From: Malacoraja senta
Lineage: Eukaryota
DNA: 64,000 bases
Assembly: GCA_038087875.1 (NCBI GenBank)
Contig: CM075989.1
Location: forward strand, 1,922,001-1,986,000
Direction of reading: 5' to 3'
Made by a program: the position numbers and the translations under genes. The notes under the pieces were generated by a model. That model saw only the letters and a program-made list of their open reading frames with translations, made no database searches and had not been told where the DNA came from. Shown here piece by piece: positions 1-64,000 of the stretch (within the stretch, counting starts at the first letter, position 1; each line of letters starts with the position of its first letter).

Positions 1-360
1 CAGGTAGACATCGTGATCAAAAGGTATTTTGGCACATTGGCCCTTCATCAGTCATAGTATTGAGCATAGAAGTTGGGAGGTCATGTTGCAGTTGCATTTA
101 GTGTTGTGTTCAGTTCTGGGCATCATGTTATAGGAAAGATGTTGTCAAGCTGGAATTGGTACAGAGAAGATTTACGAGGATGTTGCCAGGACTAGAGGGC
201 TGAAATATAGGGAGAGGTTGAGTAGGCTGGGGACTCTATTCCCTGGAGCTCAGTGAGGATGAGGGGAGATCTTATACAGGTGTATAAAATAATGAGAGGA
301 ATAGAGCGGGTAGATGCACAGAGTCTCTTGCCCAGAGTAGGGGATCAGAGGACATAGGTT
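1..360 (+). mobile_element. Old CR1-clade LINE 3' fragment, left part (continues at ~4145-4475)
   Basis: Degenerate CR1 ORF2 C-terminal sequence that breaks at ggacataggtt and resumes as aaggtgaaggggg...tttaatagg near 4147. Confidence 0.7.
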
Positions 361-580
361 TAATAGACAACAGACAATAGACAATAGACAGTAAGTGCAG
401 GAGTAGGCCATTCGGCCCTTCGAGCCCACACCGCCATTCAATGTGATCATGGCTGATTATCAACAATCAGTACCCCGTTCCTGCCTTCTCCCCATATCCC
501 TTAACGCCGCTATCTTTAAGAGCTCTATCTAACTCTCCCTTGAAAGCACACAGAGAACCAGCCTCTACCGCCCTCTGAGG

Positions 581-3485
581 TCGATGAGTTGAACGCCGTA
601 ATAAGGTCGATGAGTTGAACGTTGCAGATAGCAATTAATGATTATGATATAGTTGGGATCACGGAGACATGGCTCCAGGGTGACCAAGGCTGGGAGCTGA
701 ACATCCAGGGATATTCAATATTCAGGATGGATAGAGAGAAAGGAAAAGGAGGTGGGGTAGCATTGCTGGTTAGAGAGGAGATTAACGCAGTGGAAAGGAA
801 GGACATTAGCTTGGAGGATGTGGAATCGGTATGGGTAGAGCTACGAAACACTAAGGGGCAGAAAACGCTGGTGGGTGTTGTGTACAGGCCACCTAGCAGT
901 AGTCGTGAAGTTGGGGATGGCATCAAACAGGAAATTAGAAATGCGTGCAACAAAGGGCAAAACAGTTATAATGGGTGACTTCAATCTACATATAGATTGG
1001 GTGAATCAAATTGGCAGGGGTGCTGAGGAAGAGGATTTCTTGGAATGTATGAGGGATAGGTTATCTAAACCAACATGTAGAGGAACCAACGAGAGAGCAG
1101 GCTATTCTAGACTGGGTATTGAGTAATGAGGAAGGGTTAGTTAGCAGACTTGTTGTGCGTGCCCCCTTGGGCAAGAGTGACCATAATATGGTTGAGTTCT
1201 TCATTAGGATGGAGAGTGACATTGTTAATTCAGAAACAACGGTTCTGAACTTAAAGAAAGGTAACTTTGAGCGTATGAGACGTGAATTGGCCAAGATTGA
1301 CTGGCAATTAGTTCTAAAAGGGTTGACGGTGGATATGCAATGGAAGGCATTTAAAGACTGCATGGATGAACTACAAAAATTGTTCATCCCAGTTTTGGCA
1401 AAAGAATAAATTCAGGGAAGGTAGTGCATCCGTGGATAACAAGGGAAATCAGGGATAGTATTCAAAGCAAAAGATGATGCGTACAAATTAGCCAGAAAAA
1501 GCAGCATACCAGAGGACTGGGAGAAATTCAGAGACCAGCAGAGGAGGACAAAGGGCTTAATTAGGAACGGGAAAATAGATTATGAAAGGAAACTGGCAGG
1601 GAACATAAAGACTGACTGCAAAAGGTTTTTATAGATATGTGAAGAGAAAGAGATTAGTTAAAACAAATGTAGGTCCCTTGCAGTCAGAAAAACAGGTGAA
1701 TTGATCATGGGGAACAAGGATATGGCGGACCAATTGAATAACTACTTTGGTTCCGTCTTCACTAAGGAAGACATAAATAATCTGCCGGAAATAGCAGGGG
1801 GCCGCGGGTCAAAGGAGATGGAGGAACTGAGTGAAATCCAGGTTAGTCGGGAAGTGGTGTTGGGTAAATTGAATGGATTAAAGGCCGATAAATCACCAGG
1901 GCCAGATAGGCTGCATCCCAGAGTACTTAAGGAAGTAGCTCCAGAAATAGTGGATGCATTAGTGATAATTTTTCAAAACTCTTTAGATTCTGGAGTAGTT
2001 CCTGAGGATTGGAGGGTAGCAAACGTAACCCCACTTTTTAAGAAGGGAGGGAGAGAGAAAACAGGGAATTACAGACCAGTTAGTCTAACATCGGTAGTAG
2101 GGAAACTGCTAGAGTCAGTTATTAAAGATGGGATAGCAGCACATTTGGAAAGTGGTGAAATCATTGGACAAAGTCAGCATGGATTTACGAAAGGTAAATC
2201 GTGTCTGAAGAATCTTATAGAATTTTTCGAGGATGTAACTAGTAGAGTGGATAGGGGAGAACCAGTGGATGTGTTGTATCTGGATTTTCAGAAGGCTTTC
2301 AACAAGGTACCACATAAGAGATTAGGATACAAACTTAAATCACACGGTATTGGGGGTTCAGTATTGATGTGGATAGAGAACTGGCTGGCAAACAGGAAGC
2401 AAAGAGTAGGAGTAAACGGGTCCTTTTCACAATGGCAGGCAGTGACTAGTGGGGTACCGCAAGGCTCAGTGCTGGGACCCCAGCTATTTACAATTTATAT
2501 TAATGATCTGGACGAGGGAATTAAAAGCAACATCTCCAAGTTTGCGGATGACACTAAGCTGGGGGGCAGTGTTAGCTGTGAGGAGGATGCTAGGAGACTG
2601 CAAGGTGACTTGGATAGGCTGGGTGAGTGGGCAAATGTTTGGCAGATGCAGTATAATGTGGATAAATGTGAGGTTATCCACTTTGGTGGCAAAAACGGGA
2701 AGGCAGACTATTATCTAAATGGTGGCCGATTAGGAAATGGGGAGATGCAGCGAGACCTGGGTGTCATGGTACACCAGTCATTGAAAGTAGGCATGCAGGT
2801 GCAGCAGGCAGTGAAGAAAGCGAATGGTATGTTGGCCTTCATAGCAAGAGGATTTGAGTATAGGAGCAGGGAGGTTCTACTGCAGTTGTACAGGGTCTTG
2901 GTGAGACCACACCTGGAGTATTGCGCACAGTTTTGGTCTCCAAATCTGAGGAAGGACATTATAGCCATAGAGGGAGTGCAGAGAAGGTTCACCAGACTGA
3001 TTCCTGGGATGTCAGGACTTTCATATGAAGAAAGACTGGATAGACTTGGCTTATACTCGCTAGAATTTAGGAGATTGAGAGGGGATCTTATAGAAACTTA
3101 CAAAATTCTTATGGGGTTGGACAGGCTAGATGCAGGAAGATTGTTCCCGATGTTGGGGAAGTCCAGGACAAGGGGTCACAGCTTAAGGATAAGGGGGAAA
3201 TCCTTTAAGACCGAGATGAGGAAAAACTTTTTCACACAGAAAGTGGTGAATCTCTGGAACTCTCTGCCACAGAGGGTAGTTGAGGCCAGTTCATTGGCTA
3301 TATTTAAGAGGGAGTTAGATGTGGCCCTTGTGGCTAAAGGGATCAGGGGGTATGGAGAGAAGGCAGGTACGGGATACTGAGTTGGATGATCAGCCATGAT
3401 CATATTGAATGGCGGTGCAGGCTCGAAGGGCCGAATGGCCTACTCCTGCACCTATTTTCTATGTATCTATCTATGTATCTATGTA
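581..3485 (+). mobile_element. Young CR1-clade LINE (HER1-like) with near-complete ORF2 (APE endonuclease + RT)
   Basis: Endonuclease motifs GITETW, MGDFN, SDHN. RT motifs KSPGPD, NYRPVSL, LDFQKAF, GVPQGSVLGP, FADD. (TATG/TATC)n tail. TSD tctgagg at 574-580 and 3486-3492. Several frameshifts upstream of 1700. Confidence 0.95.
1701..3380 (+). CDS. CR1 ORF2 reverse transcriptase, uninterrupted C-terminal 559 aa
   Basis: ORF track. RT motifs intact through to the natural stop (...EKAGTGY*). Confidence 0.85.
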   Translation: MIMGNKDMADQLNNYFGSVFTKEDINNLPEIAGGRGSKEMEELSEIQVSREVVLGKLNGLKADKSPGPDRLHPRVLKEVAPEIVDALVIIFQNSLDSGVVPEDWRVANVTPLFKKGGREKTGNYRPVSLTSVVGKLLESVIKDGIAAHLESGEIIGQSQHGFTKGKSCLKNLIEFFEDVTSRVDRGEPVDVLYLDFQKAFNKVPHKRLGYKLKSHGIGGSVLMWIENWLANRKQRVGVNGSFSQWQAVTSGVPQGSVLGPQLFTIYINDLDEGIKSNISKFADDTKLGGSVSCEEDARRLQGDLDRLGEWANVWQMQYNVDKCEVIHFGGKNGKADYYLNGGRLGNGEMQRDLGVMVHQSLKVGMQVQQAVKKANGMLAFIARGFEYRSREVLLQLYRVLVRPHLEYCAQFWSPNLRKDIIAIEGVQRRFTRLIPGMSGLSYEERLDRLGLYSLEFRRLRGDLIETYKILMGLDRLDAGRLFPMLGKSRTRGHSLRIRGKSFKTEMRKNFFTQKVVNLWNSLPQRVVEASSLAIFKRELDVALVAKGIRGYGEKAGTGY

Positions 3486-4270
3486 TCTGAGGCAGAGAAT
3501 TCACACATTCACAACTCTCTGTGTGAAAAAGTTTTTCCTCATCTCCGTTCTAAATGGCTTACCACTTATTCTTAACCTATGGCCCCTTGCTCTGGACTCC
3601 CCCAACATTGGGAACATGTTTCCTGCCTCTAGCATGTCCATACCCTTAATAATCTTATTCATTTCAATAAGATTCCCTCTCATCCTTCTAAATTCCAGAG
3701 TATACAAGCCCAGCCGCTCCAATCTATCAACAAATGACAGTCCTGCCATCCTGGGAATTAACCTCGTGAACCTACGCTGCACTCCCTCAATAGCAAGAAT
3801 GTCTTTCCTCAAGTTTGGAGACCAAAACTGCACACAATGCTCCAGGTGTGGTCTCACTAGGGCCCTGTACAACTACAGGAGGACCTCTTTGCTCCTATAC
3901 TCAACTCCTCATGTTATGAAGGCCAACATGCCATTTCCTTTCTTCACTGCCTGCTGTACCTGCATGCTTACTTTCAGTGACTGATGAACAAGGGCCCCCA
4001 GCTCCCGTTGAACTTCCCCTTTTCCCAACTTGACACCATTTAGATAATAATCTGCCTTCCTGCTTTTGCCACCAAAGTGGATAACCTCACATTTATCCAC
4101 ATTAAACTGCATCTGCCATGCATCTGCCCACTCACCCAACCTGTTGAAGGTGAAGGGGGAAATATTTAATAGGATTTAATAGGATGTATGGAACAAGCTG
4201 CCAGAGGAGGTAGTTGAGGCTGGAACTATCACATTTAAGAAACAGTTAGACAGGTACATGGATAAAAGAA

Positions 4271-4306
4271 GGGTCTGAAGAAGGGTCTCGACCCGAAACG
4301 TTACCC
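4271..4306 (+). ncRNA. Minimal type I hammerhead ribozyme motif (Penelope-derived repeat)
   Basis: GGGT-CTGAAGA-A-GGGT(CTCG)ACCC-GAAAC-GTT-ACCC: 4-bp stem I, catalytic core boxes, stem II and GUU triplet. Confidence 0.65.
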
Positions 4307-4634
4307 ATTCCTTCTTTCCAGTGATGATGCCTGCTCCGCTGAGTTTGGAGTAGTTTTGGAGGGATATTGACTGAGTGCGGGCAGCTGGGACTGGTGTAGA
4401 TGGGACATGTTGGCTGTTTTGGGCAAGCTGGGCCGAAGGGCCTGTTTCCACACTGTATCACTCTGTCTCTATGATGCTAAATCAGAGCAGGACCTAAACG
4501 GTGAATGGCAGGAGTCCGTGGAGTGTTGTAGAGCAGAGTGATCTAGGAGAGGTAGTGCATAGTGCCGTCACGTCCTCCCTGAATGCTTGTGCTGTGAAAT
4601 CTGGTTTACACTGTAAAGCCAGTAAAAAGAAGAG

Positions 4635-6663
4635 GTTCAGGGATAGTATCAAAGCAAAAGATGATGCATACAAATTAGCCAGAAAAAGCAGCATACCAGA
4701 GGACTGGGAGAAATTCAGAGACCAGCAGAGGAGGACAAAGGGCTTAATTAGGAAAGGGAAAATAGATTATGAAAGAAAACTGGCAGGGAACATAAAAACT
4801 GACTGCAAAAGTTTTTATAGATATGTGAAGAGAAAGAGATTAGTTAAAACAAATGTAGGTCCCTTGCAGTCAGAAACAGGTGAATTGATCATGGGGAACA
4901 AGGATATGGCGGACCAATTGAATAACTACTTTGGTTCCGTCTTCACTAAGGAAGACATAAATAATCTGCCGGAAATAGCAGGGGATCACGGGTCAAAGGA
5001 GATGGAGGAACTGAGTGAAATCCAGGTTAGTCGGGAAGTGGTGTTCGGTAAATTGAATAGATTAAAGGCCGATAAATCACCAGGGCCAGATAGGCTGCAT
5101 CCCAGAGTACTTAAGGAAGTAGCTCCAGAAATAGTGGATGAATTAGGGATAATTTTTCAAAACTCTTTAGATTCTGGAGTAGTTCCTGAGGATTGGAGGG
5201 TAGCAAACGTAACCCCACTTTTTAAGAAGGGAGAGAGAGAGAAAACGGGGAATTACAGACCAGTTAGTCTAACATCGGTAGTGGGGAAACTGCTAGAGTC
5301 AGTTATTAAAGATGGGATAGCAGCACATTTGGAAAGTGGTGAAATCATTGGACAAAGTCAGCATGGATTTACGAAAGGTAAATCATGTCTGACGAATCTT
5401 ATAGAATTTTTTGAGGATGTAACTAGTAGAGTGGATAGGGGAGAACCAGTGGATGTGTTGTATCTGGACTTTCAGAAGGCTTTCGACAAGGTCCCACATA
5501 AGAGATTAGGATACAAACTTAAAGCACACGGTATTGGGGGTTCAGTATTGATGTGGATAGAGAACTGGCTGGCAAACAGGAAGCAAAGAGTAGGAGTAAA
5601 CGGGTCCTTTTCACAATGGCAGGCAGTGACTAGTGGGGTACCGCAAGGCTCAGTGCTGGGACCCCAGCTATTTACAATTTATATTAAAGATCTGGATGAG
5701 GGAATTGAAGGCAACATCTCCAAGTTTGCAGATGACACTAAGCTGGGGGGCAGTGTTAGCTGTGAGGAGGATGCTAGGAGACTGCAAGGTGACTTGGATA
5801 GGCTGGGTGAGTGGGCAAATGTTTGGCAGAAGCAGTATAATGTGGATAAATGTGAGGTTATCCACTTTGGTGGCAAAAACAGGAAAGCAGACTATTATCT
5901 AAATGGTGGCCGATTAGGAAAAGGGGAGATGCAGCGAGACCTGGGTGTCATGGTACACCAGTCATTGAAAGTAGGCATGCAGGTGCAGCAGGCAGTGAAG
6001 AAAGCAAATGGTATGTTAGCTTTCATAGCAAAAGGATTTGAGTATAGGAGCAGGGAGGTTCTACTGCAGTTGTACAGGGTCTTTGTGAGAGCACACCTGG
6101 AGTATTGCGTACAGTTTTGGTCTCCAAATCTGAGGAAGGACATTATAGCCATAGAGGGAGTGCAGAGAAGGTTCACCAGACTGATTCCTGGGATGTCAGG
6201 ACTTTCATATGAAGAAAGACTGGATAGACTTGGCTTATACTCGCTAGAATTTAGGAGATTGAGAGGGGATCTTATAGAAACGTACAAAATTCTTATGGGG
6301 TTGGACAGGCTAGATGCAGGAAGATTGTTCCCGATGTTGGGGAAGTCCAGGACAAGGGGTCACAGCTTAAGGATAAGGGGGAAATCCTTTAAGACCGAGA
6401 GAGAAAAAACTTTTTCACACAGAGAGTGGTGAATCTCTGGAACTCTCTGCCACAGAGGGTAGTTGAGGCCAGTTCATTGGCTATATTTAAGAGGGAGTTA
6501 GATGTGGCCCTTGTGGCTAAAGGGATCAGGGGGTATGGAGAGAAGGCAGGTACGGGATACTGAGTTGGATGATCAGCCATGATCATATTGAATGGCGGTG
6601 CAGGCTCGAAGGGCCGAATGGTCTACTCCTGCACCTATTTTCTATGTATCTATGTATCTATGT
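4635..6663 (+). mobile_element. Second, 5'-truncated copy of the same young CR1 family
   Basis: Near-identical to 1449-3485. RT open to ~6398, where a 1-nt deletion shifts the frame. Same 3' UTR and tail. Confidence 0.95.
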
Positions 6664-7534
6664 GTTAGATTTGTCAGTATGTGACCACACAGTGAATGAC
6701 AGGACTAATGAGTGCTGGTGAGTGGCGGTTAACACATGGATATACAGCGAATGGAGGAATATGTTTCACGTGCAGGAAGAGGAGTTTATCTTGGTATCAT
6801 ATTCAGCATGGACAATGTGGACCAAAGGGCCTGTTTCTGTCCTGTACTGTTCTATGTTCTATGAATCTACAAAAAGAGAAAACTACCATCACTGATTGCG
6901 TACCTTTTGTTGCAAGTAACAATTTGATTTCAGGAATAGCAGCTGTTTCCAGGCCAGCTTTCTCATTCCACGCAGCTTTCACACTGCTCCGATCAATACA
7001 GAATCTAGTGACCATTATTGACTACGGATATATTGGATGCTGGCAAGGCACTTGTTTAGCAGTGGAAATTAAAAAACAAGTGCTGCAAATCCGTCAGGAA
7101 TAAAAGTGGGAAGAAACACACAATTAAAGTCTCACAATGTCATATAAATATAACACTGTTTGAAATTTGAACCACAAAGAAAATTTGACCGTAGCTTTTG
7201 AAAGAGAAGGGGCGGGGCGAATGATTCAGGCCGGTTACTTCATTGGATCACGTTTGAACGGGCCTGATTGAATCCTATCCTCCAATTTCAGATATTGGCC
7301 AGCATTTCTCAGTGATGAGACAGTCCAAAGTGCCGCTTCTCAGATACAAACCAAGAACTGAGAAATATGTCAAATTTAAAATGTTTAATCCGTTTTTAAT
7401 TGTACTGTCCATATTCACAAATATAACTATTTCTAAAGATGTGAGATGTTCCTCACACAGATACATCACTCTCCGAAATGTTGTGTAGATCAACAAATCT
7501 CAAAAATATCACAACAATGCACAAACGTGATAAG

Positions 7535-8440
7535 CACACTCACACTTGCCACACACACTCACGCTCCTCACATACACATTCACACTTGCCACACACACTC
7601 ACGCTCCTCACATACACATTCACAATCCCCACACACACTCACAATCCCCACACACACTCACAATCCCCACACACACTCACGCTCCTCACACACACACTCA
7701 CAATCCCCTTACACACTCGTGCTGCTCACATACACACTCACAATCCCCTTACACACTCACGCTCCTCACATATACACTCACAATCCCCTTACACACTCAC
7801 GCTCCTCACATACACACTCACAATCCCCTTACACACTCACGCTCCTCACATACACACTCACAATCCCCTTACACACTCACGCTCCTCACATACACACTCA
7901 CAATCCCCACACACACTCACAATCCCCTTACACACTCACGCTCCTCACATATACACTCACAATCCCCTTACACACTCACGCTCCTCACATACACACTCAC
8001 AATCCCCACACACACTCACAATCCCCACACACACTCACAATCCCCTTACACACTCACGCTCCTCACATACACACTCACAATCCCCATACACACTCACAAT
8101 CCCCACACACACTCACAATCCCTACACACACTCACAATCCCCTTACACACTCGTGCTGCTCACATACACACTCACACTTGCCACACACACTCACGCTCCT
8201 CACATACACACTCACAATCCCCACACACACTCACAATCCCCTTACACACTCACGCTCCTCACATATACACTCACAATCCCCTTACACACTCACGCTCCTC
8301 ACATACACACTCACAATCCCCATACACACTCACAATCCCTACACACACTCACAATCCCCACACACACTCACGCTCCTCACATACACACTCACAATCCCCT
8401 TACACACTCACGCTCCTCACATACACACTCACAGTCCCCA
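7535..8440. repeat. CA-rich compound minisatellite (alternating ~20-nt units CACACTCACAATCCCC.. and CACACTCACGCTCCTCACAT)
   Basis: Directly visible tandem repeats. Confidence 0.95.
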
Positions 8441-11400
8441 AACCTTACACATAAACCTCAGGGACGTACGCACAGCCTTTACAAAGTTGTACGTCTACCT
8501 TACATGTACACTCAGACATCCCAGACAATCCAGTCACGTACAAAGCTCACAGATGGAGATACAACAAATCTCTCCCACAAGCATGGGGTTATGGGGAGAA
8601 GGCAGGAAATGGGATTAGGAGGCAGAGATCAGCCATGATTGAATGTCGTAGATTTGATTGGCTGAATGGCCTAATTCTACTCCTATAACTTGTGAACTTG
8701 TAAAATAGAACATAGAACAGTATAATAACAGGCCCTTCAACCTACAATGTCTGTGTGGGACATGATGCCAAGACCATCACTTATCTACCTGCATATAACC
8801 ATATCCTCCCACTCCCTGTATATCCATGTGCCTCTCCAAGAGTCTTTGAATGGATCTGTTTCAACCACCACCCCAGACAACATAGTGTTCCTGCACTCAC
8901 CGCCCTTGGTGGAAAAACCTTGCCCTGCTCATCTCTTTTAAATACAAATATACAGACAAAACCTCCTGCACAGACTCAGGAAGCTTTCCCTGACTCACAT
9001 ACACACACAAGTACATAAAATACACACTCATATGTACATAAACCCAAGATCGAGATTACACTCAATGGGTCAGAGATAGCTAGAGACAAGGAATAGGTGA
9101 CATTTTGGCTCACCTTCTTCAGACTGAGAGTCAAGGGGGAGGGAAACTAGAGGCATGAAAAGGTACAGAACAAATCAGAACCAGCACTGATGATGAAGGA
9201 AAGGTGGAGCCCATCATGGTTCATTGTTGATTTCATAGATGTGACAACAAGGGGGATATATGGATGTCAACGTGGAACTGGCAGGATGATTAGAGTTGGG
9301 GAAGAGGCAGAGAGAGAAAGGGGATGCAAGGGTCAATTGAAATTGGAGAAATTAATGTTCATACCGCTGGGGTGTAAGCTGCCCAAGCGAAATATGAGGC
9401 GCTGTTCCTCCAATTCGTGCTGGGCCTCACTCTGACAGTGGAGGAGGCCCAGGACAGAAAGGTCAGTGTGGGAATGGGAAGGGGAATTAAAATGTTTGGC
9501 AACCGGGAGATACAATGTGTGCATACACCAAATACTTGCACATACAATCACATACACAGTCATACATACCACACACACACGCACACACCCATGCACACAC
9601 ATGCATCATACACATGAACCTTAAGATTGTTTGCCACATATACACGCACATGCATGTGTACCTGTTCAGGTAGCACACACGCACACAAATGCAACAGCTG
9701 CTGGAATCATCAGAGCAGATTTGGCAACAGATGCTGTTTTCATTGCATCTGTCATTTAGCAAGGAGCACTGTGGTGAAGTTGAGCAGTGGAACAAGATGT
9801 CAAACACTAATCAGAGACCAACTGAACCAATTAACGAGTCACCTTATTGTTGCGCTGAAAAGCCAGCATTCATCGCAAACAGGTTTCTGCTTTCACAGTG
9901 TGGAGGACCCAGCTTAAAATCACCTTGTGCTAGAATGGTGCAAACACCACTGTAAAACCACCTGTGCAAGATGTGTAGTGCTGAAAGCCAGGAGCAAAGA
10001 CCAAAGTTCTGGGACACATAATGCTGTTGTATCTCAGCGGGACAGGCAGCATCTATGGATAGAAGAAGGATCTCGACCAGAAAAGTCACCCATGCCTTCT
10101 CTCCAGAGATGATGCCTGAGTTACTCCAGCATGTTGTGTCTGTCATCGGTGTAAACCTGTATCTGCAGCTCGTTCCTAAACAAAATGTAGGGTGCGTGGG
10201 AGGGAAATGCACAGGTGAGGTTTTGGGGTAGGATTCAAATTCAGACAGATTGGTAGAGGGGAGAAAGAACAGAGTGCATAAGGTAGACACAAAATGCTGG
10301 AGTAACTCAGCAGGACAGGCAGCTTCTCAGGAGAGAAGGAATGGGTAACGTTTCGGGTCGAGACCCTTCTTCAGTCTCTTATATGTTCATAGAACAAAGG
10401 AACAGGTCCTTCGACCCACAATGTCTGTGCCGAACATGATGCCAAGTTAAATTAATCTGCACATGATCCATATTTGTCCATTCGCTGCATATGCATTTGC
10501 CTATGTAAAAGCCTCGAGCAAAACATAAAGAGCTGGAGGAGCTCAGTGGATCAGGCAGCATCTGTGAAGGGAAGTGTCAAGAGTGAAGAGTGTGTTATAG
10601 TCATGTGTCCCAGATAGAACAATGCCATTCTTACTTGCTGCAGCACAACAGAATATGCAATCATAGTCTGATATGACTAACGAGAGAGAGAGAAAAGAAA
10701 AGCTCCGTGTGTATATAGACCACAACAGTGGTCTGTCAAGGTTTCGGGTCAGGATCCTGATTCGATTATAGTAATAATAATAATAATAATAGATTTTATT
10801 TATATAGCGCTTTTCAGGACTCAAAGTCGCTTTACAATTGAGAGTCAGGAATAAACAAAACAAAATAGAGCAGTAAGACAGAGGGGAGGGGAACATGGGA
10901 CTAAGGGTATGCAGAGGTGAAGAGATGGGTCTTGAGGCGGGACTGGAAGATGGTGAGGGACTCAGAATTTCGGACCGGTTGCGGGAGGGAATTCCAGAGC
11001 CTGGGAGCTGCCCTGGAGAATGCTCTGCCTCCAAAAGTGCAGAGGGGAGAGAAAGCTGGTAAAGAGAGGTGGGGGCAGGACAAAGCATAGCAATTGATTC
11101 TTCAGTGAGAAGAAGGGTCCCGACCCAAAACGTCACCCATTCCTTCTCTCCAGAGATGCTGCCTATCCCGCTGAGTTACTCCAGCATTTTGTGCCGGCCC
11201 CCAGCAAGTGATAGGTGGATACAGATGATGGGGGGCTGAGGTTGTCAGATGGGTGGAGTCAGTGACAAAGGCGAGAGATGAAATAGGGACAAATGGGTGA
11301 CACATGAGGAAGGAAGGGACAAATGTGATAAAAAGGAACTGTAGATGCTGGTTTATACCAAAGATAGGCACAACATGCTGGAGTTACTCAGTGCAGCACA

Positions 11401-11689
11401 TCTGGAGAAAATGGATAGATGATGTCTCGGGTCGGGACACTTCTTCAGACTTCAGTGGGGGTTGGGGGAGGGAGTGGGGAAGGGGGGAAGCAGGAATAGA
11501 GAACAAAATTAGGACAAATGGGAGTCAGCAAACGGTGAGCACAGGCAAGGAGGTTCCATGATAGACCAATTGTTGGCATGAGAAAGGTGTGAGCCCAAGA
11601 GAGATACATAGTTGTCAACTGTGGAACAGGTTAACTGACTCTTGGTGGAAGAAGGGGAGGGGGGGGGAATTGAGAGGGGAGAGGGGAGG

Positions 11690-12215
11690 GAGATGTTTGT
11701 AGAATTTATCCAAAATTGGAGAATTCAACGTTTATACTGCTGGATTTTAAGAAACCCAAGCAAAATATGAGGTGCTGTTCCTCCAATTTGTATGTGGTCT
11801 AACTCTGGAAATGGAGGAGGCCCAGGACAGAAAGGTCAGTATGGGAAGGGCAGTTGAAATGGTTAACAATTGGGAGATCCAGTGGGTCTTGGCGGACCGA
11901 GCATAAGTGTTCAGCGACACTTGGTCTCACCGACGTTCAGGAGGCCACATCGGAAAGAGCGGATGCAGTAGATACGGTTAGAGGAGGTGCATGTGAGCCT
12001 CTGTCTCACCTGGAAGGACTTCTGGGGTCCCTGGATGGAGTCGAGGGAGGGGGTATAAGGACAGGCGTTGCATCTCCTGCGGTTGCAAGGGAAAGTACCT
12101 GGGGAGGGGATGGTTTGGATGGGAACGGATGAGTGAACCAAGGAGTTGCAGAGGGAGTGGTCTCTGCAGAAGGCAGAAAGTGGTGGGGATAGGAAGGTAT
12201 GATCAGTGGTGGGAT
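11690..12215 (-). mobile_element. Penelope-like element fragment (GIY-YIG endonuclease region)
   Basis: Minus ORF 11911-12297 contains PCNRRRCNACP...LTCTSSNRIYCIR...GETK. Confidence 0.8.
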
Positions 12216-12599
12216 GCCGTTGGAGTACTGCACCTGCACGCTGCTTCAGTCTGCCTCCTAGCCTTTGGACCAGCTCCAGATACAAGCATGAGCCCATTCC
12301 TCCACTTCTCTATTAACACACAGCTTCTTAGCTTTGTCTTAATACCTTGTACTAAAACCCCAACATTTACTGAAAATTAGTGAATGTGCAAAATGATTTT
12401 TTTTTAAATAGGCCTAATGGAAAGTGTCCTCTTTATCTGCAGAGGAATGAAAATATGGAGATAAATCACGCTCATATCGTGGCTCCACTATCAATCTCTA
12501 CGCAAAAACCTTGAACCGAGCAACCAGGTTTTCTGTTCATCTGTGTGATCTCAATGCTCCTGCTTCGTAGCATTACAGCTACATGAGGTACTGGAGAGA

Positions 12600-13140
12600 C
12601 AGAACATTGGAAGTGGATTTTGGTAGAATCGTAGAGCCTAACGTTAAATGTATTGACCCACACAACCCAAATGTTGTGGTATCATGCTTGCACCACGGTC
12701 TGGTATGGCAACTCAAACACACAGGAAGTTAGCAGATTACAAAAGTGGTGACCACTGCCCAGTCCATCACAGGTTCTCACCTCCCACCATCGAGGGGATC
12801 TACAAGAGGCGCTGTCTCCAAAAGGCAGCCAGTATCATCATGGACCCACACCACCCTGGCCACGCACTCATTTCATTCCTGCCACCGGGAAGAAGGTAGA
12901 GGAGTCTGAAAACTGTAACCTCTTGTTTCAGGAACAGCTTCTTCCTAACCACCATCAAGCTCGTGAACCCGGCAAACACCAACTAAACTACAAACTGCAC
13001 ACAAAAAATGATTGAACTTTCTTTTATTTTTTGTGTAATATCTCCACGTACAGTGTTTACAGACCTGTGTTTACTGTGCTGCAAGTAAGAATTTCACGTT
13101 CTGTTTTCGGTACATGTGACAATGAGACACTCTTGACTTG
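12600..13140 (+). mobile_element. Rex1/Babar-like LINE 3' fragment
   Basis: Translates IYKRRCLQKAASIIMDPHHPGHAL, followed by a ...gtacatgtgacaat tail. Confidence 0.7.
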
Positions 13141-13322
13141 ACTCTCAACTCTGGATCCTTGCCTTTGACACCAGCACATCTACCTTGCCGAATAAATGAG
13201 GCAGCATAAGCCAGCCAGCAGCTTGCACTTTCTGCATAGGAGGGAACTTCAGATGCTGGTTTACACTGAAGATAGACACAAAATACTCAGCGGGACAGGC
13301 AGCATCTCTGGAAAGAAGGAAT

Positions 13323-13357
13323 GGGTGACGTTTCGGGTCGAGACCCTTCTTCAGATC
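13323..13357 (-). ncRNA. Minimal hammerhead ribozyme motif, sense to the NTRK3 pre-mRNA
   Basis: Minus strand reads GAT-CTGAAGA-A-GGGTCTCGACCC-GAAAC-GTC-ACCC. Confidence 0.6.
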
Positions 13358-15744
13358 ATTTTACTGATTGTATGCTTCCATTCTCGCCTTCCCCTCAGCG
13401 AACAATGAACCATTCTACATTTCCTTATCATCGTCAGTTTTGACCTGTAGTTTTCAGTCCTTACCCTTCCATATCTCTAGACTCCCTCTCCCCTGACTCT
13501 CAGTCTGAAGAAGGGACTCGACCCAAATCGTCGCCGATTCCTTCTCTTCAGAGATGCTGCCTGACCCGCTGAGTTACTCCAGCATTTTGGTAGAATCGTA
13601 GAGCCTATCGTAAAGCCTAACGTTCACTGTAGCACTGAATCGAGCAGAAGATGCCTGGTGATTCCTCTGGAGCCTTGAGCCCCCCACCCCCCATCTCAGC
13701 TGCAATGGTTTCACTGTTGAAGAGAAGCAACCTTGAAACTAGCTGCCATAAAGTGGCTGCATCTGAAACTCTTCAGCACGTCCTATATTAGCTGAAGTAA
13801 TGCTCTGTTTGACAGCGACATTGCAATGACACCAGGAAATGATCATCAAGAGACTTTAATTGTAACATAAGATTTGAAATAATGTAACGCTTCATGAATT
13901 TTCAGACTTTTTGTAAGTATTCTGTAATTGTCAAAGCCTTGTTACGGTCTTAATCTCTTTTCTGTTGCTCTATCATATTGCATTGGTAGGGAACATGGAA
14001 CTGCATCCTAAAGTGAGCAAGCACCAATAACATGCCCAGCATCCTGTAGTGTTCAGTACAAACTGCACCTGCATGCTGCTTCAGTCTGCCTCTTTGGACC
14101 AGCTCCAGATACAATCATGAGCTCAATCCTCCACCTTCTCTCTTCACACACAGCTTTTTATCTTTGTATTAATACCTTGCAGTAAAACACCAATATTTAC
14201 CAAACATCAGTGGACATGCAGAATTAAATTATTAGAAGCCTAATGGCAAGTTTCCTCTTTATCTCCAGAGGGAAGATGCGCCTCATCGTTAACGTGTAGG
14301 AAGGAACTGCAGATGCTGGTTTACACCGAAGAAAGACACAAAGTGCTGGAGTAACTCAGCAGGACAGGCAGCATCTCTGGAGAAAAAAGAATATGTGATG
14401 TTTTGGGTCAGGACCTTTCTTCAGGTAATCTTACCCATGTTCTCCAGAGATGCTGCCAGACCCGCTGATTCACTCCAGCACTTTATGTCCTTCTTTGTTA
14501 TTTTAAACACAAGTTGTGAGTGTTGTAAGCTTGGCCAGAATTTATTACCCATTCCTAATTGTTCCTGCGCAGAGAGGTTTACTGGAGCATTTCTGAAGAT
14601 TTACTGAAGATGGTTAAATCCATCTACAGTATATTGCTATGGTGACGGAAGGAACTGCAGATGCTGGTTTACACTGAAGATAGACATAAAATGCCGGTGT
14701 AACTCAGCAGGCCAGGCAGCATCTCTGGAGAGAAGGAATGGGTGACATTTCGGGTCGAGACCCTTCTGATTTGGAGTTGTGTATAGGTCAGACTCAGTAA
14801 AGAAAACTGCTTTCTTTATCGAAAGGATATCAACACAATTCAGTCAGTTTGTCTTTATCATTACTGGGATGAACTTTATTCAATAATGTCAGGTTTATTT
14901 CTTTAAGTATCCCAGTAGCCACGATCTCCGCATCACTATCCCAGATTACTGAGGTTTAATTCAGTAAGAGGACCACTGCAGAGATAAAGGATTGACAGCT
15001 GATAGCTAATTAGAGAGACTAAAGACATCAAAGTGGCAGAAGATCGATATTAGGGACGTAGAAAGCTTCTGTTGGATAGACAGAAGATTACGTCAGGGAG
15101 ACAGCAGGAGCAGATACAGAACTCAGTCTACATCTTGGACTCCACCATGTTAATGGCACTGTGGACCAGAAGCAGTGCCGTCGTCACTAGTGCGAAGGAA
15201 TAACAATAACAGCCAGTGCTTGGTCTTTATCAAATCCAAGCCGAGCTCCATTTATACCATTAATAACCTCTCGATGTCTCCATAGTGGGTCACGTTCATC
15301 GTTCTGTTCACAAGGTTGAGACACAGACTGAAAATCGGTTAGCTGGAAGGTGATGAGCAAACTCCGACCCCACAGTGAGGCCAGACTCCCTTTATATCAC
15401 ACAGATGATATAAAGGGCCCTGCTCTCATTGTAGACCTGCCTGAATGTACAGAGCCCACAGTGTTCACAGCACATGTCTGCATAGATGAATCTTGCGCAA
15501 GTGATATTATGGTGCGCAATGAGCGACCTCTGCCCACTTGTGTATTATACATGTGGATGTGCTGGAGCACAATTTCTAAAGGCGGTTCCATAGTTCCAAT
15601 CTCCAATTGTTCCATGATCATGTTTCTGACAACATCCCAATAAGTACCACAGGCGAAGGATGCGTTAAGAGTTTCAACCATCACCTTTATGTTCCAATGA
15701 TTTGTCAGTAACTTCAAATTCTGCTGCCAAGCTGCACACTGGTC

Positions 15745-16133
15745 AAGGAAGCACATCAGTGCAGTTACTTTCTTAGGCCTCTGAGAAGATTCGACATGTC
15801 CACAAGGGTTCTCTCAAACTTCTGCAGGTGTGCCATAGAAAGTGTTCTGATGGAATACATCTCAGGCAGGTACGGCAACGGCTCTGCTCTTGGCCGCCTG
15901 AGTGTGCAGAGAGTGGTGAACACAGACCAGCCTATCACAGGCTCGGCACCTCCTTCCATCCAGTCCATCTTCATGGTGCCTTGCATCAGTAAAGCTGGAA
16001 GAATGGGCAGCGATGACTGCCACCCTGGCCATTCCTGTTTGTCTCTTCTACCTCTTGGAAAAGATACAGGAGCTTGAAAAGCCCAGAGGTCTCGACTTAA
16101 GAACCACTTCTTCCCCGCTGCTATCAGGCTGCT
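15745..16133 (+). mobile_element. Rex1/Babar-like LINE fragment
   Basis: Translates LSNFCRCAIESVL...WYG-like...HPGHSCLSLLPLGK. Confidence 0.7.
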
Positions 16134-16324
16134 AGCCCCATAGCAGAAGTGTCCACGTCGCGGGGCTGGAAACTGGAAGTATCCCGAGTTAATTCTGCTA
16201 CCACCGTCATGTACTGCGACAAGTGATGGCTTCCACTGATTGTCGCCGGAAGCTTGCGTCCTTTTCCGGACGGACGATGACAGCGAGGTCAACATTTGTA
16301 ACAAGATGGACATGAAAAGACAAG
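16134..16324 (+). mobile_element. 5'-truncated non-LTR retroposon 3' end (possibly RTE-type), copy 1
   Basis: 11-bp TSD atcaggctgct at 16123-16133 and 16325-16335. Homologous to 45356-45508 on the opposite strand. Confidence 0.75.
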
Positions 16325-16589
16325 ATCAGGCTGCTGAACCAATCACACTTTCACACCTCCTTTCTGCAAGTGTCCTCATTTCTTTCTTTACCTCATTCTG
16401 AAGATAGATACAAAATGCTGGAGTAACTCCATGTAATCAAGCGGGACAGGCAGCATCTCTGGAGAGAAGGAATGGGTGACGTTGCAGGTTGTGACCCTTC
16501 TTTGACTCTCTACCTCATTCTGTTATTTTGTTACCGATTTTCAATATTTTTTTCACTACAATCTTGAATTGTTCTGCTGTTTTGCCCTC

Positions 16590-17170
16590 CTCATTTAAGA
16601 GATTTGGCATGTCTACAAACACACTGGCAAAGTTTACAAATGCACTGTGGAATGTACTCTTACTGGCTGCATCATGGCCTGGTTGGGCAATTCCGATGTA
16701 CAAGAACACAAGAGGCTGCAGTAAGTGGTGGACTTATCACAGGCACAACCCTCCCCTCCATTGGTGTTATCTACATGAGGCGCTGTCTGAAGAAGGCAAC
16801 ATCTATCATCGAGGATTCCCACCATCCTGGCCGTGCCCTCTACTCACCAGGCAGAGGGTACAGAAGGCTGAAGGTACCCACAACCAGAGAGCAGTCCTTA
16901 ACTACTATCTACCTCATTGGTGACCCTTGGACTGACTATCTTTCATCGGACTTTACTGGCTTTACCTTGCACTAAACGTTATTCCCTTATCATGTATCTG
17001 TACACTGTAAATGGTTCAATTGTAATCATGTATTATCTTTCCACTGACTGGTTAGCACACAACAAAAGCTTTCCACTGTACCTCGGTACACGTGACAATA
17101 GACTAAACAGACTAAGGTCCACATACTAGGTTCAGGAACAGCTATTTGCTTCTTGAACCAACCTGCACAC
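16590..17170 (+). mobile_element. Rex1/Babar-like LINE fragment with a nested short retroposon (~16885-17117)
   Basis: Translates YMRRCLKKATSIIEDSHHPG. The nested piece ends cctcggtacacgtgacaatagactaaac. Confidence 0.6.
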
Positions 17171-18734
17171 TCTAATCCCAAAGATAAGACACTAAATGTT
17201 GGAGTAACTAACGTGTCAGGCAGCGTCTCTGGAGAAACGGAATCTCTTTTGTTTGTTTGTTTCTTTTTCTTTTTTTTTTCATTTTGGGTCGAGACCCTTC
17301 TTCAGACTGAGAGTCGGGGGAGAGGGAATCTAGAGGTAGTCCTACCTCAATAACCGGACCATAAACCTCACTTGCACTACGATGGAGTTTTGTTTTCGCA
17401 CTGTCTTGTTTTTGAGAATTTTACATGTGATTTATATATCATTTGTTTTTCTGTGTTGTTTGAGTCCACGTGCCTGTAAAGCAAGACGTTTCATTGTACC
17501 CTGTACCTCACTGGAACTGTGCATCTGATCATAAACTCAACTGCAACTTATTACTACTCTACTCTTTACACTGTGAGCATCTATACACTCATCATAGAGT
17601 CATGGAGCCCCAACTTGCCCACACCTGCCAACATGTCCCACCTCCACTAGTCCCACCTGCCCGAGCTTGACCCATATCCCTCCAATCCTGTCCTATCCAT
17701 GTATGGTAAATGTTTCATAAACGTTGCAATGGTACCTGCCTCAACGACCTCCTTTGGCAGCTCGTTCCATACACCCACCACCCTTTATATGAAAAAGACA
17801 ATATCTGGTGTATATAACAATAACCTAATCTGAACCTGAGTCTTAATCTGAATCGGAACCACCAACCCTAAGATGTGTTAGATCGATATAAATTTAGGTT
17901 CCTGGTTGGATATTGTCAGGAGAATTGAACAGTTTTATCATGAATTACCTTGTATTTCTCAGAATTAAAGTCCATCTGCCATCCTTGCCTAGTTACTTTA
18001 TGTATTTACAATCCTGAAATTAAATAAATTTGCTTAATATGATCTCCATGAATGCAATTAATCTCCATGAGACTGTTTATTTGGCCAGATGGGGTAGCGT
18101 CAACAGCAAATGATGTAATATTTCAAATCTTCCTCTCCTAATAACGTGTGCGTATCTGAACCAACAGTGACCTGAACACTCCACTTCAGAACTCCGCTCG
18201 TCAGAACTTTCCCTAATTGTTATCAACTTGCGTTTCCTATTCCCCAATCAGTTTTCAGCTCAGTTAACTAATTCGCCAATATTTCCATGAACTTTGATTA
18301 CTGCTAAAAGCCTTGCGTGTGGAACATAATTAAACTGATACTGCAAATCCAATTAAATTATAGCCACTAGATATCGCTGATCCATTAATCTAGTTAACTC
18401 TTCCAGAGTTCTTTTACCAGAGATTCCAGGCAGAGCATTTTGCACTCCCAAGCCATGCTAAGTTCATCAATATGTTTCTCACTCCAGATACTGGCTTCAT
18501 TGGTCTATTTCCTCCTCTGTGATATTACTATTCCTGTACACCGTGTGCTCCAAACTTCTCACCAGCTTCTCACCGCTGCCCAAGCTTCCCTGACGTCCAC
18601 GACTTCTAGTTTGAATACCATTCAAATGTACCTTTAACAAATGTCTTTCAGATGTCCAACAATCTGGAGCATTTACTAAAACTTGGCACTGCCTTGAATC
18701 TGCCTTGAATCTTGGAGATTGATCAGGCAGGATC

Positions 18735-19056
18735 TTTTTAGTTTAGTTTAGTTTAGAGATACAGTGCAGAAACATGCCCTTCGGCCCAACGAGTCCACAC
18801 CGACCAGCGATCCCCGCACACTAACACTACACCTTGTGTGCACACTAGGGACAATTTACAATTTTGCCAAGCCAATTAACCTACAAACCTGTACGTCTTT
18901 GGAGTGTGAGGGGAAACTGGAGCACCCGGAGAAAACCCACACAGGTATTGGAGAGAACGCACAAATTCCATACAGACAGCACCCGTAGTCAGGATTGAAC
19001 CAGGGTCTCTGGTGCTGTAAGGCAGCAACTCTACCGCTGCGCCACCGTGCTGCCGC
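18735..19056 (-). mobile_element. HE1-type tRNA-derived V-SINE
   Basis: A box (GGTGGCGCAGCGGT), B box (GGTTCAATCC), V-domain, CR1-like tail gggccgaagggc and (CTAAA)n. Confidence 0.85.
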
Positions 19057-22000
19057 ACATTCTTTGCCACCTTTATGGAATTGAAGATGAATGTGCCCAA
19101 GCTTGTTGTGGTATATTTTTGAACAAGCAATTAAAAAGGCAAACGAAGAAGGTTTCTGCCCCAAAATGTCACTTATCCATGTCCTCCAGAGATGCTGCTT
19201 GACCCACTGAGTTACTGCAGCATTTTGTCTTCCTTGCAAACTTACAGCATCTGCAGTTCTTTGCATCTCCAATAAGGCAAATGGTATTTTATCCTTTATT
19301 GCGAGGGGACCCAAATATATGAGGTGCTTTGCTCCATTTATATAGGACTTTGGTAGGACTAATTGCGCACTTGTCTGGCTTAAGAAAGGACATCATTATG
19401 GATAGACGAATGCAATGTAGGTTTGCCAGCTTGATTGTGCAATGGTGGGTTTGTTATATGAGAGGACATGCATGCGGGACCGGTATTCTTTTGATTTGAG
19501 AAGAAACATACAAAATTGGCTGGACTGGGCTATTGTTCCTTATTTAGATATCATAAACAAAGGGTCACAGTCTCAAAACTGGTCCCTCAGAACTGAGATG
19601 GGAAGAAATGTCTTCACTCAGGGGTGGTTGCTATTTGGAAGTCTCTACCATAGGGAGTGCTTCATCTCCCTCACTCTTTTTCTCTCTTGCTCACATCTCT
19701 CAGAGCTCCAAGGCTCCTTTGTGGTAAGGTGGCATGTGGGATTACACCAGCAGTTCTTTATTCATTCATGCTTTATAGATGTTGCTGCTGAGCCTGTAGT
19801 TATTGTCAATCCCTATTTTCTTTAGACCCTAAGTCCCAGATATAACCTTTAACTTAGGGCCCTCACTAAAATCCTACACATACGTAACTTTTTTGCATAT
19901 CTTTCATTCATAGTTCTTTATCTCTCCATATCACCATCTATATCTCTCGTTTCCCTTATCCCTAACCAGTCTGAAGAATGGTCTTGACTCGAAACATCAC
20001 CCATTCCTTCTCTCCAGAGATGCTGCCTGTCCCGCTGAGTTACTCCAGCTTTTTGTGTCTGTCCTACACATAGAACTTAGTTTGAGTTGAGTTGAGTTGA
20101 GTTTAGTTTATTGTCACCTGCACCAAGGTACAGTGAAAAGCTCTTGTTACCTATGTGTCCCACCTCCCATCCCCAGCTCTGAGAGTCGAGGAGAACTGCA
20201 CACTTCCACGTAACCCTGAAGTTCATACTCCAGTTCTACGCCTAGAAGTATAGACTTGATGTTTTCCTAACGTGTACATCAAATATAATGAAAGCAAGCA
20301 AAAGAGTTTGGATTCCCTGTTATCACTGGATGAGCTGACAATGGCCACTCGTTCCTTCAAAGCATATAAACCTCCTTGCAATTGCTTCGCATAGATGGTG
20401 GTGTGCATGTAGAATGAGCTGCCAGAGGAGACTATTGAGGCAAGGGCGATGAGGACGTCTGACAAACATATAGGCTAGTACACGGATAGAAATGTTTCAG
20501 AGGGACATGGCCAAATGCAAGCAAATGGTACTAGCTCAGCGATGAAAGCTGATCAGCGTGGACAAGTTAGGTCGAAGGGCTTGTTTCCTTGCAGCATGAT
20601 TCTACCAGTGTCTGGGGCGATTAATCTGACGCACACACACAGCTGGAGTCACAAAAAACTGCAGATGCTGGAATCTTCAGTAAGTGCTGGAGGAACTCAG
20701 TGGGATAGGCAGCATTTGTGGAGGAAATGATGAAGGGTCCTGATCTGAAACATCATCTGTCCATTCCATCCACAGATGCTGCCTGACCCGCTAAGTTCCT
20801 CCAGCACCTTTAGTTGTGACACACACAGAGCTGATCGTTCCTCCATGTTTAGATGGAGTGGAATAGAATGGATAACGGAACCAGGCCATTTGGTTCAAAT
20901 ATATTCCACACAAGCACCCTCCTTCCCATTCATCTACAACCTACACCCATATTAATTCTCCCATCAGAGCCTCATAACAAGGTCTAGCAGAGTTTAAACT
21001 ATTCTGAGCAGGGTTACTGGGCTTGTCGAGAGGGGGCTGGTGGAAAGGCGAATGTACAGTTTGTACACTTGCTGGCTTTGGAAGGGCACCAATGTACATC
21101 CTCCGTGTTACCAGGTGTTCACAGGTACATGAGTGTGTAACTGAAGATAGGGACAAAATGCTGAGTAAGTCAGCAGGACAGGCAGCATCTCTGGAGAGAA
21201 GGAATAGGTTGCAGGTCGAGACCCTTCTTCAGACTAGAGTCATGGGAAAGGGAAACGAGTGATATAGACGGCGATGTAGAGAGAGATATAGAACAAATGA
21301 AGGAAAGATATGCAAAAAAGTAACGATGATAAAGGAAATAGGCCATTGGTAGCTACTTGCTAGAGGAGAACGAGAAGCTGGGTTGGGGAGGGACGGAGAG
21401 AGAGGGAGTGCAGGGGTTACTTGAAGTTAGAAAAATCAATATTCATACCCCTGGGTTGTAAGATGTTCAAGAAGGAACTGCAGATGCTGGAAAATCGGAG
21501 GTAAAATTGCTGAAGAAACTCAGCGGGTGCGGCAGCATCTAGATGCTGCCGCACCCGCTGAGTTTCTCCAGCAATTTTGTCTACCTCTGGGTTGTAAGCT
21601 GCCCAAGCGAAATATGAGGTTGCTGTTCCTCCAAATGGTGTTTAGCCCCACTCTGACAATGGAGGAGGCCTGGGACAGAAAGGTCGGTGTGGGAACGGGA
21701 AGGAGAATTAAAGTGTTTGGCAACCGGGAGATCAGGTAGGTTCAGGTGTGCATTTGGGCGCGTGTAATCTCTCCTCCTTGTCCCACTCCGCCCGTGCCTC
21801 TGGGAATGTGCATCACAGGACCCGGCCAGATGGTCAAGTGGCAGCTCTTCATGCAAGGAACGCTCGGCCAGACGCTGAAACTCTCCTGCATTAATATTCA
21901 TCATTATCACAGGAATGACCCTTGCTGTCCTGGACCTGCTGCAATTACTGTTCACAGGTAGCATCTTCACCTGTAACATCTGAAGGGCAATTAGTCAACA

Positions 22001-22110
22001 AGCTTCCTACTTAAGCATTTTCTGTTGGATCATTAGCGAGACATTGCAAAGGAAAATGTTACAATCACTGGCGGCATGGTGGTGCTGCGGTAGAGTTGCT
22101 GTCTCACAGG

Positions 22111-22823
22111 CGGGGGCGGAAAACCCAGGGGGGCCAGAGGGGACACGTCCCCTCCATGTTTTGAGAGGTGGGGGGACATCCCCCCCAAGTTTTTGTAATC
22201 CGGATTTTAAAATCCGGTGATCGAGGGCGGCGATTGGAGGAGAGAGACGTCGGTCAGCAGGCAATGGGGGCGGGACATGATTCAGCACGATGATTGGTGG
22301 AGGGAGGAGTGGGGGGTGGGACTGAGGATAGAGCGCGGTGATTGGAGGAGGGAGACGTGGCATAGACCTGCGCTTCATCCGCAGGCAGGATCGATCCCGG
22401 CCGGGTGTCCGGAGCTGTCCCGTCTCCACCCGTGTGCCCCTCCTGGTGTCCACCCGTGGTGGCCAGAGAGGTCGGCAGCAAAGATCCTCTGCTATAGGAT
22501 CTTTGGTCGGCAGTCAGACGGGCCAGCGCAGAGAAACAGCGCTAAACCCAGCTAACTCTGCCTGTCCCGCCAGGTGAGCTTACAACCCTTCCTGGACGCG
22601 GGAAATATGGCCAGTGCGGAGAAGCAGCGCTGGTATCCCGTCAGCCCAGACAGGGCTGTAGTTAACCCGGTGAAGACAGGCAGTTGAGCTGCATTTAGCG
22701 CTGGATTGACCCTCCGAAGCCTCGCGCGCGTGTGTGTGTGTGTGAGTGGGCGCATGCGCGCGTGGCTGCCAAAAAATTGTGTCCCCCGTCCCCTCCATGT
22801 TTTGATAGCGAGTTCCGCTCTTG
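22111..22823. mobile_element. Non-autonomous hAT-type DNA transposon inserted in an HE1 SINE
   Basis: Imperfect TIRs CGGGGGCGGAA / TTCCGCTCTTG. Imperfect 8-bp TSD ctcacagg / cttacagc. The SINE is contiguous across the insert (22071-23095). Confidence 0.75.
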
Positions 22824-23137
22824 CTTACAGCGCCAGAGACCCGGGCTTGATCCTGACTGCGGGTGCTGTCTGTACGGAGTTTGTACATTCTTCTCGTGAC
22901 CTGCGTGGGTTTTCTCGGAGATCTTCGGTTTCCTCCCACACTCCAAAGACGCACAGGCTTGTAGGTTAATTGGCTTCTGTAAACATTGTAAATGACCCCT
23001 TGTGCCTGCAGGATAGTGTTAATGTGTGGGGATCGCTGGTCAGCATGGAGGGTTGAAGGGCCTGTTTCCGTGCTGTATCTCTAAACTGAACTAAACACTG
23101 AAAACAGACTCCAAATTAGTTAAAGACCTTCCACATC

Positions 23138-23172
23138 CAGTCTGAAGAAGGGTCTCGACCTGAAACGTCACC
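23138..23172 (+). ncRNA. Minimal hammerhead ribozyme motif in a 74-bp insertion
   Basis: CAGT-CTGAAGA-AGGGTCTCGACCT-GAAAC-GTC-ACC, flanked by the 12-bp duplication cttccacatcca. Confidence 0.6.
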
Positions 23173-24015
23173 TATTCCTTTTCTCCAGAGTTACTCCAGC
23201 GTTTTGTATCAATCTTCCACATCCACTAACTACGTATGTCAAATTAAAAAAAACGTGTTTTTTCTTCTAGTTTCTTTTCAGGTTTGATTTTGTTAATGGC
23301 AAGAGGGGCGAAGGACACCAAAAGCCCTCGGCTAATCTGGAGAACATCAGCAAAATGATGAGCTTCCACTTGAAACAATGGCAGGGAAACGCAAGGGACT
23401 AACGCTGCACAGTCAAACTACATCACATCTCAAAAGGAACAGCAATGAGATCTATTGTGCACTGCTGTAAAATGAAAAGTGAAATTAAACCCAAGATGAT
23501 GCAGCAGACTCACGCAACACTTCCTTGTCGAACAGATGTCAGTGCCCAGACAGTGGGCAATTGCAGGCAAACCTCACCAAACCCACAGTAATGGGACAAT
23601 ACTGCAAGTGTTGGGGAAAATGCAATCGATATTTATGCTAGGCTGCACCACAGACAAATCTAACAATTAATGTCGACAGAAATTAAATTACCTGTGTCTG
23701 CTGGTTTACACTAAACCTACAACGTTTTACTCTTCTCCCCTCATTTTTAAAGCAATTTCTACAGTTGTTTACACTAGATGCTGAAAATCAATTCTGCAAG
23801 AGACTTGTGCTGTGTTGGTGATTCAATCATTTATGCCGTGCATGAGGAATATTAATTCGCCCGGCCCCAATGAGAAACATTGGAATGGGAGTTAAAATGG
23901 AAGCATCACTTTTATTATTCATTTCCCACTCTTGCAGATATTTTAATACTTTCGGCGGCTAACTTATATGCGGCTCATGTGTGAAAATGTGGTATTTTCA
24001 TTTTAAAAGGCTAAC

Positions 24016-24322
24016 AGCACGGTGGCGCAGCGGTAGAATTGCTGCCTTACAGCTCCAGAGACCCGGGTTCGATCCTGACTACTGGTGCTTCCTGTACAGA
24101 GTTTGCACGTTCTCCCCGTGACCACGTGGGTTTTCCTCAGGTGATCCGGTTTCCTCCCACACTCCAAAGAGGTGCAGGCTTGACTGTTAATTGACTTTGG
24201 TAACGATTATAAATTGTTCCTAGTGTGTGTCGGATAATGTATGTGTGTGGGGATCGCTGGTCATCTTAGACTCGATGGGCTGAAGGGCCTGTTTCCGTGC
24301 TGTATCTCTAAACTATACTAAA
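24016..24322 (+). mobile_element. HE1-type V-SINE, full length
   Basis: A/B boxes, V-domain and CTAAA tail. Confidence 0.85.
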
Positions 24323-26046
24323 CAGTGTCGTTCTACTGACCTCACTGGGCCACTGACACAGTTAACAGAGGGTTACAAGCTGCGAGCTTGTATAAAAGAT
24401 TTCTTTGAGGGATCATGGTATGATCTGCTAAAGCCAGGCCAGCCTTTGTCCAAAGGTTAAACTCTTTATACAGCCACCAATGTCTGCTGATTGTCATCAC
24501 TAGCTAACCTATGACTTGAACCACAAGATAGACACAAAATGCTGGAGTAACTCAGTGGGACAGGCAGCATCACTGGAGAGAAGGACAGGGTGACGCTTCA
24601 GGTCGAGACCGAAACATCACCCTTACCTTCTCTCCAGAGATGCTGCCTGTCCCACTGAGTTACTGCAGCATCTTGCATCTATCTTCAGTGTAAACCAGCA
24701 TCTGCAGTTCCTTCCTACACTTGAATTGTTTTACTTCATTACTGCCAATATTGTCTGAACAGTGCCCGGAAATTGGTAGCAAACTGACTATAAACGTGAC
24801 TGGAAACCAATAGGAGGCTGAATGCTAAACTAACTAGCCAGTGACTAGAAGCCACAAAGAAATGGACAGAGACTGGACGCTGACCACATTATAAATGGAC
24901 TCAAAACTGATTGTAAACTGGGCAGTGGCTCAAAATAATAATATCTATAATGAAATCTATAACTTCATCTGTAATGAAAGGCATTGAGTGGATGTGGAAA
25001 GGATGTTTCCACTGGTGGGAGAGTCTGGAACCAGAGGCTTCATAATTAAAGGGCGCTCTTTTAGAAAGGAGGTGAGAAGAAACGTCTTTAGTCAGAGGCT
25101 AGTTAATCTGTGGAACTCATTGCCACAGAGGGCTGTGGAGGCCAGGTCTGTGGATATTTTTAATGCAGAGATAGACAAATTCAAGATTAGAACGGGTGTC
25201 AAGGTTTATGGGGAGAAGGCAGGAAAATGGGATTAGGAGACAGAGATCAGCCATGATTGAATGGTGGAGTAGACTCGATGGGCCGAATGGCCTAATTCTA
25301 CTCCTATAACTTATGAATTTGTGAAAACGGTCAATGACCATTTTTAAGGTGGAGATTGACAGATTCCTGATTAGTTCGTGTGTCGGGGGTTATGGGGAGG
25401 AGGCAGGAGAATGGGGTTGAGAGGGAAAGATAGATCAGCTACAATTGAATGGCGGAGTAGACAAGATGGGACTAATGGGCTATTACTACCCATTACTATT
25501 TTTGAACTTATGACAATTGGTCACAATCCTTCTGGAACTTGGACCGTGGCTGTACTTTGACCAGAAAATGATGGCTCTTGCAGCACAGGGCCCGACTTAA
25601 TGTAAGTATGTTGGGTGCATGGTAGCTAGTAACCCAGGTAGTTCCTGATCTGTCTGATTTCCCCATGCAGCGACACCTCCTCCATTCAATACCTTGGTAG
25701 AATGGTAGAAGCCATTTCTTCCACTCACTCTGAGGAGCTTTGGGGACTCACAATGAAAACACTCAGTGAAATGAATCATGGATAAACATCTATCCCACCA
25801 GACAAAGCTGCCGAAACACATTTACTTCAACACAATTATCCCTAAAACAGCATCTGCTGTACATTCTGCAATTAAATTAAAACCTATTATCTCATCTTGA
25901 ATGTTCACAATTAAAATCTTTGCGAATGTAAGGCAATAAAAAAAATTAAATTAGCAGCTCTGAAAGAAAGCCTCCAGATATCCACTGTTATCTTTAACTT
26001 GCAACGTGCCACTGCTGTGGGCCAGATTTAGGATTGATGCACCCAC

Positions 26047-26219
26047 CTGAGGAACTTGTTCAAGTCTCCGTTCTTCATGTATTCGAAGACCATGATGAGG
26101 GGGTCACCATCCACACACACTCCGTAAAACTTCACGATGTGTTCGTGCCGCAGGTTGGTGAGCAGCTCGGCCTCCCGCTGAAAGTCTTTCCGCGCTGACA
26201 CAGTGGCGTCCTTCAACGT
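26047..26219 (-). CDS. NTRK3: Trk receptor tyrosine kinase internal exon (alphaC helix to hinge), 173 nt
   Basis: Encodes [58 protein letters not shown]. Acceptor ccttgcag|ACG, donor CTCAG|gtgggt. Joins the 31332-31462 exon in phase 0. Confidence 0.93.
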
Positions 26220-26254
26220 CTGCAAGGAGGGGGTGAGGGTGAGAGGGTGTGAGT

Positions 26255-29000
26255 GGGAAGGAACTGCAGATGTTAGTTTAGAAACGAAGATAGACACAAA
26301 AAGCTGGAGTAACTCAGCGTGTCAGGCAGCATCTCTGGAGACGAGGAATAGGTGACCCTTCTTAAGACTGAGAGTCAGGGGAAAGGGAAACAAAGGATAT
26401 AGACGGTGATGTAGAGAGATATAGAGAACCAATGGATGAAAGATATGCAAAAATGTATGATAAAGGCAACAGGCCATTGTTAGCTCGGGGCTATGTGAAA
26501 ACAAGTACAGACAATTACAATAGACCCAAAGAGCTGCAGTAACTCAACAGGACAGCCACCATCTCTGGAGAGAAGTTTCAGGTCCAGACCCTTCTTCAGA
26601 CTGGTTTTGGAAAAAGGAAACGAGAGTTTTAAATGATGATTTAGTGAGATAAAGAACAATGAATGAAAGCGATGCAAATAAGTAACGATGATAAAGGAAA
26701 CAGGTCATTGTTAGCTGCTTGTTGGGTGAAAACGAGAAGCTGGTGCGACTTGGGTGGGGGAGAGATAGAGAGAGAGGGAATGATGGGGCTACTTGAAATG
26801 AGAAATATTAATATACATATTACTGGGGTGTAAGCTGCCCAAGTGAAATATGAGATGCTGTTCCTCCAATTTGCGTTTAGCCTCACTCTAACAATGGAGA
26901 AGACCGAAGATGGAAAGGTCTGTGTAGGAATGGGAAGAAGAATTAAAGTGTCCAGCAACCTGGAGATCAGGTAGGTTCAGGCGGACTGAGCTAAGATGTT
27001 CAGCGAAATGATCGTCCAGTCTACGTTTGGTCTCGCCGATGTATAAGAGTCCACAGCTTGAACAATGGATACAGTAGATGAGGTTGGAGGAGGTGCAAGT
27101 GAACCTCTGCCTAACCTGAAAGGACCGTCGGCATCCCTGGACAGTCAAGGGAGGAGGTATAGGGACAGGTGTTGTATCTCCTGCAGTTGCAGGGAAGGTA
27201 CCTGGGGAGGGGATAGTTTGGGTGGGAAGAGAAGAGTTAACCAGGGAGTTGCGGAGGGAACGGTCTCTGCGGAAGGCGGAAAGGGGTGGAGATCGGAAAA
27301 TGTGGCTACCGGTGTGATCCCGTTGAAGGTGGCGGAAATTTTGGAGGATTATGTGTTGTATGCGACGGCTGATGGGGTGGAAGGTAAGGACTAGGGGGAC
27401 TCAGTCCCCGGTTGCGACTAGGGGGAGGGGGAGCACGGGTGGAGCAGCGGGGTACTGAGGAGACACGAGTGAGGGCCTCATCTATGATGGGAGAGGGGAA
27501 CCCCCGTTCTCTAAAGAATTAGGGATGTCCTAGTATGGAACACCTCATCTTGGGCCCAGATGCGGCGTAGATGGAGGAATTGGGAGTAGGGGACAGAGTC
27601 TTTGCAGGAAGCAGGGTGGGAAGAAGTGTCATTGAGATGAGTTGTGGGAGTCAGTCGGTTTGTAATAGACGTCAGTTAATAGTCTATTTCATGTAATGGA
27701 GACTGTGAGATCAAGAAAGGGGAGGGAGGTGTCGGAGATGGGAGTGCAGGACCAAAATTGGTGGTGAAGTTGATGAAGTCCATGAGTGCTGCATGGGTGC
27801 AGCAGGTAGCACCAATGCAGTCGTCAATGTAACGGATATAGAGTTCAGGGATAGGGCCAGGGATTGTTCAACGTACCCTATAAAGAGGCAGGCATAGCTG
27901 AGGCCCCATGCGGGTTCCCATAGCTACGCCTTGGACTTGGAGCAAGTGGGAGGAGACAAAGGAGAAGTTGTTGAGGGTGAGGACCATCTACGTTAGGCAG
28001 AGTAGTGTGTTAGTGGGGAGAAATTGAATGGTTCTGCAGTCGAGGAAGAAACTGAGGGCTTTAAGGCCTTCCTGGTGGGGGATGGAGGTGTAGAGTGACT
28101 GAACGTCCATAGTAAAGATGAGGAAGTGGGGGTCAGAAAGCGGAAGTCATTAAAGAGATGAAGGGCATGTGAGGTATCTTGGACATAGGTCAGAGAGATT
28201 GGACCAGGGGGGATAGGATGGAGTCGAGGTACGTGGAAATCATTTCCGTGGGACAGGAGCAGGCAGAAACAATGGGTCTGCCAGGGCAGTTGTGTTTGTG
28301 GAATTTGGGGATAAGGTAAAAACGGGCTGTGCGGGGCTGGGAAATGATAAGGTTGGAGGCTGTGGGAGGCAGACAACCAGAAGTGATGAAATCAGTAATG
28401 GTGTTTGAGATTAAGGCCTGGTGCTCGTCTGTGGGATCATGGGCCAAGGATAAGTAGGAGGAGGTGTTTGAGAGGTGTCGCCTGGCCTCAGCCCGGTAGA
28501 GATCAAAGCGCCAGACTACCACGGCACCTCCCTTGTTGGCGGGTTTGATTATAATGTCGGGGTTGCTGCAGAGTGAGCAGAGGGCTGTACATTCAGAGGG
28601 GGTGAGGTTGGAGTAGGTAAGGGGAGTGCAAAAGTTGAGACAGTTGATGTCTAGTCGGCAGTTAGAAATAGAGGTCCAGAGAGGGTAGAAGGCCGTTCTG
28701 GGGAGTCCAAGAGGAGGGGGACCAGTGGAGACGGGAGAAGGGGTCATCACTGGGTGGTGAGGACTCCTTCCCATAGGAAAAGGCACGGACAATGAGACTC
28801 AACAAGATGACTTTGAAGCTAGTGCGACTTGGGTGGGGAGTGATGGAGTGAGGGAATGCAAGGGTTACTTCAAGTTTGAACTTGAACTTGAACATGAAGT
28901 TAGAGAAACCAATATTCAAACCTCTGGGTTGTAAGTTGCCCAAGCGAAATATGAGGTGCTGTTCCTCCAATTTGCGTTTGGCCTCACTCTGACAATGAGA
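26255..29000 (-). mobile_element. Degenerate Penelope-like retroelement (RT + GIY-YIG) with direct pseudo-LTR repeat
   Basis: RT N-terminus SNLTPSE..IIKPANKGGAVVVW..PKFHK..PGRPIVS (28190-28792). GIY-YIG FTCTSSNLIYCIHC..YIGETKRRL..RF/HFAEH (26888-27148). The 3' segment 26740-26895 recurs at 28820-28998. Multiple frameshifts. Confidence 0.9.
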
Positions 29001-31331
29001 GGGTGACGGACAAGGAGAGATTGCTGCAATCATCAATGAGCAAGTCTGTCTTTCCAGTTCTCTGATTGGAGGCTAGAGCCGGAGAGAGGGGAGGGAGGAG
29101 GGAAGTTGGAGACACAAGGAACTGCTGAACTCATGAGTAAAACACAAAGAGCTGGAGTATCTCAACGGGTCAGGCAGCATGTGTGGAGAGAATGGCCAGA
29201 CAACGTTTTGGATTGGGACAAAGGGTCCTGACCCAAAACGTCTCCTATCCATTCCCTTCCCTTTAGGCAGCACAGTGGCGCAGCGGTAGAGTTGCTGCCT
29301 TAGAGTAGCAGAGACCCGGGTTCGATCCTGACTACGGGTGCTGTCTGTACGGAGTTTGCACGTTCTCCCTGTGAAAGCGTGGGGTTATAACCTGAGATAT
29401 TTTGATACTTTGGAATTCACCAGCTGGAATGTCAGTGTAAACAAACGCATTGATAAAAAGGGCACTGGATCAAGACTTCTTGACAACAAAGCGCCCAGGG
29501 AGGGAGCAAGGGTGGGGATAACTGTACCTTTTTTAAAGAGCTGGCATAGCATGATGGGCCAAATGGCCTCATCCATGTGGGTTATGATCCAGAATCACAC
29601 AAACCGTGTCGGGATGTCTCTCGTAGCTGGACCCATACATATCTATAGACAATAGACAATAGACAATAGGTGCAGGAGTAGGCCATTTGGCCCTTAGAGC
29701 CAGCATCGCCATTCAATGTGATCATGGCTGATCATCCACAATCAGTACCCCATTCCTGCCTTTTCCCCATATCCCCTGACTCTGCTATTTTAAGAGCCCT
29801 ATCCAGCTCCCTCTTGAAAGCATCCGGAGAACCTGCCTCCTCCGCCCTCTGAGGCAGAGAATTCCACACACACACCATTCTCTGTGAGAAAAAGTGTTTC
29901 CTCGTCTCCATTCTAAATGGCTTACCCCTTATTCTTACTCTAACCTGCTGCTTCTGCCTTCTTTCACGATCCCTGAGACACAGGAGTTAGCCGTCCACAA
30001 GCACGGTGACGCAGCGGTAGAGTTGCTGCCTTACAGTGCCAGAGACCCAGCTTCCATCCTCACTACAGGTATTGTCTGTATGGAGTTTGTACGTTCTCCC
30101 TTTGACCATGTGGGTTTTCACTGGGTGATCCGGTTTTCTCCCACACTACAAAGAAATACAGGTTGGTAGGTTAATTGGCTTGGTAAATGATTGTAAATTG
30201 CCCATAAGATAGACACAAAAAGCTAAAGACAAACAGATTTGTAGGATAATTGCCTTTGGTAAAATTGTAAATTGTCCCTAGTGTGTGTAGGATAGTGTTA
30301 ATGTGTGGGGATCGCTGGTCATTGCGGTCTCGATGGGCCGAAGGGCCTGGTTCCGCGCTGTATCTCTAAACTAAACTTAATTCTATGTTCATCACATTGA
30401 TCTTATAGAGGTGTATAAAATCATGAGAGGAATAGATCGGGAAGATGAACAGAATCTCTTGCCCAGAGTAGGTGAATCGAGGACCAGAAGACATAGGTTT
30501 TCGGTGATTTAATAGGAATCTGATGGGTAATCTTTTCACACAAAGGGTGGTGGGTGTATGAAACAAGCTGCCAGAGGAGGTAGTTGAGCAGGTGTTATCC
30601 AACGTTTAAGAAACAGTTAGACAATTACATGGATGGGACAGGTTTGGAGGGATATGGACCAAACGCGGGCAGGTGGGACTAGTGTAGCTGGGACATGTTG
30701 GTCGTTGTGGGCAAGTTGGGCCGAAGGGCCAGTTACCGCACGGTATCACTCTATAACCTACCTGATCTCCTTGTGGTTCAGCACTTCAACTCCCCATCCC
30801 TTTTCCACACTGACCTTTCTGTCCTGGGCCTCCTCCATTGTCAGAGTGAGACCCAGCGCAAATTGAAGGAACAGCACCTCATATTTTGCTTGGGCAACCC
30901 TAGCGGTATGAACATTGACTTCTCTAACTTCAACTACATTCTATCTTTGTCCCGCCCCCTCCCCTGACATCAGTCTGAAGAAGGGTCTCGACCCGAAAAC
31001 ATCACCCATTCCTTCTGTCCAGAGATGCTGCCTGTCCCGCTGAGTTACTCCAGTATTTTGTGTCTATCTTCACTCTATGGCTCTCATAAGCCAAGGGCAA
31101 CATTGAGCCGGGACTGTGGGCTGCAGGTGTAGCCAGCTCACGGTCTGAAGTTAGACAAAAGGACATGCAATCTTAGATCAAGGAACCGGGGCAAATACAA
31201 TATTTGACACTCGGGTTCTAAATCAGATTCACCGTGCAATGCCCGTGCCAATATCAGTTTGCAAGGAGTTATAAACATGAGAGTAAAGAGGTGGATGTCG
31301 GGCTTGGCATCTGGCCACACGACACACTCAC

Positions 31332-31462
31332 CTTCACGGCCACCAGCATGTTGTCCTTGGTTGGGCTCAGATTGTAACACTCAGCCAGGAAAACTTTCCC
31401 AAACGCTCCCTCGCCCAGCTCTCGCTTCAGAACGATGTCCCTTCGCTTGATGTGCTGTACAT
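31332..31462 (-). CDS. NTRK3: Trk receptor tyrosine kinase internal exon (kinase subdomains I-II), 131 nt
   Basis: Encodes (Y)[43 protein letters not shown], with the Gly-rich loop and VAVK lysine. YNLSPTKD matches TrkC rather than TrkB (YNLCPEQD). Acceptor tgtcacag|AT, donor AAG|gtgagt. Confidence 0.93.
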
Positions 31463-34257
31463 CTGTGACAATAATCAACACAGTGGCCACAGTGAGGTTG
31501 AGTTGTGCGGCAACGATCACACACAAACATGAACAGCACGGTGGCGCAGCGGTAGAGTTGCTGCCTCACAGCGCCAGAGACCCGGGTTCAAACCTGACTA
31601 CCGGTGCTGCCTGTACGGAGTTTGTACGTTCTCCCCGTGACCTGTGTGGGTTTTCTCTGGGTGGTTCCGGTTTCCTCCCACACTCCAAAGACGTACAGGT
31701 TTGCAGTTTCACACAAACAGCTGGAATAACTCAGCGGGTCAGACAGTATCTCTAGAGAAAAGGAATAACTGACGTTTTGGCTCAAGACCCTTCTTCTTAC
31801 TGAAGAAAGTCTGAAGAAGGGTCACGAGCAGAAATGGCAGCTATTCCTTTTCTCCAGAGATGCTGTCTGACTTGCTGAGTTACTCCGGTTTTTGTGTCTA
31901 TCTTCGATTACACCCAGCATCTGCAGTTCCTTCCTATGTAAGTTAATTGTCTCTAATTCCTATAACTTGTGAAGTGTGGGTGGTGACTTAGTTGTCCACT
32001 GTGTGTTGGCCCTAGTCATGATGGGTGCTCGACTTTGATTAATTGATTGATTGAAAGATACAACCAGAAAACAGGCCCTTCGGCCCACCAGGTCCACGCC
32101 AACCACAACACCCACTCACACTTGGGTGGATGCTATCCCACTTTCACATCCACTCCCTAAAGATTAGGGGTGATTTGCAGAGGCCAATTAACCAACAAAC
32201 CCTTGTTTAAGAAGGAACTGCAGATGTTGGAAAAATCAAAGGTAGATAAAAATGCTGGAGAAACTCAGCGGGTGAGGCAGCATCTATGGAGCAAAGGAAT
32301 AGGTGACATTTCGGGTCGTGACCCTTCTTCAGGTATATTTTTTATCTGCTAACCAACAAACCCTTATGTCTTTGGGATGCTGGAGGAATCCGGAGCATCC
32401 AGACCCTCATAGCACCAGACACCCTGGTTCCATCTTGACCTCAAGCACTGTCTGGGCCCAGTTTCTACACTCACGTTGTGACTGTGTGGGTTTTCTCCTG
32501 GTTCCCTGGTTTCCTCCCACATTCTAAAGATGTACCAGTTTGTAGGCTAGTTGTAAGTTGCCCCTATTGTACGAGTGATTGATTGTTAGCGTGGACTCGG
32601 TGGGCCGAAGGGCCTGTTTCCACACTATCCCTCTAAAATGTAAGATTACCCCTCAGTCTCCGGTGTACCAAGGATTAAAGTCCAAACCTGCCCAGCCTCT
32701 CCCTGCAGCTCAGGCCCTCAGGACCTGCCACATCCTCGTAAACTTAACACCACCCTTCATATAGCAGGGTGGCCAAAACTCAACGCATTGCTCCAAATGA
32801 GGCCTCGCCAACATCTTGTACAAAAAGCTGCCGGATAAATGACCCCATTTTTAGTAAGCCCATTCAGGAGAGGAGCAGGGGGTCAGGGCTTTGCTGGACA
32901 GCTCCTGTCCTGCCTGTGTGTTTGGGCCAAGAAGCACACCTTGTCTGCTGCAACTGACCTCTCACCCTGACCTCTCACCCTGACCCTGGACTGCCCTCTG
33001 AGACCAGAGGTGGTTTCTGATCAGAGCTGAGGGTCAAAGAATCCAGAGTGTTTGGGTCTATGTTCTACGCTCTATGTAATTGTCGTGTGTGTACTGACGA
33101 TGGAACAATTAGTCTCATTAAATTTAGTTTAGAGATACAGCATGGAAACAGGCCCTTCGGCCCACCACGCCCGCACCGACCTGCTATCCTACCCATTAGG
33201 GACGATTTGCATGTATACCAAGCAAATTAACCTACAAACCTGTACTTCTTCCAGCATAACATCACCCTTCATATGTCACCCTTCATGAACACATTGTTCC
33301 AAATGTGGCCTCACAAACATCTTGTACAAAAAGCTGACAACGCTGCCGGATAAATGACACAAAATGATTGAAGCACTGGGGTGAAATGTTGTCAGAGGTG
33401 ACAGGGGCTATGGGGAGAATGGGGTTAGGAGGGGGAGATAGATCAGCCATGCATGAATGGCGGAGTAGACCTGATGGGCCGAATGGCCTAATTCTGCTCC
33501 TATCACTTCTGATCTTTGGAGCGGACACAATAGCGTGAAGCCTCAACGTACATGGAGGACGTTGTACCTCCTCGCAGTGCCCCCTTGGCAGTAGTGGAAG
33601 TGCAGCAGAGGGAATGCTGACTGCATCGTCCTGCAGAGAGGAGACTGCACCTCTCCAGCTTGTCACACAGGCTGCGCTTCAATTAAACAGATGACCAAGG
33701 ACTGTGGGCCGGTGTGCCGTGGTGCCTGGAGCAGTGGTGCACGACATGTACACCAGTAGCCGTTTCCTGGGACAGTAGGCAACATGATATATAACAGCAG
33801 CGACCATGGAACATCAATCACAGTCAGCCCCTTAGCTAACGCACCTCAAGAAGTCTCTGGATTGATGTGGAAGATAGACACAAAAAGCTGGAGTAACTGG
33901 ATTTATGTGGGCAGCCAAAAAGCTAAATGGGATTGACTTGACGCAAACAAGAGTGTATTAAGAGCAATGGCCTGGGAATGTTAATATGCTGGCTGTTGCT
34001 GTCAGACCATACTTCACCGACACTAGCAGCCACACGTCCGTATCTGACAGCCAGCTCTACTGCTCTGCTCTCCAAGCTGATGCCAGCTCAGGGCCGCTCC
34101 TGATAACTGCCACCCACAGTCTCACCCGCTACTTAAATAAACATACATCCCTTCCTTATCAGCTCCCCCACAACCAACAACAGACCATTGTGGGCTCCAC
34201 CTGTCCTTGGTCATCGATGCGGGCTTTGATTTGTTCTGAACCTCTTCATACCTGGGT

Positions 34258-34565
34258 GCGGCATGGTGGTGCAGCGGTAGAGTTACTGCCTCACAGTGCC
34301 AGAGAACCAGGTTCAATCCTGACTACGGATGCTGTCTCTATGGAGTTTGCACGTTCTCCCCATGACCGCGTGGGATTTCTCCCTGTTTCCTCCCCCACTC
34401 CAAAGATGCAAAGATGCATAATTTGTTAATTAGCGTTTTATTTAAATTGTAAATTGTCCCTAGTGTGTAGGATGGTGCTAATGTGCGGGGATCGCTGGTC
34501 GGGACAGACTCGGTGGGCCGAAGGGCCTGCTTCCGCACTGTATCTCTAAACTAAACTGAACTAAA
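34258..34565 (+). mobile_element. HE1-type V-SINE
   Basis: A/B boxes, V-domain and tail. Confidence 0.85.
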
Positions 34566-35610
34566 CCTCTGATTTCCATCTCCTCTGACATTCAGTCTGA
34601 AGAAGGGTCTCAAGCTGAAACTTCACCTATTTCCTTTTTCCAGAGATGCTGCCTGACCCACCGAGTCACTCCAGCATTTTGTGTATATCTAAAGTATTCA
34701 ATGTTTTCACCATTGCATATTAGCTCCTTCATAATGCTGTCTCCTTCTTGCCAATTCTGCGCAAGCTGCTGATCTCCCTGAACATCCACAATACAGGCAG
34801 CGCACAAATAAACAGCATGATTCATCTGTGTTAGGAATCAGCCAGTTAATTTTTAAAATGCAAATTGGATATATAAAATCTGTTGCTGAACAATTTGAGC
34901 TCAAAATTTATTGCATCTATTCTTCTGGGACCATAGGTTTTGTTTCAAAACAATGTCAAATGCAGCTACACGGAGCTACACGGAGAATGTCACAGGCCAC
35001 CTGCTAGTGACGGCATTCACTAACATCTAAAGGCTTCACATCTGAATCTATAGCTTCTGTAAAACCAGTTGCTCCCTAATGTAGGTGCTTTAGCACAGAA
35101 AGATTCTCGCCCAAGAACCTTAGTGAGGAATAATCAGTGAAAGCCCTGAACCAGCCCGTCCTAAATCCTTAATTCATTCTTCCGTTCAGTTCAATTCACT
35201 TTAGTTTATTGTCACGTGTATCGAGGTACAGTGAAAAGCTGCATGCTAACCAGTCAATGGAAAGACGATACATGATTACAATTGAGCCATTTACAGTGTA
35301 TAAATGAGAATTGTTGCTGTGGGTGTTGAGATGTAAGAGTGTGGAGTGATTGTAATGTGGGTGTGTAGATCTGCTTCTGTGGCCAGCACACAAATAGTCG
35401 CCTGGTTTGGGCGCCATCTTGGAAACACGACATCGACCATGCCCCAACTCATTCCATCCACTGCCTTAGCCGTCCTCCAGCCAAATAGCTTTCCCGGGCA
35501 TCGTGTCACCCTTATCCTCCATTGAGAATACCCTCAGCATTAACCCTGTCCCCTGCTGGTGTTCTACAGTGTGGGCGGCACGGTGGCGCAGCGGTAGAGT
35601 TGCTGCCTTA

Positions 35611-35944
35611 TGGGCACTGTCCCACTTTTCCGACGACTGCCGGCACCCGTCATAGGTCGTTGCAGGTCGCCGAAAACTTTCAACATGTTGAAAATTCAGC
35701 GGCGACCAGAACAAGGTACGACTCTTTGGTCGACTACTCACGACCATACAGGCTTCAGCCCGCGACATGTCGCCTGGGTGTCTCCTGTACGGTTGTGAGT
35801 CGTCTCCTCAGTCGCCCAAAGAGTCGTAGCGTCTTTCTGGTCGCCGCTGGAATTTCAACATGTTGAACATTTTCGGCGACCTGCAACGACCTATGACGGG
35901 TGGCGGCAGTCGTCGAAAAAGTTGCGTAAGTGGGACATGACCCA
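35611..35944. mobile_element. PIF/Harbinger-type palindromic MITE inserted in an HE1 SINE
   Basis: TTA TSD at 35608-35610 and 35945-35947. Termini TGGGCACTGTCCCACTT / AAGTGGGACATGACCCA. Almost the whole element is an inverted repeat. Confidence 0.85.
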
Positions 35945-38521
35945 TTACAGTGCCGGAGACCCCGGTTCCTTCCTGACCACAGGTGGTGTCTGTAAGGAGT
36001 TTGCACGTTCTCCCTGTGACTACATGGGTTTCTTCCAGGTGCTCCAGTTCCCTTCCACGGTCCAAAGACGTACAGGTCAGTAGGTCAATTTACTTTGGTA
36101 ATTGCAAATTATCCTTAGTTTGTCGGATTGTGCTGGTGTATGGGGTGATCGCTGGTCGGCACAGACTCGGTGGGCCGAAGGGCCTGTTTCCATACTGTAA
36201 AGTCTAATGAAGAATGCCATCTTTGAATACCTGAATTCCTGTGCTGTACTGTTCTATGTTTTATGTTCTAATGCTGCACTTGAGCATGGGTTTGGATTTG
36301 GGGAATAGTGATCTGTCCTCTGCGGGCAGAACCAGTGCATGGCTCCTTCAACTCCCACATCTCTGGTTCCTTTTCTTCAGCACCGCCTCAGGGCTGACGG
36401 GCACCAGTTCCCACTCCGTTGTCAGGGGAGAGAGATGTTTACGTGAGGGTATTCTCAGGCTGGGTGGGTCACCAAACTGCAGCTGTGAAAGGTGCTGATG
36501 GTTTAACGGCACTTTATGACCTCATGTCCCAAGGTACAGTGACATTCTTTGTCCTTGCCTACAATTCACAAAGTACACAAAGGGATGCCAAGTATCTGGT
36601 GCTGACAAAGTTACAAAGCACTCATTAGAGTCGCGATGATCCCTCTTGGATCTCGGTGCTCCTGGCTCCTCCCTCGTTCTCGGTGACTCACAGACCCTTC
36701 CACAGATAGGGTGGAAAGTCCACGACTAGGTCAATGGGTGCGTTCCTTCCACCATTTACCCTGGGGTTCATGTGCATCCGACACTCGGGCTCAATGTTCC
36801 CTGTGTCAGCCTAAACGCTCCTTCTCCACTTGAACCGGGCAAGATCCAGAGATTTCCAGCAGTCATTGGGGGCTTTACACTGTGGGACTGAGCAGAGCGG
36901 CATGGTGGTGCAGCTGGTAGTGCTGCTGCCTCACAGTGCCAGAGACCCCAGTACGATCCTGACCTCGTGTGCTGTCTTTGCGGAGTTTGCGTGTTCTCCC
37001 TGTGACTGCGTAGGTTTCCCCTGGGTGCTCCAGTTTTTCTCTCACATCCCAAAGACGCGTGGGTTTGTTGGTGAATTGGCCTCTGTCAATAATATTGTGC
37101 AGGGAGTGGGTGAGAAAGTGAGATAACATAGAACCAGTGTGAATGGATGATCAGTGGTCGGCAGGAACTCGATGGGCCGAAGGGCCTGTTTCCATGCTGA
37201 ACCTCTAAAACTACAACATCCTTGAAACTTTTAATCTGTCCACCTGATCATCTCTTCCCTTGACAGATGGTTTTGGGAGTTGGTATTTTCAGTTTAGTTT
37301 AGATTAGAGATACAGCATGGAAACAGGCCCTTCAGCCCATCGAGTCCGTGCCGACCAGCAATCCCCATACACTAGCACTATCTTACACACTGGGAACTGC
37401 TGTAGGAAGGAACTGCAGATGCTGGTTTAAACCGAAGATAGACACAAAATGCTGGAGTAACTCAGCAGGACAGCGTCTCTGGAGATAAGGAATGGGTGAT
37501 GTTTTGGGTCGAGACGGGTCGGGTCTGAAGAAGGGTCTCGACCCGAAACGTTCCTTCTCTCCAGAGATGCTGCCCATCCTGCTGAGTTACTCCAGCTTTT
37601 TGTGTCTATCTTATGGGCAATTTATGATCTTTACGAAGCCAATTAACCTATCAACCTGCACATCTTTGGAGTGTGGGAGGAAACCGGAGCACCCGGAGAA
37701 AACCTACGCAGGTCACGGGGACAAGGTACAAACTCCATACTGGCAGCACCCGTAGTCGGGATCGAACCCAGGTCTCTGGTGGCTGTCAGGCAGCAACTCT
37801 ACCGCTGCGCCACCATGCTGCCCCCTTTGTGCATACACATGAGGTAGCCTGGGGAGTGGAGTAGTGTGCTGATTGTTACGAAGGCCGCAGTTTACTGGGT
37901 GTCTGCGAGACGATGTTGATATTGGTCTCCTTATCCAACGAGTGGATTTACAGAATTTTGCAGAAGCATAAAATCATGAGAGGAATAGATCAGGTAGATG
38001 TACTCTTTCCCAGAGTAGGGGTATCGAGGACCAGCGGACATAGGTTCAAGCTGAAGGGGAAAAGATTTAATAGGAATCTGAGGGGTAACTTTTTCACACA
38101 AAGGGTGGTGGGTGTATGGAACGAGCTGCCAGAGGAGGTAGTTGAGGCTGGGACCTAAGAAACAGTTAGACGGGTACATGGATAGGACAGGTTTGGAGGG
38201 ATATGGGTCAAGCGCAGGCAGGTGGGACTAGTGTAGCTGGGACATGTTGGCCGGTGTTGTATGAAGGGCCTGTTTCCACACTGTATCGCTTCAGGTGTCT
38301 GCAGGAAGCACTTTAGCTCTCAGAGTTATTGGGAGGGTAGGTAGACTGTAGGCTTTGTACCTGTTAATGATCTTCAAACGCCTTTCTCCTGAGTTGACCA
38401 AAGACTGTGCTAGCACAATGAAGGGGCGTGAAAATTCATCATCAGTGCTTGCCTTCATGAGTGGTGGCTTTCAAGAATTGGTGCAGAGTCTTACTGTGAA
38501 CCTTCATTGCCAGAGAATAGT

Positions 38522-39140
38522 GTTGGTACAGGGCCTGTGGTTGGTAGAGGGCCTGTGGTTGGTACAGGGCCTGTGGTTGGTACAGGGCCTGTGGTTGGTA
38601 CAGGGCCTGTGGTTGGTACAGGGCCTGTGGTTGGTACAGGGCCTGTGATTGGTACAGGGCCTGTGGTTGGTACAGGGCCTGTGGTTGGTACAGGGCCTGT
38701 GGTTGGTACAGGGCCTGTGGTTGGTACAGGGCCTGTGGTTGGTACAGGGCCTGTGGTTGGTACGGGGCCTGTGGTTGGTACGGGGCCTGTGGTTGGTACG
38801 GGGCCTGTGGTTGGTACGGGACCTGTGGTTTGTAGGGGGCCTGTGGTTGGTACAGGGCCTGTGGTTGGTACAGGACCTGTGGTTGGTACAGGGCCTGTGG
38901 TTGGTACAGGGCCTGTGGTTGGTACAGGGCCTGTGGTTGGTACGGGGCCTGTGGTTGGTACAGGGGCCTGTGGTTGGTACGGGACCTGTGGTTTGTAGGG
39001 GGCCTGTGGTTGGTACAGGGCCTGTGGTTGGTACAGGGCCTGTGGTTGGTACAGGGCCTGTGGTTGGTACGGGACCTGTGGTTTGTAGGGGGCCTGTGGT
39101 TGGTACAGGACCTGTGGTTGGTACAGGGCCTGTAGTTGGT
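38522..39140. repeat. 18-bp minisatellite (TGTGGTTGGTACAGGGCC)n, about 34 copies
   Basis: Directly visible. Confidence 0.97.
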
Positions 39141-39942
39141 TCAAGTTCAAGGCTGATATGCTTTAGTGAAATAGTGAACGATGACTGGAGCTCAGCCTAT
39201 GTGAAAGCCCAATGCCCCCTGAGTAAGGCAACTCTAGATCTGGGCTGATTGTGGTTGTAAAATGTAGGTGACAAGGCTGAACAGCATCATGAGCCCTATA
39301 GTTTACTCCAGCTCAACAGGAACTTTGTTGGAGGTGAGCCATGCCATGGTGGTGAGTAACATTGATTTGTACGGGTCTCAGGGGTGATGGGGAGAAGGCA
39401 GGAGAATGGGGTTGAGAGGGAAAGATAGATCAGCCATGACTGAATGGTGTAATAGACTTGATGGGCCGAATGGCCTTATACCGCTCCTACAACTTATGAA
39501 CTTATGAACAAATGATTGTCAGGAAATGCCCAGCCTGGCTTGGCACCAGTCTTAACCTGTCGATCTGGTGATTAGGATCACACTTTGCATGTCAATAAGT
39601 TCAAAAGTTTATAAGTTACAGCAGCAGAATTAGGCCATTTGGCCCATCAAGTCTACTCCGCCATTCAATCATGGCTGATCTATCTTTCCTTCCAAACCCC
39701 ATTCTCCTGCCTTCTCCCCATAACTCCTGACATCCGTACTAATCAAAAATCAGTCAATCCCCGCCTTACAAATATCCACTGACTTGGCCTCCACAGCCGT
39801 CTGTGGCAAAGAATTCCACAGATTCACCACCCTCTGACTAAAGAAATTCCTCCTCATCTCCATTTTAAGGCAAATTGTGAAGCAAATACAAGATGGAGCC
39901 TTTAAGGCAAATTTGAAGAACTTGCTCTGAAATTAGAGTCAA

Positions 39943-40072
39943 AGTGTTGAGGGAGGTCCCGACAGATGTTGTCAGGTGGGCGCTAGTGTTGAGGGAGGTC
40001 CCGACAGATGTTGTCAGGTGGGCGCTAGTGTTGAGGGAGGTCCCGACAGATGTTGTCAGGTGGGCGCTAGTG
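39943..40072. repeat. 42-bp unit, three perfect tandem copies
   Basis: agtgttgagggaggtcccgacagatgttgtcaggtgggcgct x3. Confidence 0.95.
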
Positions 40073-40603
40073 CTCCCTGCTTTTCCCTTTGACGTTGCAC
40101 TTGGTGAAAAGTCTTTGCCGCTGAGCAGTAGCTGTTCGATCTTTTGCTAGAGTAACTCAGCGGGTCAAGCAGCATCTGTGGAGGACAGGGATAGGCAATG
40201 TTTTGGGTCTGGAGCCACTGGAGAAGAGAGTTGAGGCTGATGGTGGCAATAACCTACCCTGTGGGGGCAGCAGAGAAATAACTCTACAGTTACTACCATT
40301 CCATTTGTCTTTTTTCTCTATGATTTTGCCCCCCCTGGTCTCTGAGCCTCTCGGCCTCGTTGTTTGTGACCTCCTCACTGCTGTACTAAGCTGGCATCTG
40401 GCCTTTTCAATGCCTGTCGGTCAGGAGGGATGGCAAGGTCAGTGTGGAGCTTAGGGAAGGAGTCACGCAAGCTCACGCCAAGGGCAGCACCAGAGAACCA
40501 TGGGTCAACTCACCCAGAGGCCTGCCTCTCATATTGTGTCACACACAATCCCCCTGCACACACGTATGACCAAGCACAAATACGCATGCATGAACATGCA
40601 TAA

Positions 40604-40857
<254 letters not shown>

Positions 40858-42257
40858 TACAGATAAACACTGGTTTAGCATAAACTACAGGGCCAGTTTG
40901 GACAAATACCCCATTTCCGGGATCGATCTTGTGAAGCTCAATCATGCTGTATATTGCATGTACATCCCTCTTCAGATAAGAGGGCCAAAGCTGCCTGTAA
41001 TATTCCAGGTACGGACTCACAAGGGATTTACACAGTCGCCTTTATTCTTGTTTGCAGTTAAGGCCATTATATATCGCTTGTCTTCCTAATTACTCTCTGT
41101 GGCCGCATGTTATCTTGAATAATTCCTGTGCAAAGACCCACATATGCCTCTGAACATAAATATAGTTCAATTTCTCACTCCCTCTTCCATATTTCACCCA
41201 GAGTGGAGAGATGTCTATGTTTCCAGATTATTGACATCACCATGAATTGACACAATCAGTAAGCTTGCTCAATCTGCCAAAGGTCTCTGCACCCTCCACA
41301 CTCCCACCAATGCCATTCAGCCTCGTACGAGCAATGTGGACGTATGCGGGCGGCAAGGTGGCGCGGCGGTAGAGTTGCTGCCTTACAGCGCCAAAGACCC
41401 GGGTTTGATCCCGACTACCGGTCTTGTCCGTCTGTAGTTTGTGACCTGCGTGGGTTTTCTCCGGGTGCTCCGGTTTCCTTCCAAATTCCAAAGATGTACA
41501 GTTTTGTACCACTGAGTCTGGGGATATGGGGGCAAGGCAGCAACGGGGTACTGATTGGGGATGATCAGCCATGATCACATTGAATGGCGGTGCTGGCTCG
41601 AAGGGCCAAATGGGCCTACTCCTGCACCTATTGTCTATTGTCTATAGAAGAAGCGTCTCGACTCAAAACATCACCCATTCCTTCTCTCCAGAGATGCTGC
41701 CTGTCACGCTGAGTTCCTCCAGCATTTTGTGTCTGCCTTTGATTTAAACCAGCATCTGCAGTTCTTTCCTGCACAATTCAGTCGGCTAATTGGCTTTGGT
41801 AGAATTGTAAATGGTCACCAGTGTGTGTAGGATAGAGTTAGTGTGCGGGGATCGCTGGTCGGCGCAGACTTGGTGGGCCGAAGGGCCTGTATCTCTAAAC
41901 TAAAAAATATTACACTTGGTCCCCTCACCCAAATTATAAGCAGTTTGTGAACAGTCAGGACACTGACAGTGATCCGTACGGCCCCATCAGTCCCAACTCA
42001 CAACCCGCAAATGGCCTCTCTGTTGCTATTCTTGTTTTTGTCCATGTTGTACATTACAGCCAATTTCACGCCCTCTAATTTGGAGTCTTGGAATAAAGCA
42101 ACCTTCTGATGAAGATATTCCCCACAAAACTGTTGTGGAGGGAGCTTTGTGATTTCAACCTCCCCTTCCAGATTCAGGGATGGAGCATGGTTGAGGAACT
42201 AACAGATGCAGAAATCCTCAGAGAATGATAATGTTTCGGTTTTTTTTAGTTTAGATA

Positions 42258-43130
42258 TACAATACAATTTATTTGTCTTTTTTTGTCTTTTGGACAAATT
42301 TGTCATTTGGACCCCGTTGAGGTCCAAACGAAATATCGTTTCTGCAGCCATACATTACAAACCGAAGAAGACCCGAGACACAACACAATTTACACATACA
42401 TCCATCACAGCGCTGTGATGGAAGGCAACAAAACTTATCTCTCCACTGCACTCCCCCCCCCCCCCCCCCCCGATGTCAGAGTCAAAGTCAAAGCCCCCGG
42501 CGGGCGATGGTGATTATCCCGCGGCCATTAAAGCCACGCCGGGCGATGCAAGGTCTTGGTGTTAGAGCCCCGGCGTGCGCTCGCAAAGTCCGGCGGCCAT
42601 TCCAAGCCGCACGGGGTGACGATGTAAAGCCCCGCTCCAGGTGCTCTTCAACCCCGCAACTCGGGCGGGAGAAGTCGCCGCTGCGGAAGCCCCGAAAAGC
42701 GGTCTCCCACCAGGGACCCGCGGGCTTCCGGTGTTGCCGTCCGCCAGACCCGCGGCTGCAGCCTCCGAATCTCCGGGGGTCGGGTCGCAGCAGCGATTGT
42801 CTCCACCACAGCTCCACCCGCTCCGGACTCGGCCAGCCCCGCGACGGTGAGAAGTCCGCAGCTCCGCAACTGGAGCCCCAGGTCGTTCCTGCTGGAGGCC
42901 GCTCCACGTTGCCCAGCCCCAACGACAACGGAGACCCGACAAAGAAAAGGTCGGGTCTCCTGTGCAGGGGAAAGATTTTAAAGTTTCCCCCCACCCCACC
43001 CCCACCCCCACCCCCCCACACACATACCCCGACAAAAATAATAATAAAAAACTACATAAAAACGAGACAAAAATAATAAAAAGACAGACGGACTGCAGAG
43101 GCCGTTGCAAACGAGAGTCGTGCCGCCCAC
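42258..43130 (-). mobile_element. GC/CpG-rich non-coding retroposon, copy 1
   Basis: Near-identical to 46685-47511. Ends in a stem-loop followed by ACAAATAAATTGTATTGTA. Interrupts an HE1 SINE tail. Confidence 0.75.
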
Positions 43131-43430
43131 CGAAACAGCTGGCGGAAACAGGCTCTTCAGCGCACCGAGTCCGTACCGACCAGCGATGTCAGCACATTAA
43201 CACATTAATGACAATTTACACATACACCAAGCCAATTAACCTGCAAATCTGTAGGTCTTTGGTGTGTGGGAGGAAACTGAATATCTCGAAGAAAACCCAC
43301 GTGGTCACGGGGAGAGCATACATACTCCGTACAGACAGCACCCGTAGTCGGGATCGAACCCGGGTCTCCGGCGCTACAAGGCTGCAACTCTACCGCTGCG
43401 CCACCGTGGTAGACTTCCAGACAACCGAGG

Positions 43431-43630
43431 NNNNNNNNNNNNNNNNNNNNNNNNNNNNNNNNNNNNNNNNNNNNNNNNNNNNNNNNNNNNNNNNNNNNNN
43501 NNNNNNNNNNNNNNNNNNNNNNNNNNNNNNNNNNNNNNNNNNNNNNNNNNNNNNNNNNNNNNNNNNNNNNNNNNNNNNNNNNNNNNNNNNNNNNNNNNNN
43601 NNNNNNNNNNNNNNNNNNNNNNNNNNNNNN
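43431..43630. other. Assembly gap (200 N)
   Basis: Run of N. Confidence 1.
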
Positions 43631-44688
43631 GGAGTACAAACAAGGTCAAGGTGGAAATAGAATGAATACTCTGAGAGCTTTAGATTCACAAGTCTCTGCC
43701 ACTCAAATTATGATTAGCCTTTGCAAGTGGGAACTATCAGGAATCCTAAATGCTTGTTTAGTTGAGTTTAGTTGAGAGATACAGCCCTTCGGCCCACCGA
43801 GTCCATGCCGACCAACAATCACCCATACACTAGCTCCATTCCCCACATAATTTCCAGAAACCTGTACGTTTTGGAGTGTGGGAGGAAACTGGAGCACCTT
43901 GAGAAAACCCTCGTGATCACGGGGAGAATGTACAAACTCCGTACAGACAGCACCCGCAGTCAGGATCGAACCCGGGTCTCTGGCGCTGTGAAGCAGCAGC
44001 TCTACCGCTGTGCCACCGTGCCGCCCCGGCTGGGAAACTCTGAGGACGACAGTGCCCTTTTGCCCAGCTGTGCGGCTAAACTCTGTGTTATCCACAAAGC
44101 CGGTCAGCGACATGTAAAGGGTTAACATCAATCATCATCTGCACATTTGGGAAATGAAATCATTTTGTGTTTGTGAGGTTGATGAGTTTTTCAAATGGGG
44201 CTGCTATAAACACAAGTGTCATCAGCAGCGCCTTCCACTAATGGGAATCCAGCCACTCGGAAAATGTTGATGGCTTCTCTCGCCATCTCTCTATCTTTCT
44301 CCTTTTGGACCCTTGTAGAAATAAATGAACTCAGAGGGATGCCTAAACAGGGCATATGTCTAGCAGCAATGATGTACTAACTGACTGTGACTAATATCGC
44401 CAGAGCTTGCCTGGGTGATTCCAATGCATATAAAGTTAAGCACCTTTGTCCCGTTCACAGCTGTCTACAAGGCTACAGCTGGAGACAGCCTGCCACTCAC
44501 TGACATCTCTCTCATTCGCTGCAGCCTTTGCAAACACAGCCTTGTGATAATGATATAGGTAGCAGGTCCACAGAGCTTGTGTCTCAAGTCCCTGCAGCTC
44601 AGACACGGCCTCCATCGGCAGAAGAAAGGGTCCCAACCTGAAACGTCACCCATTCCTTTTGTCAGTTACTCCATCCCAAAGTGAGTTA

Positions 44689-45233
44689 AGGGGCTCACTT
44701 GGGCGACCTAATTGGCGAGTTTAGGAGAGTTTGAAAAAATGAAATGTTGAAGATCTCCTTCGACTATGTAGAAGACCTCCTTCGACCTCCTTTGACTATG
44801 TTGAAGACTAGCTTCAACTAGCTACGACTAACTTCGGGAAAATTGGACACCGAATAGTGGAGAGTGAAGACGACCTCCTTCGACCTCCCTTCGACCTCCC
44901 TTCAACTATGATGAAGACTATCTACGACTAACTTCGACTGCCCTCGATTACCTACGACTAACATGCCGACCTACTATGACCTACAACCACCTACTACGAC
45001 TAAACCTATGAGTAAAAAAAGTATCGATTTTTTCCATGGCGACCTTTTTTTACTCGCGGGCATTTTTCAGCATGTTGAAAAATACGCCGCGACCTAGCTG
45101 AGGCCTCGAGTACGCGGAGACCACTTTCGAGCATGAAGGAGAGTTATAAAGACCTCCTACGACCTCGTGTCGACCATGCTGCAAGTATGAGTCGAGGGTA
45201 AACTCGCCAGAACTCGTGGATTAGGTCGCCCCT
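44689..45233. mobile_element. Harbinger-like MITE with eroded TIRs and internal CGACTA/CGACCT micro-repeats
   Basis: Ends AGGGGCTCACTTGGGCGACCTAAT / ATTAGGTCGCCCCT with TWA flanks. Shares the catgttgaaaa motif with the MITE at 35611-35944. Confidence 0.65.
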
Positions 45234-45355
45234 TAACTCCAAAACGTTGTGTCTATCTTTGGTATAAACCAGCATCTGCAGTTCTTTGTTTCTACATTCA
45301 GTTTAATTTATTGTCATGTGTAACGAGGTACAGTGAAAAGCTTTTGTTGCATGCT

Positions 45356-45508
45356 TATTCTTTTCCTGTCCATCTTGTTACAAATGTTGACCTCGCTGTC
45401 ATCGTCCGTCCTGAAAAGGACGCAAGCTTCCGGCGACAATCAGTGGGAGCCATCACTTGTCGCAATAGATGATGGTGGTAGCAGAATTAGCTCGGGATAC
45501 TTCCAGTT
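45356..45508 (-). mobile_element. 5'-truncated non-LTR retroposon 3' end, copy 2
   Basis: TSD ttgcatgct at 45347-45355 and 45509-45517. Homologous to 16170-16324. Confidence 0.75.
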
Positions 45509-46684
45509 TTGCATGCTAAACAGTCAGCAGAAAGACATTACATGATTACAATCAAGCCATTTACGGTATATGCACGCATGGTCTGTAGGAATAGTGATTT
45601 AAGTGTGTGGAGCGATTGTAGTATGAGTTTGTAGATCGGCTTCTGTGGCCAGCACACAAATTGTCACCTGGTTTGGCAGCCATCTTGGAAGCAGAATCTG
45701 ATGTTTCAACACCTCATCTCCCTCCCCCATGGAGCCTCCAGAGAGAAACTCCATTCTTTCCCTCCCATTCAACTCAATAAGAAGCTACAGCAATAAGATG
45801 GTGTCGGGACTCGAGTGCCTGAGCTGTAGGGTGAGGTTTTTCACACTGAGGGTAATGATTTATGGAACGAGCTGCCTGAGGAGGTTGTTGAGGCAGGTAC
45901 TATAACAACATTTAAAAGACATTTGAACAGGTACATAGATAGGAAAGGTTTAGAGAGACATGGGCTAAATATGGGTAGATGGGACCAGTGTAGATGGGGC
46001 ATCTTGGTCGGTGTGGGCAAGTTGGGCCGAAGGGCCTGTTTCAATGCTGTCTGCATCAAAACAAAAATGCCAACAAAAACTTGCAAATAATATTGATTAA
46101 AGCTGGAGGAGAAAACAATAAGAAAATTATCCAAATCAACTGGTGTTTAATTTAGTTTAGTTTAGAGATACAACACGGAAACAGGCCCTTCGGCCCAATG
46201 AGTCTGCGCCAACCAGCGATCCCCGCTCACTAACACTATCCCACACACACTGGGGACAATTTACAATTTTTACCGAAGCCAATTAACCTACAAACCTGTA
46301 CGTCTTTGTAGTGTGGGAGAAAACGGGAGCTCCTGGAAAAAACCCACGCGGTCACGGGGAGAACGTACAAACTACGTACAGACAGCAACCGTAGTCGGGA
46401 TGGATCCCGGGTCTCTGGCGCTGTGAGGCAGCAACTCTACCGCTACGCCACCTGTGCCGCCCCTAAACATGGTACAACATGGGATTGTGTTTTGTGCAGA
46501 TTGTGACTGAGACACAAGCGACACACAGCACTGTGAGAGGAGAGAATGAGGCGTAGTTAGATTGGAGGTGAACTGCTGGCCTGGACCTGCACTTCTCGTG
46601 TGTAGGAGCAACAAGTTGGCTGAGGACCCTGCTTCCATGCCTCTCTGTCTCTACAACAGGGGACTGTCAAATTAACACATCATA

Positions 46685-47511
46685 GTCATTTGGACCCCGT
46701 TGAGGTCCAAACAAAATGTCGTTTCTGCAGCCATACAATACAAAACGAAGAAGACCCGAGACACAACACAATTTACACATACATCCATCACAGCGCTTTG
46801 ATGGAAGGCAAAAAAACGTATCTCTCCACTGCACTCCCCCCCCCCCCCCCCGATGTCAGAGTCAAAGTCAAAGCCCCCGGCGGGCGATGGTGATTATCCC
46901 ACGGCCATTAAAGCCACGCCGGGTAATGCAAGGTCGCGCACCGGGTCTTGGTGTTAGAGCCCCGGCGCGCGCTCGCAAATTTCCGACGGCCATTCCAAGC
47001 CGCGCGGGGCGACGATGTAAAGCCCCGCTCCAGGTGCTCTTCAACCCCGCAACTCGGGCGGGAGAAGTCGCCGCTGCGGAAGCCCCGAAAAGCGGTCTCC
47101 CACCAGGGGACCCGCGGGCTTCCGGTGTTGCCGTCCGCCAGACCCGCGGCTGCAGCCTCCGAAACTCCGGGGGTCGGGTAGCAGCAGCGATTGTCTCCAC
47201 CACAGCTCCACCCGCTCCGGACTCGGCCAGCCCCGCGACGGTGAGTAGTCCGCAGCTCCGCAACTGGAGCCCCAGGTCGTTCCTGCTGGAGGCCGCTCCA
47301 CGTTGCCCAGCCCCAACGACAACGGAGACCCGACAAAGAAAAGTTCGGGTCTCCCGTGCAGGGGAAAGATTTTAAAGTTCCCCCACCCCCACCCCCCCAC
47401 ACACATACCCCGACAAAAAAAAACAAAAAAAACTACATAAAAACGAGACAAAAATAATAAAAAGACAGACAGGCTGCAGAGGCCGCTGCAAACGAGAATC
47501 GCGCCGCCCAC
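46685..47511 (-). mobile_element. GC/CpG-rich non-coding retroposon, copy 2
   Basis: Same 5' start (GTGGGCGGC) as copy 1. Lacks the terminal AATAAA tail. Confidence 0.75.
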
Positions 47512-47519
47512 TAAACTAA

Positions 47520-50500
47520 ATGTTCCGAAGGTTGAGGAGGGCCAGGTAAAAGTCAGAATAGGACAGCCTACAATGTTCCAGCAAGTCCTTAGCACTGCAG
47601 AGCCGTTGCTTTGTGGGTACTCTGGGCTGCTGGTATAGTGTCGGAAGTTCCAGCCGGCAGCGAAACGCCGAAATTCGGCACTCGAGAACTTGCTGCCGTT
47701 GTCCGATTGAAGACTTGCCAGGGTTCCGAAGGTTCCGAAGTGTTGGCGCAGCTTCCCGATAATGGCTGAAGAGGTGAGGGAGTGCAGCCGGTCAACCTCG
47801 AACCAGCTGGAGTACGAGTCCACAAGAACCAGGAAGTGCTTGCCACGCCACTCAAAAATGTCACCGGCGACAGTCATCCAGGGCAGCTCGGGGGCAGGCT
47901 GCTGCAGAAGCGGCTGCCGTTGCTGATGGGGAGTGAGGCTATTGCAGACAGAGCAAGCGGAGACCCTCTCCCGGATGTCTTGGGCCATGCTGGGCCAGTA
48001 GAACAAACTCTGGACTTGGGATAGGGTGGCCTCGGCCCCAGGATGACCGCGATGGGCGGTATGAAAGTATTGGTCACGCAGGGCAGCAGGCATGATGACC
48101 TTGTGTCCCTTCACGACCACGCCGTCGTGCAGCACAAGTTCGTCACGGACCAGGAAGTAGGGCACGACTCCAGGCGGCAAGGATGAACGACGGTCTGGCC
48201 AGCCCTGCCTGATGACGTTGGCAAGCTGCTGCAGGGCAGGGTCCTTGGCAGTGTTGCTGACCAGGGACTGCATGTGCTGGGAAGGCACAATGTTGACGTT
48301 AAGCACCATCAGGCCGGACGATCCATATGGATGACGATCGGTGGACGTTAGTGGTGCGCGGGACAGCGTGTCGGCCACAAACATGTCCTTGCCCTTGCGA
48401 TATACAATTTTGAACGTAAAACGCTGGAGCTGCAGCATCATGCGCTGCAAACGGGACGAGGCAACGTGGATCGGCTTGTTGAGGATAGAGACCAGCGGCT
48501 GATGGTCGGTCTCGATCGTGAAGCTGTATCCCAGAATATAATCCTTGAACTTGGAGCAGGCAAACACCACAGCAAGCAGCTCCTTCTCTATCTGAGCATA
48601 GCGCTGCTCGGCAGGGGTCATGGTGCGGGAAGCGTAGGAAACAGGCAGCTGCAGGCCATCGCGGAGCTGCAGGCAAGCAGCACCAAGACCGAACTTGGAG
48701 GCGTCGCAGGTAAGAACAATGGGACGCTGCAGATCGAAGAATTGGAGAGTGGGGGCATTGGCCAGCCTGGACTTCAGAATGTCGAAAGCTTTCTGGAGAT
48801 GTGGGAGCCAGGCCCAGGCAGTGTCCTTCTTGATCACCTCCCTCAGGGGCGCACTCAGCTCGCTGAGGTCAGGGATGAACTTCCCCAGGTAATTAACCAT
48901 GCCCAGGAAACGCTGCAGGCTGGGCACGTCGGTGGGCGAAGACATCCCGGAGACCGCGGTTGTCTTCTGCGGGTCAGGCTTCAGCCCCGATGCGGTAAAG
49001 ACGTGGCCCACATAGGTGACGTCCAGGACGCGGAAACGGCACTTTTTTGGATTTAGTTTGAGGTTGATTTCACGGGCCTGGTCCAGGACTTGACGGAGGT
49101 GGAGATCGTGCTCAGCAACGTCCTTACCGTAGACCAGGATGTCGTCAACGATGATAGCACATGGCAGACCGGTGAACAGCTGCTCCATCGTCCGCTGGAA
49201 GACCTCGCTGGCAGAGTTGATCCCGAATGGCATGCGGAGGAATCGGAACCTGCCGAAGGGCGTGCTGAAGGTAGTCAGGTAGGAGGACCGCTCGTCCAGT
49301 GGTATCTGCCAGAAGGAGCTCTTGGCATCGAGAACCGAAAAGACAGTGGCCGGGCCAACCTGTGCAGCGACGTCCTCCACTGTTCGCATGGGGTAATGTG
49401 GGCGTCTGATGGCAAGATTCAGGTCTTTGGGGTTGATGCAAATGCGAATTTCACTTTTGTCCTTTTTCGCAGCAACAACCATGGTGGAGACCCACCGGGT
49501 GGGTTCGCTCACCTCCTTCAGGATGCCCATGGTAACCATGTTGAGCAGCGTTAACTCCACCTTGTCCTTCATGGCGAAGGAGACGCGGTGTGGTGGACCG
49601 ATCATAGGTTCAACACCGGGGTCGACAACGATCTTGTAGCTGCAGGGCAGCTTGCCCAGCTTGTCATCAAAACGGTCAGGGTATTCGCGCAGGGGGTCCA
49701 TAAGGGTCTGCACCTGGTGGATATCACGGTGGAAAGAGACCAAGCCGAGGTCCTGGCATGCCCGGGCGCCCAACAGGGTGATGTTGTTTGTATCCAGTAG
49801 ATAAAAAGTGAGGGGCCGAGAGGCACGCAGTACCTTGCAGTGCAGGGTAACCCTCCCCACCGGAACAGGCACGCTTCCCCCGTAGGCATGCAACAGGGAG
49901 TGATCGGGAGTAACTTTCGCATCAGTCCTTATCTTCTTGAAGAGGCCTATTGACATTACATTGGTCACGGCCCCCGTGTCGAGTTTGGCGTTGAAGGTCG
50001 AACCGTTGACAGTGACGCGAACCGAAGGGTCCGTTATCAGTGCAGGTGCATCCAACACTGAAAATATGCTGGTCTCCCCCTGGGAGGAACTTGTATCAGA
50101 CAAAGGGAGTTCATCAGGCTGGAACTGTGAACCAAGCGCGCTATCAGCTCGAGCAAGGTTGTTTAACATTCGGCATGGAGCAGAAACTGGCTTCCCACGA
50201 GAGCGACAGGCTGCAGAGAAATGGTTCAATTTCCTGCAAAAATTGCACGTTTTCCCCAGCGCAGGGCACACATTAGACTGATGGGAGGTAAAGTTGCAGT
50301 TGGGGCACCGCTGTGAGCTGCTACCCCCGGGTGCAGGGGACTCCCGTTGCCGTTGCGGGCCAGCGTTCCGCCGGCGGCCAGGAACACTGGCAAAGTTAAT
50401 GTCATGATCAGCAGACGACACCGCCGAGGCGACAGCCTCAGCCATGCGGGAGGCGTGCAGAGCATCGGCTAAAGACAGGTCGTGCTTCCGCAGAAGTTCA

Positions 50501-50982
50501 GCCCTTAGTTTTTCATCTTGAAGACCATACACTAAAATGTCCCGGGTCAGTTGATCGGGGGTCAGCGTGTCCAGGCTGCAACGCCTGGCCAGGTGACGCA
50601 ACGCGGCGATATAGTTATCGATTGACTCTCCAGAGATCTGACGCCGGGTGAACATTTTAAAACGCTCTAGAATGCAGTTAGTGGGGATGTCGCACATTGC
50701 GGTAAACTTAGCCATAAGACATACCGGGTCCTGAGCATCTTCACCTGCACCATAGACAAACGACTCAGCCCGTCCCAGGGCATCAGGACCAGCCAGGTTG
50801 AGAAACAGAGAAGCCCGTGTAGCAGGGGTGGCAGCAGGATGGGCGATCGTGGCATAGTGTTGAAAGTCACGTCTAAAGACACCCCACCGATGGGCAATGT
50901 CCGAGTCGAAGACAAGCATGTCGGGTTTGCGGCAAGAAGTAGCCATGGCACGGGAGATTAAGAAATGGGGAAACGGGTCCAA
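47520..50982 (-). pseudogene. Ty3/Gypsy gag-pol polyprotein, single ORF; integrase frameshifted and truncated
   Basis: Two CCHC knuckles (CPNCNFTSHQSNVC, CNFCRKLNHFSAAC), protease LDTGA, RT (LDAKSSFWQI, MPFGI, IVDD), RNase H (CDAS, EKE, TDH, ADTLSR), integrase HHCC plus D..SDNG..YPQSNG. Domain order PR-RT-RH-IN. Confidence 0.95.
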
Positions 50983-51024
50983 AGTAAAGAAAAAACGATA
51001 AACTGGAGGCGCAAAGGTACGAAG

Positions 51025-51033
51025 CTGACACCA
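51025..51033 (-). promoter_or_regulatory. Primer binding site, tRNA-Leu-like
   Basis: TGGTGTCAG directly after the LTR CA, complementary to the ...CUGACACCA 3' end of tRNA-Leu(CAA/CAG). Only 9 nt match. Confidence 0.7.
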
Positions 51034-51238
51034 TGTAAAGAGGCGTCATAACACACTGTGTCTTTACTACTGTTTATTTATGATACACATACTTTACTGC
51101 CCTAGCTGTTCGTGGTCTGTCACCGGAACCAGAGAGAGAGAGCACTGGGTGGGAAGGTTGTAATTATACTAGTGATGTGGGGAGTGGTTAGTAGTGGTGA
51201 GGTCACTATGTTAAAGGTACATGCACATGTCATCTACA
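51034..51238 (-). mobile_element. 5' LTR of the Gypsy element (205 bp)
   Basis: TGTAGA...TTTACA termini. TATAAT (~51163-51168) and AATAAA (51073-51078) on the minus strand. Immediately followed by the PBS and abuts a broken HE1 SINE. Confidence 0.85.
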
Positions 51239-51511
51239 CCGGGGCACCCAGAGAAAACTCACGAGGTCATGGGGATAACGTACAAACTCCATACAGACCG
51301 CACCCGTAGTCAAGATTGAACCCGGATCTGTAGCGCTGTGAGGCAACACCTGTACTGCTGTGCCTCAGTGCCACTCATAGAGAATGGACTGCCCGACTTA
51401 GATGAAAATCTCTTGATACCTGGTCATGTCTGGGTAATCCCCAATTTAATCAGCCAGGAATCCCAGTTAGCTGTGAGTTACAATGTTGAAAAGCCAGGAG
51501 ACACGCTTTGA

Positions 51512-51808
51512 GGCAGCACGGTGACTCAGCGGTAGAGGTGCTGCCTCACAGCGCCAGAGACCCGGGCTCGATCCCGACTACGGGTGCTGTCTGTACGGAG
51601 TTTGTACGTTCTCCCCGTGACCTGCGTGGTTTTTCTCCGAGATCTTCAGTTTCATCCCACACTCCAAATATGTACAGGTTTGTAGGTTAATTGGCTCGGT
51701 ATAAATGTAAAATTGTCCCTCGTATTTGTAGGGTAGTGTAAGAGTGCGGGGATTGCTGGTTGGTGCGGACTCGGTGGGCCGAAGGGCCTGTATCTCTAAA
51801 CTAAAATA
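51512..51808 (+). mobile_element. HE1-type V-SINE
   Basis: A/B boxes, V-domain and tail. Confidence 0.85.
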
Positions 51809-53714
51809 AAACTAGGCAGTAGAATGCCATGTATAAGGAGACACTGAACTGTGGGTGTCTCTTGATAACAAAAGCAGTCATTAGAGACTGTGAATAATGT
51901 TATAAACTCATTGAGGAGCCATGAGAGAGAGAGCTGACCTTGGAATGAACTAAGGTGAAGTGGGATGTGCAGCCGCTGCCAGTTCTTATCACACACAGTC
52001 ACAATGCAGCGTTTAACATCACTCACCCTTTCCCATTACAGGGCATTGATGCTTTTATCTCAAAATGTCACATCATAACAGGCTGATTCACATTTTGCCA
52101 AAACCCTCATCGTGAGAAATTTGCAATTGACATAATCGACAAAAACAAAATAAACCGCTCGTCTGAATAAGTGAGAAATGATACATCATTCTAACCAGGG
52201 TCAAAACTGCCCCCAACCACCAACAAACCTGCCCCGACCCCAGGCACCTGCGCCCACACCAAACAGATTTTAAATTAGGAATATGTGACATGTCGGGTCA
52301 AGACTCTTCTTCAGACTGAGGGTCTCAGCCCTCACCTATTCACTTTCTCCAGAGCTGCTGCCTAACCTGTTGAGTTATTCTCACATTTTGTGTCTGTCTT
52401 CGGTGTAAACCAGCACCTGCAGTTCTTTCCTACATAGTATTTTAGTTTAGTTTAAATCAGAGATGAACATGAGAAAAGGCCCTTCAGCCCACTGAGTCCA
52501 AGCCGACCATCGATCACCGTTCACACTAGTTCCATGTTATCCCACGTTCTCATCCACTCCCCACACACTAGGGACAAATTACAGATAGCCAATTAAACTA
52601 CAAGGCCAGGATGTGGGAGGAAACCAGAGCACCCGGAGGAAAGCCACGTGGTCACAGTCAGAGCGTGCAAACTACACAGAGAAAGCGCCTGTGGTCAGGA
52701 TCGACCCCGGGTCTCTGGTGCTGTGAGGCAGCAACACTGCCAGTGCCACCAGGTTTCTCCATCCTTTGGACAACCTCCAACGCAGCCCATGCCACACAAT
52801 TCACACAACGTCCTGCAACACCAACAAACATTACAAGCAGTCTAAAGAAGGGTCTCGACCTGAAACATCACCCACTCCTTCTCTCCAGAGATGCTGCCTG
52901 TCCCGCTGAGTTACTCCAGCTTTTTGTGTCTATCTCCCATTTAAACCACCATCTGCAGTTCTTTCCTACATATGATAAGGGAATAACCTTTAGTGCAAGA
53001 TAGAGTCAGCAAAGTCCGATCAAGGACAGCTGAGGGTCACCAATGAGGTAGATAGTAGTTCAGGACCGCTCTCTGTGTCACTCTTCACTGACATTACTCT
53101 CCACTGACACTAATGTTGTTCTGGCCCCAGGGACAAGTCCCTCCATCATCCATACCTTCCCTGTCCCACTTCCAGTTGCCAGTACCTCTACATCGCTGCC
53201 AAAGCTGTCTCAGGAGCTTTGAACATAACTCTTGATGTGAGGCATACATCCTCCCTTAATGCCTGGATTTGAATTTCAAAGCAAAGACTGCATTATGGGC
53301 TCTGTAATGAGCTGTACACAGTAATGCACTCGGCAGATGTGAGTGTTTGTTTTCTGTTGGCTGACATTTTAGAGCCGTTTGTTGGGCAAAATGGGATGTG
53401 GGCGCGATGCCCATGTTTATGAAAGTGGGGACTGCATTTAGAAGTCGCCAGCTGATCAGGTTTTGTACTGTTCATTGCTGAATAATGATTGCCCTGGATA
53501 TTGGTCGTCTTCAGCGAGTACAATGGGAGCCTTTGAACCTAAATACAACCGTGGAAACCAAAGATCCTAGAGCTCCGCTATAGGATCTTTGGTGGAAACC
53601 TGCAGCACAAAAGCTGGCAATTTACCCTAAGCAGAACTAATGAAGCTGCTCTCAATCCCAGCCCCTACCTCCATTATCCGTTCATGCGGTGACATGACTT
53701 TCCTCAAACATCTT

Positions 53715-54030
53715 TTAGTGTTAGTTTAGTTTCGAGATACAGTGCGGAAACAGGCCCCTTGGCCCACCGAGTCGGCGCCGACCAGCGATCCCCGCACACT
53801 AGTACTATCCGACACACACTAGCCACAATTCATAATTCTACCAAAGCCAATTAACCAACAAACCTGTACGTCTTTAGAGAGCGGTAGGAAACCGGAGAAC
53901 CCGGAGAAAACCCACGCAGGTCACGGGGAGAACGTACACACTCTGTACAGACAGCACCCATGGTCAGGATCGAACCCAGGTCTCTGGTGCTGAAGGGCAG
54001 CAACTCAACCGCTGTGCCACCGTGCCGCCC
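53715..54030 (-). mobile_element. HE1-type V-SINE
   Basis: A/B boxes, V-domain and tail. Confidence 0.85.
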
Positions 54031-54334
54031 TCTTCCACCAATTACACTAGTGGTGGAGGCAGATATGACAGCTTCAATTACATTGACTCCTAGTGTTTGA
54101 CTTCTCTGCTGAAACATAAAGCCATATCCTGTTACGTTTCCCAAGTCTCACAAATTCCTAGAGGGGTCGATTAAAGCTTCTCTCGACTAACTTTGCTGCA
54201 AAGAAACATCTCGGCATAACTGGCCCTTCCTCATAACTGAAATACTCAACCAGGCAACAAAAGTGTAAGTCTTCTCTGCACCTCCTCTTATGATGTCATG
54301 CCCTCCACCACCAGCCCACGACAACACACTCCAG

Positions 54335-54772
54335 GCCCTCAGTGGGCAGGTGCTATAGACCTGCACGGGAAGGTAGACGCTCCCGCCCCCACGAGTCTCG
54401 GGCAGATGGGGCTCGTCAGCCTGGGAAGGCAGTCCATCTAGGAGAGGGAAAACTCTGATTTAAAACCTCCACTGCCTTGTGGCCATATCCAGTCATGGAA
54501 AAGGCTCCGGGAGTAAACCTCAAGAAAATCCGGAGTCGGAGCCCCTAAGGTAGTTCGTCGATGTCTACAACCTTGCTCTGGCAGCTCCTGCGACGGCGCT
54601 GGTGCCAAACTGTAACGGCCCTGCTGTTCCTTTGGATCGATCAGCGACGTGGAGAGGGGGGACGTGCTGCATGGGTAACAGCCTGTCCTCCATATGACAT
54701 CGCCCAGGCTTGCATCCGACCAGGATGCATCACCCATGGTCAGTCATGACCGAGGGGGGGCTTACTACTACC
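54335..54772 (+). mobile_element. Non-autonomous element resembling an RTE-clade 5' UTR joined to a short 3' tail
   Basis: Contains gggctcgtcagcctgggaaggcagtccatctaggagagggaaaactctg, which I recognise from RTE-type 5' UTRs. Ends in a hairpin plus (CTA)n. No ORF. Confidence 0.55.
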
Positions 54773-54774
54773 AC

Positions 54775-55050
54775 TGCCTGTAAGCTGCCAAAGCAAAATA
54801 TGAGATGCTGTTCCTCCAATTTGCGTTTAGCTTCACTCTGACAATGGAGGAGACCTAGGACAGAAAGGTCTGTGTGGAATTGGAAGGAGAATGAAAGTGT
54901 TTAGCAACCGGGAGATCAGGTAGGTTCAGGTGGACTGAGCGAAGGTGTTCCGTGAAATGATCGCCCATGTTTAGTCTCGCCGATGTAGAAGAGTCCACAT
55001 CTTGAACAATGGATACAGTAGATGAGGTTGGAGGGGGTGCAAGTGAACCT
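54775..55050 (-). mobile_element. Penelope-like GIY-YIG fragment
   Basis: Translates RFTCTPSNLIYCIHCSRCGLFYIGETK. Confidence 0.8.
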
Positions 55051-56066
55051 CAGCCTAGGCACCCGGACGAGGCATCGAAGGACGAGAAGCCAAAGCAAAG
55101 AAGTGGAAGCCAAATAACCGAAAGGCTGCGTCGCCTACAAGACAACTATCTGAATGGCAACTCAGCCTAAAAGTCAAATAACGGACATGACGTTGCTGGG
55201 GGGGGGGCGGGATTTGTCAGCGATTGGTCCAAACCCCACCATGAATCTGTATCAACGTTCTTAGTGGAAATCAAATCAAACCAAAACGTGTTGCCTCTTG
55301 GAGAAGGAAGGAGAAAGAAATATAGTGGACATACCTAGTAATGGAACATGTGAGAACTGCGTACTAAAAGATGGTTCTCTTTTACCATAAGAACGGAGAA
55401 ATCTGATAGAGTTGCAAATGGAATCGATAGAAAAGGCACCTGACGTTCAAAATGTTCCAAGAAACATAATTATATTTGATCTCTCCTTTTCACACCTTAC
55501 CCTTCCATATCTCTATGTCTCCCTCTCTCCTGACTCAGTCTGAAGAAGCATCTCAACCCAAAACGTCACCCATCCCCTCCATCCAGAGATGTTGCCAGTC
55601 CCGCTGAGATACTCCGGCATTTTACCTCCAACTTTGGAGTAAACCAGCATCTGCAGATCCTTCCCACATAATCTTGTTTAACTGTCGGTGGCTGGTCCAT
55701 GAAGTGAAGTAAGACTGTGGTGTGCTGCTTCATTAGACTGTAGACTGGTGTAATGAGTTTAAATACATTGTCACACTCAGGATAAGACTGAAGGCTGGAG
55801 GTATGGCAACAACTGGTCTATTTACTGAGCAGGGTCTATTTAAAAAGCACACTTTAGCACGTAGTTTAATGTTTGAATAGAATACTAGAGCAATGGTACA
55901 ACTAGAAACTAGTCTATCGAGTGTTTTTAATCAGCGCACCACACCAGTCTAGTCTATTTAACAACTCTACACCAGTCCAATGGGTCAATGGTTCTTTATT
56001 GTCACGATACAGCACAGTGAAATACATTTGCCGCCGGGCCTGTAATGGCTCCTTGCTCCTGATGTT

Positions 56067-56395
56067 CCTTGGCTATCCTAGTCTGGCCCGGCCTTGTTCC
56101 CGGCGGTCCTTGGCTATCCTAGTCTGGCACAGCCTTGTTCTCTGCGGTCCTTGGCTATCCTAGTCTGGCCCGGCCTTGTTCTCTGCGGTCCTTGGCTATC
56201 CTAGTCTGACCCGGCCTTGTTCCCGGCGGTCCTTGGCTATCCTAGTCTGACCCGGCCTTGTTCCCGGCGGTCCTTGGCTATCCTAGTCTGGCCCGGCCTT
56301 GTTCCCAGCGGTCCTTGGCTATCCTAGTCTGGCACAGCCTTGTTATCTGCGGTCCTTGGCTATCCTAGTCTGGCCCGGCCTTGTTCTCTGCGGTC
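56067..56395. repeat. 41-bp minisatellite, about 8 copies
   Basis: Unit ccttggctatcctagtctggcccggccttgttcccggcggt. Confidence 0.95.
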
Positions 56396-56589
56396 ACTTC
56401 TGCCGCCGGGTTCGTGCTTGTTCACGTTGGCCGCTGGCTGGTTCCACCCCGGCACTGCTCCTCACCACGGGCTGGGAGCTTCCCTACTACCCTAGTCTAC
56501 TGTGTATATAACAGCATCCTTCACCAAGCTACAGTCTATTTAAACACACCACACCAGTCTACAGTATTAAACACCACACTACCCCAGTC

Positions 56590-57275
56590 TCATCATCACT
56601 GGCGGTCACTCAAAACGAGTATGACTGTCCTCTCCATAGGGTCGTCTACTTGTGGGTCTGCAGATGTCTGTAGAGGCCGATCCGTGATCCACACACCTTG
56701 GTGCAACGTGGGCAGTGGAGACTGGCGGTGGTCGGTAGTTGTCGAGCCCCCTTCTCTCTCTCTCCTTACGGTGCTGTCGCTTTGTCTCTGCGACACGGCG
56801 AAGTTCCATTTCATGACGTGCAGCTCCTTCCTGCACGGATTTCCACCAGGAGCGCCGTTCAGTGAATTGTGCTCCCAGTTGCTCGATGTGATGTGGAATT
56901 TCTTCAGACTGTTCTTGATGTTGTCCTTGAAGCGTTTCTTTGGCCCACCGGGGGCTCGCCGACCTTCCTTCAATTGAGAGAACAGGATGTGTTTAGGGAG
57001 ACGTGTGTTGGACTTGCAGATGACATGGTCAGTCCATCGAAGTTGGTGCTGCATTATTGTGGTGGTGATGCTGGTCATGGTGGCTTCCTCCAAAACGCTG
57101 ATGTTGGTGTGTTTGTCCTCCCAGCTGATCCTCAGAATCTTTCGTAAGTATCTTTGATGGTATTGTTCCAGGGCTCTCAGATGCCTGCTGTAGGTGGTTC
57201 ATGACCCGGCTCCATACAACAGGGTGGAGAAGACAACGGTTCTGTAGACCAGCTGTTTAGTTTGAACCTTTAGTT
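56590..57275 (-). mobile_element. RTE-clade LINE 3' fragment
   Basis: Translates QLRWTDHV...RLPKHILFSQLKEGRRAPGGPKKRFKDNIKNSLK. (TGA)n tail at 56590-56600. Confidence 0.85.
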
Positions 57276-57979
57276 CTCAGTCTATAGTATTAAACAACAC
57301 ACACCACACCAGTCTACTGTCTATTTAAATGCTGCATTGCAACAGCCAAATTTATGGAGTCAATTTTTAAATCATTGCTGTTGAACTACTGTACAAGAAA
57401 CCTAACCAACCTACAGGGACACCACTGAATTAAATTAAGGTGATCATAAAATAGTGACTGGAGAAGAGTTACATACAAATCATGGACATTAAATCAATCC
57501 TTGTCACTTTGTGGCGGTGTGATTACTAGGTTCGATAAACGGAAGAATTAGCCAGTCATTTCCATGCTGGCTGGAAATATTGCAGACAATTCTGTTGACA
57601 AACAGCGGGGAAAGAGCGGTCAGTGACAAAAATAGAAAGTTGAGGTTGTAGCTGCGGCTGTACTTTGAGTAAGGAGGTGTCCACATCAGTGGGCTGTCTG
57701 TCTGCCTGTCTGTCTGTCTGTCTGTCTGCCTGCTGTGGCCCCTACCAATCTTCCCCTTCTCGGTGGAACATTGAACTCCATTTGGATGCTTTTCACAAAG
57801 TGCTGGAGTAACTCAGCGGGACAGGCAGCATCTCTGGAGAGAGCAATGGGAGATATTTCGGGTCGAGAACCTTCATCAGACAGATTCTTGAAGCATTGTG
57901 GCTGATGTGAAGGGCAGGAGATGGTTTAAGATTAACAATGAACCCTCTCCTCTCTTTCTTGTTGGTACATAATTAATTG

Positions 57980-58305
57980 GGACGGCATGGTGGCGCAGCG
58001 GTAGAGTTGCTGCCTTACAGCGCTTGCAACGCCGGCCACCCAGGTTCGATCCTGACTACGGGTGCTGTCTGTACGGAGTTTGTACGTTCTCCCCGTGACC
58101 TGCGTAGATTTTCTCCGACATCTTCGGTTTCCTCCCACACTCCAAAGACGTACAGGTTTGTAGGTTAATTGGCTTGGTAAAACTGTAAATTGTCTCTAGT
58201 GCATGTGGGATAGCGTTAATGTGTGGGGATCGGCGGTCGGCGTGGACTTGGTGGGCCGAAGGGCCTGTTTCCGTGCTGTATCTCTAAACTAAACTAAACT
58301 AAACT
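57980..58305 (+). mobile_element. HE1-type V-SINE (subfamily with an extra GCTTGCA segment in the head)
   Basis: A/B boxes, V-domain and (CTAAA)4 tail. An inverted copy of the same subfamily lies at 58655-58972. Confidence 0.85.
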
Positions 58306-60654
58306 GTGGCTGGGAGAGTCAGAGATTATGTTTGCAACAGTCCTGTCCCAACTCGGCCTTCTTCTTCCAATGCTTAGTTTAGTTTAGAGAACAGACATTT
58401 CAGAAATGAACACAGTCTCCAGTCACCAACATCTTCTACAACTGTAAGATAACAGCGGTAATTTATATGCTCAGTACCCTGACTGATGAAGGCCAATGTG
58501 CTGAAAGACTCCTCGACCACTCTAGCTGCCTGTGATGCCACATGAAAGGAACTATGATACCTGCACTCCTAGATCCCTCTGCACCATATCACATCCCAGA
58601 GCACTGCGACGGTCTTCCCCCGGGTAAACTTTGCAAAATACAACACCTTGCACCTTAGTTCAGTTTAGTTCAGTGATACAGCGTGGGAACAGGGCCTTCG
58701 GACCACGGAAGTCCACGCCGACCAGCGATCCCCGCGCATCAACACTATCCTACACACACTAGGGATAACTTACACACACACCAAGCCAATTAACTTACAA
58801 ACCCGTATGTCTTTGGAGTGTGGGAGGAAACAGAAGATCTCGGAGAAAACCCACGCGGTCACGGGGAGAACGTGCAAACTTCGTACAGACAGCACCCGTA
58901 TTTGGGATCAAGCCCGGGTCTCCGGCGCTGCAAGCGCTGTAAGGCAGCAACTCTACCGCTGCGCCACCGTGGCACTTATCTGCATTAAACTCCATTAACC
59001 ATTCCTCAGCCAACTTGCCCAACGGATTAAGATCCTGATGTAGACACAAAATGCTGGAGTAACTCAACGGGACAGGCAGCATCGCTGGAGAGAAAGATAG
59101 ATGACTCGAAACGTCATCCATTCCTTCTCTCCAGACATGCTGCCTGTCCCACTGGGTTACTCCAGCATTTTGTGTCCATCTTCAGTTTCAACTAGCATCT
59201 GCAGTTCCTTCCCACACATAAGATCCTGATGTAACTGATAACCATGTTTGCTATCTGCAACACCACCCACTTTAGTGTCATTTGCAAAGTGGATCCATGT
59301 CACACACAACACTGCAGTTTTCAATGGGTTGTATTGTTTGCTGTTGTTCACACAGATTGAGACAGACACTGCCTTCTTTACTTAATACAATTTGCGGAAT
59401 CTGTCCTCGATTGACATTCCAGTATCATGTGGGGATATCAAGGCAGACAGCACCTCGCACTGAAATAATATAATTCAGAACAAACTCGCCTCTATGCACA
59501 TAGACTTAAAAACAATTCTGTTCAATGTTATTTTACTCAATTCAGTAGGTTCTGTGTTTTTAAATAAAAAGTTATTGGAACTGCAGGACAAGTAATTTAG
59601 GACGGAGATGAGGAGAAGTGCCTTCTCTCAGAGGGTGGCGATACCTGTAGATCTCTCTGAAGCTGCAGAGTGCCACGGAATATATTTCAGAAGGAGATTG
59701 ATACAATTCTAGATGCAAACGGCATCAGGGATGGAGGGGAGAGAGAATATTGTACTGCAGTGGTTTAATCGGCCAAGTTTCCCCTGAAAGGCAGAGGTGT
59801 ACAAAATCATGAGAGGAATAGATCGAGTAGGGGAATTGAGAAGCAGAGGGCATAGGTTAAAGGTGAGGGGCAAAAGATTTAAAAATAATCTGAGGGGTAA
59901 CTTTTTCACACAAAGGGTGGTCGGTGTATGGAACGATCTGCCAGAGGAGGTAGTTGAGGCTGGGACTATCCTAACATTTAAGAAACATTTAGACAGGTAC
60001 ATGGATAGGACAGGTTTGGAGGGATATGGGCCAAGCACAGGCAGGTGGGACTAGTGTAGATGGGACATGTTGGCAAGTTGGGCCAAAGGGCCCAACGCTG
60101 TAAGACTCCATGACCCTATGACTCTGTAACATCATTCAAAGGGCCGAATGGCCTGCTCCATCTGCTTCAGTGTAATCCACGGCATTTTGCTCATTCCAAA
60201 GCAGAAACTTTCAGTCAATGCTGACATTGGGAGTCGATGTGTGAATCGAACGCTGTTCCACGTACACTGTTCTAAGGAGCTTCTGAATAATGGCTGCACC
60301 AGAAGCCAGCCTTCATTCAGCTAATGGCTCGGCTCGGCACACTATGGCCACTGTGGCGCAGCGGTAGCGTTGTTGTCTTACAGCGCTTGCAGTGCTGGAG
60401 ACCCGGGTTCAATCCTGACTACGGGTGCTGTCGGCGCGGAGTTTGTACGTTCTCCCCGTGGCCGCGTGGGTATTCTCCGAGATCCTCGGTTTGCTCCCAC
60501 ACTCCAAAGATGTACAGGTTTGTAGGTTAATCAGCTTGGTATAAATGTAAATTGTCCCTAGTGTGTGTAGGGTAGTGTTGGTGTGCGGGGATCGCTGGTT
60601 GGTTGGGACTCGGTGGGCTGAAGGGCCTGATTCCGTGCTGTATCTCCAAACTAA

Positions 60655-61285
60655 ACATAGAAACATACAAACATAGTAATTAGGAGGCCATTTGGCCCTT
60701 CGAGCCAGCACCGCCATTCACTGCGATCATGGCTGATCATCCCCAATCAATAACCCGTGCCTGCCTTCTCCCCATATCCTTTGATTCCACTAGCCCCTAG
60801 AGCTCTATCTAACTGTCTCTTAAATCCATCCAGTGATTTGGCCTCCACTGCCTTCTGTGGCAGTGAATTCCACAAATTCACAACTCTTTGGGTGAAAAAG
60901 TTTTTTCTCATCTCAGTTTTAAATGGCCTCACCTTTATTCTTAGACTGTGGCTCCTGGTTCTGGACCCCCATCATTGGGAACATTTTTCCTGCATCTAAC
61001 TTATCCAGTCCTTTTATAATTTTAGACATTTCTATAAGATCCCCTGTCATCCTTCTAAATTCCAGTGAGTACAAGCCCAGTCTTTACAATCTTTCCTCAT
61101 ATGTCAGTCCCGCCATCCCAGGGATTAACCTCGTGAACCTACGCTCCACTCCCTCAATAGCAAGGATGTCCTTCCTCAAATGTGGAGACCAAAACTGCAC
61201 ACAACACTCCAGGTGTGGTCTCACCAGGGCCCTGTGCAACTGCAAAAGGACCTCTACTCCACTTGTTATGAAGGCCAACATGCCA
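60655..61285 (-). mobile_element. CR1-clade LINE 3' fragment
   Basis: Translates VRPHLECCVQFWSP...FKTEMRKNFFTQRVVNLWNSLP. Confidence 0.85.
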
Positions 61286-61481
61286 TGAACAGGTAAACTG
61301 TTACGTGCAGGAACACAGTGATGCAGGAGCAGGACTGTGCTGCTGCCAGTAGTTTGCTGAGGATTCAGTGTCATCTCTGACTAATTCATGGCAGTTTGTT
61401 TAGTTTAGTTTAAAGATACAGTGCATAAACAGGCCTTTCCGCTGACCGAGTCCACGCTGTCCAGCGATCCCTGCACGCCAA

Positions 61482-62045
61482 TGGGCCTGTCCCACGTAGG
61501 CGATTTTTTCGGCAATTGCCGACGCCTGTCATAGTCGTAGCAGGTTGCTGAAAAAACGGCGACTCACCCCCCTACGACAATGTCTACAGCAACCTACCTC
61601 CTAGTCGATGTCAAGCGACAACCAGCGACCCATTAGGACGTCCACCTACGACCACACCTACGACAACCTACGTCCATCTGCGACAAGTTACGGCAAGGTA
61701 AGACAATTCAGTCGCCGGTACCTGTCGCCGGTTGACGTAGGTAGTCGCCAATGGAATTCACCAAAGTCAAGACCGGCGGCAACCTACGTCATCCTGGCGA
61801 CAACCTACGACAGCACCTACGTCAGGAGAAGTCAAACTACGCTCATTGGCGTCAAAACCACTGTTGCCGACTGTCGCTGAAAAGTTTTGAACATTTCAAA
61901 ATCCAGCGGCGACCAGAAAAACGCTACGATTCTTTGGGCGACTGAGGAGACGACTCACGACCATACAGGCGACACCCCGGCAACCGTGTGGCGACAGCCT
62001 AATCACCTGCAGTTGCCTTAAAATCGCCTAAGTGGGACAAGGGCA
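61482..62045. mobile_element. PIF/Harbinger-type MITE inserted in an HE1 SINE
   Basis: TIRs TGGGCCTGTCCCACGTAGGCGATTTT / AAAATCGCCTAAGTGGGACAAGGGCA at the TAA position of the SINE. Contains CGAC-rich internal repeats. Confidence 0.8.
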
Positions 62046-63536
62046 TTACACTATCCTACACACACGAGGGACAATTTAAAATGTTACCAGGCCAGTTAGG
62101 ATTCATCAGGATCTCTCCAGTTTCAGGAAAATACCAACATCATCCCCCCTTTACCCCCCTCTCTTCCCTGTGCCCCACCTGCATGTGCACCCATTCTTCC
62201 ACTATCCCACTCCACTTTCATCTTCCCCTTTCCCCTTCGACCTACATCCCTTCCTCCTGCTTCACAATTCTCACTTCTTCTTTCTTTATCAACCTTTTGT
62301 CTTTTTCCCTTCTCTGGTTTTACTCCACCCATCTGGCAATCAAACCCTGCTCTCCTGCATCCACTGTCGTCATTCATGTATCCCATCTTCCCCAGCCAAC
62401 AATGGGCCAATATAGACTCCATCCTTCCTGAGGTCACCTGCTGCCGGCCCTATGTTGTTCTGGCCTTCTCCATCAGTCTGACAAAGGGTTCTGACCCGAA
62501 AGGTCACCTCCAGGGATGCTGCCTGACTCACTGAGTTACTCCATCAGTCTGTGTCTATCCGCCTATTACTTGCCAGGGTTTGTTCTGCCCCCATCTATTT
62601 TCCAGCTATCATTCCCTCTCACTGGTATCAGTCCGAAGAAGAGTCTCCACCAAGAATGTCACCTGCCCATGTTCTCCAGAGATGCTGCCTGACCTTCTGA
62701 GCTACTCCAGCATTTTGTGTGTGTTTTTGTGGATCAGGCCCTTGGGATTGAATGAAGACTCCTTCATAGGTTGTATAGTGACATAGGCTTGCTGATGAGG
62801 AGTAAACCTTCCCCACTATATTAGTGTGCCACGATGCGATCACCAGTATCTGACACTTCCAGAGCCATGCCAGATATCATGTTCCATACAGAACGACAGC
62901 TCCCTCAGGTCAGAGGGTGGTGAATCTGTGGAATTCTTTGCCACAGAAGGCTGTGGAGGCCAGGTCCGTGGATAGATTTAAGGCAGACATAGATAGATTC
63001 TTGATTAGTATGGGTCAGAGGTTATGTGGAGAAGGCAGGAGAGTGGGGTTAGGAGGGAAAGATAGATCAGTCATGATTGAATGGCGCAGTAGACTTGATG
63101 GGCCCAATGGCCTGATTCTACTCCTATTCTTAGGACCTTATGACCTCAGCACGAGGCTTCTAACAGCCACTAATCTCTGACATGGAGTGCTTGCATTAGC
63201 ACCAACTGGTTCAGTTTCCTGGGGTGACTGCACGAAACCACCCAAGGAATGGTGGTGCAACGGTGGAGCTGCTGCCTTACAGTGCCAGAGACCCGGGTTC
63301 AATACTGACTACGGGTGCTGTCCATACGGCGTTTGTACATGTAACCGTGAGGGTTTTCTCCGGGTGCTCCGGTTTCCTCACACACTCCGAAGACGTGCAG
63401 GTTTGTAGGTTAATTGATTTTGCTAAAAACTTGTAAATTGTCGCTAGTGTGTGTGGATAGTGGCGGTGGATGGGGTGATCGCTGGTCAACATGGGCTCGT
63501 TGGGCTGAAGGGTCAGTTACTCTGCTGTATCTCTCA

Positions 63537-64000
63537 GGTCAAAAGTCTAAATTGAACAAAATCTATCCAAATATCTCTCCCATCTGTGATAAATGCTTAT
63601 CTGAGAATACCACTATAACACAATCTTGTCTCCTGTATAAAACTTCATCAATTCTGGAATTACATTTTTGACATTTTTACAAAACTATTTAAGAGAAGAA
63701 TTGAACCTAATACAGAAAGGATTATCTTTGGATCAATGGAAGATGGGAATAAGCTAAATCCGTTTCAAAAATCTCTACTTAATTACGGTTTAAATACGGC
63801 AAAAAAACTCATACTTAAATTTTGGAAAAATGCGCCAACTCCAACGTTCAAAATGTGGATTTCAAATATGTCGGAAATGGCATATCTTGAAGAAATGCGA
63901 CTCCTTCTAGCAGGTAAAGTAGACAAATTCTTATTGATTTGGTCTCCTTTTATTGACTTCTTACAAGCATATGGTGCAACACAACCATAGAAATAAAATG
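63537..64000 (+). mobile_element. L1-like LINE ORF2 C-terminal fragment
   Basis: Translates KLNKIYPNISPICDKC...(frameshift)...AKKLILKFWK...PTFKMW...IWSPFI*, a degenerate C-terminal zinc-knuckle region. Confidence 0.7.

Follow-up and report, generated by a model that had tools for sequence, protein, structure and literature searches.

Judged by its sequence, the most abundant short repeat in the window (the whole 64-kb stretch of Malacoraja senta DNA analysed here) is the hammerhead-containing pseudo-LTR (pLTR) end module of Neptune-type Penelope-like elements (PLEs), and its short copies are probably dead-end run-off cDNAs made from PLE RNA. A profile search recovered 51 fragments in the window, 25 on the plus and 26 on the minus strand, with a total of 4,839 bp or 7.6% of the window (Table 1). 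The core from C3 to H17 is spanned by 26 of the 51, in agreement with the roughly 25 copies of the initial annotation, and all 16 example coordinates given there hold a copy. Its ranking as the most abundant short repeat was confirmed by self-match depth, which reaches 42, the highest of the short sequences in the window, versus about 24 for the runner-up, a tRNA-SINE-like element. The 28-mer first proposed as the motif has a single exact match in the window, on the minus strand, and nine matches with at most three mismatches; shuffled controls gave none.

What ties this repeat to PLEs? At five places in the window the module lies 3' of an endonuclease end; it comes after the terminal GIY-YIG part and the 3' UTR in PLE fragments, and it terminates at least five different endonuclease-to-UTR types. 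The PLE pieces contain a reverse transcriptase (RT) with a helix-region DKG-type motif, a Cys linker and GIY-YIG, and, although their frames are broken, they can be aligned to proteins that combine RT with GIY-YIG, the closest being those of Chiloscyllium, Mobula and Hypanus (66–69%). The Cys-rich linker CNRRRCNAC at 11911-12309, conserved in relatives and frameshifted in the element at 26253-29002, is the one feature by which we assign the clade to Neptune. Seven single-frame fragments tried as PLE pieces (one of them, 62003-62431, possibly non-coding) gave no Pfam match, and the window holds no full-length or 5'-complete PLE. The element at 26253-29002 had been described as ending in the repeat; two end modules indeed stand there, but deletions (15 and 12 nt) have disrupted both hammerheads. 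Mobilisation by the PLE protein, likewise proposed from the start, is borne out by tail and inversion signatures: pLTRs occur in the window in tandem or inverted order, with an optional 30–40-nt tail at one end. We also looked for an ORF beginning within the module, the arrangement of the anole element; the module has only a short frame.

The consensus holds CUGANGA ... GAAA ... UH in type I order. An extra A follows A9 in 34 of 34 copies, and a palindromic ACGU (15.2-16.2), which replaces stem III, does not vary among the 11 aligned motifs. Across these 11 motifs, three of the four pairs of stem II are changed on both sides, 97.7% of cells are paired and G10.1-C11.1 is present; stem I covaries in relatives (four of four pairs) and pairs just 2 bp in the window family. 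Relatives chosen by RT alone bear the same hammerhead motif, and a leave-out model built from ten foreign motifs alone found 19 window copies at E ≤ 0.05. Covariation and the leave-out model uphold the earlier description of a minimal type I hammerhead in a Penelope-like pLTR, including the extra A and the palindrome. Its stem II, first drawn with 5 bp, had to be corrected to 4 bp with a 4-nt loop, because 5 bp would leave a 2-nt loop. No Rfam family reached its gathering score anywhere in the window, and a search of 13200-13620 yielded no hammerhead with E ≤ 10; in viral contigs the DNA pattern was unmatched and protein relatives were not found.

Could these copies cleave? Every core letter is kept in ten of the 26 core-spanning copies, and core plus stems II and III are intact in only five. 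Folding of the consensus predicts stem II with P < 0.01 and a competing helix with P = 0.91, and a hairpin at +2..+39 is predicted to be stable (positions on the repeat are numbered from C3 = 0). When two modules were folded with UTR between them, no dimer helix was predicted (P = 0; nearest-neighbour folding is weak here). Because so few copies are intact, stem I has only 2 bp and the predicted hairpin competes over the core, cleavage by most copies is unlikely. The label ribozyme-bearing holds for the source elements only: of the 26 core-spanning copies, 21 are broken, and stem I has 2 bp. In free RNA the ribozyme is predicted to be off through the competing hairpin, and cleavage, if any, would be expected only as a dimer or with PLE protein. 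Copies are not depleted in the orientation of the host kinase gene (26 minus, 25 plus; three of the five intact cores minus), which in this small sample is compatible with inactive monomers.

The copies do not all share the same tail of about 100 nt, as had been thought. Their 3' ends fall at +79..+104 in 27 of the 51 fragments and at +118..+128 in 19, with five shorter, and the two positions, about 33 nt apart, are the PLE 'tail' positions. Individual copies deviate further: that at 4271 ends at +70, 20 nt are missing from that at 23138, and that at 17285 is interrupted. At the other end, 24 of 41 copies without aligned UTR begin at -9..+4; three of these (11451, 62472, 62627) do have a different UTR upstream, which gives 21 of 38, and the clustering is judged against a uniform null, which is naive. 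Two solo copies bounded by target-site duplications begin at about -2 to -4, and among the five opposite-strand joints listed from public contigs, three have one side at -4/-3. The search of public runs used a stretch that includes the copy at 19883..20063; it listed no RNA run, and the four runs examined were contigs with no listed pile-up of ends. An initiator consensus with A at -3 is present in 12 of 13 UTR-bearing copies, a motif of low information in pyrimidine-rich DNA. One related family (L066/L069/L070) has a TATA box 30–31 nt before the same TCAGT. TATAWA occurs at -41..-30 in two related families out of 12, where 0.2 would be expected (p = 0.016, with the interval picked post hoc), and is absent there in the other ten; a weak TATA-like patch is seen in only six of the 13 UTR copies of the window. 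In D. virilis Penelope, transcription begins 46 nt before an intron, and it is the 3' end of this intron that meets helix I (PMC2377424, PMC4209133); PLE start sites are therefore not always located at the ribozyme. A search of mostly open-access literature returned nothing on solo pLTRs or on a start site at the hammerhead.

Head-to-head pairs of the module number ten, versus 0.8 expected (maximum of five in 5,000 random placements). The longer end, or tail, is on exactly one arm in nine of the ten (P about 0.008), and 19 of 78 private variants are common to both arms, compared with 6% for shuffled partners. Target-site duplications of 11–16 nt surround some copies and pairs: scores of at least 9 were reached by three of 11 pairs and four of 20 solo copies over a background of 2.3%, and 16 of the 20 solo copies have no clear duplication.

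Table 1. End-module copies and associated PLE pieces in the window. Tail denotes the longer 3' end; a full stop marks features with arms or parts in both orientations.
Position	Strand	Feature
4273..4345	+	intact-core copy; chance flank lengthens stem I to 4 bp; top match of leave-out model
9039..9511	-	endonuclease C-terminus, UTR, decayed module
10013..10178	.	head-to-head pair; tail on + arm only
10280..10377	-	solo copy; core intact; 5' end -3
10523..10574	-	fragment 3' of core (+36..+87)
11102..11193	+	copy; 5' end near -5; G12 lost
11333..12225	-	linker and GIY-YIG fragment, divergent UTR, tailed module
13237..13589	.	head-to-head arrangement with UTR stretch between; - arm with only exact 28-mer core (13327-13354) and tail; + arm short
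14295..14508	.	head-to-head pair; tail on - arm only
14647..14767	-	solo copy, +4..+124
16400..16502	-	solo short copy; 16-nt target-site duplication (1 mismatch) at bounds
17178..17338	-	copy split by A-rich insert (two matches)
19145..19262	+	solo copy, tailed
19883..20063	+	UTR and module, short end
20657..20806	.	head-to-head pair; tail on - arm only
21139..21746	.	endonuclease end, UTR and module, interrupted by the next entry
21471-21593		perfect head-to-head pair inside 21139..21746; 11-nt target-site duplication
23138..23217	+	solo copy; core intact; 5' end -2 to -4; 12-nt target-site duplication
24525..24719	.	head-to-head pair; tail on + arm only
26253..29002	-	decayed Neptune-type PLE in partial tandem (endonuclease C-terminal piece followed by RT, GIY-YIG, 3' UTR and two end modules)
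26253..26411	-	second end module of this PLE; stem II deleted; tail (+127)
26520..26626	-	first end module of this PLE; GUC site deleted; short 3' end (+91)
29142..29257	.	decayed head-to-head pair; both arms tailless
30755..31071	+	endonuclease C-terminus, short UTR, module
31711..31936	.	head-to-head pair; arm starts -5 and -3; 7 private variants in common; tail on + arm
32208..32332	-	solo copy, divergent subfamily; core intact; tailed; 16-nt duplication nearby
33870..33898	-	29-nt insert (+67..+95); 14-nt target-site duplication (1 mismatch)
34561..34690	+	UTR end and module
37401..37612	.	head-to-head pair; tail on - arm only
40145..40209	-	decayed fragment
41647..41773	+	solo copy, +2..+128
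44621..45287	+	two fragments (+2..+38, +71..+122), possibly a single interrupted copy
52277..52434	.	head-to-head pair; tail on + arm only
52833..52970	+	solo near-consensus copy, tailed; G5 lost
55500..55668	+	UTR end and module, tailed
57794..57886	-	solo copy; N7 = U variant
59041..59216	.	head-to-head pair; 15-nt target-site duplication around whole pair; tail on + arm
62472..62720	+	two decayed tandem modules, 155 nt apart; UTR-like DNA upstream of each

How would run-off cDNAs of this kind arise? PLE transcription would start at the initiator-like A three bases before C3, making the ribozyme the first ~31 nt of the PLE RNA, a position that would explain the 2-bp stem I. The element's RT would then begin about 95 or 128 nt into this RNA and run off its 5' end. 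Priming at the first pLTR would yield inserts of 100–130 nt, priming at the second (3') pLTR longer copies with UTR and ORF, and priming of both nicked target strands, one per start site, head-to-head pairs. The short copies would spread no further because they have neither the upstream promoter nor the downstream RT-binding RNA. There is precedent in vitro for internal RT starts at two tail-defining sites and for a protein-assisted ribozyme (PMC11167929). A more far-reaching version, which we put forward only tentatively, is that Neptune PLEs mass-produce short run-off cDNAs much like retroviral strong-stop DNA, that the 5' hairpin is a cleavage switch and that the product has become a top repeat of elasmobranch genomes. 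The two internal starts would then lie 100–130 nt past a transcript start at the hammerhead base, and the cDNAs would integrate singly or as head-to-head pairs, the pairs being a genomic record of both target strands primed in one event; the hairpin would block self-cleavage of the capped RNA until PLE protein binds.

Since hammerheads at PLE ends had been described before, the ribozyme as such only extends them to a further lineage. The interest lies in mechanism: for PLE transposition, the repeat is a very large natural record of sharp-ended insertion products. Should the 5' boundary prove to mark the transcription start, the source of many solitary minimal hammerheads in animal genomes would be explained, and most of them would need no activity; caution would then be due in counting such hammerheads as ribozymes or as a SINE family.

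Could the short copies instead be ordinary 5'-truncated PLE 3' ends, their 5' cluster created by RT stalling or a template switch where the structured module ends, or by a 3' splice site? Truncation at the 5' end is the rule for PLEs (PMC8557442), the predicted hairpin is stable, a pyrimidine tract and CAG precede U2.1 in most UTR copies, and the D. virilis intron ends at helix I. We nevertheless consider this unlikely. A stalled RT would be expected to stop on the 3' side of the hairpin and not beyond it. The splice-acceptor reading of the boundary is retained as a rival but not favoured: the short copies are joined to no common upstream exon, many starts include the AG itself (11451, 23138, 31808, 52833), and in most related families the AG is missing there. 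That the copied short RNA arises by ribozyme self-cleavage seems highly improbable. The core is conserved (16 of 308 non-CpG mismatches versus 31 expected from the tail), a few pair arms begin at +34..+47 and public contigs show opposite-strand joints at +26..+44; a cut after GUC, however, predicts 5' ends at +28, whereas the main cluster is found 30 nt farther upstream, with the core complete, and insertion by the anole PLE was unchanged by hammerhead mutants.

The initial annotation had seen in the short copies a true non-autonomous family, which, SINE-like or retrozyme-like, would be self-transcribed and re-copied by the PLE protein. In its favour are the very high copy density, the sharp common 5' boundary, target-site duplications flanking 100-nt solo copies, a DPE-like ACGT at +27..+30 from the putative start as a possible internal promoter (cf. 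PMC2377424), and reports of PLE-derived non-autonomous retrozymes, among others in one chondrichthyan (bioRxiv 10.64898/2026.07.22.740005). Yet the short copies have no sequence or region of their own, as a SINE-like family might, and lack the upstream promoter-like region; their module is shared by the several endonuclease-to-UTR types named above; and the variants at +31 and +59 are found in UTR-bearing and short copies alike in this one window. There are no tandem arrays of the short unit, same-strand neighbours that share it being separated by UTR DNA, and the sole PLE tested in vitro needed template RNA downstream of the RT starts, which short copies do not have. A distinct self-propagating family is, on this evidence, quite improbable.

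The core finding is known in kind: the passages of PMC4209133 on minimal hammerheads (min-HHR) put their link to PLEs in print in 2014 (Cervera and de la Pena). Like the repeat described here, the min-HHR have the same core boxes, the G10.1-C11.1 pair, the palindromic 15.2-16.2 and an extra nucleotide between 9 and 10.1, are located in pLTRs (those of fish Neptune/Poseidon/Xena elements), and mostly occur as scattered single copies associated with truncated PLEs, with opposite-strand pairs. Unlike the min-HHR of those passages, the window family has a 4-bp stem II and a density of 26 core-spanning copies in 64 kb, and its stem I is shorter than the 4–5 bp of the Schistosoma motifs given there and the 3–4 bp of the relatives found here. 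These passages and supplement file 2 of that paper name no cartilaginous fish, and no description of the repeat family in this group was found in the mostly open-access literature searched. Non-LTR retrozymes, in the sections of PMC7229834 and of the preprint cited above that define them, are likewise non-coding, PLE-pLTR-related and of hammerhead type I, but they consist of tandem units that each contain an intact hammerhead, whereas the copies here are scattered, stand alone or inverted, and are for the most part broken; the tandems at 26253-26626 and 62472-62720 both have broken cores. Poseidon_Ac (PAc) of Anolis carolinensis (Frangieh et al. 2024, PMC11167929) has, like the window repeat, two insertion ends about 100–130 nt past the hammerhead that define a 30–40-nt tail; with PAc both target strands were also extended in vitro and the ribozyme was inactive without protein, as is proposed for the window repeat. 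PAc belongs to the Poseidon clade and its ORF begins inside the hammerhead, whereas the Neptune-type module has no long ORF running from it. Penelope insertions of Adineta vaga and PLE insertions in general (PMC3846280, PMC8557442) share with the window head-to-head inverted pLTRs, a tail at one end, target-site duplications (about 8–10 nt or more there), and TATA and initiator-like motifs in the pLTR; those elements are ORF-bearing and of low copy number, whereas the insertions here are mostly 100–230 nt long and ORF-less.

The initial annotation had described the most common short repeat of this window as a high-copy, non-autonomous family carrying a minimal type I hammerhead and mobilised by a Penelope-like element (PLE). 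The observation was borne out, and the interpretation was supported in part. The proposed motif has 1 exact match and 9 matches within three mismatches in the window (shuffles, 0), and each of the 16 example sites (16/16) holds a copy of the module, the hammerhead-bearing PLE end repeat. A profile search of the window retrieved 51 module fragments, evenly split between the strands and totalling 4,839 bp, with a mean identity of 89% to their own consensus; 26 span the core, and the module is the top short sequence in the window by repetition. It is also very abundant in public runs, where 163,148 contigs of one run match a 241-nt stretch, a figure that is not a copy number, and seven organisms appear among the matches listed. 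Numbering takes hammerhead C3 as 0, with the predicted cleavage site between +27 and +28.

Is the motif a hammerhead? Relatives were the best 80 of 315 confirmed metagenome loci, picked by reverse transcriptase (RT) similarity alone. The test set comprised the 24 endonuclease ends followed by 300 nt or more of sequence, 5 further ends being left out as too short; the 24 are not independent families. A strict minimal hammerhead lies 94-132 nt downstream in 7 of these 24 ends from the best 80 of 315 loci; the antisense strand and shuffles gave none. A covariance model placed a hammerhead within 600 nt of 16/24 ends (4 of the 24 were in training; 57/80 loci were searched), and 19 window copies were recovered by a model from which all window sequence had been left out. 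Across 11 distinct hammerhead motifs, whose pairing percentage is partly by construction because they were chosen for fit to the pattern, double-sided changes occur in 7/10 pairs and the covariation score is 0.727; shuffling lowers it to 0.200 and sliding to 0.115 or less. The extra A and the ACGU palindrome are invariant in these motifs and agree with the published minimal-hammerhead consensus. At non-CpG core positions of the window copies, 16 of 308 cells differ versus 31 expected from base-matched tail positions, a deficit that persists with stricter edge margins; this low divergence fits constraint on the hammerhead core in the source elements. In the family of metagenome loci L066, L069 and L070, the stem III palindrome is longer (ACCGGU) and a textbook TATA-initiator pair lies just upstream.

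The RT, Cys linker and GIY-YIG frames of the PLE at 26253-29002 are present but broken. The closest PLE proteins are those of Chiloscyllium, Mobula and Hypanus, so the host is likely an elasmobranch. Because the Cys linker is a criterion for the Neptune clade in PMC3846280 and PMC8557442, this frame composition points to Neptune. An endonuclease end followed by a UTR and then the module occurs at five places in the window; the UTRs vary widely in both length and sequence, all converging on the module at the AGT before C3. A perfect head-to-head module pair at 21471-21593 interrupts a different PLE copy at the 3' end of its endonuclease sequence, which suggests insertion into the PLE's own junction of ORF and pseudo-LTR (pLTR). 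In one relative (L024:323) the long ORF begins at an AUG within the hammerhead core, as is reported of the PLE of Anolis carolinensis; in the other relatives it starts 180-520 nt downstream.

Where do the short copies begin? Among fragments without aligned UTR, 24/41 have 5' ends at -9 to +4; 3 of those 24 have another UTR type upstream, giving 21/38. Two solo copies bounded by duplications start at about -2 to -4, one side of the opposite-strand joints in public contigs falls at -4/-3 in 3 of the 5 joints listed (there are 122 further joints), and the inverted copy of the relative L012 also starts just inside the core. The initiator consensus is YYANWYY, and 12 of 13 copies with UTR upstream match it with the A at -3. 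A TATA box stands 30-31 nt before the TCAGT of the L066/L069/L070 family, the same TCAGT as in the window module, and another related family has TATATAAA at -39/-37; in a TATA-box test whose test window was chosen after seeing the data, 2/12 related families pass versus 0.2 expected. Such a 5' boundary could possibly mark a splice site, or the edge of a structure at which copies were truncated. From the clustered 5' ends, the initiator at -3 and the upstream TATA we infer instead that transcription starts at -3, and that short copies would be run-off cDNAs devoid of the promoter region.

Of the 51 module 3' ends, 27 lie at +79 to +104 and 19 at +118 to +128, with a spacing of about 33 nt between these two groups; the other 5 are shorter. 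This two-position pattern is the PLE tail, and its ends match the two positions at which the RT of the anole element starts in vitro (PMC11167929). Ten head-to-head pairs (20 fragments) were found versus 0.8 expected, with the tail on one arm only in 9/10 and on both arms in none. Private variants are common to both arms in 19/78 cases versus 6% with shuffled partners, 13 of the 19 coming from two pairs, and target-site duplications bound 3/11 pairs and 4/20 solo copies (background 2.3%). One-sided tails, shared variants and duplications thus indicate that each pair is a single event and that at least some short copies were already short at insertion.

Most window copies are probably not active as hammerheads, judging from sequence and predicted folds. 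Core, stem II and palindrome are all intact in 5 of the 26 core-spanning copies; G12, within a CpG, is gone in 13/37 copies, as at other CpG sites; and stem I has 2 bp in the window family versus 3-4 bp in relatives. In the predicted consensus fold G10.1 pairs with position 1.4 (P 0.91) and stem II has P < 0.01; folding predicts stem II in 8/9 relatives (P 0.57-1.0). In the published minimal hammerheads cleavage is inefficient, dimers included (PMC4209133), and the anole PLE hammerhead requires protein (PMC11167929). The top-scoring hammerhead of the window (4262-4309), located inside a LINE 3' end, has an intact core and a 4-bp stem I created by a short GAAGGGTC duplication in the flank.

Hammerheads in PLE pLTRs, single-copy dispersal, inverted pLTRs and one-sided tails are already published. 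The partially covered literature that we searched holds no description of this cartilaginous-fish family, although the supplementary alignment of PMC4209133 could hold a shark motif and supplements to bioRxiv 10.64898/2026.07.22.740005, which samples one chondrichthyan, may list it. Nor does that literature, within the same partial coverage, describe a start site at the hammerhead yielding run-off inserts; the run-off reading is a testable mechanistic account.

The minus strand carries two Trk-family receptor kinase exons, an indication that a large part of the window is intronic.

Other features of the window
Feature	Coordinates	Strand	Remarks
Trk-family kinase exons	26046-26219; about 31300-31420	minus	best matches NT-3 and BDNF/NT-3 receptors; the first exon's splice acceptor lies ~30 nt from the tail end of the PLE at 26253-29002
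LTR retrotransposon frame	47041-51045	minus	1,334 codons stop-free; protease, RT, RNase H, integrase domains; similar repeats flank it near 42300-43200 and 46700-47400
LINE RT frames (two)	1662-3380; 4498-6432		near-identical, young-looking, close together
Long simple tandem repeats	7437-8638; 38432-39248; 40455-41089		source of spurious open frames
tRNA-derived SINE-like repeat	24 places, e.g. 29265-29380		second among short repeats by frequency; resembles the HE1 family

Follow-up and report, generated by a model that had tools for sequence, protein, structure and literature searches.

A 27-bp insert at positions 22479-22505 was found to lie between two identical 8-bp words, and the resulting scar at 22471-22513 is probably the excision footprint of a P-type transposase. 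The whole stretch of DNA analysed, 64 kb in length, is referred to as the window. The left 8-bp target-site duplication (TSD) was identified from the window sequence and a repeat scan at 22471-22478 (forward strand), followed by a short arm of 10 nt left from one terminal inverted repeat at 22479-22488 (forward strand), a long arm of 19 nt left from the opposite terminal inverted repeat at 22487-22505 (reverse strand) and the right TSD, identical to the left, at 22506-22513 (forward strand). The last 2 nt of the short arm (22487-22488) overlap the long arm. On inspection, the insert was found to consist of two inverted ends fused together; it is unlike its flanks, and its arm is common to separate loci. 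When the long arm of a second copy at 53.5 kb was taken as the reference, the 27-mer was resolved into arms of 10 and 19 nt that share 2 nt, with one mismatch, a single C>T at 22490; these arm lengths refer to a terminal repeat that was derived from the fusions themselves. The short palindrome at 22471-22513 is a real feature, with both TSDs kept.

The 64-kb window was scanned for exact 8-bp direct repeats flanking an insert of 16-80 bp with inverted arms of at least 5 nt, and two matches only were found, at 22471-22513 and 53551-53599. In 60 dinucleotide shuffles the same strict scan gave a mean of 0.05 matches with arms of at least 5 nt, and none with an arm of at least 7 nt. The relaxed scan, which used CA..TG ends and permitted one mismatch in the arm and one in the TSD, returned the same two sites and no match in 40 shuffles. 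Both scans agree with the original prediction of a 27-bp palindrome between 8-bp TSDs that differ from the TSD at 53.5 kb, and its sequence and coordinates were found to be correct. The predicted match of the right arm to the 53.5-kb copy was found to contain the one transition claimed, whereas its length was 19 nt and not 16 nt.

The sister scar at 53551-53599 (forward strand) contained an 8-bp TSD, a 33-bp fusion at 53559-53591 and the TSD again, the word being other than that of the 22471 scar. The 33-mer can be read as 15 + 19 nt with a 1-nt overlap or as 15 + 20 nt with a 2-nt overlap. The left arm of the 27-mer was found to be the shorter, as had been predicted, with 10 nt at the 22479 scar against 15 nt (one mismatch) at 53.5 kb. 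If no overlap at all is allowed, the long arm still measures at least 17 nt in the 27-mer and at least 18 nt in the 33-mer. Intact tails of 17-20 nt were modelled, and 19 nt alone gave both 27 and 33 bp by microhomology, which is a post hoc fit to two junction classes; for a tail of 20 nt the predicted lengths were 33 and 38 bp. Both inserts contained terminal-repeat tips only, with microhomology within the range of 0-3 nt, the repeat being defined from three fusions including one on a metagenome contig (L001). The flanks of the 53.5-kb scar (53080-53712) had no match elsewhere in the window, and no other copy of the arm was found in the 64 kb beyond the two scars. A search of the window for long inserts with a TSD and inverted ends gave three matches, none of them bearing the scar arm. 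With a different TSD and a different junction, the two scars are to be regarded as separate events.

When metagenome contigs were searched for the 19-nt arm, four loci were found (L001-L004). At 2962-2994, L001 was found to contain a 33-bp two-arm fusion with the same junction as at 53.5 kb (92% over 36 nt), and each of these two 33-mers departs from the symmetric form at one position, a different one in each. The L001 fusion was flanked by a 9-bp tandem word and by no clean TSD. An Ig-like exon, a GC content of 39% and the lack of any other sequence in common with the window, in which 20 of the 21 3-kb tiles match repeats elsewhere in the window, indicate that L001 apparently comes from another animal. 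In L002-L004 just one of the arms was present and no TSD was seen; these loci were treated as chance matches. No match to the 19-mer arm was found in the viral contigs or in the prokaryote genomes, and none to the two-arm pattern in the prokaryote genomes; two viral two-arm matches were rejected, having unrelated centres and no 8-bp TSD. Neither a parent element nor its transposase was found in the window or in the scanned collections, which were mostly prokaryote and viral.

The 22471 scar is contained in a non-autonomous MITE of 713 bp and 61% GC at 22111-22823 (no strand assigned), which looks hAT-like from its CA start and the 8-bp duplication at its flanks. The MITE splits a SINE at 22070-23096 (forward strand; many copies in the window) into a 5′ part at 22070-22110 and a 3′ part at 22824-23096. 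The flank duplication of the MITE was alike at six of eight positions and its ends were found to be decayed, while the loose-end consensus of the family contigs before 22113 ended in CA in the three rows shown. The MITE was found to contain several internal repeats, with the word GTCGG native at 22249-22253. One copy of the 713-bp element was present in the window; in public runs the element was highly repeated, with the 27-mer carried as part of the family.

The depth of this family was obtained from four public runs, chosen from 24 listed and aligned to 21950-22830 at 80% likeness; X19 and X20 are of organism E, X21 of organism F and X1 of organism A. Six listed flank differences were present in X21 and X1, and none in organism E. 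The unique-flank depth was 32.5, 3.1, 9.74 and 33 in the four runs. Relative to it, and in the same order, the depth at 22490 was about 5,119, 3,838, 1,931 and 2,618 times, followed by 4,641, 1,968, 954 and 633 times at 22513 in the right TSD; all depth figures are sums over contigs and hold to the order of magnitude only. The nucleotide C was found at 22490 in 99, 97, 90 and 91% of the depth, and the window contains T before G; the T, a CpG-type change, is thus a minority state, absent from most family copies, since 90-99% of the family depth reads C in all four runs. Across 19 nt, the long arm as found in the family is identical to the 53.5-kb arm.

The whole insert was crossed by 5 of the 32 listed pieces, which differed at 11-17 letters and had gaps amounting to 0-11 letters; by a 31-letter rule, the left junction was bridged by four of these pieces and the right junction by one. 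From their sequence they appear to be diverged MITE paralogues bearing the insert. Depth across the insert was only 0.33-0.71 of the MITE median, and part of the family may be without the insert or the alignment may be poor here. None of the 15 joints shown, out of 96, was found to skip 35 bp as an empty site would, and among the listed pieces none extends from the unique flank into the MITE. The perfect TSDs within a decayed MITE had suggested a late insertion into this one copy, which was ruled out by these runs. The 27-mer is thus best understood as having arisen once in the MITE ancestor and then been copied passively, with no event at the 22471 locus itself. Passive amplification had been suggested in the original prediction, and it is confirmed by the depth inside the insert, about 1,900-5,100-fold that of the unique flank in all four runs (three organisms), and by the 27-mer in diverged paralogues. 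The independence also claimed there holds with respect to the 53.5-kb scar, whereas no insertion or excision belongs to this locus, the 27-mer being part of the MITE family. The possibility that the motif is confined to this MITE family, with no empty site and no full element, had been raised as well; in a limited search neither of the two was found, whereas the motif was also present outside the family, at 53.5 kb and in L001.

Several other differences were seen in the family reads around the scar. In X1, a contig of depth 4,970 contained 4 extra letters behind 22490; it may belong to a class with a longer junction, or be a variant form of a MITE subfamily. At 22511, most of the depth in organisms A and F contained G, against 10% in organism E, and at 22513 about a third contained A, against 1-4% in E; the right TSD thus varies between MITE subfamilies. 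In a pyrimidine tract at 22430-22459, immediately left of the scar, depth fell about 100-fold, and many family copies seem, from loose ends before 22522, to have about 20 additional bases immediately to the right of the scar.

Excision by a P-type enzyme, the length of the tail and the order of events may be reconstructed from the observed anatomy, the common 19-nt arm, the overlap, the diverged MITE paralogues in three organisms and the third fusion outside this genome. A P-superfamily-like cut-and-paste transposon would have entered an ancestral MITE master copy and produced the 8-bp duplication. On excision, the cut in one strand would have been at the element end and that in the second strand within the inverted repeat, at a depth of about 18-20 nt (best fit 19), so that the donor site kept a single-stranded 3′ repeat tail on both sides. 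During end-joining, the tip of one tail would have paired with 2 matching nucleotides that lie 10 nt along the other tail, followed by trimming of the flap and sealing of the joint to give TSD, 27 bp and TSD. The MITE would then have carried the scar along as it spread, before the three sampled organisms diverged, and this MITE copy would later have inserted into the SINE and decayed.

The Drosophila P transposase is described as making its second-strand cut 17 bp inside the terminal repeat and as producing 8-bp TSDs (PMC7776569), and the donor junctions listed for it in Tables 1-3 of PMC2895639 contain both TSDs, up to 17 nt of each repeat and 1-3 nt of microhomology, with one arm often trimmed. 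The build of the scar matches these junctions, which points to a P-type footprint. The original suggestion that trimming of one arm is what end-joining of excision overhangs would produce fits these data, as Drosophila P gives asymmetric arms at short overlap (PMC2895639). The 17-nt limit of the Drosophila arm is exceeded here, since the long arm of the 33-bp class cannot be shorter than 18 nt and is fitted best by 19 nt. When the targets were compared with the P motif ATRGTCCGGACWAT (PMC2577343), seven of eight outer positions were found to fit GT....AC (p ~4e-4, post hoc), the 3-bp flanks fitted poorly, and Hermes targets are alike. That both TSDs start with GT had been pointed out in the original prediction and was seen; it does not separate the superfamilies, as P (PMC2577343) and Hermes (PMC2803484) are both described with such targets, and GTCGG is moreover a native repeated word of the MITE. 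For a vertebrate P family there is a precedent in the zebrafish P-like elements, for which 8-bp TSDs and an enzyme able to excise (zfTHAP9) are described (PMC10983969).

The strongest rival is an extreme internal deletion, in which hAT or P excision was followed by sister-chromatid gap repair that copied the outer bases only and then end-joined, with no long stagger. The ends and the 8-bp TSD suit hAT equally well as P, gap repair is given in PMC1562414 as the accepted origin of internally deleted P elements and P-MITEs, and the arms are longer than the 17 nt found in Drosophila. Had synthesis been aborted, scattered end points would be expected, whereas all three fusions end within 19-20 nt in the long arm and 10-15 nt in the short arm, and the identical 33-bp junction recurs in L001; such a deletion is accordingly considered unlikely. 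Still less probable is that the 27-33 bp units are mobile micro-MITEs which insert as such with their own TSD, as could be supposed from the perfect TSDs at both window scars, a 33-bp unit common to two animals and stable hairpins (z -4.8 to -8.5). One arm is common to two different junctions, which points to separate repair events, the host MITE accounts for the abundance of the 27-mer, and P elements are described as needing internal transposase-binding sites past the terminal repeat (PMC7776569), for which 27 bp would be too short. Chance, or local slippage or template switching in a GC-rich MITE with several internal repeats and a native GTCGG at hand, is very improbable and is largely ruled out by the 19-nt arm shared with a copy 31 kb off in unrelated flanks and with L001, and by the shuffle means of 0.05 (strict) and 0 (relaxed).

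If the P-type footprint reading is true, these natural scars would mean that a long staggered cut operated in the vertebrate germline, that its depth differs between families and that it can be read from genome sequence, and a scar fixed in the MITE consensus would date the P-type activity to before the spread of the MITE. Work on vertebrate P-like elements has been mainly on zebrafish and on the domesticated THAP9. A wider proposal is possible but doubtful, namely that an undescribed P-type family, with its cut about 19 nt from the ends and not 17, was active in the germline of a cartilaginous-fish ancestor and was also present in a distant invertebrate-like animal, possibly through horizontal transfer, and that its scars, including the one frozen in a MITE that reached thousands of copies in several species, record the cleavage and the date of a never-assayed vertebrate P transposase. 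The 27-bp class cannot be counted here as recent activity, because its members are passive copies of one event; in activity counts it would be inflated by the host MITE and equals one event. Footprints of such build are already known from Drosophila experiments, and what remains of interest is that the arms are longer here and that a second animal holds a match. Among the matches listed, no paper on scars of this kind in cartilaginous fish was found, and the motif itself gave an unrelated match only; Repbase, Dfam and most subscription journals lay outside the search, and the scar family may already be catalogued in repeat databases.

The window as a whole was judged by eye to be animal DNA rich in repeats, with frames of LINE-like and LTR-like type, and from its repeat types it looks like that of a cartilaginous fish. 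Two tandem LINE reverse-transcriptase-like segments (97.5% over 2 kb) were seen at 1449-6663, their open frames measuring 572 and 644 aa, followed by the presence of a 1,334-aa frame of Gypsy-type gag-pol look at 47041-51045 (reverse strand), both assigned by eye. Beside the latter frame, repeats of about 830 bp that are 93% identical were found at 42302-43130 and 46685-47511. Short-unit tandem arrays at 38432-39196 and 7437-8638 gave long spurious frames, and 200 N were present near 43.4-43.6 kb.

Among known systems, the hAT element Hermes is described with an 8-bp TSD in which position 2 is T and position 7 is A (PMC2803484), a pattern also found in both TSDs of the window, and the host MITE is itself hAT-like in appearance. 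The hAT and MULE enzymes differ in that they are described as forming the hairpin on the flank (PMC5499845); it may be inferred from this that plain end-joining would leave no long repeat remnant, and that such remnants are not their normal footprint. The 27-mer, with its long repeat arms, is not the flank-derived hairpin product expected of hAT excision. The P-MITEs of Anopheles gambiae (PMC1562414) and BuT5 (PMC3698922) are described as non-autonomous P relatives with 8-bp TSDs (8-9 bp in BuT5), and measure hundreds of bases with subterminal sequence kept, whereas the scars here contain fused tips only. Zebrafish Pdre2/zfTHAP9 is likewise a vertebrate P-like family with 8-bp TSDs, whereas its terminal repeats are given as 13 bp against an arm of at least 19 nt here, a comparison made by description (PMC10983969). 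The closest likeness was found in the P junctions of Drosophila melanogaster, which are described with 8-bp TSDs kept, repeat remnants fused head to head with 1-3 nt of microhomology, CA..TG ends and one arm often trimmed (PMC2895639; PMC7776569). They differ in the repeat sequence and in containing up to 17 nt per arm, against 18-20 nt in these scars (PMC2895639). The Drosophila junctions are experimental, whereas the scars here are natural germline fossils known from fused tips alone, and the 22471 scar, unlike those junctions, was amplified inside another element. The 22471 scar thus likely works like a P-element footprint, its membership in the P superfamily being putative.

Follow-up and report, generated by a model that had tools for sequence, protein, structure and literature searches.

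What process left a 33-bp palindrome between two copies of an 8-bp sequence at positions 53551-53599 of the window (the whole 64,000-nucleotide stretch of Malacoraja senta DNA that was analysed here)? A sequence-only reading had proposed the scar of germline excision of a P/THAP9-type transposon, made with the chemistry of the fly enzyme. We found that the P parent, the target site duplications (TSDs) and the spectrum of junctions fit end-joined excision, while the proposed 17+16 split, the ceiling on scar length and the fixed 17-nt stagger were not supported. The insert at 53559-53591 is, thus, very probably an end-joined excision scar of an elasmobranch family of P transposons, a footprint of the fly kind that exceeds the 17-nt limit. 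Its parts are the following, the TSD copies being read directly from the sequence.

53551..53558, + strand: left TSD copy, 8 bp, GTGGAAAC
53559..53573, + strand: transposon end A, outermost 15 nt, with one difference from the commonest end
53572..53591, - strand: transposon end B, outermost 20 nt, identical to the end of elements L076 and L142
53592..53599, + strand: right TSD copy, 8 bp, GTGGAAAC

The insert (33 bp, CAAAGATCCTAGAGCTCCGCTATAGGATCTTTG) is palindromic and its TSD perfect, as had been described; the two arms are complementary over 15 bp but for a single mismatch, and the 11 bp at the termini pair perfectly. An inverted-repeat scan gives 17 nt at 94% for the same structure, because two TSD bases pair as well. 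Comparison with the parent ends replaces the 17+16 split by 15 nt plus 20 nt overlapping by the GC common to both arms (15+20-2; 2-nt microhomology at 53572-53573). The 15-nt arm carries G at position 12, where the commonest end has T, a spelling that is present in sister end types too, and the 20-nt arm halts right ahead of an inner AAGAT motif. The surroundings look unique, as claimed: the flanks at 53080-53715 behave like single-copy DNA in four sequencing runs aligned to the locus, and repeats lie further out, at 52824-53079, adjoining the single-copy flank, and as two copies of one interspersed repeat, one on either side (near 52500-52740 and near 53780-54000). The 33-bp scar is an inert relic, in which we saw nothing to suggest a function.

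Elsewhere in the window, the pol of an LTR retrotransposon lies at 47041-51045 (- strand), as a 1334-aa frame free of stops that includes aspartyl protease, reverse transcriptase, RNase H and integrase domains. Reverse transcriptase frames of LINE type are found at 1662-3380 (572 aa) and 4498-6432 (644 aa), both on the + strand; the closest named relatives of the latter are from skate (86%), bamboo shark (76%) and stingray (70-75%), with birds and turtles at 40-56%, which supports a host among the elasmobranchs. Positions 43431-43630 are a run of 200 N.

The window contains a second scar of the same family, absent from the earlier reading, whose arms are joined on a 2-nt microhomology at 22487-22488.

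22471..22478, + strand: left TSD of the second scar, GTCGGCAG, read from the sequence
22479..22505, no strand assigned: insert of the second scar, 27 bp, a 10-nt arm plus a 19-nt arm by comparison with the parent ends
22506..22513, + strand: right TSD of the second scar, GTCGGCAG, read from the sequence

Structures in which 8-bp direct repeats enclose an insert of 22-80 bp with perfect inverted ends of at least 10 bp numbered two in a scan of the 64-kb window, against none in each of 30 first-order Markov resamples. Genome-wide, a search with these termini, as the sequence-only reading had suggested, gave 680 exact matches to two 11-bp ends within 20 bases in 1.94 Gb, and none to a reversed-pattern control. 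Many of these short head-to-head matches are passive copies within other repeats: the first 50 sites listed among the 680 (28 of them 22-mers) come down to 17 events after grouping by flanks, and passive copying accounts for the high counts of 22-, 28- and 38-mers.

Scars are also found inside other mobile DNA. P elements with long frames (L079, L081-L085, L087, L089-L092) each contain two or three scars of related P ends, in 36-, 37- and 36-46-bp forms passively copied with the element, and in L252 and L258 scars are nested in MITE ends. A single host repeat (L129, L137, L166, L169, L204, L238, L239) bears five different scars within a few hundred bases, with some copies empty at some sites, so that its lineages could order the events. 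One high-copy short repeat was hit independently at a preferred site: a full MITE and two distinct scars (L018, L131 and L135) occupy almost the same point of it, and their TSDs differ. At L141:4841-4904, a 28-bp scar plus TSD is in tandem duplication.

The reading had called for a P-superfamily parent, and such elements are present in this genome: long elements with the same ends carry 8-bp TSDs and encode THAP, Tnp_P_element, RNase H and GTP-binding domains. The 20-nt end pattern had 1042 matches, and 30 loci cut out from them were mostly ends of a 387-415-bp MITE or of a 1.1-kb element, with 8-bp TSDs. Long elements with these ends and 8-bp TSDs, in 22 listed entries at 20 distinct loci, span 175-8100 bp and include internally deleted derivatives of many sizes, from 175 bp to 4.9 kb. 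Their terminal inverted repeats pair over about 25 bp. The ends read CAAAG, which fits the CANRG terminus that the sequence-only reading had given for P-superfamily elements. The 8-bp TSDs on L142, L082 and L277 are within the 7-8 bp given for P families in the cited part of PMC3698922.

The 4.9-kb element L076 has perfect 24-bp repeats and a THAP exon at its start, and the exon-1 cysteines are present in it and its relatives. L076 and L077, in which the ends stand head to head 4913 bp apart, were considered as the autonomous parent and rejected, because their long frames belong to a LINE reverse transcriptase nested within them; the THAP exon 1 at their end nevertheless provided a route to coding P copies. 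The two 4913-bp copies, 95 kb from each other, have common flanks and a single base difference, and may be a recent segmental duplication or an assembly duplicate. A search with the L076 end gave 40 scored matches, and in tblastn 10 of 14 extended stretches matched P transposase, every one with breaks. L142 (5642 bp) is complete in outline, with both ends and the TSD CTGACATC, and its transposase is broken; four of its five stop-free pieces have domain matches (THAP, Tnp_P_element, TNP-like_RNaseH_N and TNP-like_GBD), positions L142:855-1169 matching PF05485 (THAP) with an E value of 1.1e-10 and other pieces PF12017, PF21787 and PF21788, while the fifth gave no domain match.

The transposase was broken in all examined copies with exactly these ends. 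Stop-free frames, 769-790 aa long, occur in a sister group whose ends are related to these. One of its members, L082 (7597 bp, TSD CTATTCAG), has a stop-free frame of 790 aa that matches the fly P transposase 6p5a with an E value of 1.8e-43 and all four P-transposase domain families, PF21789 included. The residues D230, D303, E531 and D528 are all aligned (catalytic numbering of the fly enzyme from the cited part of PMC7776569), and, as judged from sequence, a GTP-binding domain is present with part of its residues. L082 is 72-75% identical to L142 over the two longest pieces. Among the coding pieces between the ends of this family, all domain matches were to P families and none to hAT. The ends are thus of P ancestry.

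Matches to P transposase abound, chiefly on small contigs; of 300 candidates, 150 were scored. Some 20 coding P copies (the L103-L123 set) have one left flank in common, head to head with another P-type end, which indicates that they multiplied as part of a larger unit. Named database relatives of the P transposases here are only 35-42% identical, and unnamed ones up to 80%.

To analyse the junctions, we sorted 168 raw hits at the fetched loci into 71 flank groups. Thirteen groups were excluded, of which 7 had other or mixed end types, 4 were complex and 2 were secondary copies; one group was split, which left 59 independent sites. The sample is not random, since the search patterns set a minimum of 11 or 17 nt for the arms, or of 35 bp for the whole; this biases the lower range of arm lengths and leaves the upper edge unbiased.

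The TSD was perfect at 38 of these 59 sites and within one mismatch at 50. Empty paralogous sites carry a single 8-mer (L208 compared with the window near 11468, L214 with about 9402 and L163 with about 37291), confirming that these are true duplications. The TSD consensus at scars, (G/C)T....A(C/G), matches that of the long elements and resembles the fly core GTCCGGAC, so that the predicted GT....AC-like bias is indeed there. It is not diagnostic of P, since targets of the hAT elements Hermes and hobo are likewise GT....AC in the cited part of PMC2577343. The fly 14-bp target motif with flanks resembling the repeat ends was absent from the 59 sites.

Thirty-eight of the 59 junctions show microhomology, 5 are blunt and 16 contain insertions, several of them copied from neighbouring repeat sequence, and the scars fall into 18 length classes. 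The recurrent lengths are those of predicted joints: 22 bp is 14+14-6, 28 bp is 15+15-2, 32 or 33 bp is 19 or 20 plus 15-2, and 36 or 37 bp is 19 plus 19 or 20, minus 2. Scars also mutate later by slippage (33-, 38-, 27-, 29- and 34-bp variants occur at single inherited sites), so some lengths are secondary. The 36-bp forms at L190:301-336, L128, L189 and L218 are palindromic without a mismatch, and in one of them the two arms share a rare variant base; they may stem from fold-back synthesis, from conversion of one arm by the other or from a parent whose ends were equal.

We propose the following course of events. A P-superfamily element would have inserted at the locus and duplicated GTGGAAAC, duplication being observed for the family at its empty paralogues, and P transposase would later have excised it in the germline. 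By analogy with the fly, one strand would be cut at the element end and the other within the inverted repeat, leaving the outer repeat as a 3′ overhang; unlike in the fly, the inner cut would fall just before a conserved A(A)AGAT motif. The overhangs would then have annealed on GC, one at its tip (20 nt) and the other internally (15 nt), and trimming of the flap and filling of the gaps would yield 20+15-2 = 33 bp between intact TSDs, as the arithmetic bears out. The repair would be microhomology-mediated end joining, probably by polymerase theta, as the templated insertions at other scars suggest.

Could the same letters have arisen with no transposase at all? A full MITE might form a hairpin, from which slippage or a structure nuclease deletes the middle and joins the remainder at short repeats. 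A slip between GC dinucleotides would indeed yield the same letters, and secondary slippage within scars is observed. The templated insertions and one-sided losses, however, point to broken ends. Pairing of the repeats extends over about 25 bp, yet none of the joints possible within its inner 5-7 bp is used, some of which have longer microhomology; we consider such a collapse highly improbable.

The recurrence of identical forms raises a different possibility, namely that the 22-38-bp palindromes are mobile units of minimal size, descended from a handful of master copies by transposition in trans. Identical 32-, 33-, 36- and 37-mers and a 25-mer do occur at unrelated sites with fresh TSDs, no full allele was seen at a scar site, and three 36-mers and one variant are perfect palindromes. 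The recurrent forms, however, exactly match the microhomology joints predicted from the parent ends, a separate set of short forms belongs to each parent end type, and the abundance of 22-, 28- and 38-mers is due to passive copying. Nor is length uniform, with 18 classes and insertions at 16 of 59 junctions. Moreover, the arms stop at least 5 nt short of the ~25-bp repeat, and the short forms lack its inner half, which the fly helix-turn-helix (HTH) binds. Mobility of the short forms themselves is, thus, very unlikely, and end-joined excision remains our reading of them.

How far into the repeat does the second cut reach? A ceiling of 32-34 bp on scar length had been predicted, its absence having been named in advance as a refutation, and it fails, as 120 genome matches are 35-62 bp long and scars of 36 and 37 bp recur. 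There is, instead, a different and sharp ceiling on the arms. The longest arm at the 59 sites was 14 nt in 6 cases, 15 nt in 4, 17 nt in 6, 18 nt in 5, 19 nt in 18, 20 nt in 17, 21 nt in 1 and 23 nt in 2, that is, at least 18 nt at 43 sites, at most 17 nt at 16 and 21-23 nt at 3; a 49-mer scar keeps an arm beyond 23 nt. In Tables 1-2 of PMC5466332, arms left by the fly P{wa} element never exceed 17 nt, whereas here 40 of the 59 independent sites keep an arm of 18-20 nt, and the idea of the same chemistry with a fixed 17-nt stagger is not supported.

In the whole genome, arms halt at AGC, with a next base other than A, in 209 matches (not de-duplicated, and with palindromic ones counted twice). 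Arms reaching AGCA account for 15 matches, 7 of them variants of one passively copied scar, and arms of AGCAA or longer for 14 (the full list), of which about half are nested or partial long elements. Ten microhomology joints with a 22-27-nt arm were available, two of them 4 nt long, and none occurred among these 14 longer-arm matches. Since most scars join at GC, microhomology alone could sharpen the apparent edge.

Other end types have other limits. The asymmetric element L277 (1025 bp) has the inner motif after 21 nt at one end and after 17 nt at the other, and its first end had 52 matches, 14 long elements and 38 short. Left arms of this type were 18 nt (12), 19 nt (11), 20 nt (4), 21 nt (10) and 22 nt (1, with flank microhomology), as counted by eye without de-duplication, at least four rows sharing a flank. 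The right arm was 17 nt in 10 clear rows and never longer; among these rows are an insertion junction and five 34-mers, each in different surroundings, whose arms overlap by 1 nt at the joint. Scars ending at 21 nt without a GC-GC join are found at L262, L263, L264, L267 and L268. An end type with the motif after 18 nt leaves 18-nt arms, all examples being GC joins, and the two ends of the MITE give limits of 19 and 20 nt. A fixed 20-nt stagger, suggested by the recurrent 25-mer, was dropped, as the parent of that family is L277 with its two unequal ends, and a fixed 21-22-nt stagger is disfavoured by the 17-nt right arms.

From these ceilings, we consider it somewhat more likely than not that the second strand is cut just before A(A)AGAT, within about 1 nt, giving an overhang of 17-21 nt that is set by the end type and may differ between the two ends of one element. 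Such a cut fits the strand-transfer structure of the fly enzyme, in which the HTH is bound to the inner half of the repeat while nucleotides -14 to -18 lack order (cited part of PMC7776569); this disordered stretch is where the end types here differ in length. Fly repeat positions 17-23, adjoining the fly cut, read AAGGTGG in the cited part of PMC11368186. The inner motif of L076 and L142, AAGATGG, agrees with it at 6 of 7 bases, which is too short for homology and serves as a lead only.

The ceiling might, alternatively, mark a block to synthesis and not the position of the cut. The stagger would then be short or fixed (at most 17 nt), and the longer arms would come from aborted homology-directed gap repair: a broken end invades the sister copy, copies a few bases, halts at the protein-bound inner motif, is released and end-joined. 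The scar would still be a product of P excision. Such repair would explain the internally deleted derivatives of 175 bp to 4.9 kb and the few scars that extend past the motif, and a fly donor break can be repaired by either route (cited part of PMC7776569). It would, however, have to halt at the same motif in five end types, while lengths from the motif to about 50 nt are almost empty (14 matches against 209), and the CG-joined 30-mer (16+16), the natural product of 17-nt overhangs here, occurs at none of the 59 sites. We therefore regard aborted repair as unlikely, and a cut placed by the motif as the better account of the arms.

We also compared alleles. At one passively amplified scar site, none of 83 copies held a long element, and among the fetched loci there was no full element sharing flanks with a scar by descent; the only long end and scar in a shared context there were independent hits in one high-copy repeat. 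The orthologous locus was followed in four of 24 listed sequencing runs (X19, X1, X11, X17) aligned to it, none of which showed an empty ortholog. X19 has the same insert without differences. In X1 and X11, relatives about 4% apart, contigs span the site, retaining 655 of 666 bases in X1 and 656 of 671 in X11, a loss too small for an empty site (41 fewer bases), so the site is not empty there and may hold the same scar or a shorter one. In the more distant X17, the contig leaves the alignment at 53556 and cover of equal depth resumes near 53667, a gap that could be a flanking deletion or unrelated.

In three runs, scar-like contigs pile up at 53560-53591, with a summed depth of 4450-46245 against 21-45 in the flanks. 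In X17, the most distant organism, this depth is 5.5, which hints weakly at a spread of the family after the lineages had parted.

Taking the sequence data together, we lean towards a broader picture, in which an elasmobranch P group places its second cut by a motif, makes overhangs of 17-21 nt, even unequal ones, has left hundreds of germline scars, and retains between intact ends stop-free transposases that are perhaps active. If the motif-anchored cut is true, the 17-nt stagger would be one setting of a motif-anchored mechanism. Natural end types with limits from 17 to 21 nt predict directly where the nicks fall and provide ready substrates, and the genome that contains them also encodes a stop-free transposase. 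The scars would also be a record of past P mobility in a vertebrate germline outside zebrafish and of germline repair of long 3′ overhangs, and they constitute a class of relics that, at 20-50 bp, fall below the sizes covered by usual repeat annotation. Most subscription papers lay outside our literature search, within which we found no report of such vertebrate scars, none of P elements in sharks or rays, and no stagger other than 17 nt.

Footprints of hAT and Tc1/mariner elements are not known to keep more than a little of the terminal repeat, if any. Fly P footprints, as described in the cited part of PMC5466332, resemble the present scars in that both TSD copies are intact and the outer parts of the repeat stand head to head, and the P{wa} end-joining junctions of Drosophila melanogaster (Tables 1-2 of that paper) fall into the same classes of microhomology, blunt joints and templated insertions. 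The fly footprints are laboratory events, whereas those described here are fixed germline relics in a vertebrate genome. Members of this family of 175-415 bp are ordinary P-associated MITEs; like the P-associated BuT5 (cited part of PMC3698922), they are non-coding, bounded by terminal inverted repeats and flanked by TSDs. The 22-50-bp forms differ from MITEs in their heterogeneity, in having neither the inner repeat nor subterminal DNA, and in their agreement with repair joints. Zebrafish Pdre2/zfTHAP9 (cited part of bioRxiv 2024.03.22.586318) is likewise a vertebrate P-like transposon with an 8-bp TSD and internally deleted copies. It has 13-bp repeats of other sequence and about 50 copies, and shows flanking deletions after excision in cell lines, that part of the preprint giving no stagger length. 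With the known P superfamily (fly transposase, PDB 6p5a/6pe2; THAP, PF12017, PF21787-PF21789), the elements described here share the set and order of domains, the catalytic residues as aligned in the sister element L082, and an 8-bp TSD with a GT....AC-like bias; they differ in their repeats of about 25 bp, in a spacer of variable length at positions 14-21 and in the presence of several end types in one genome.
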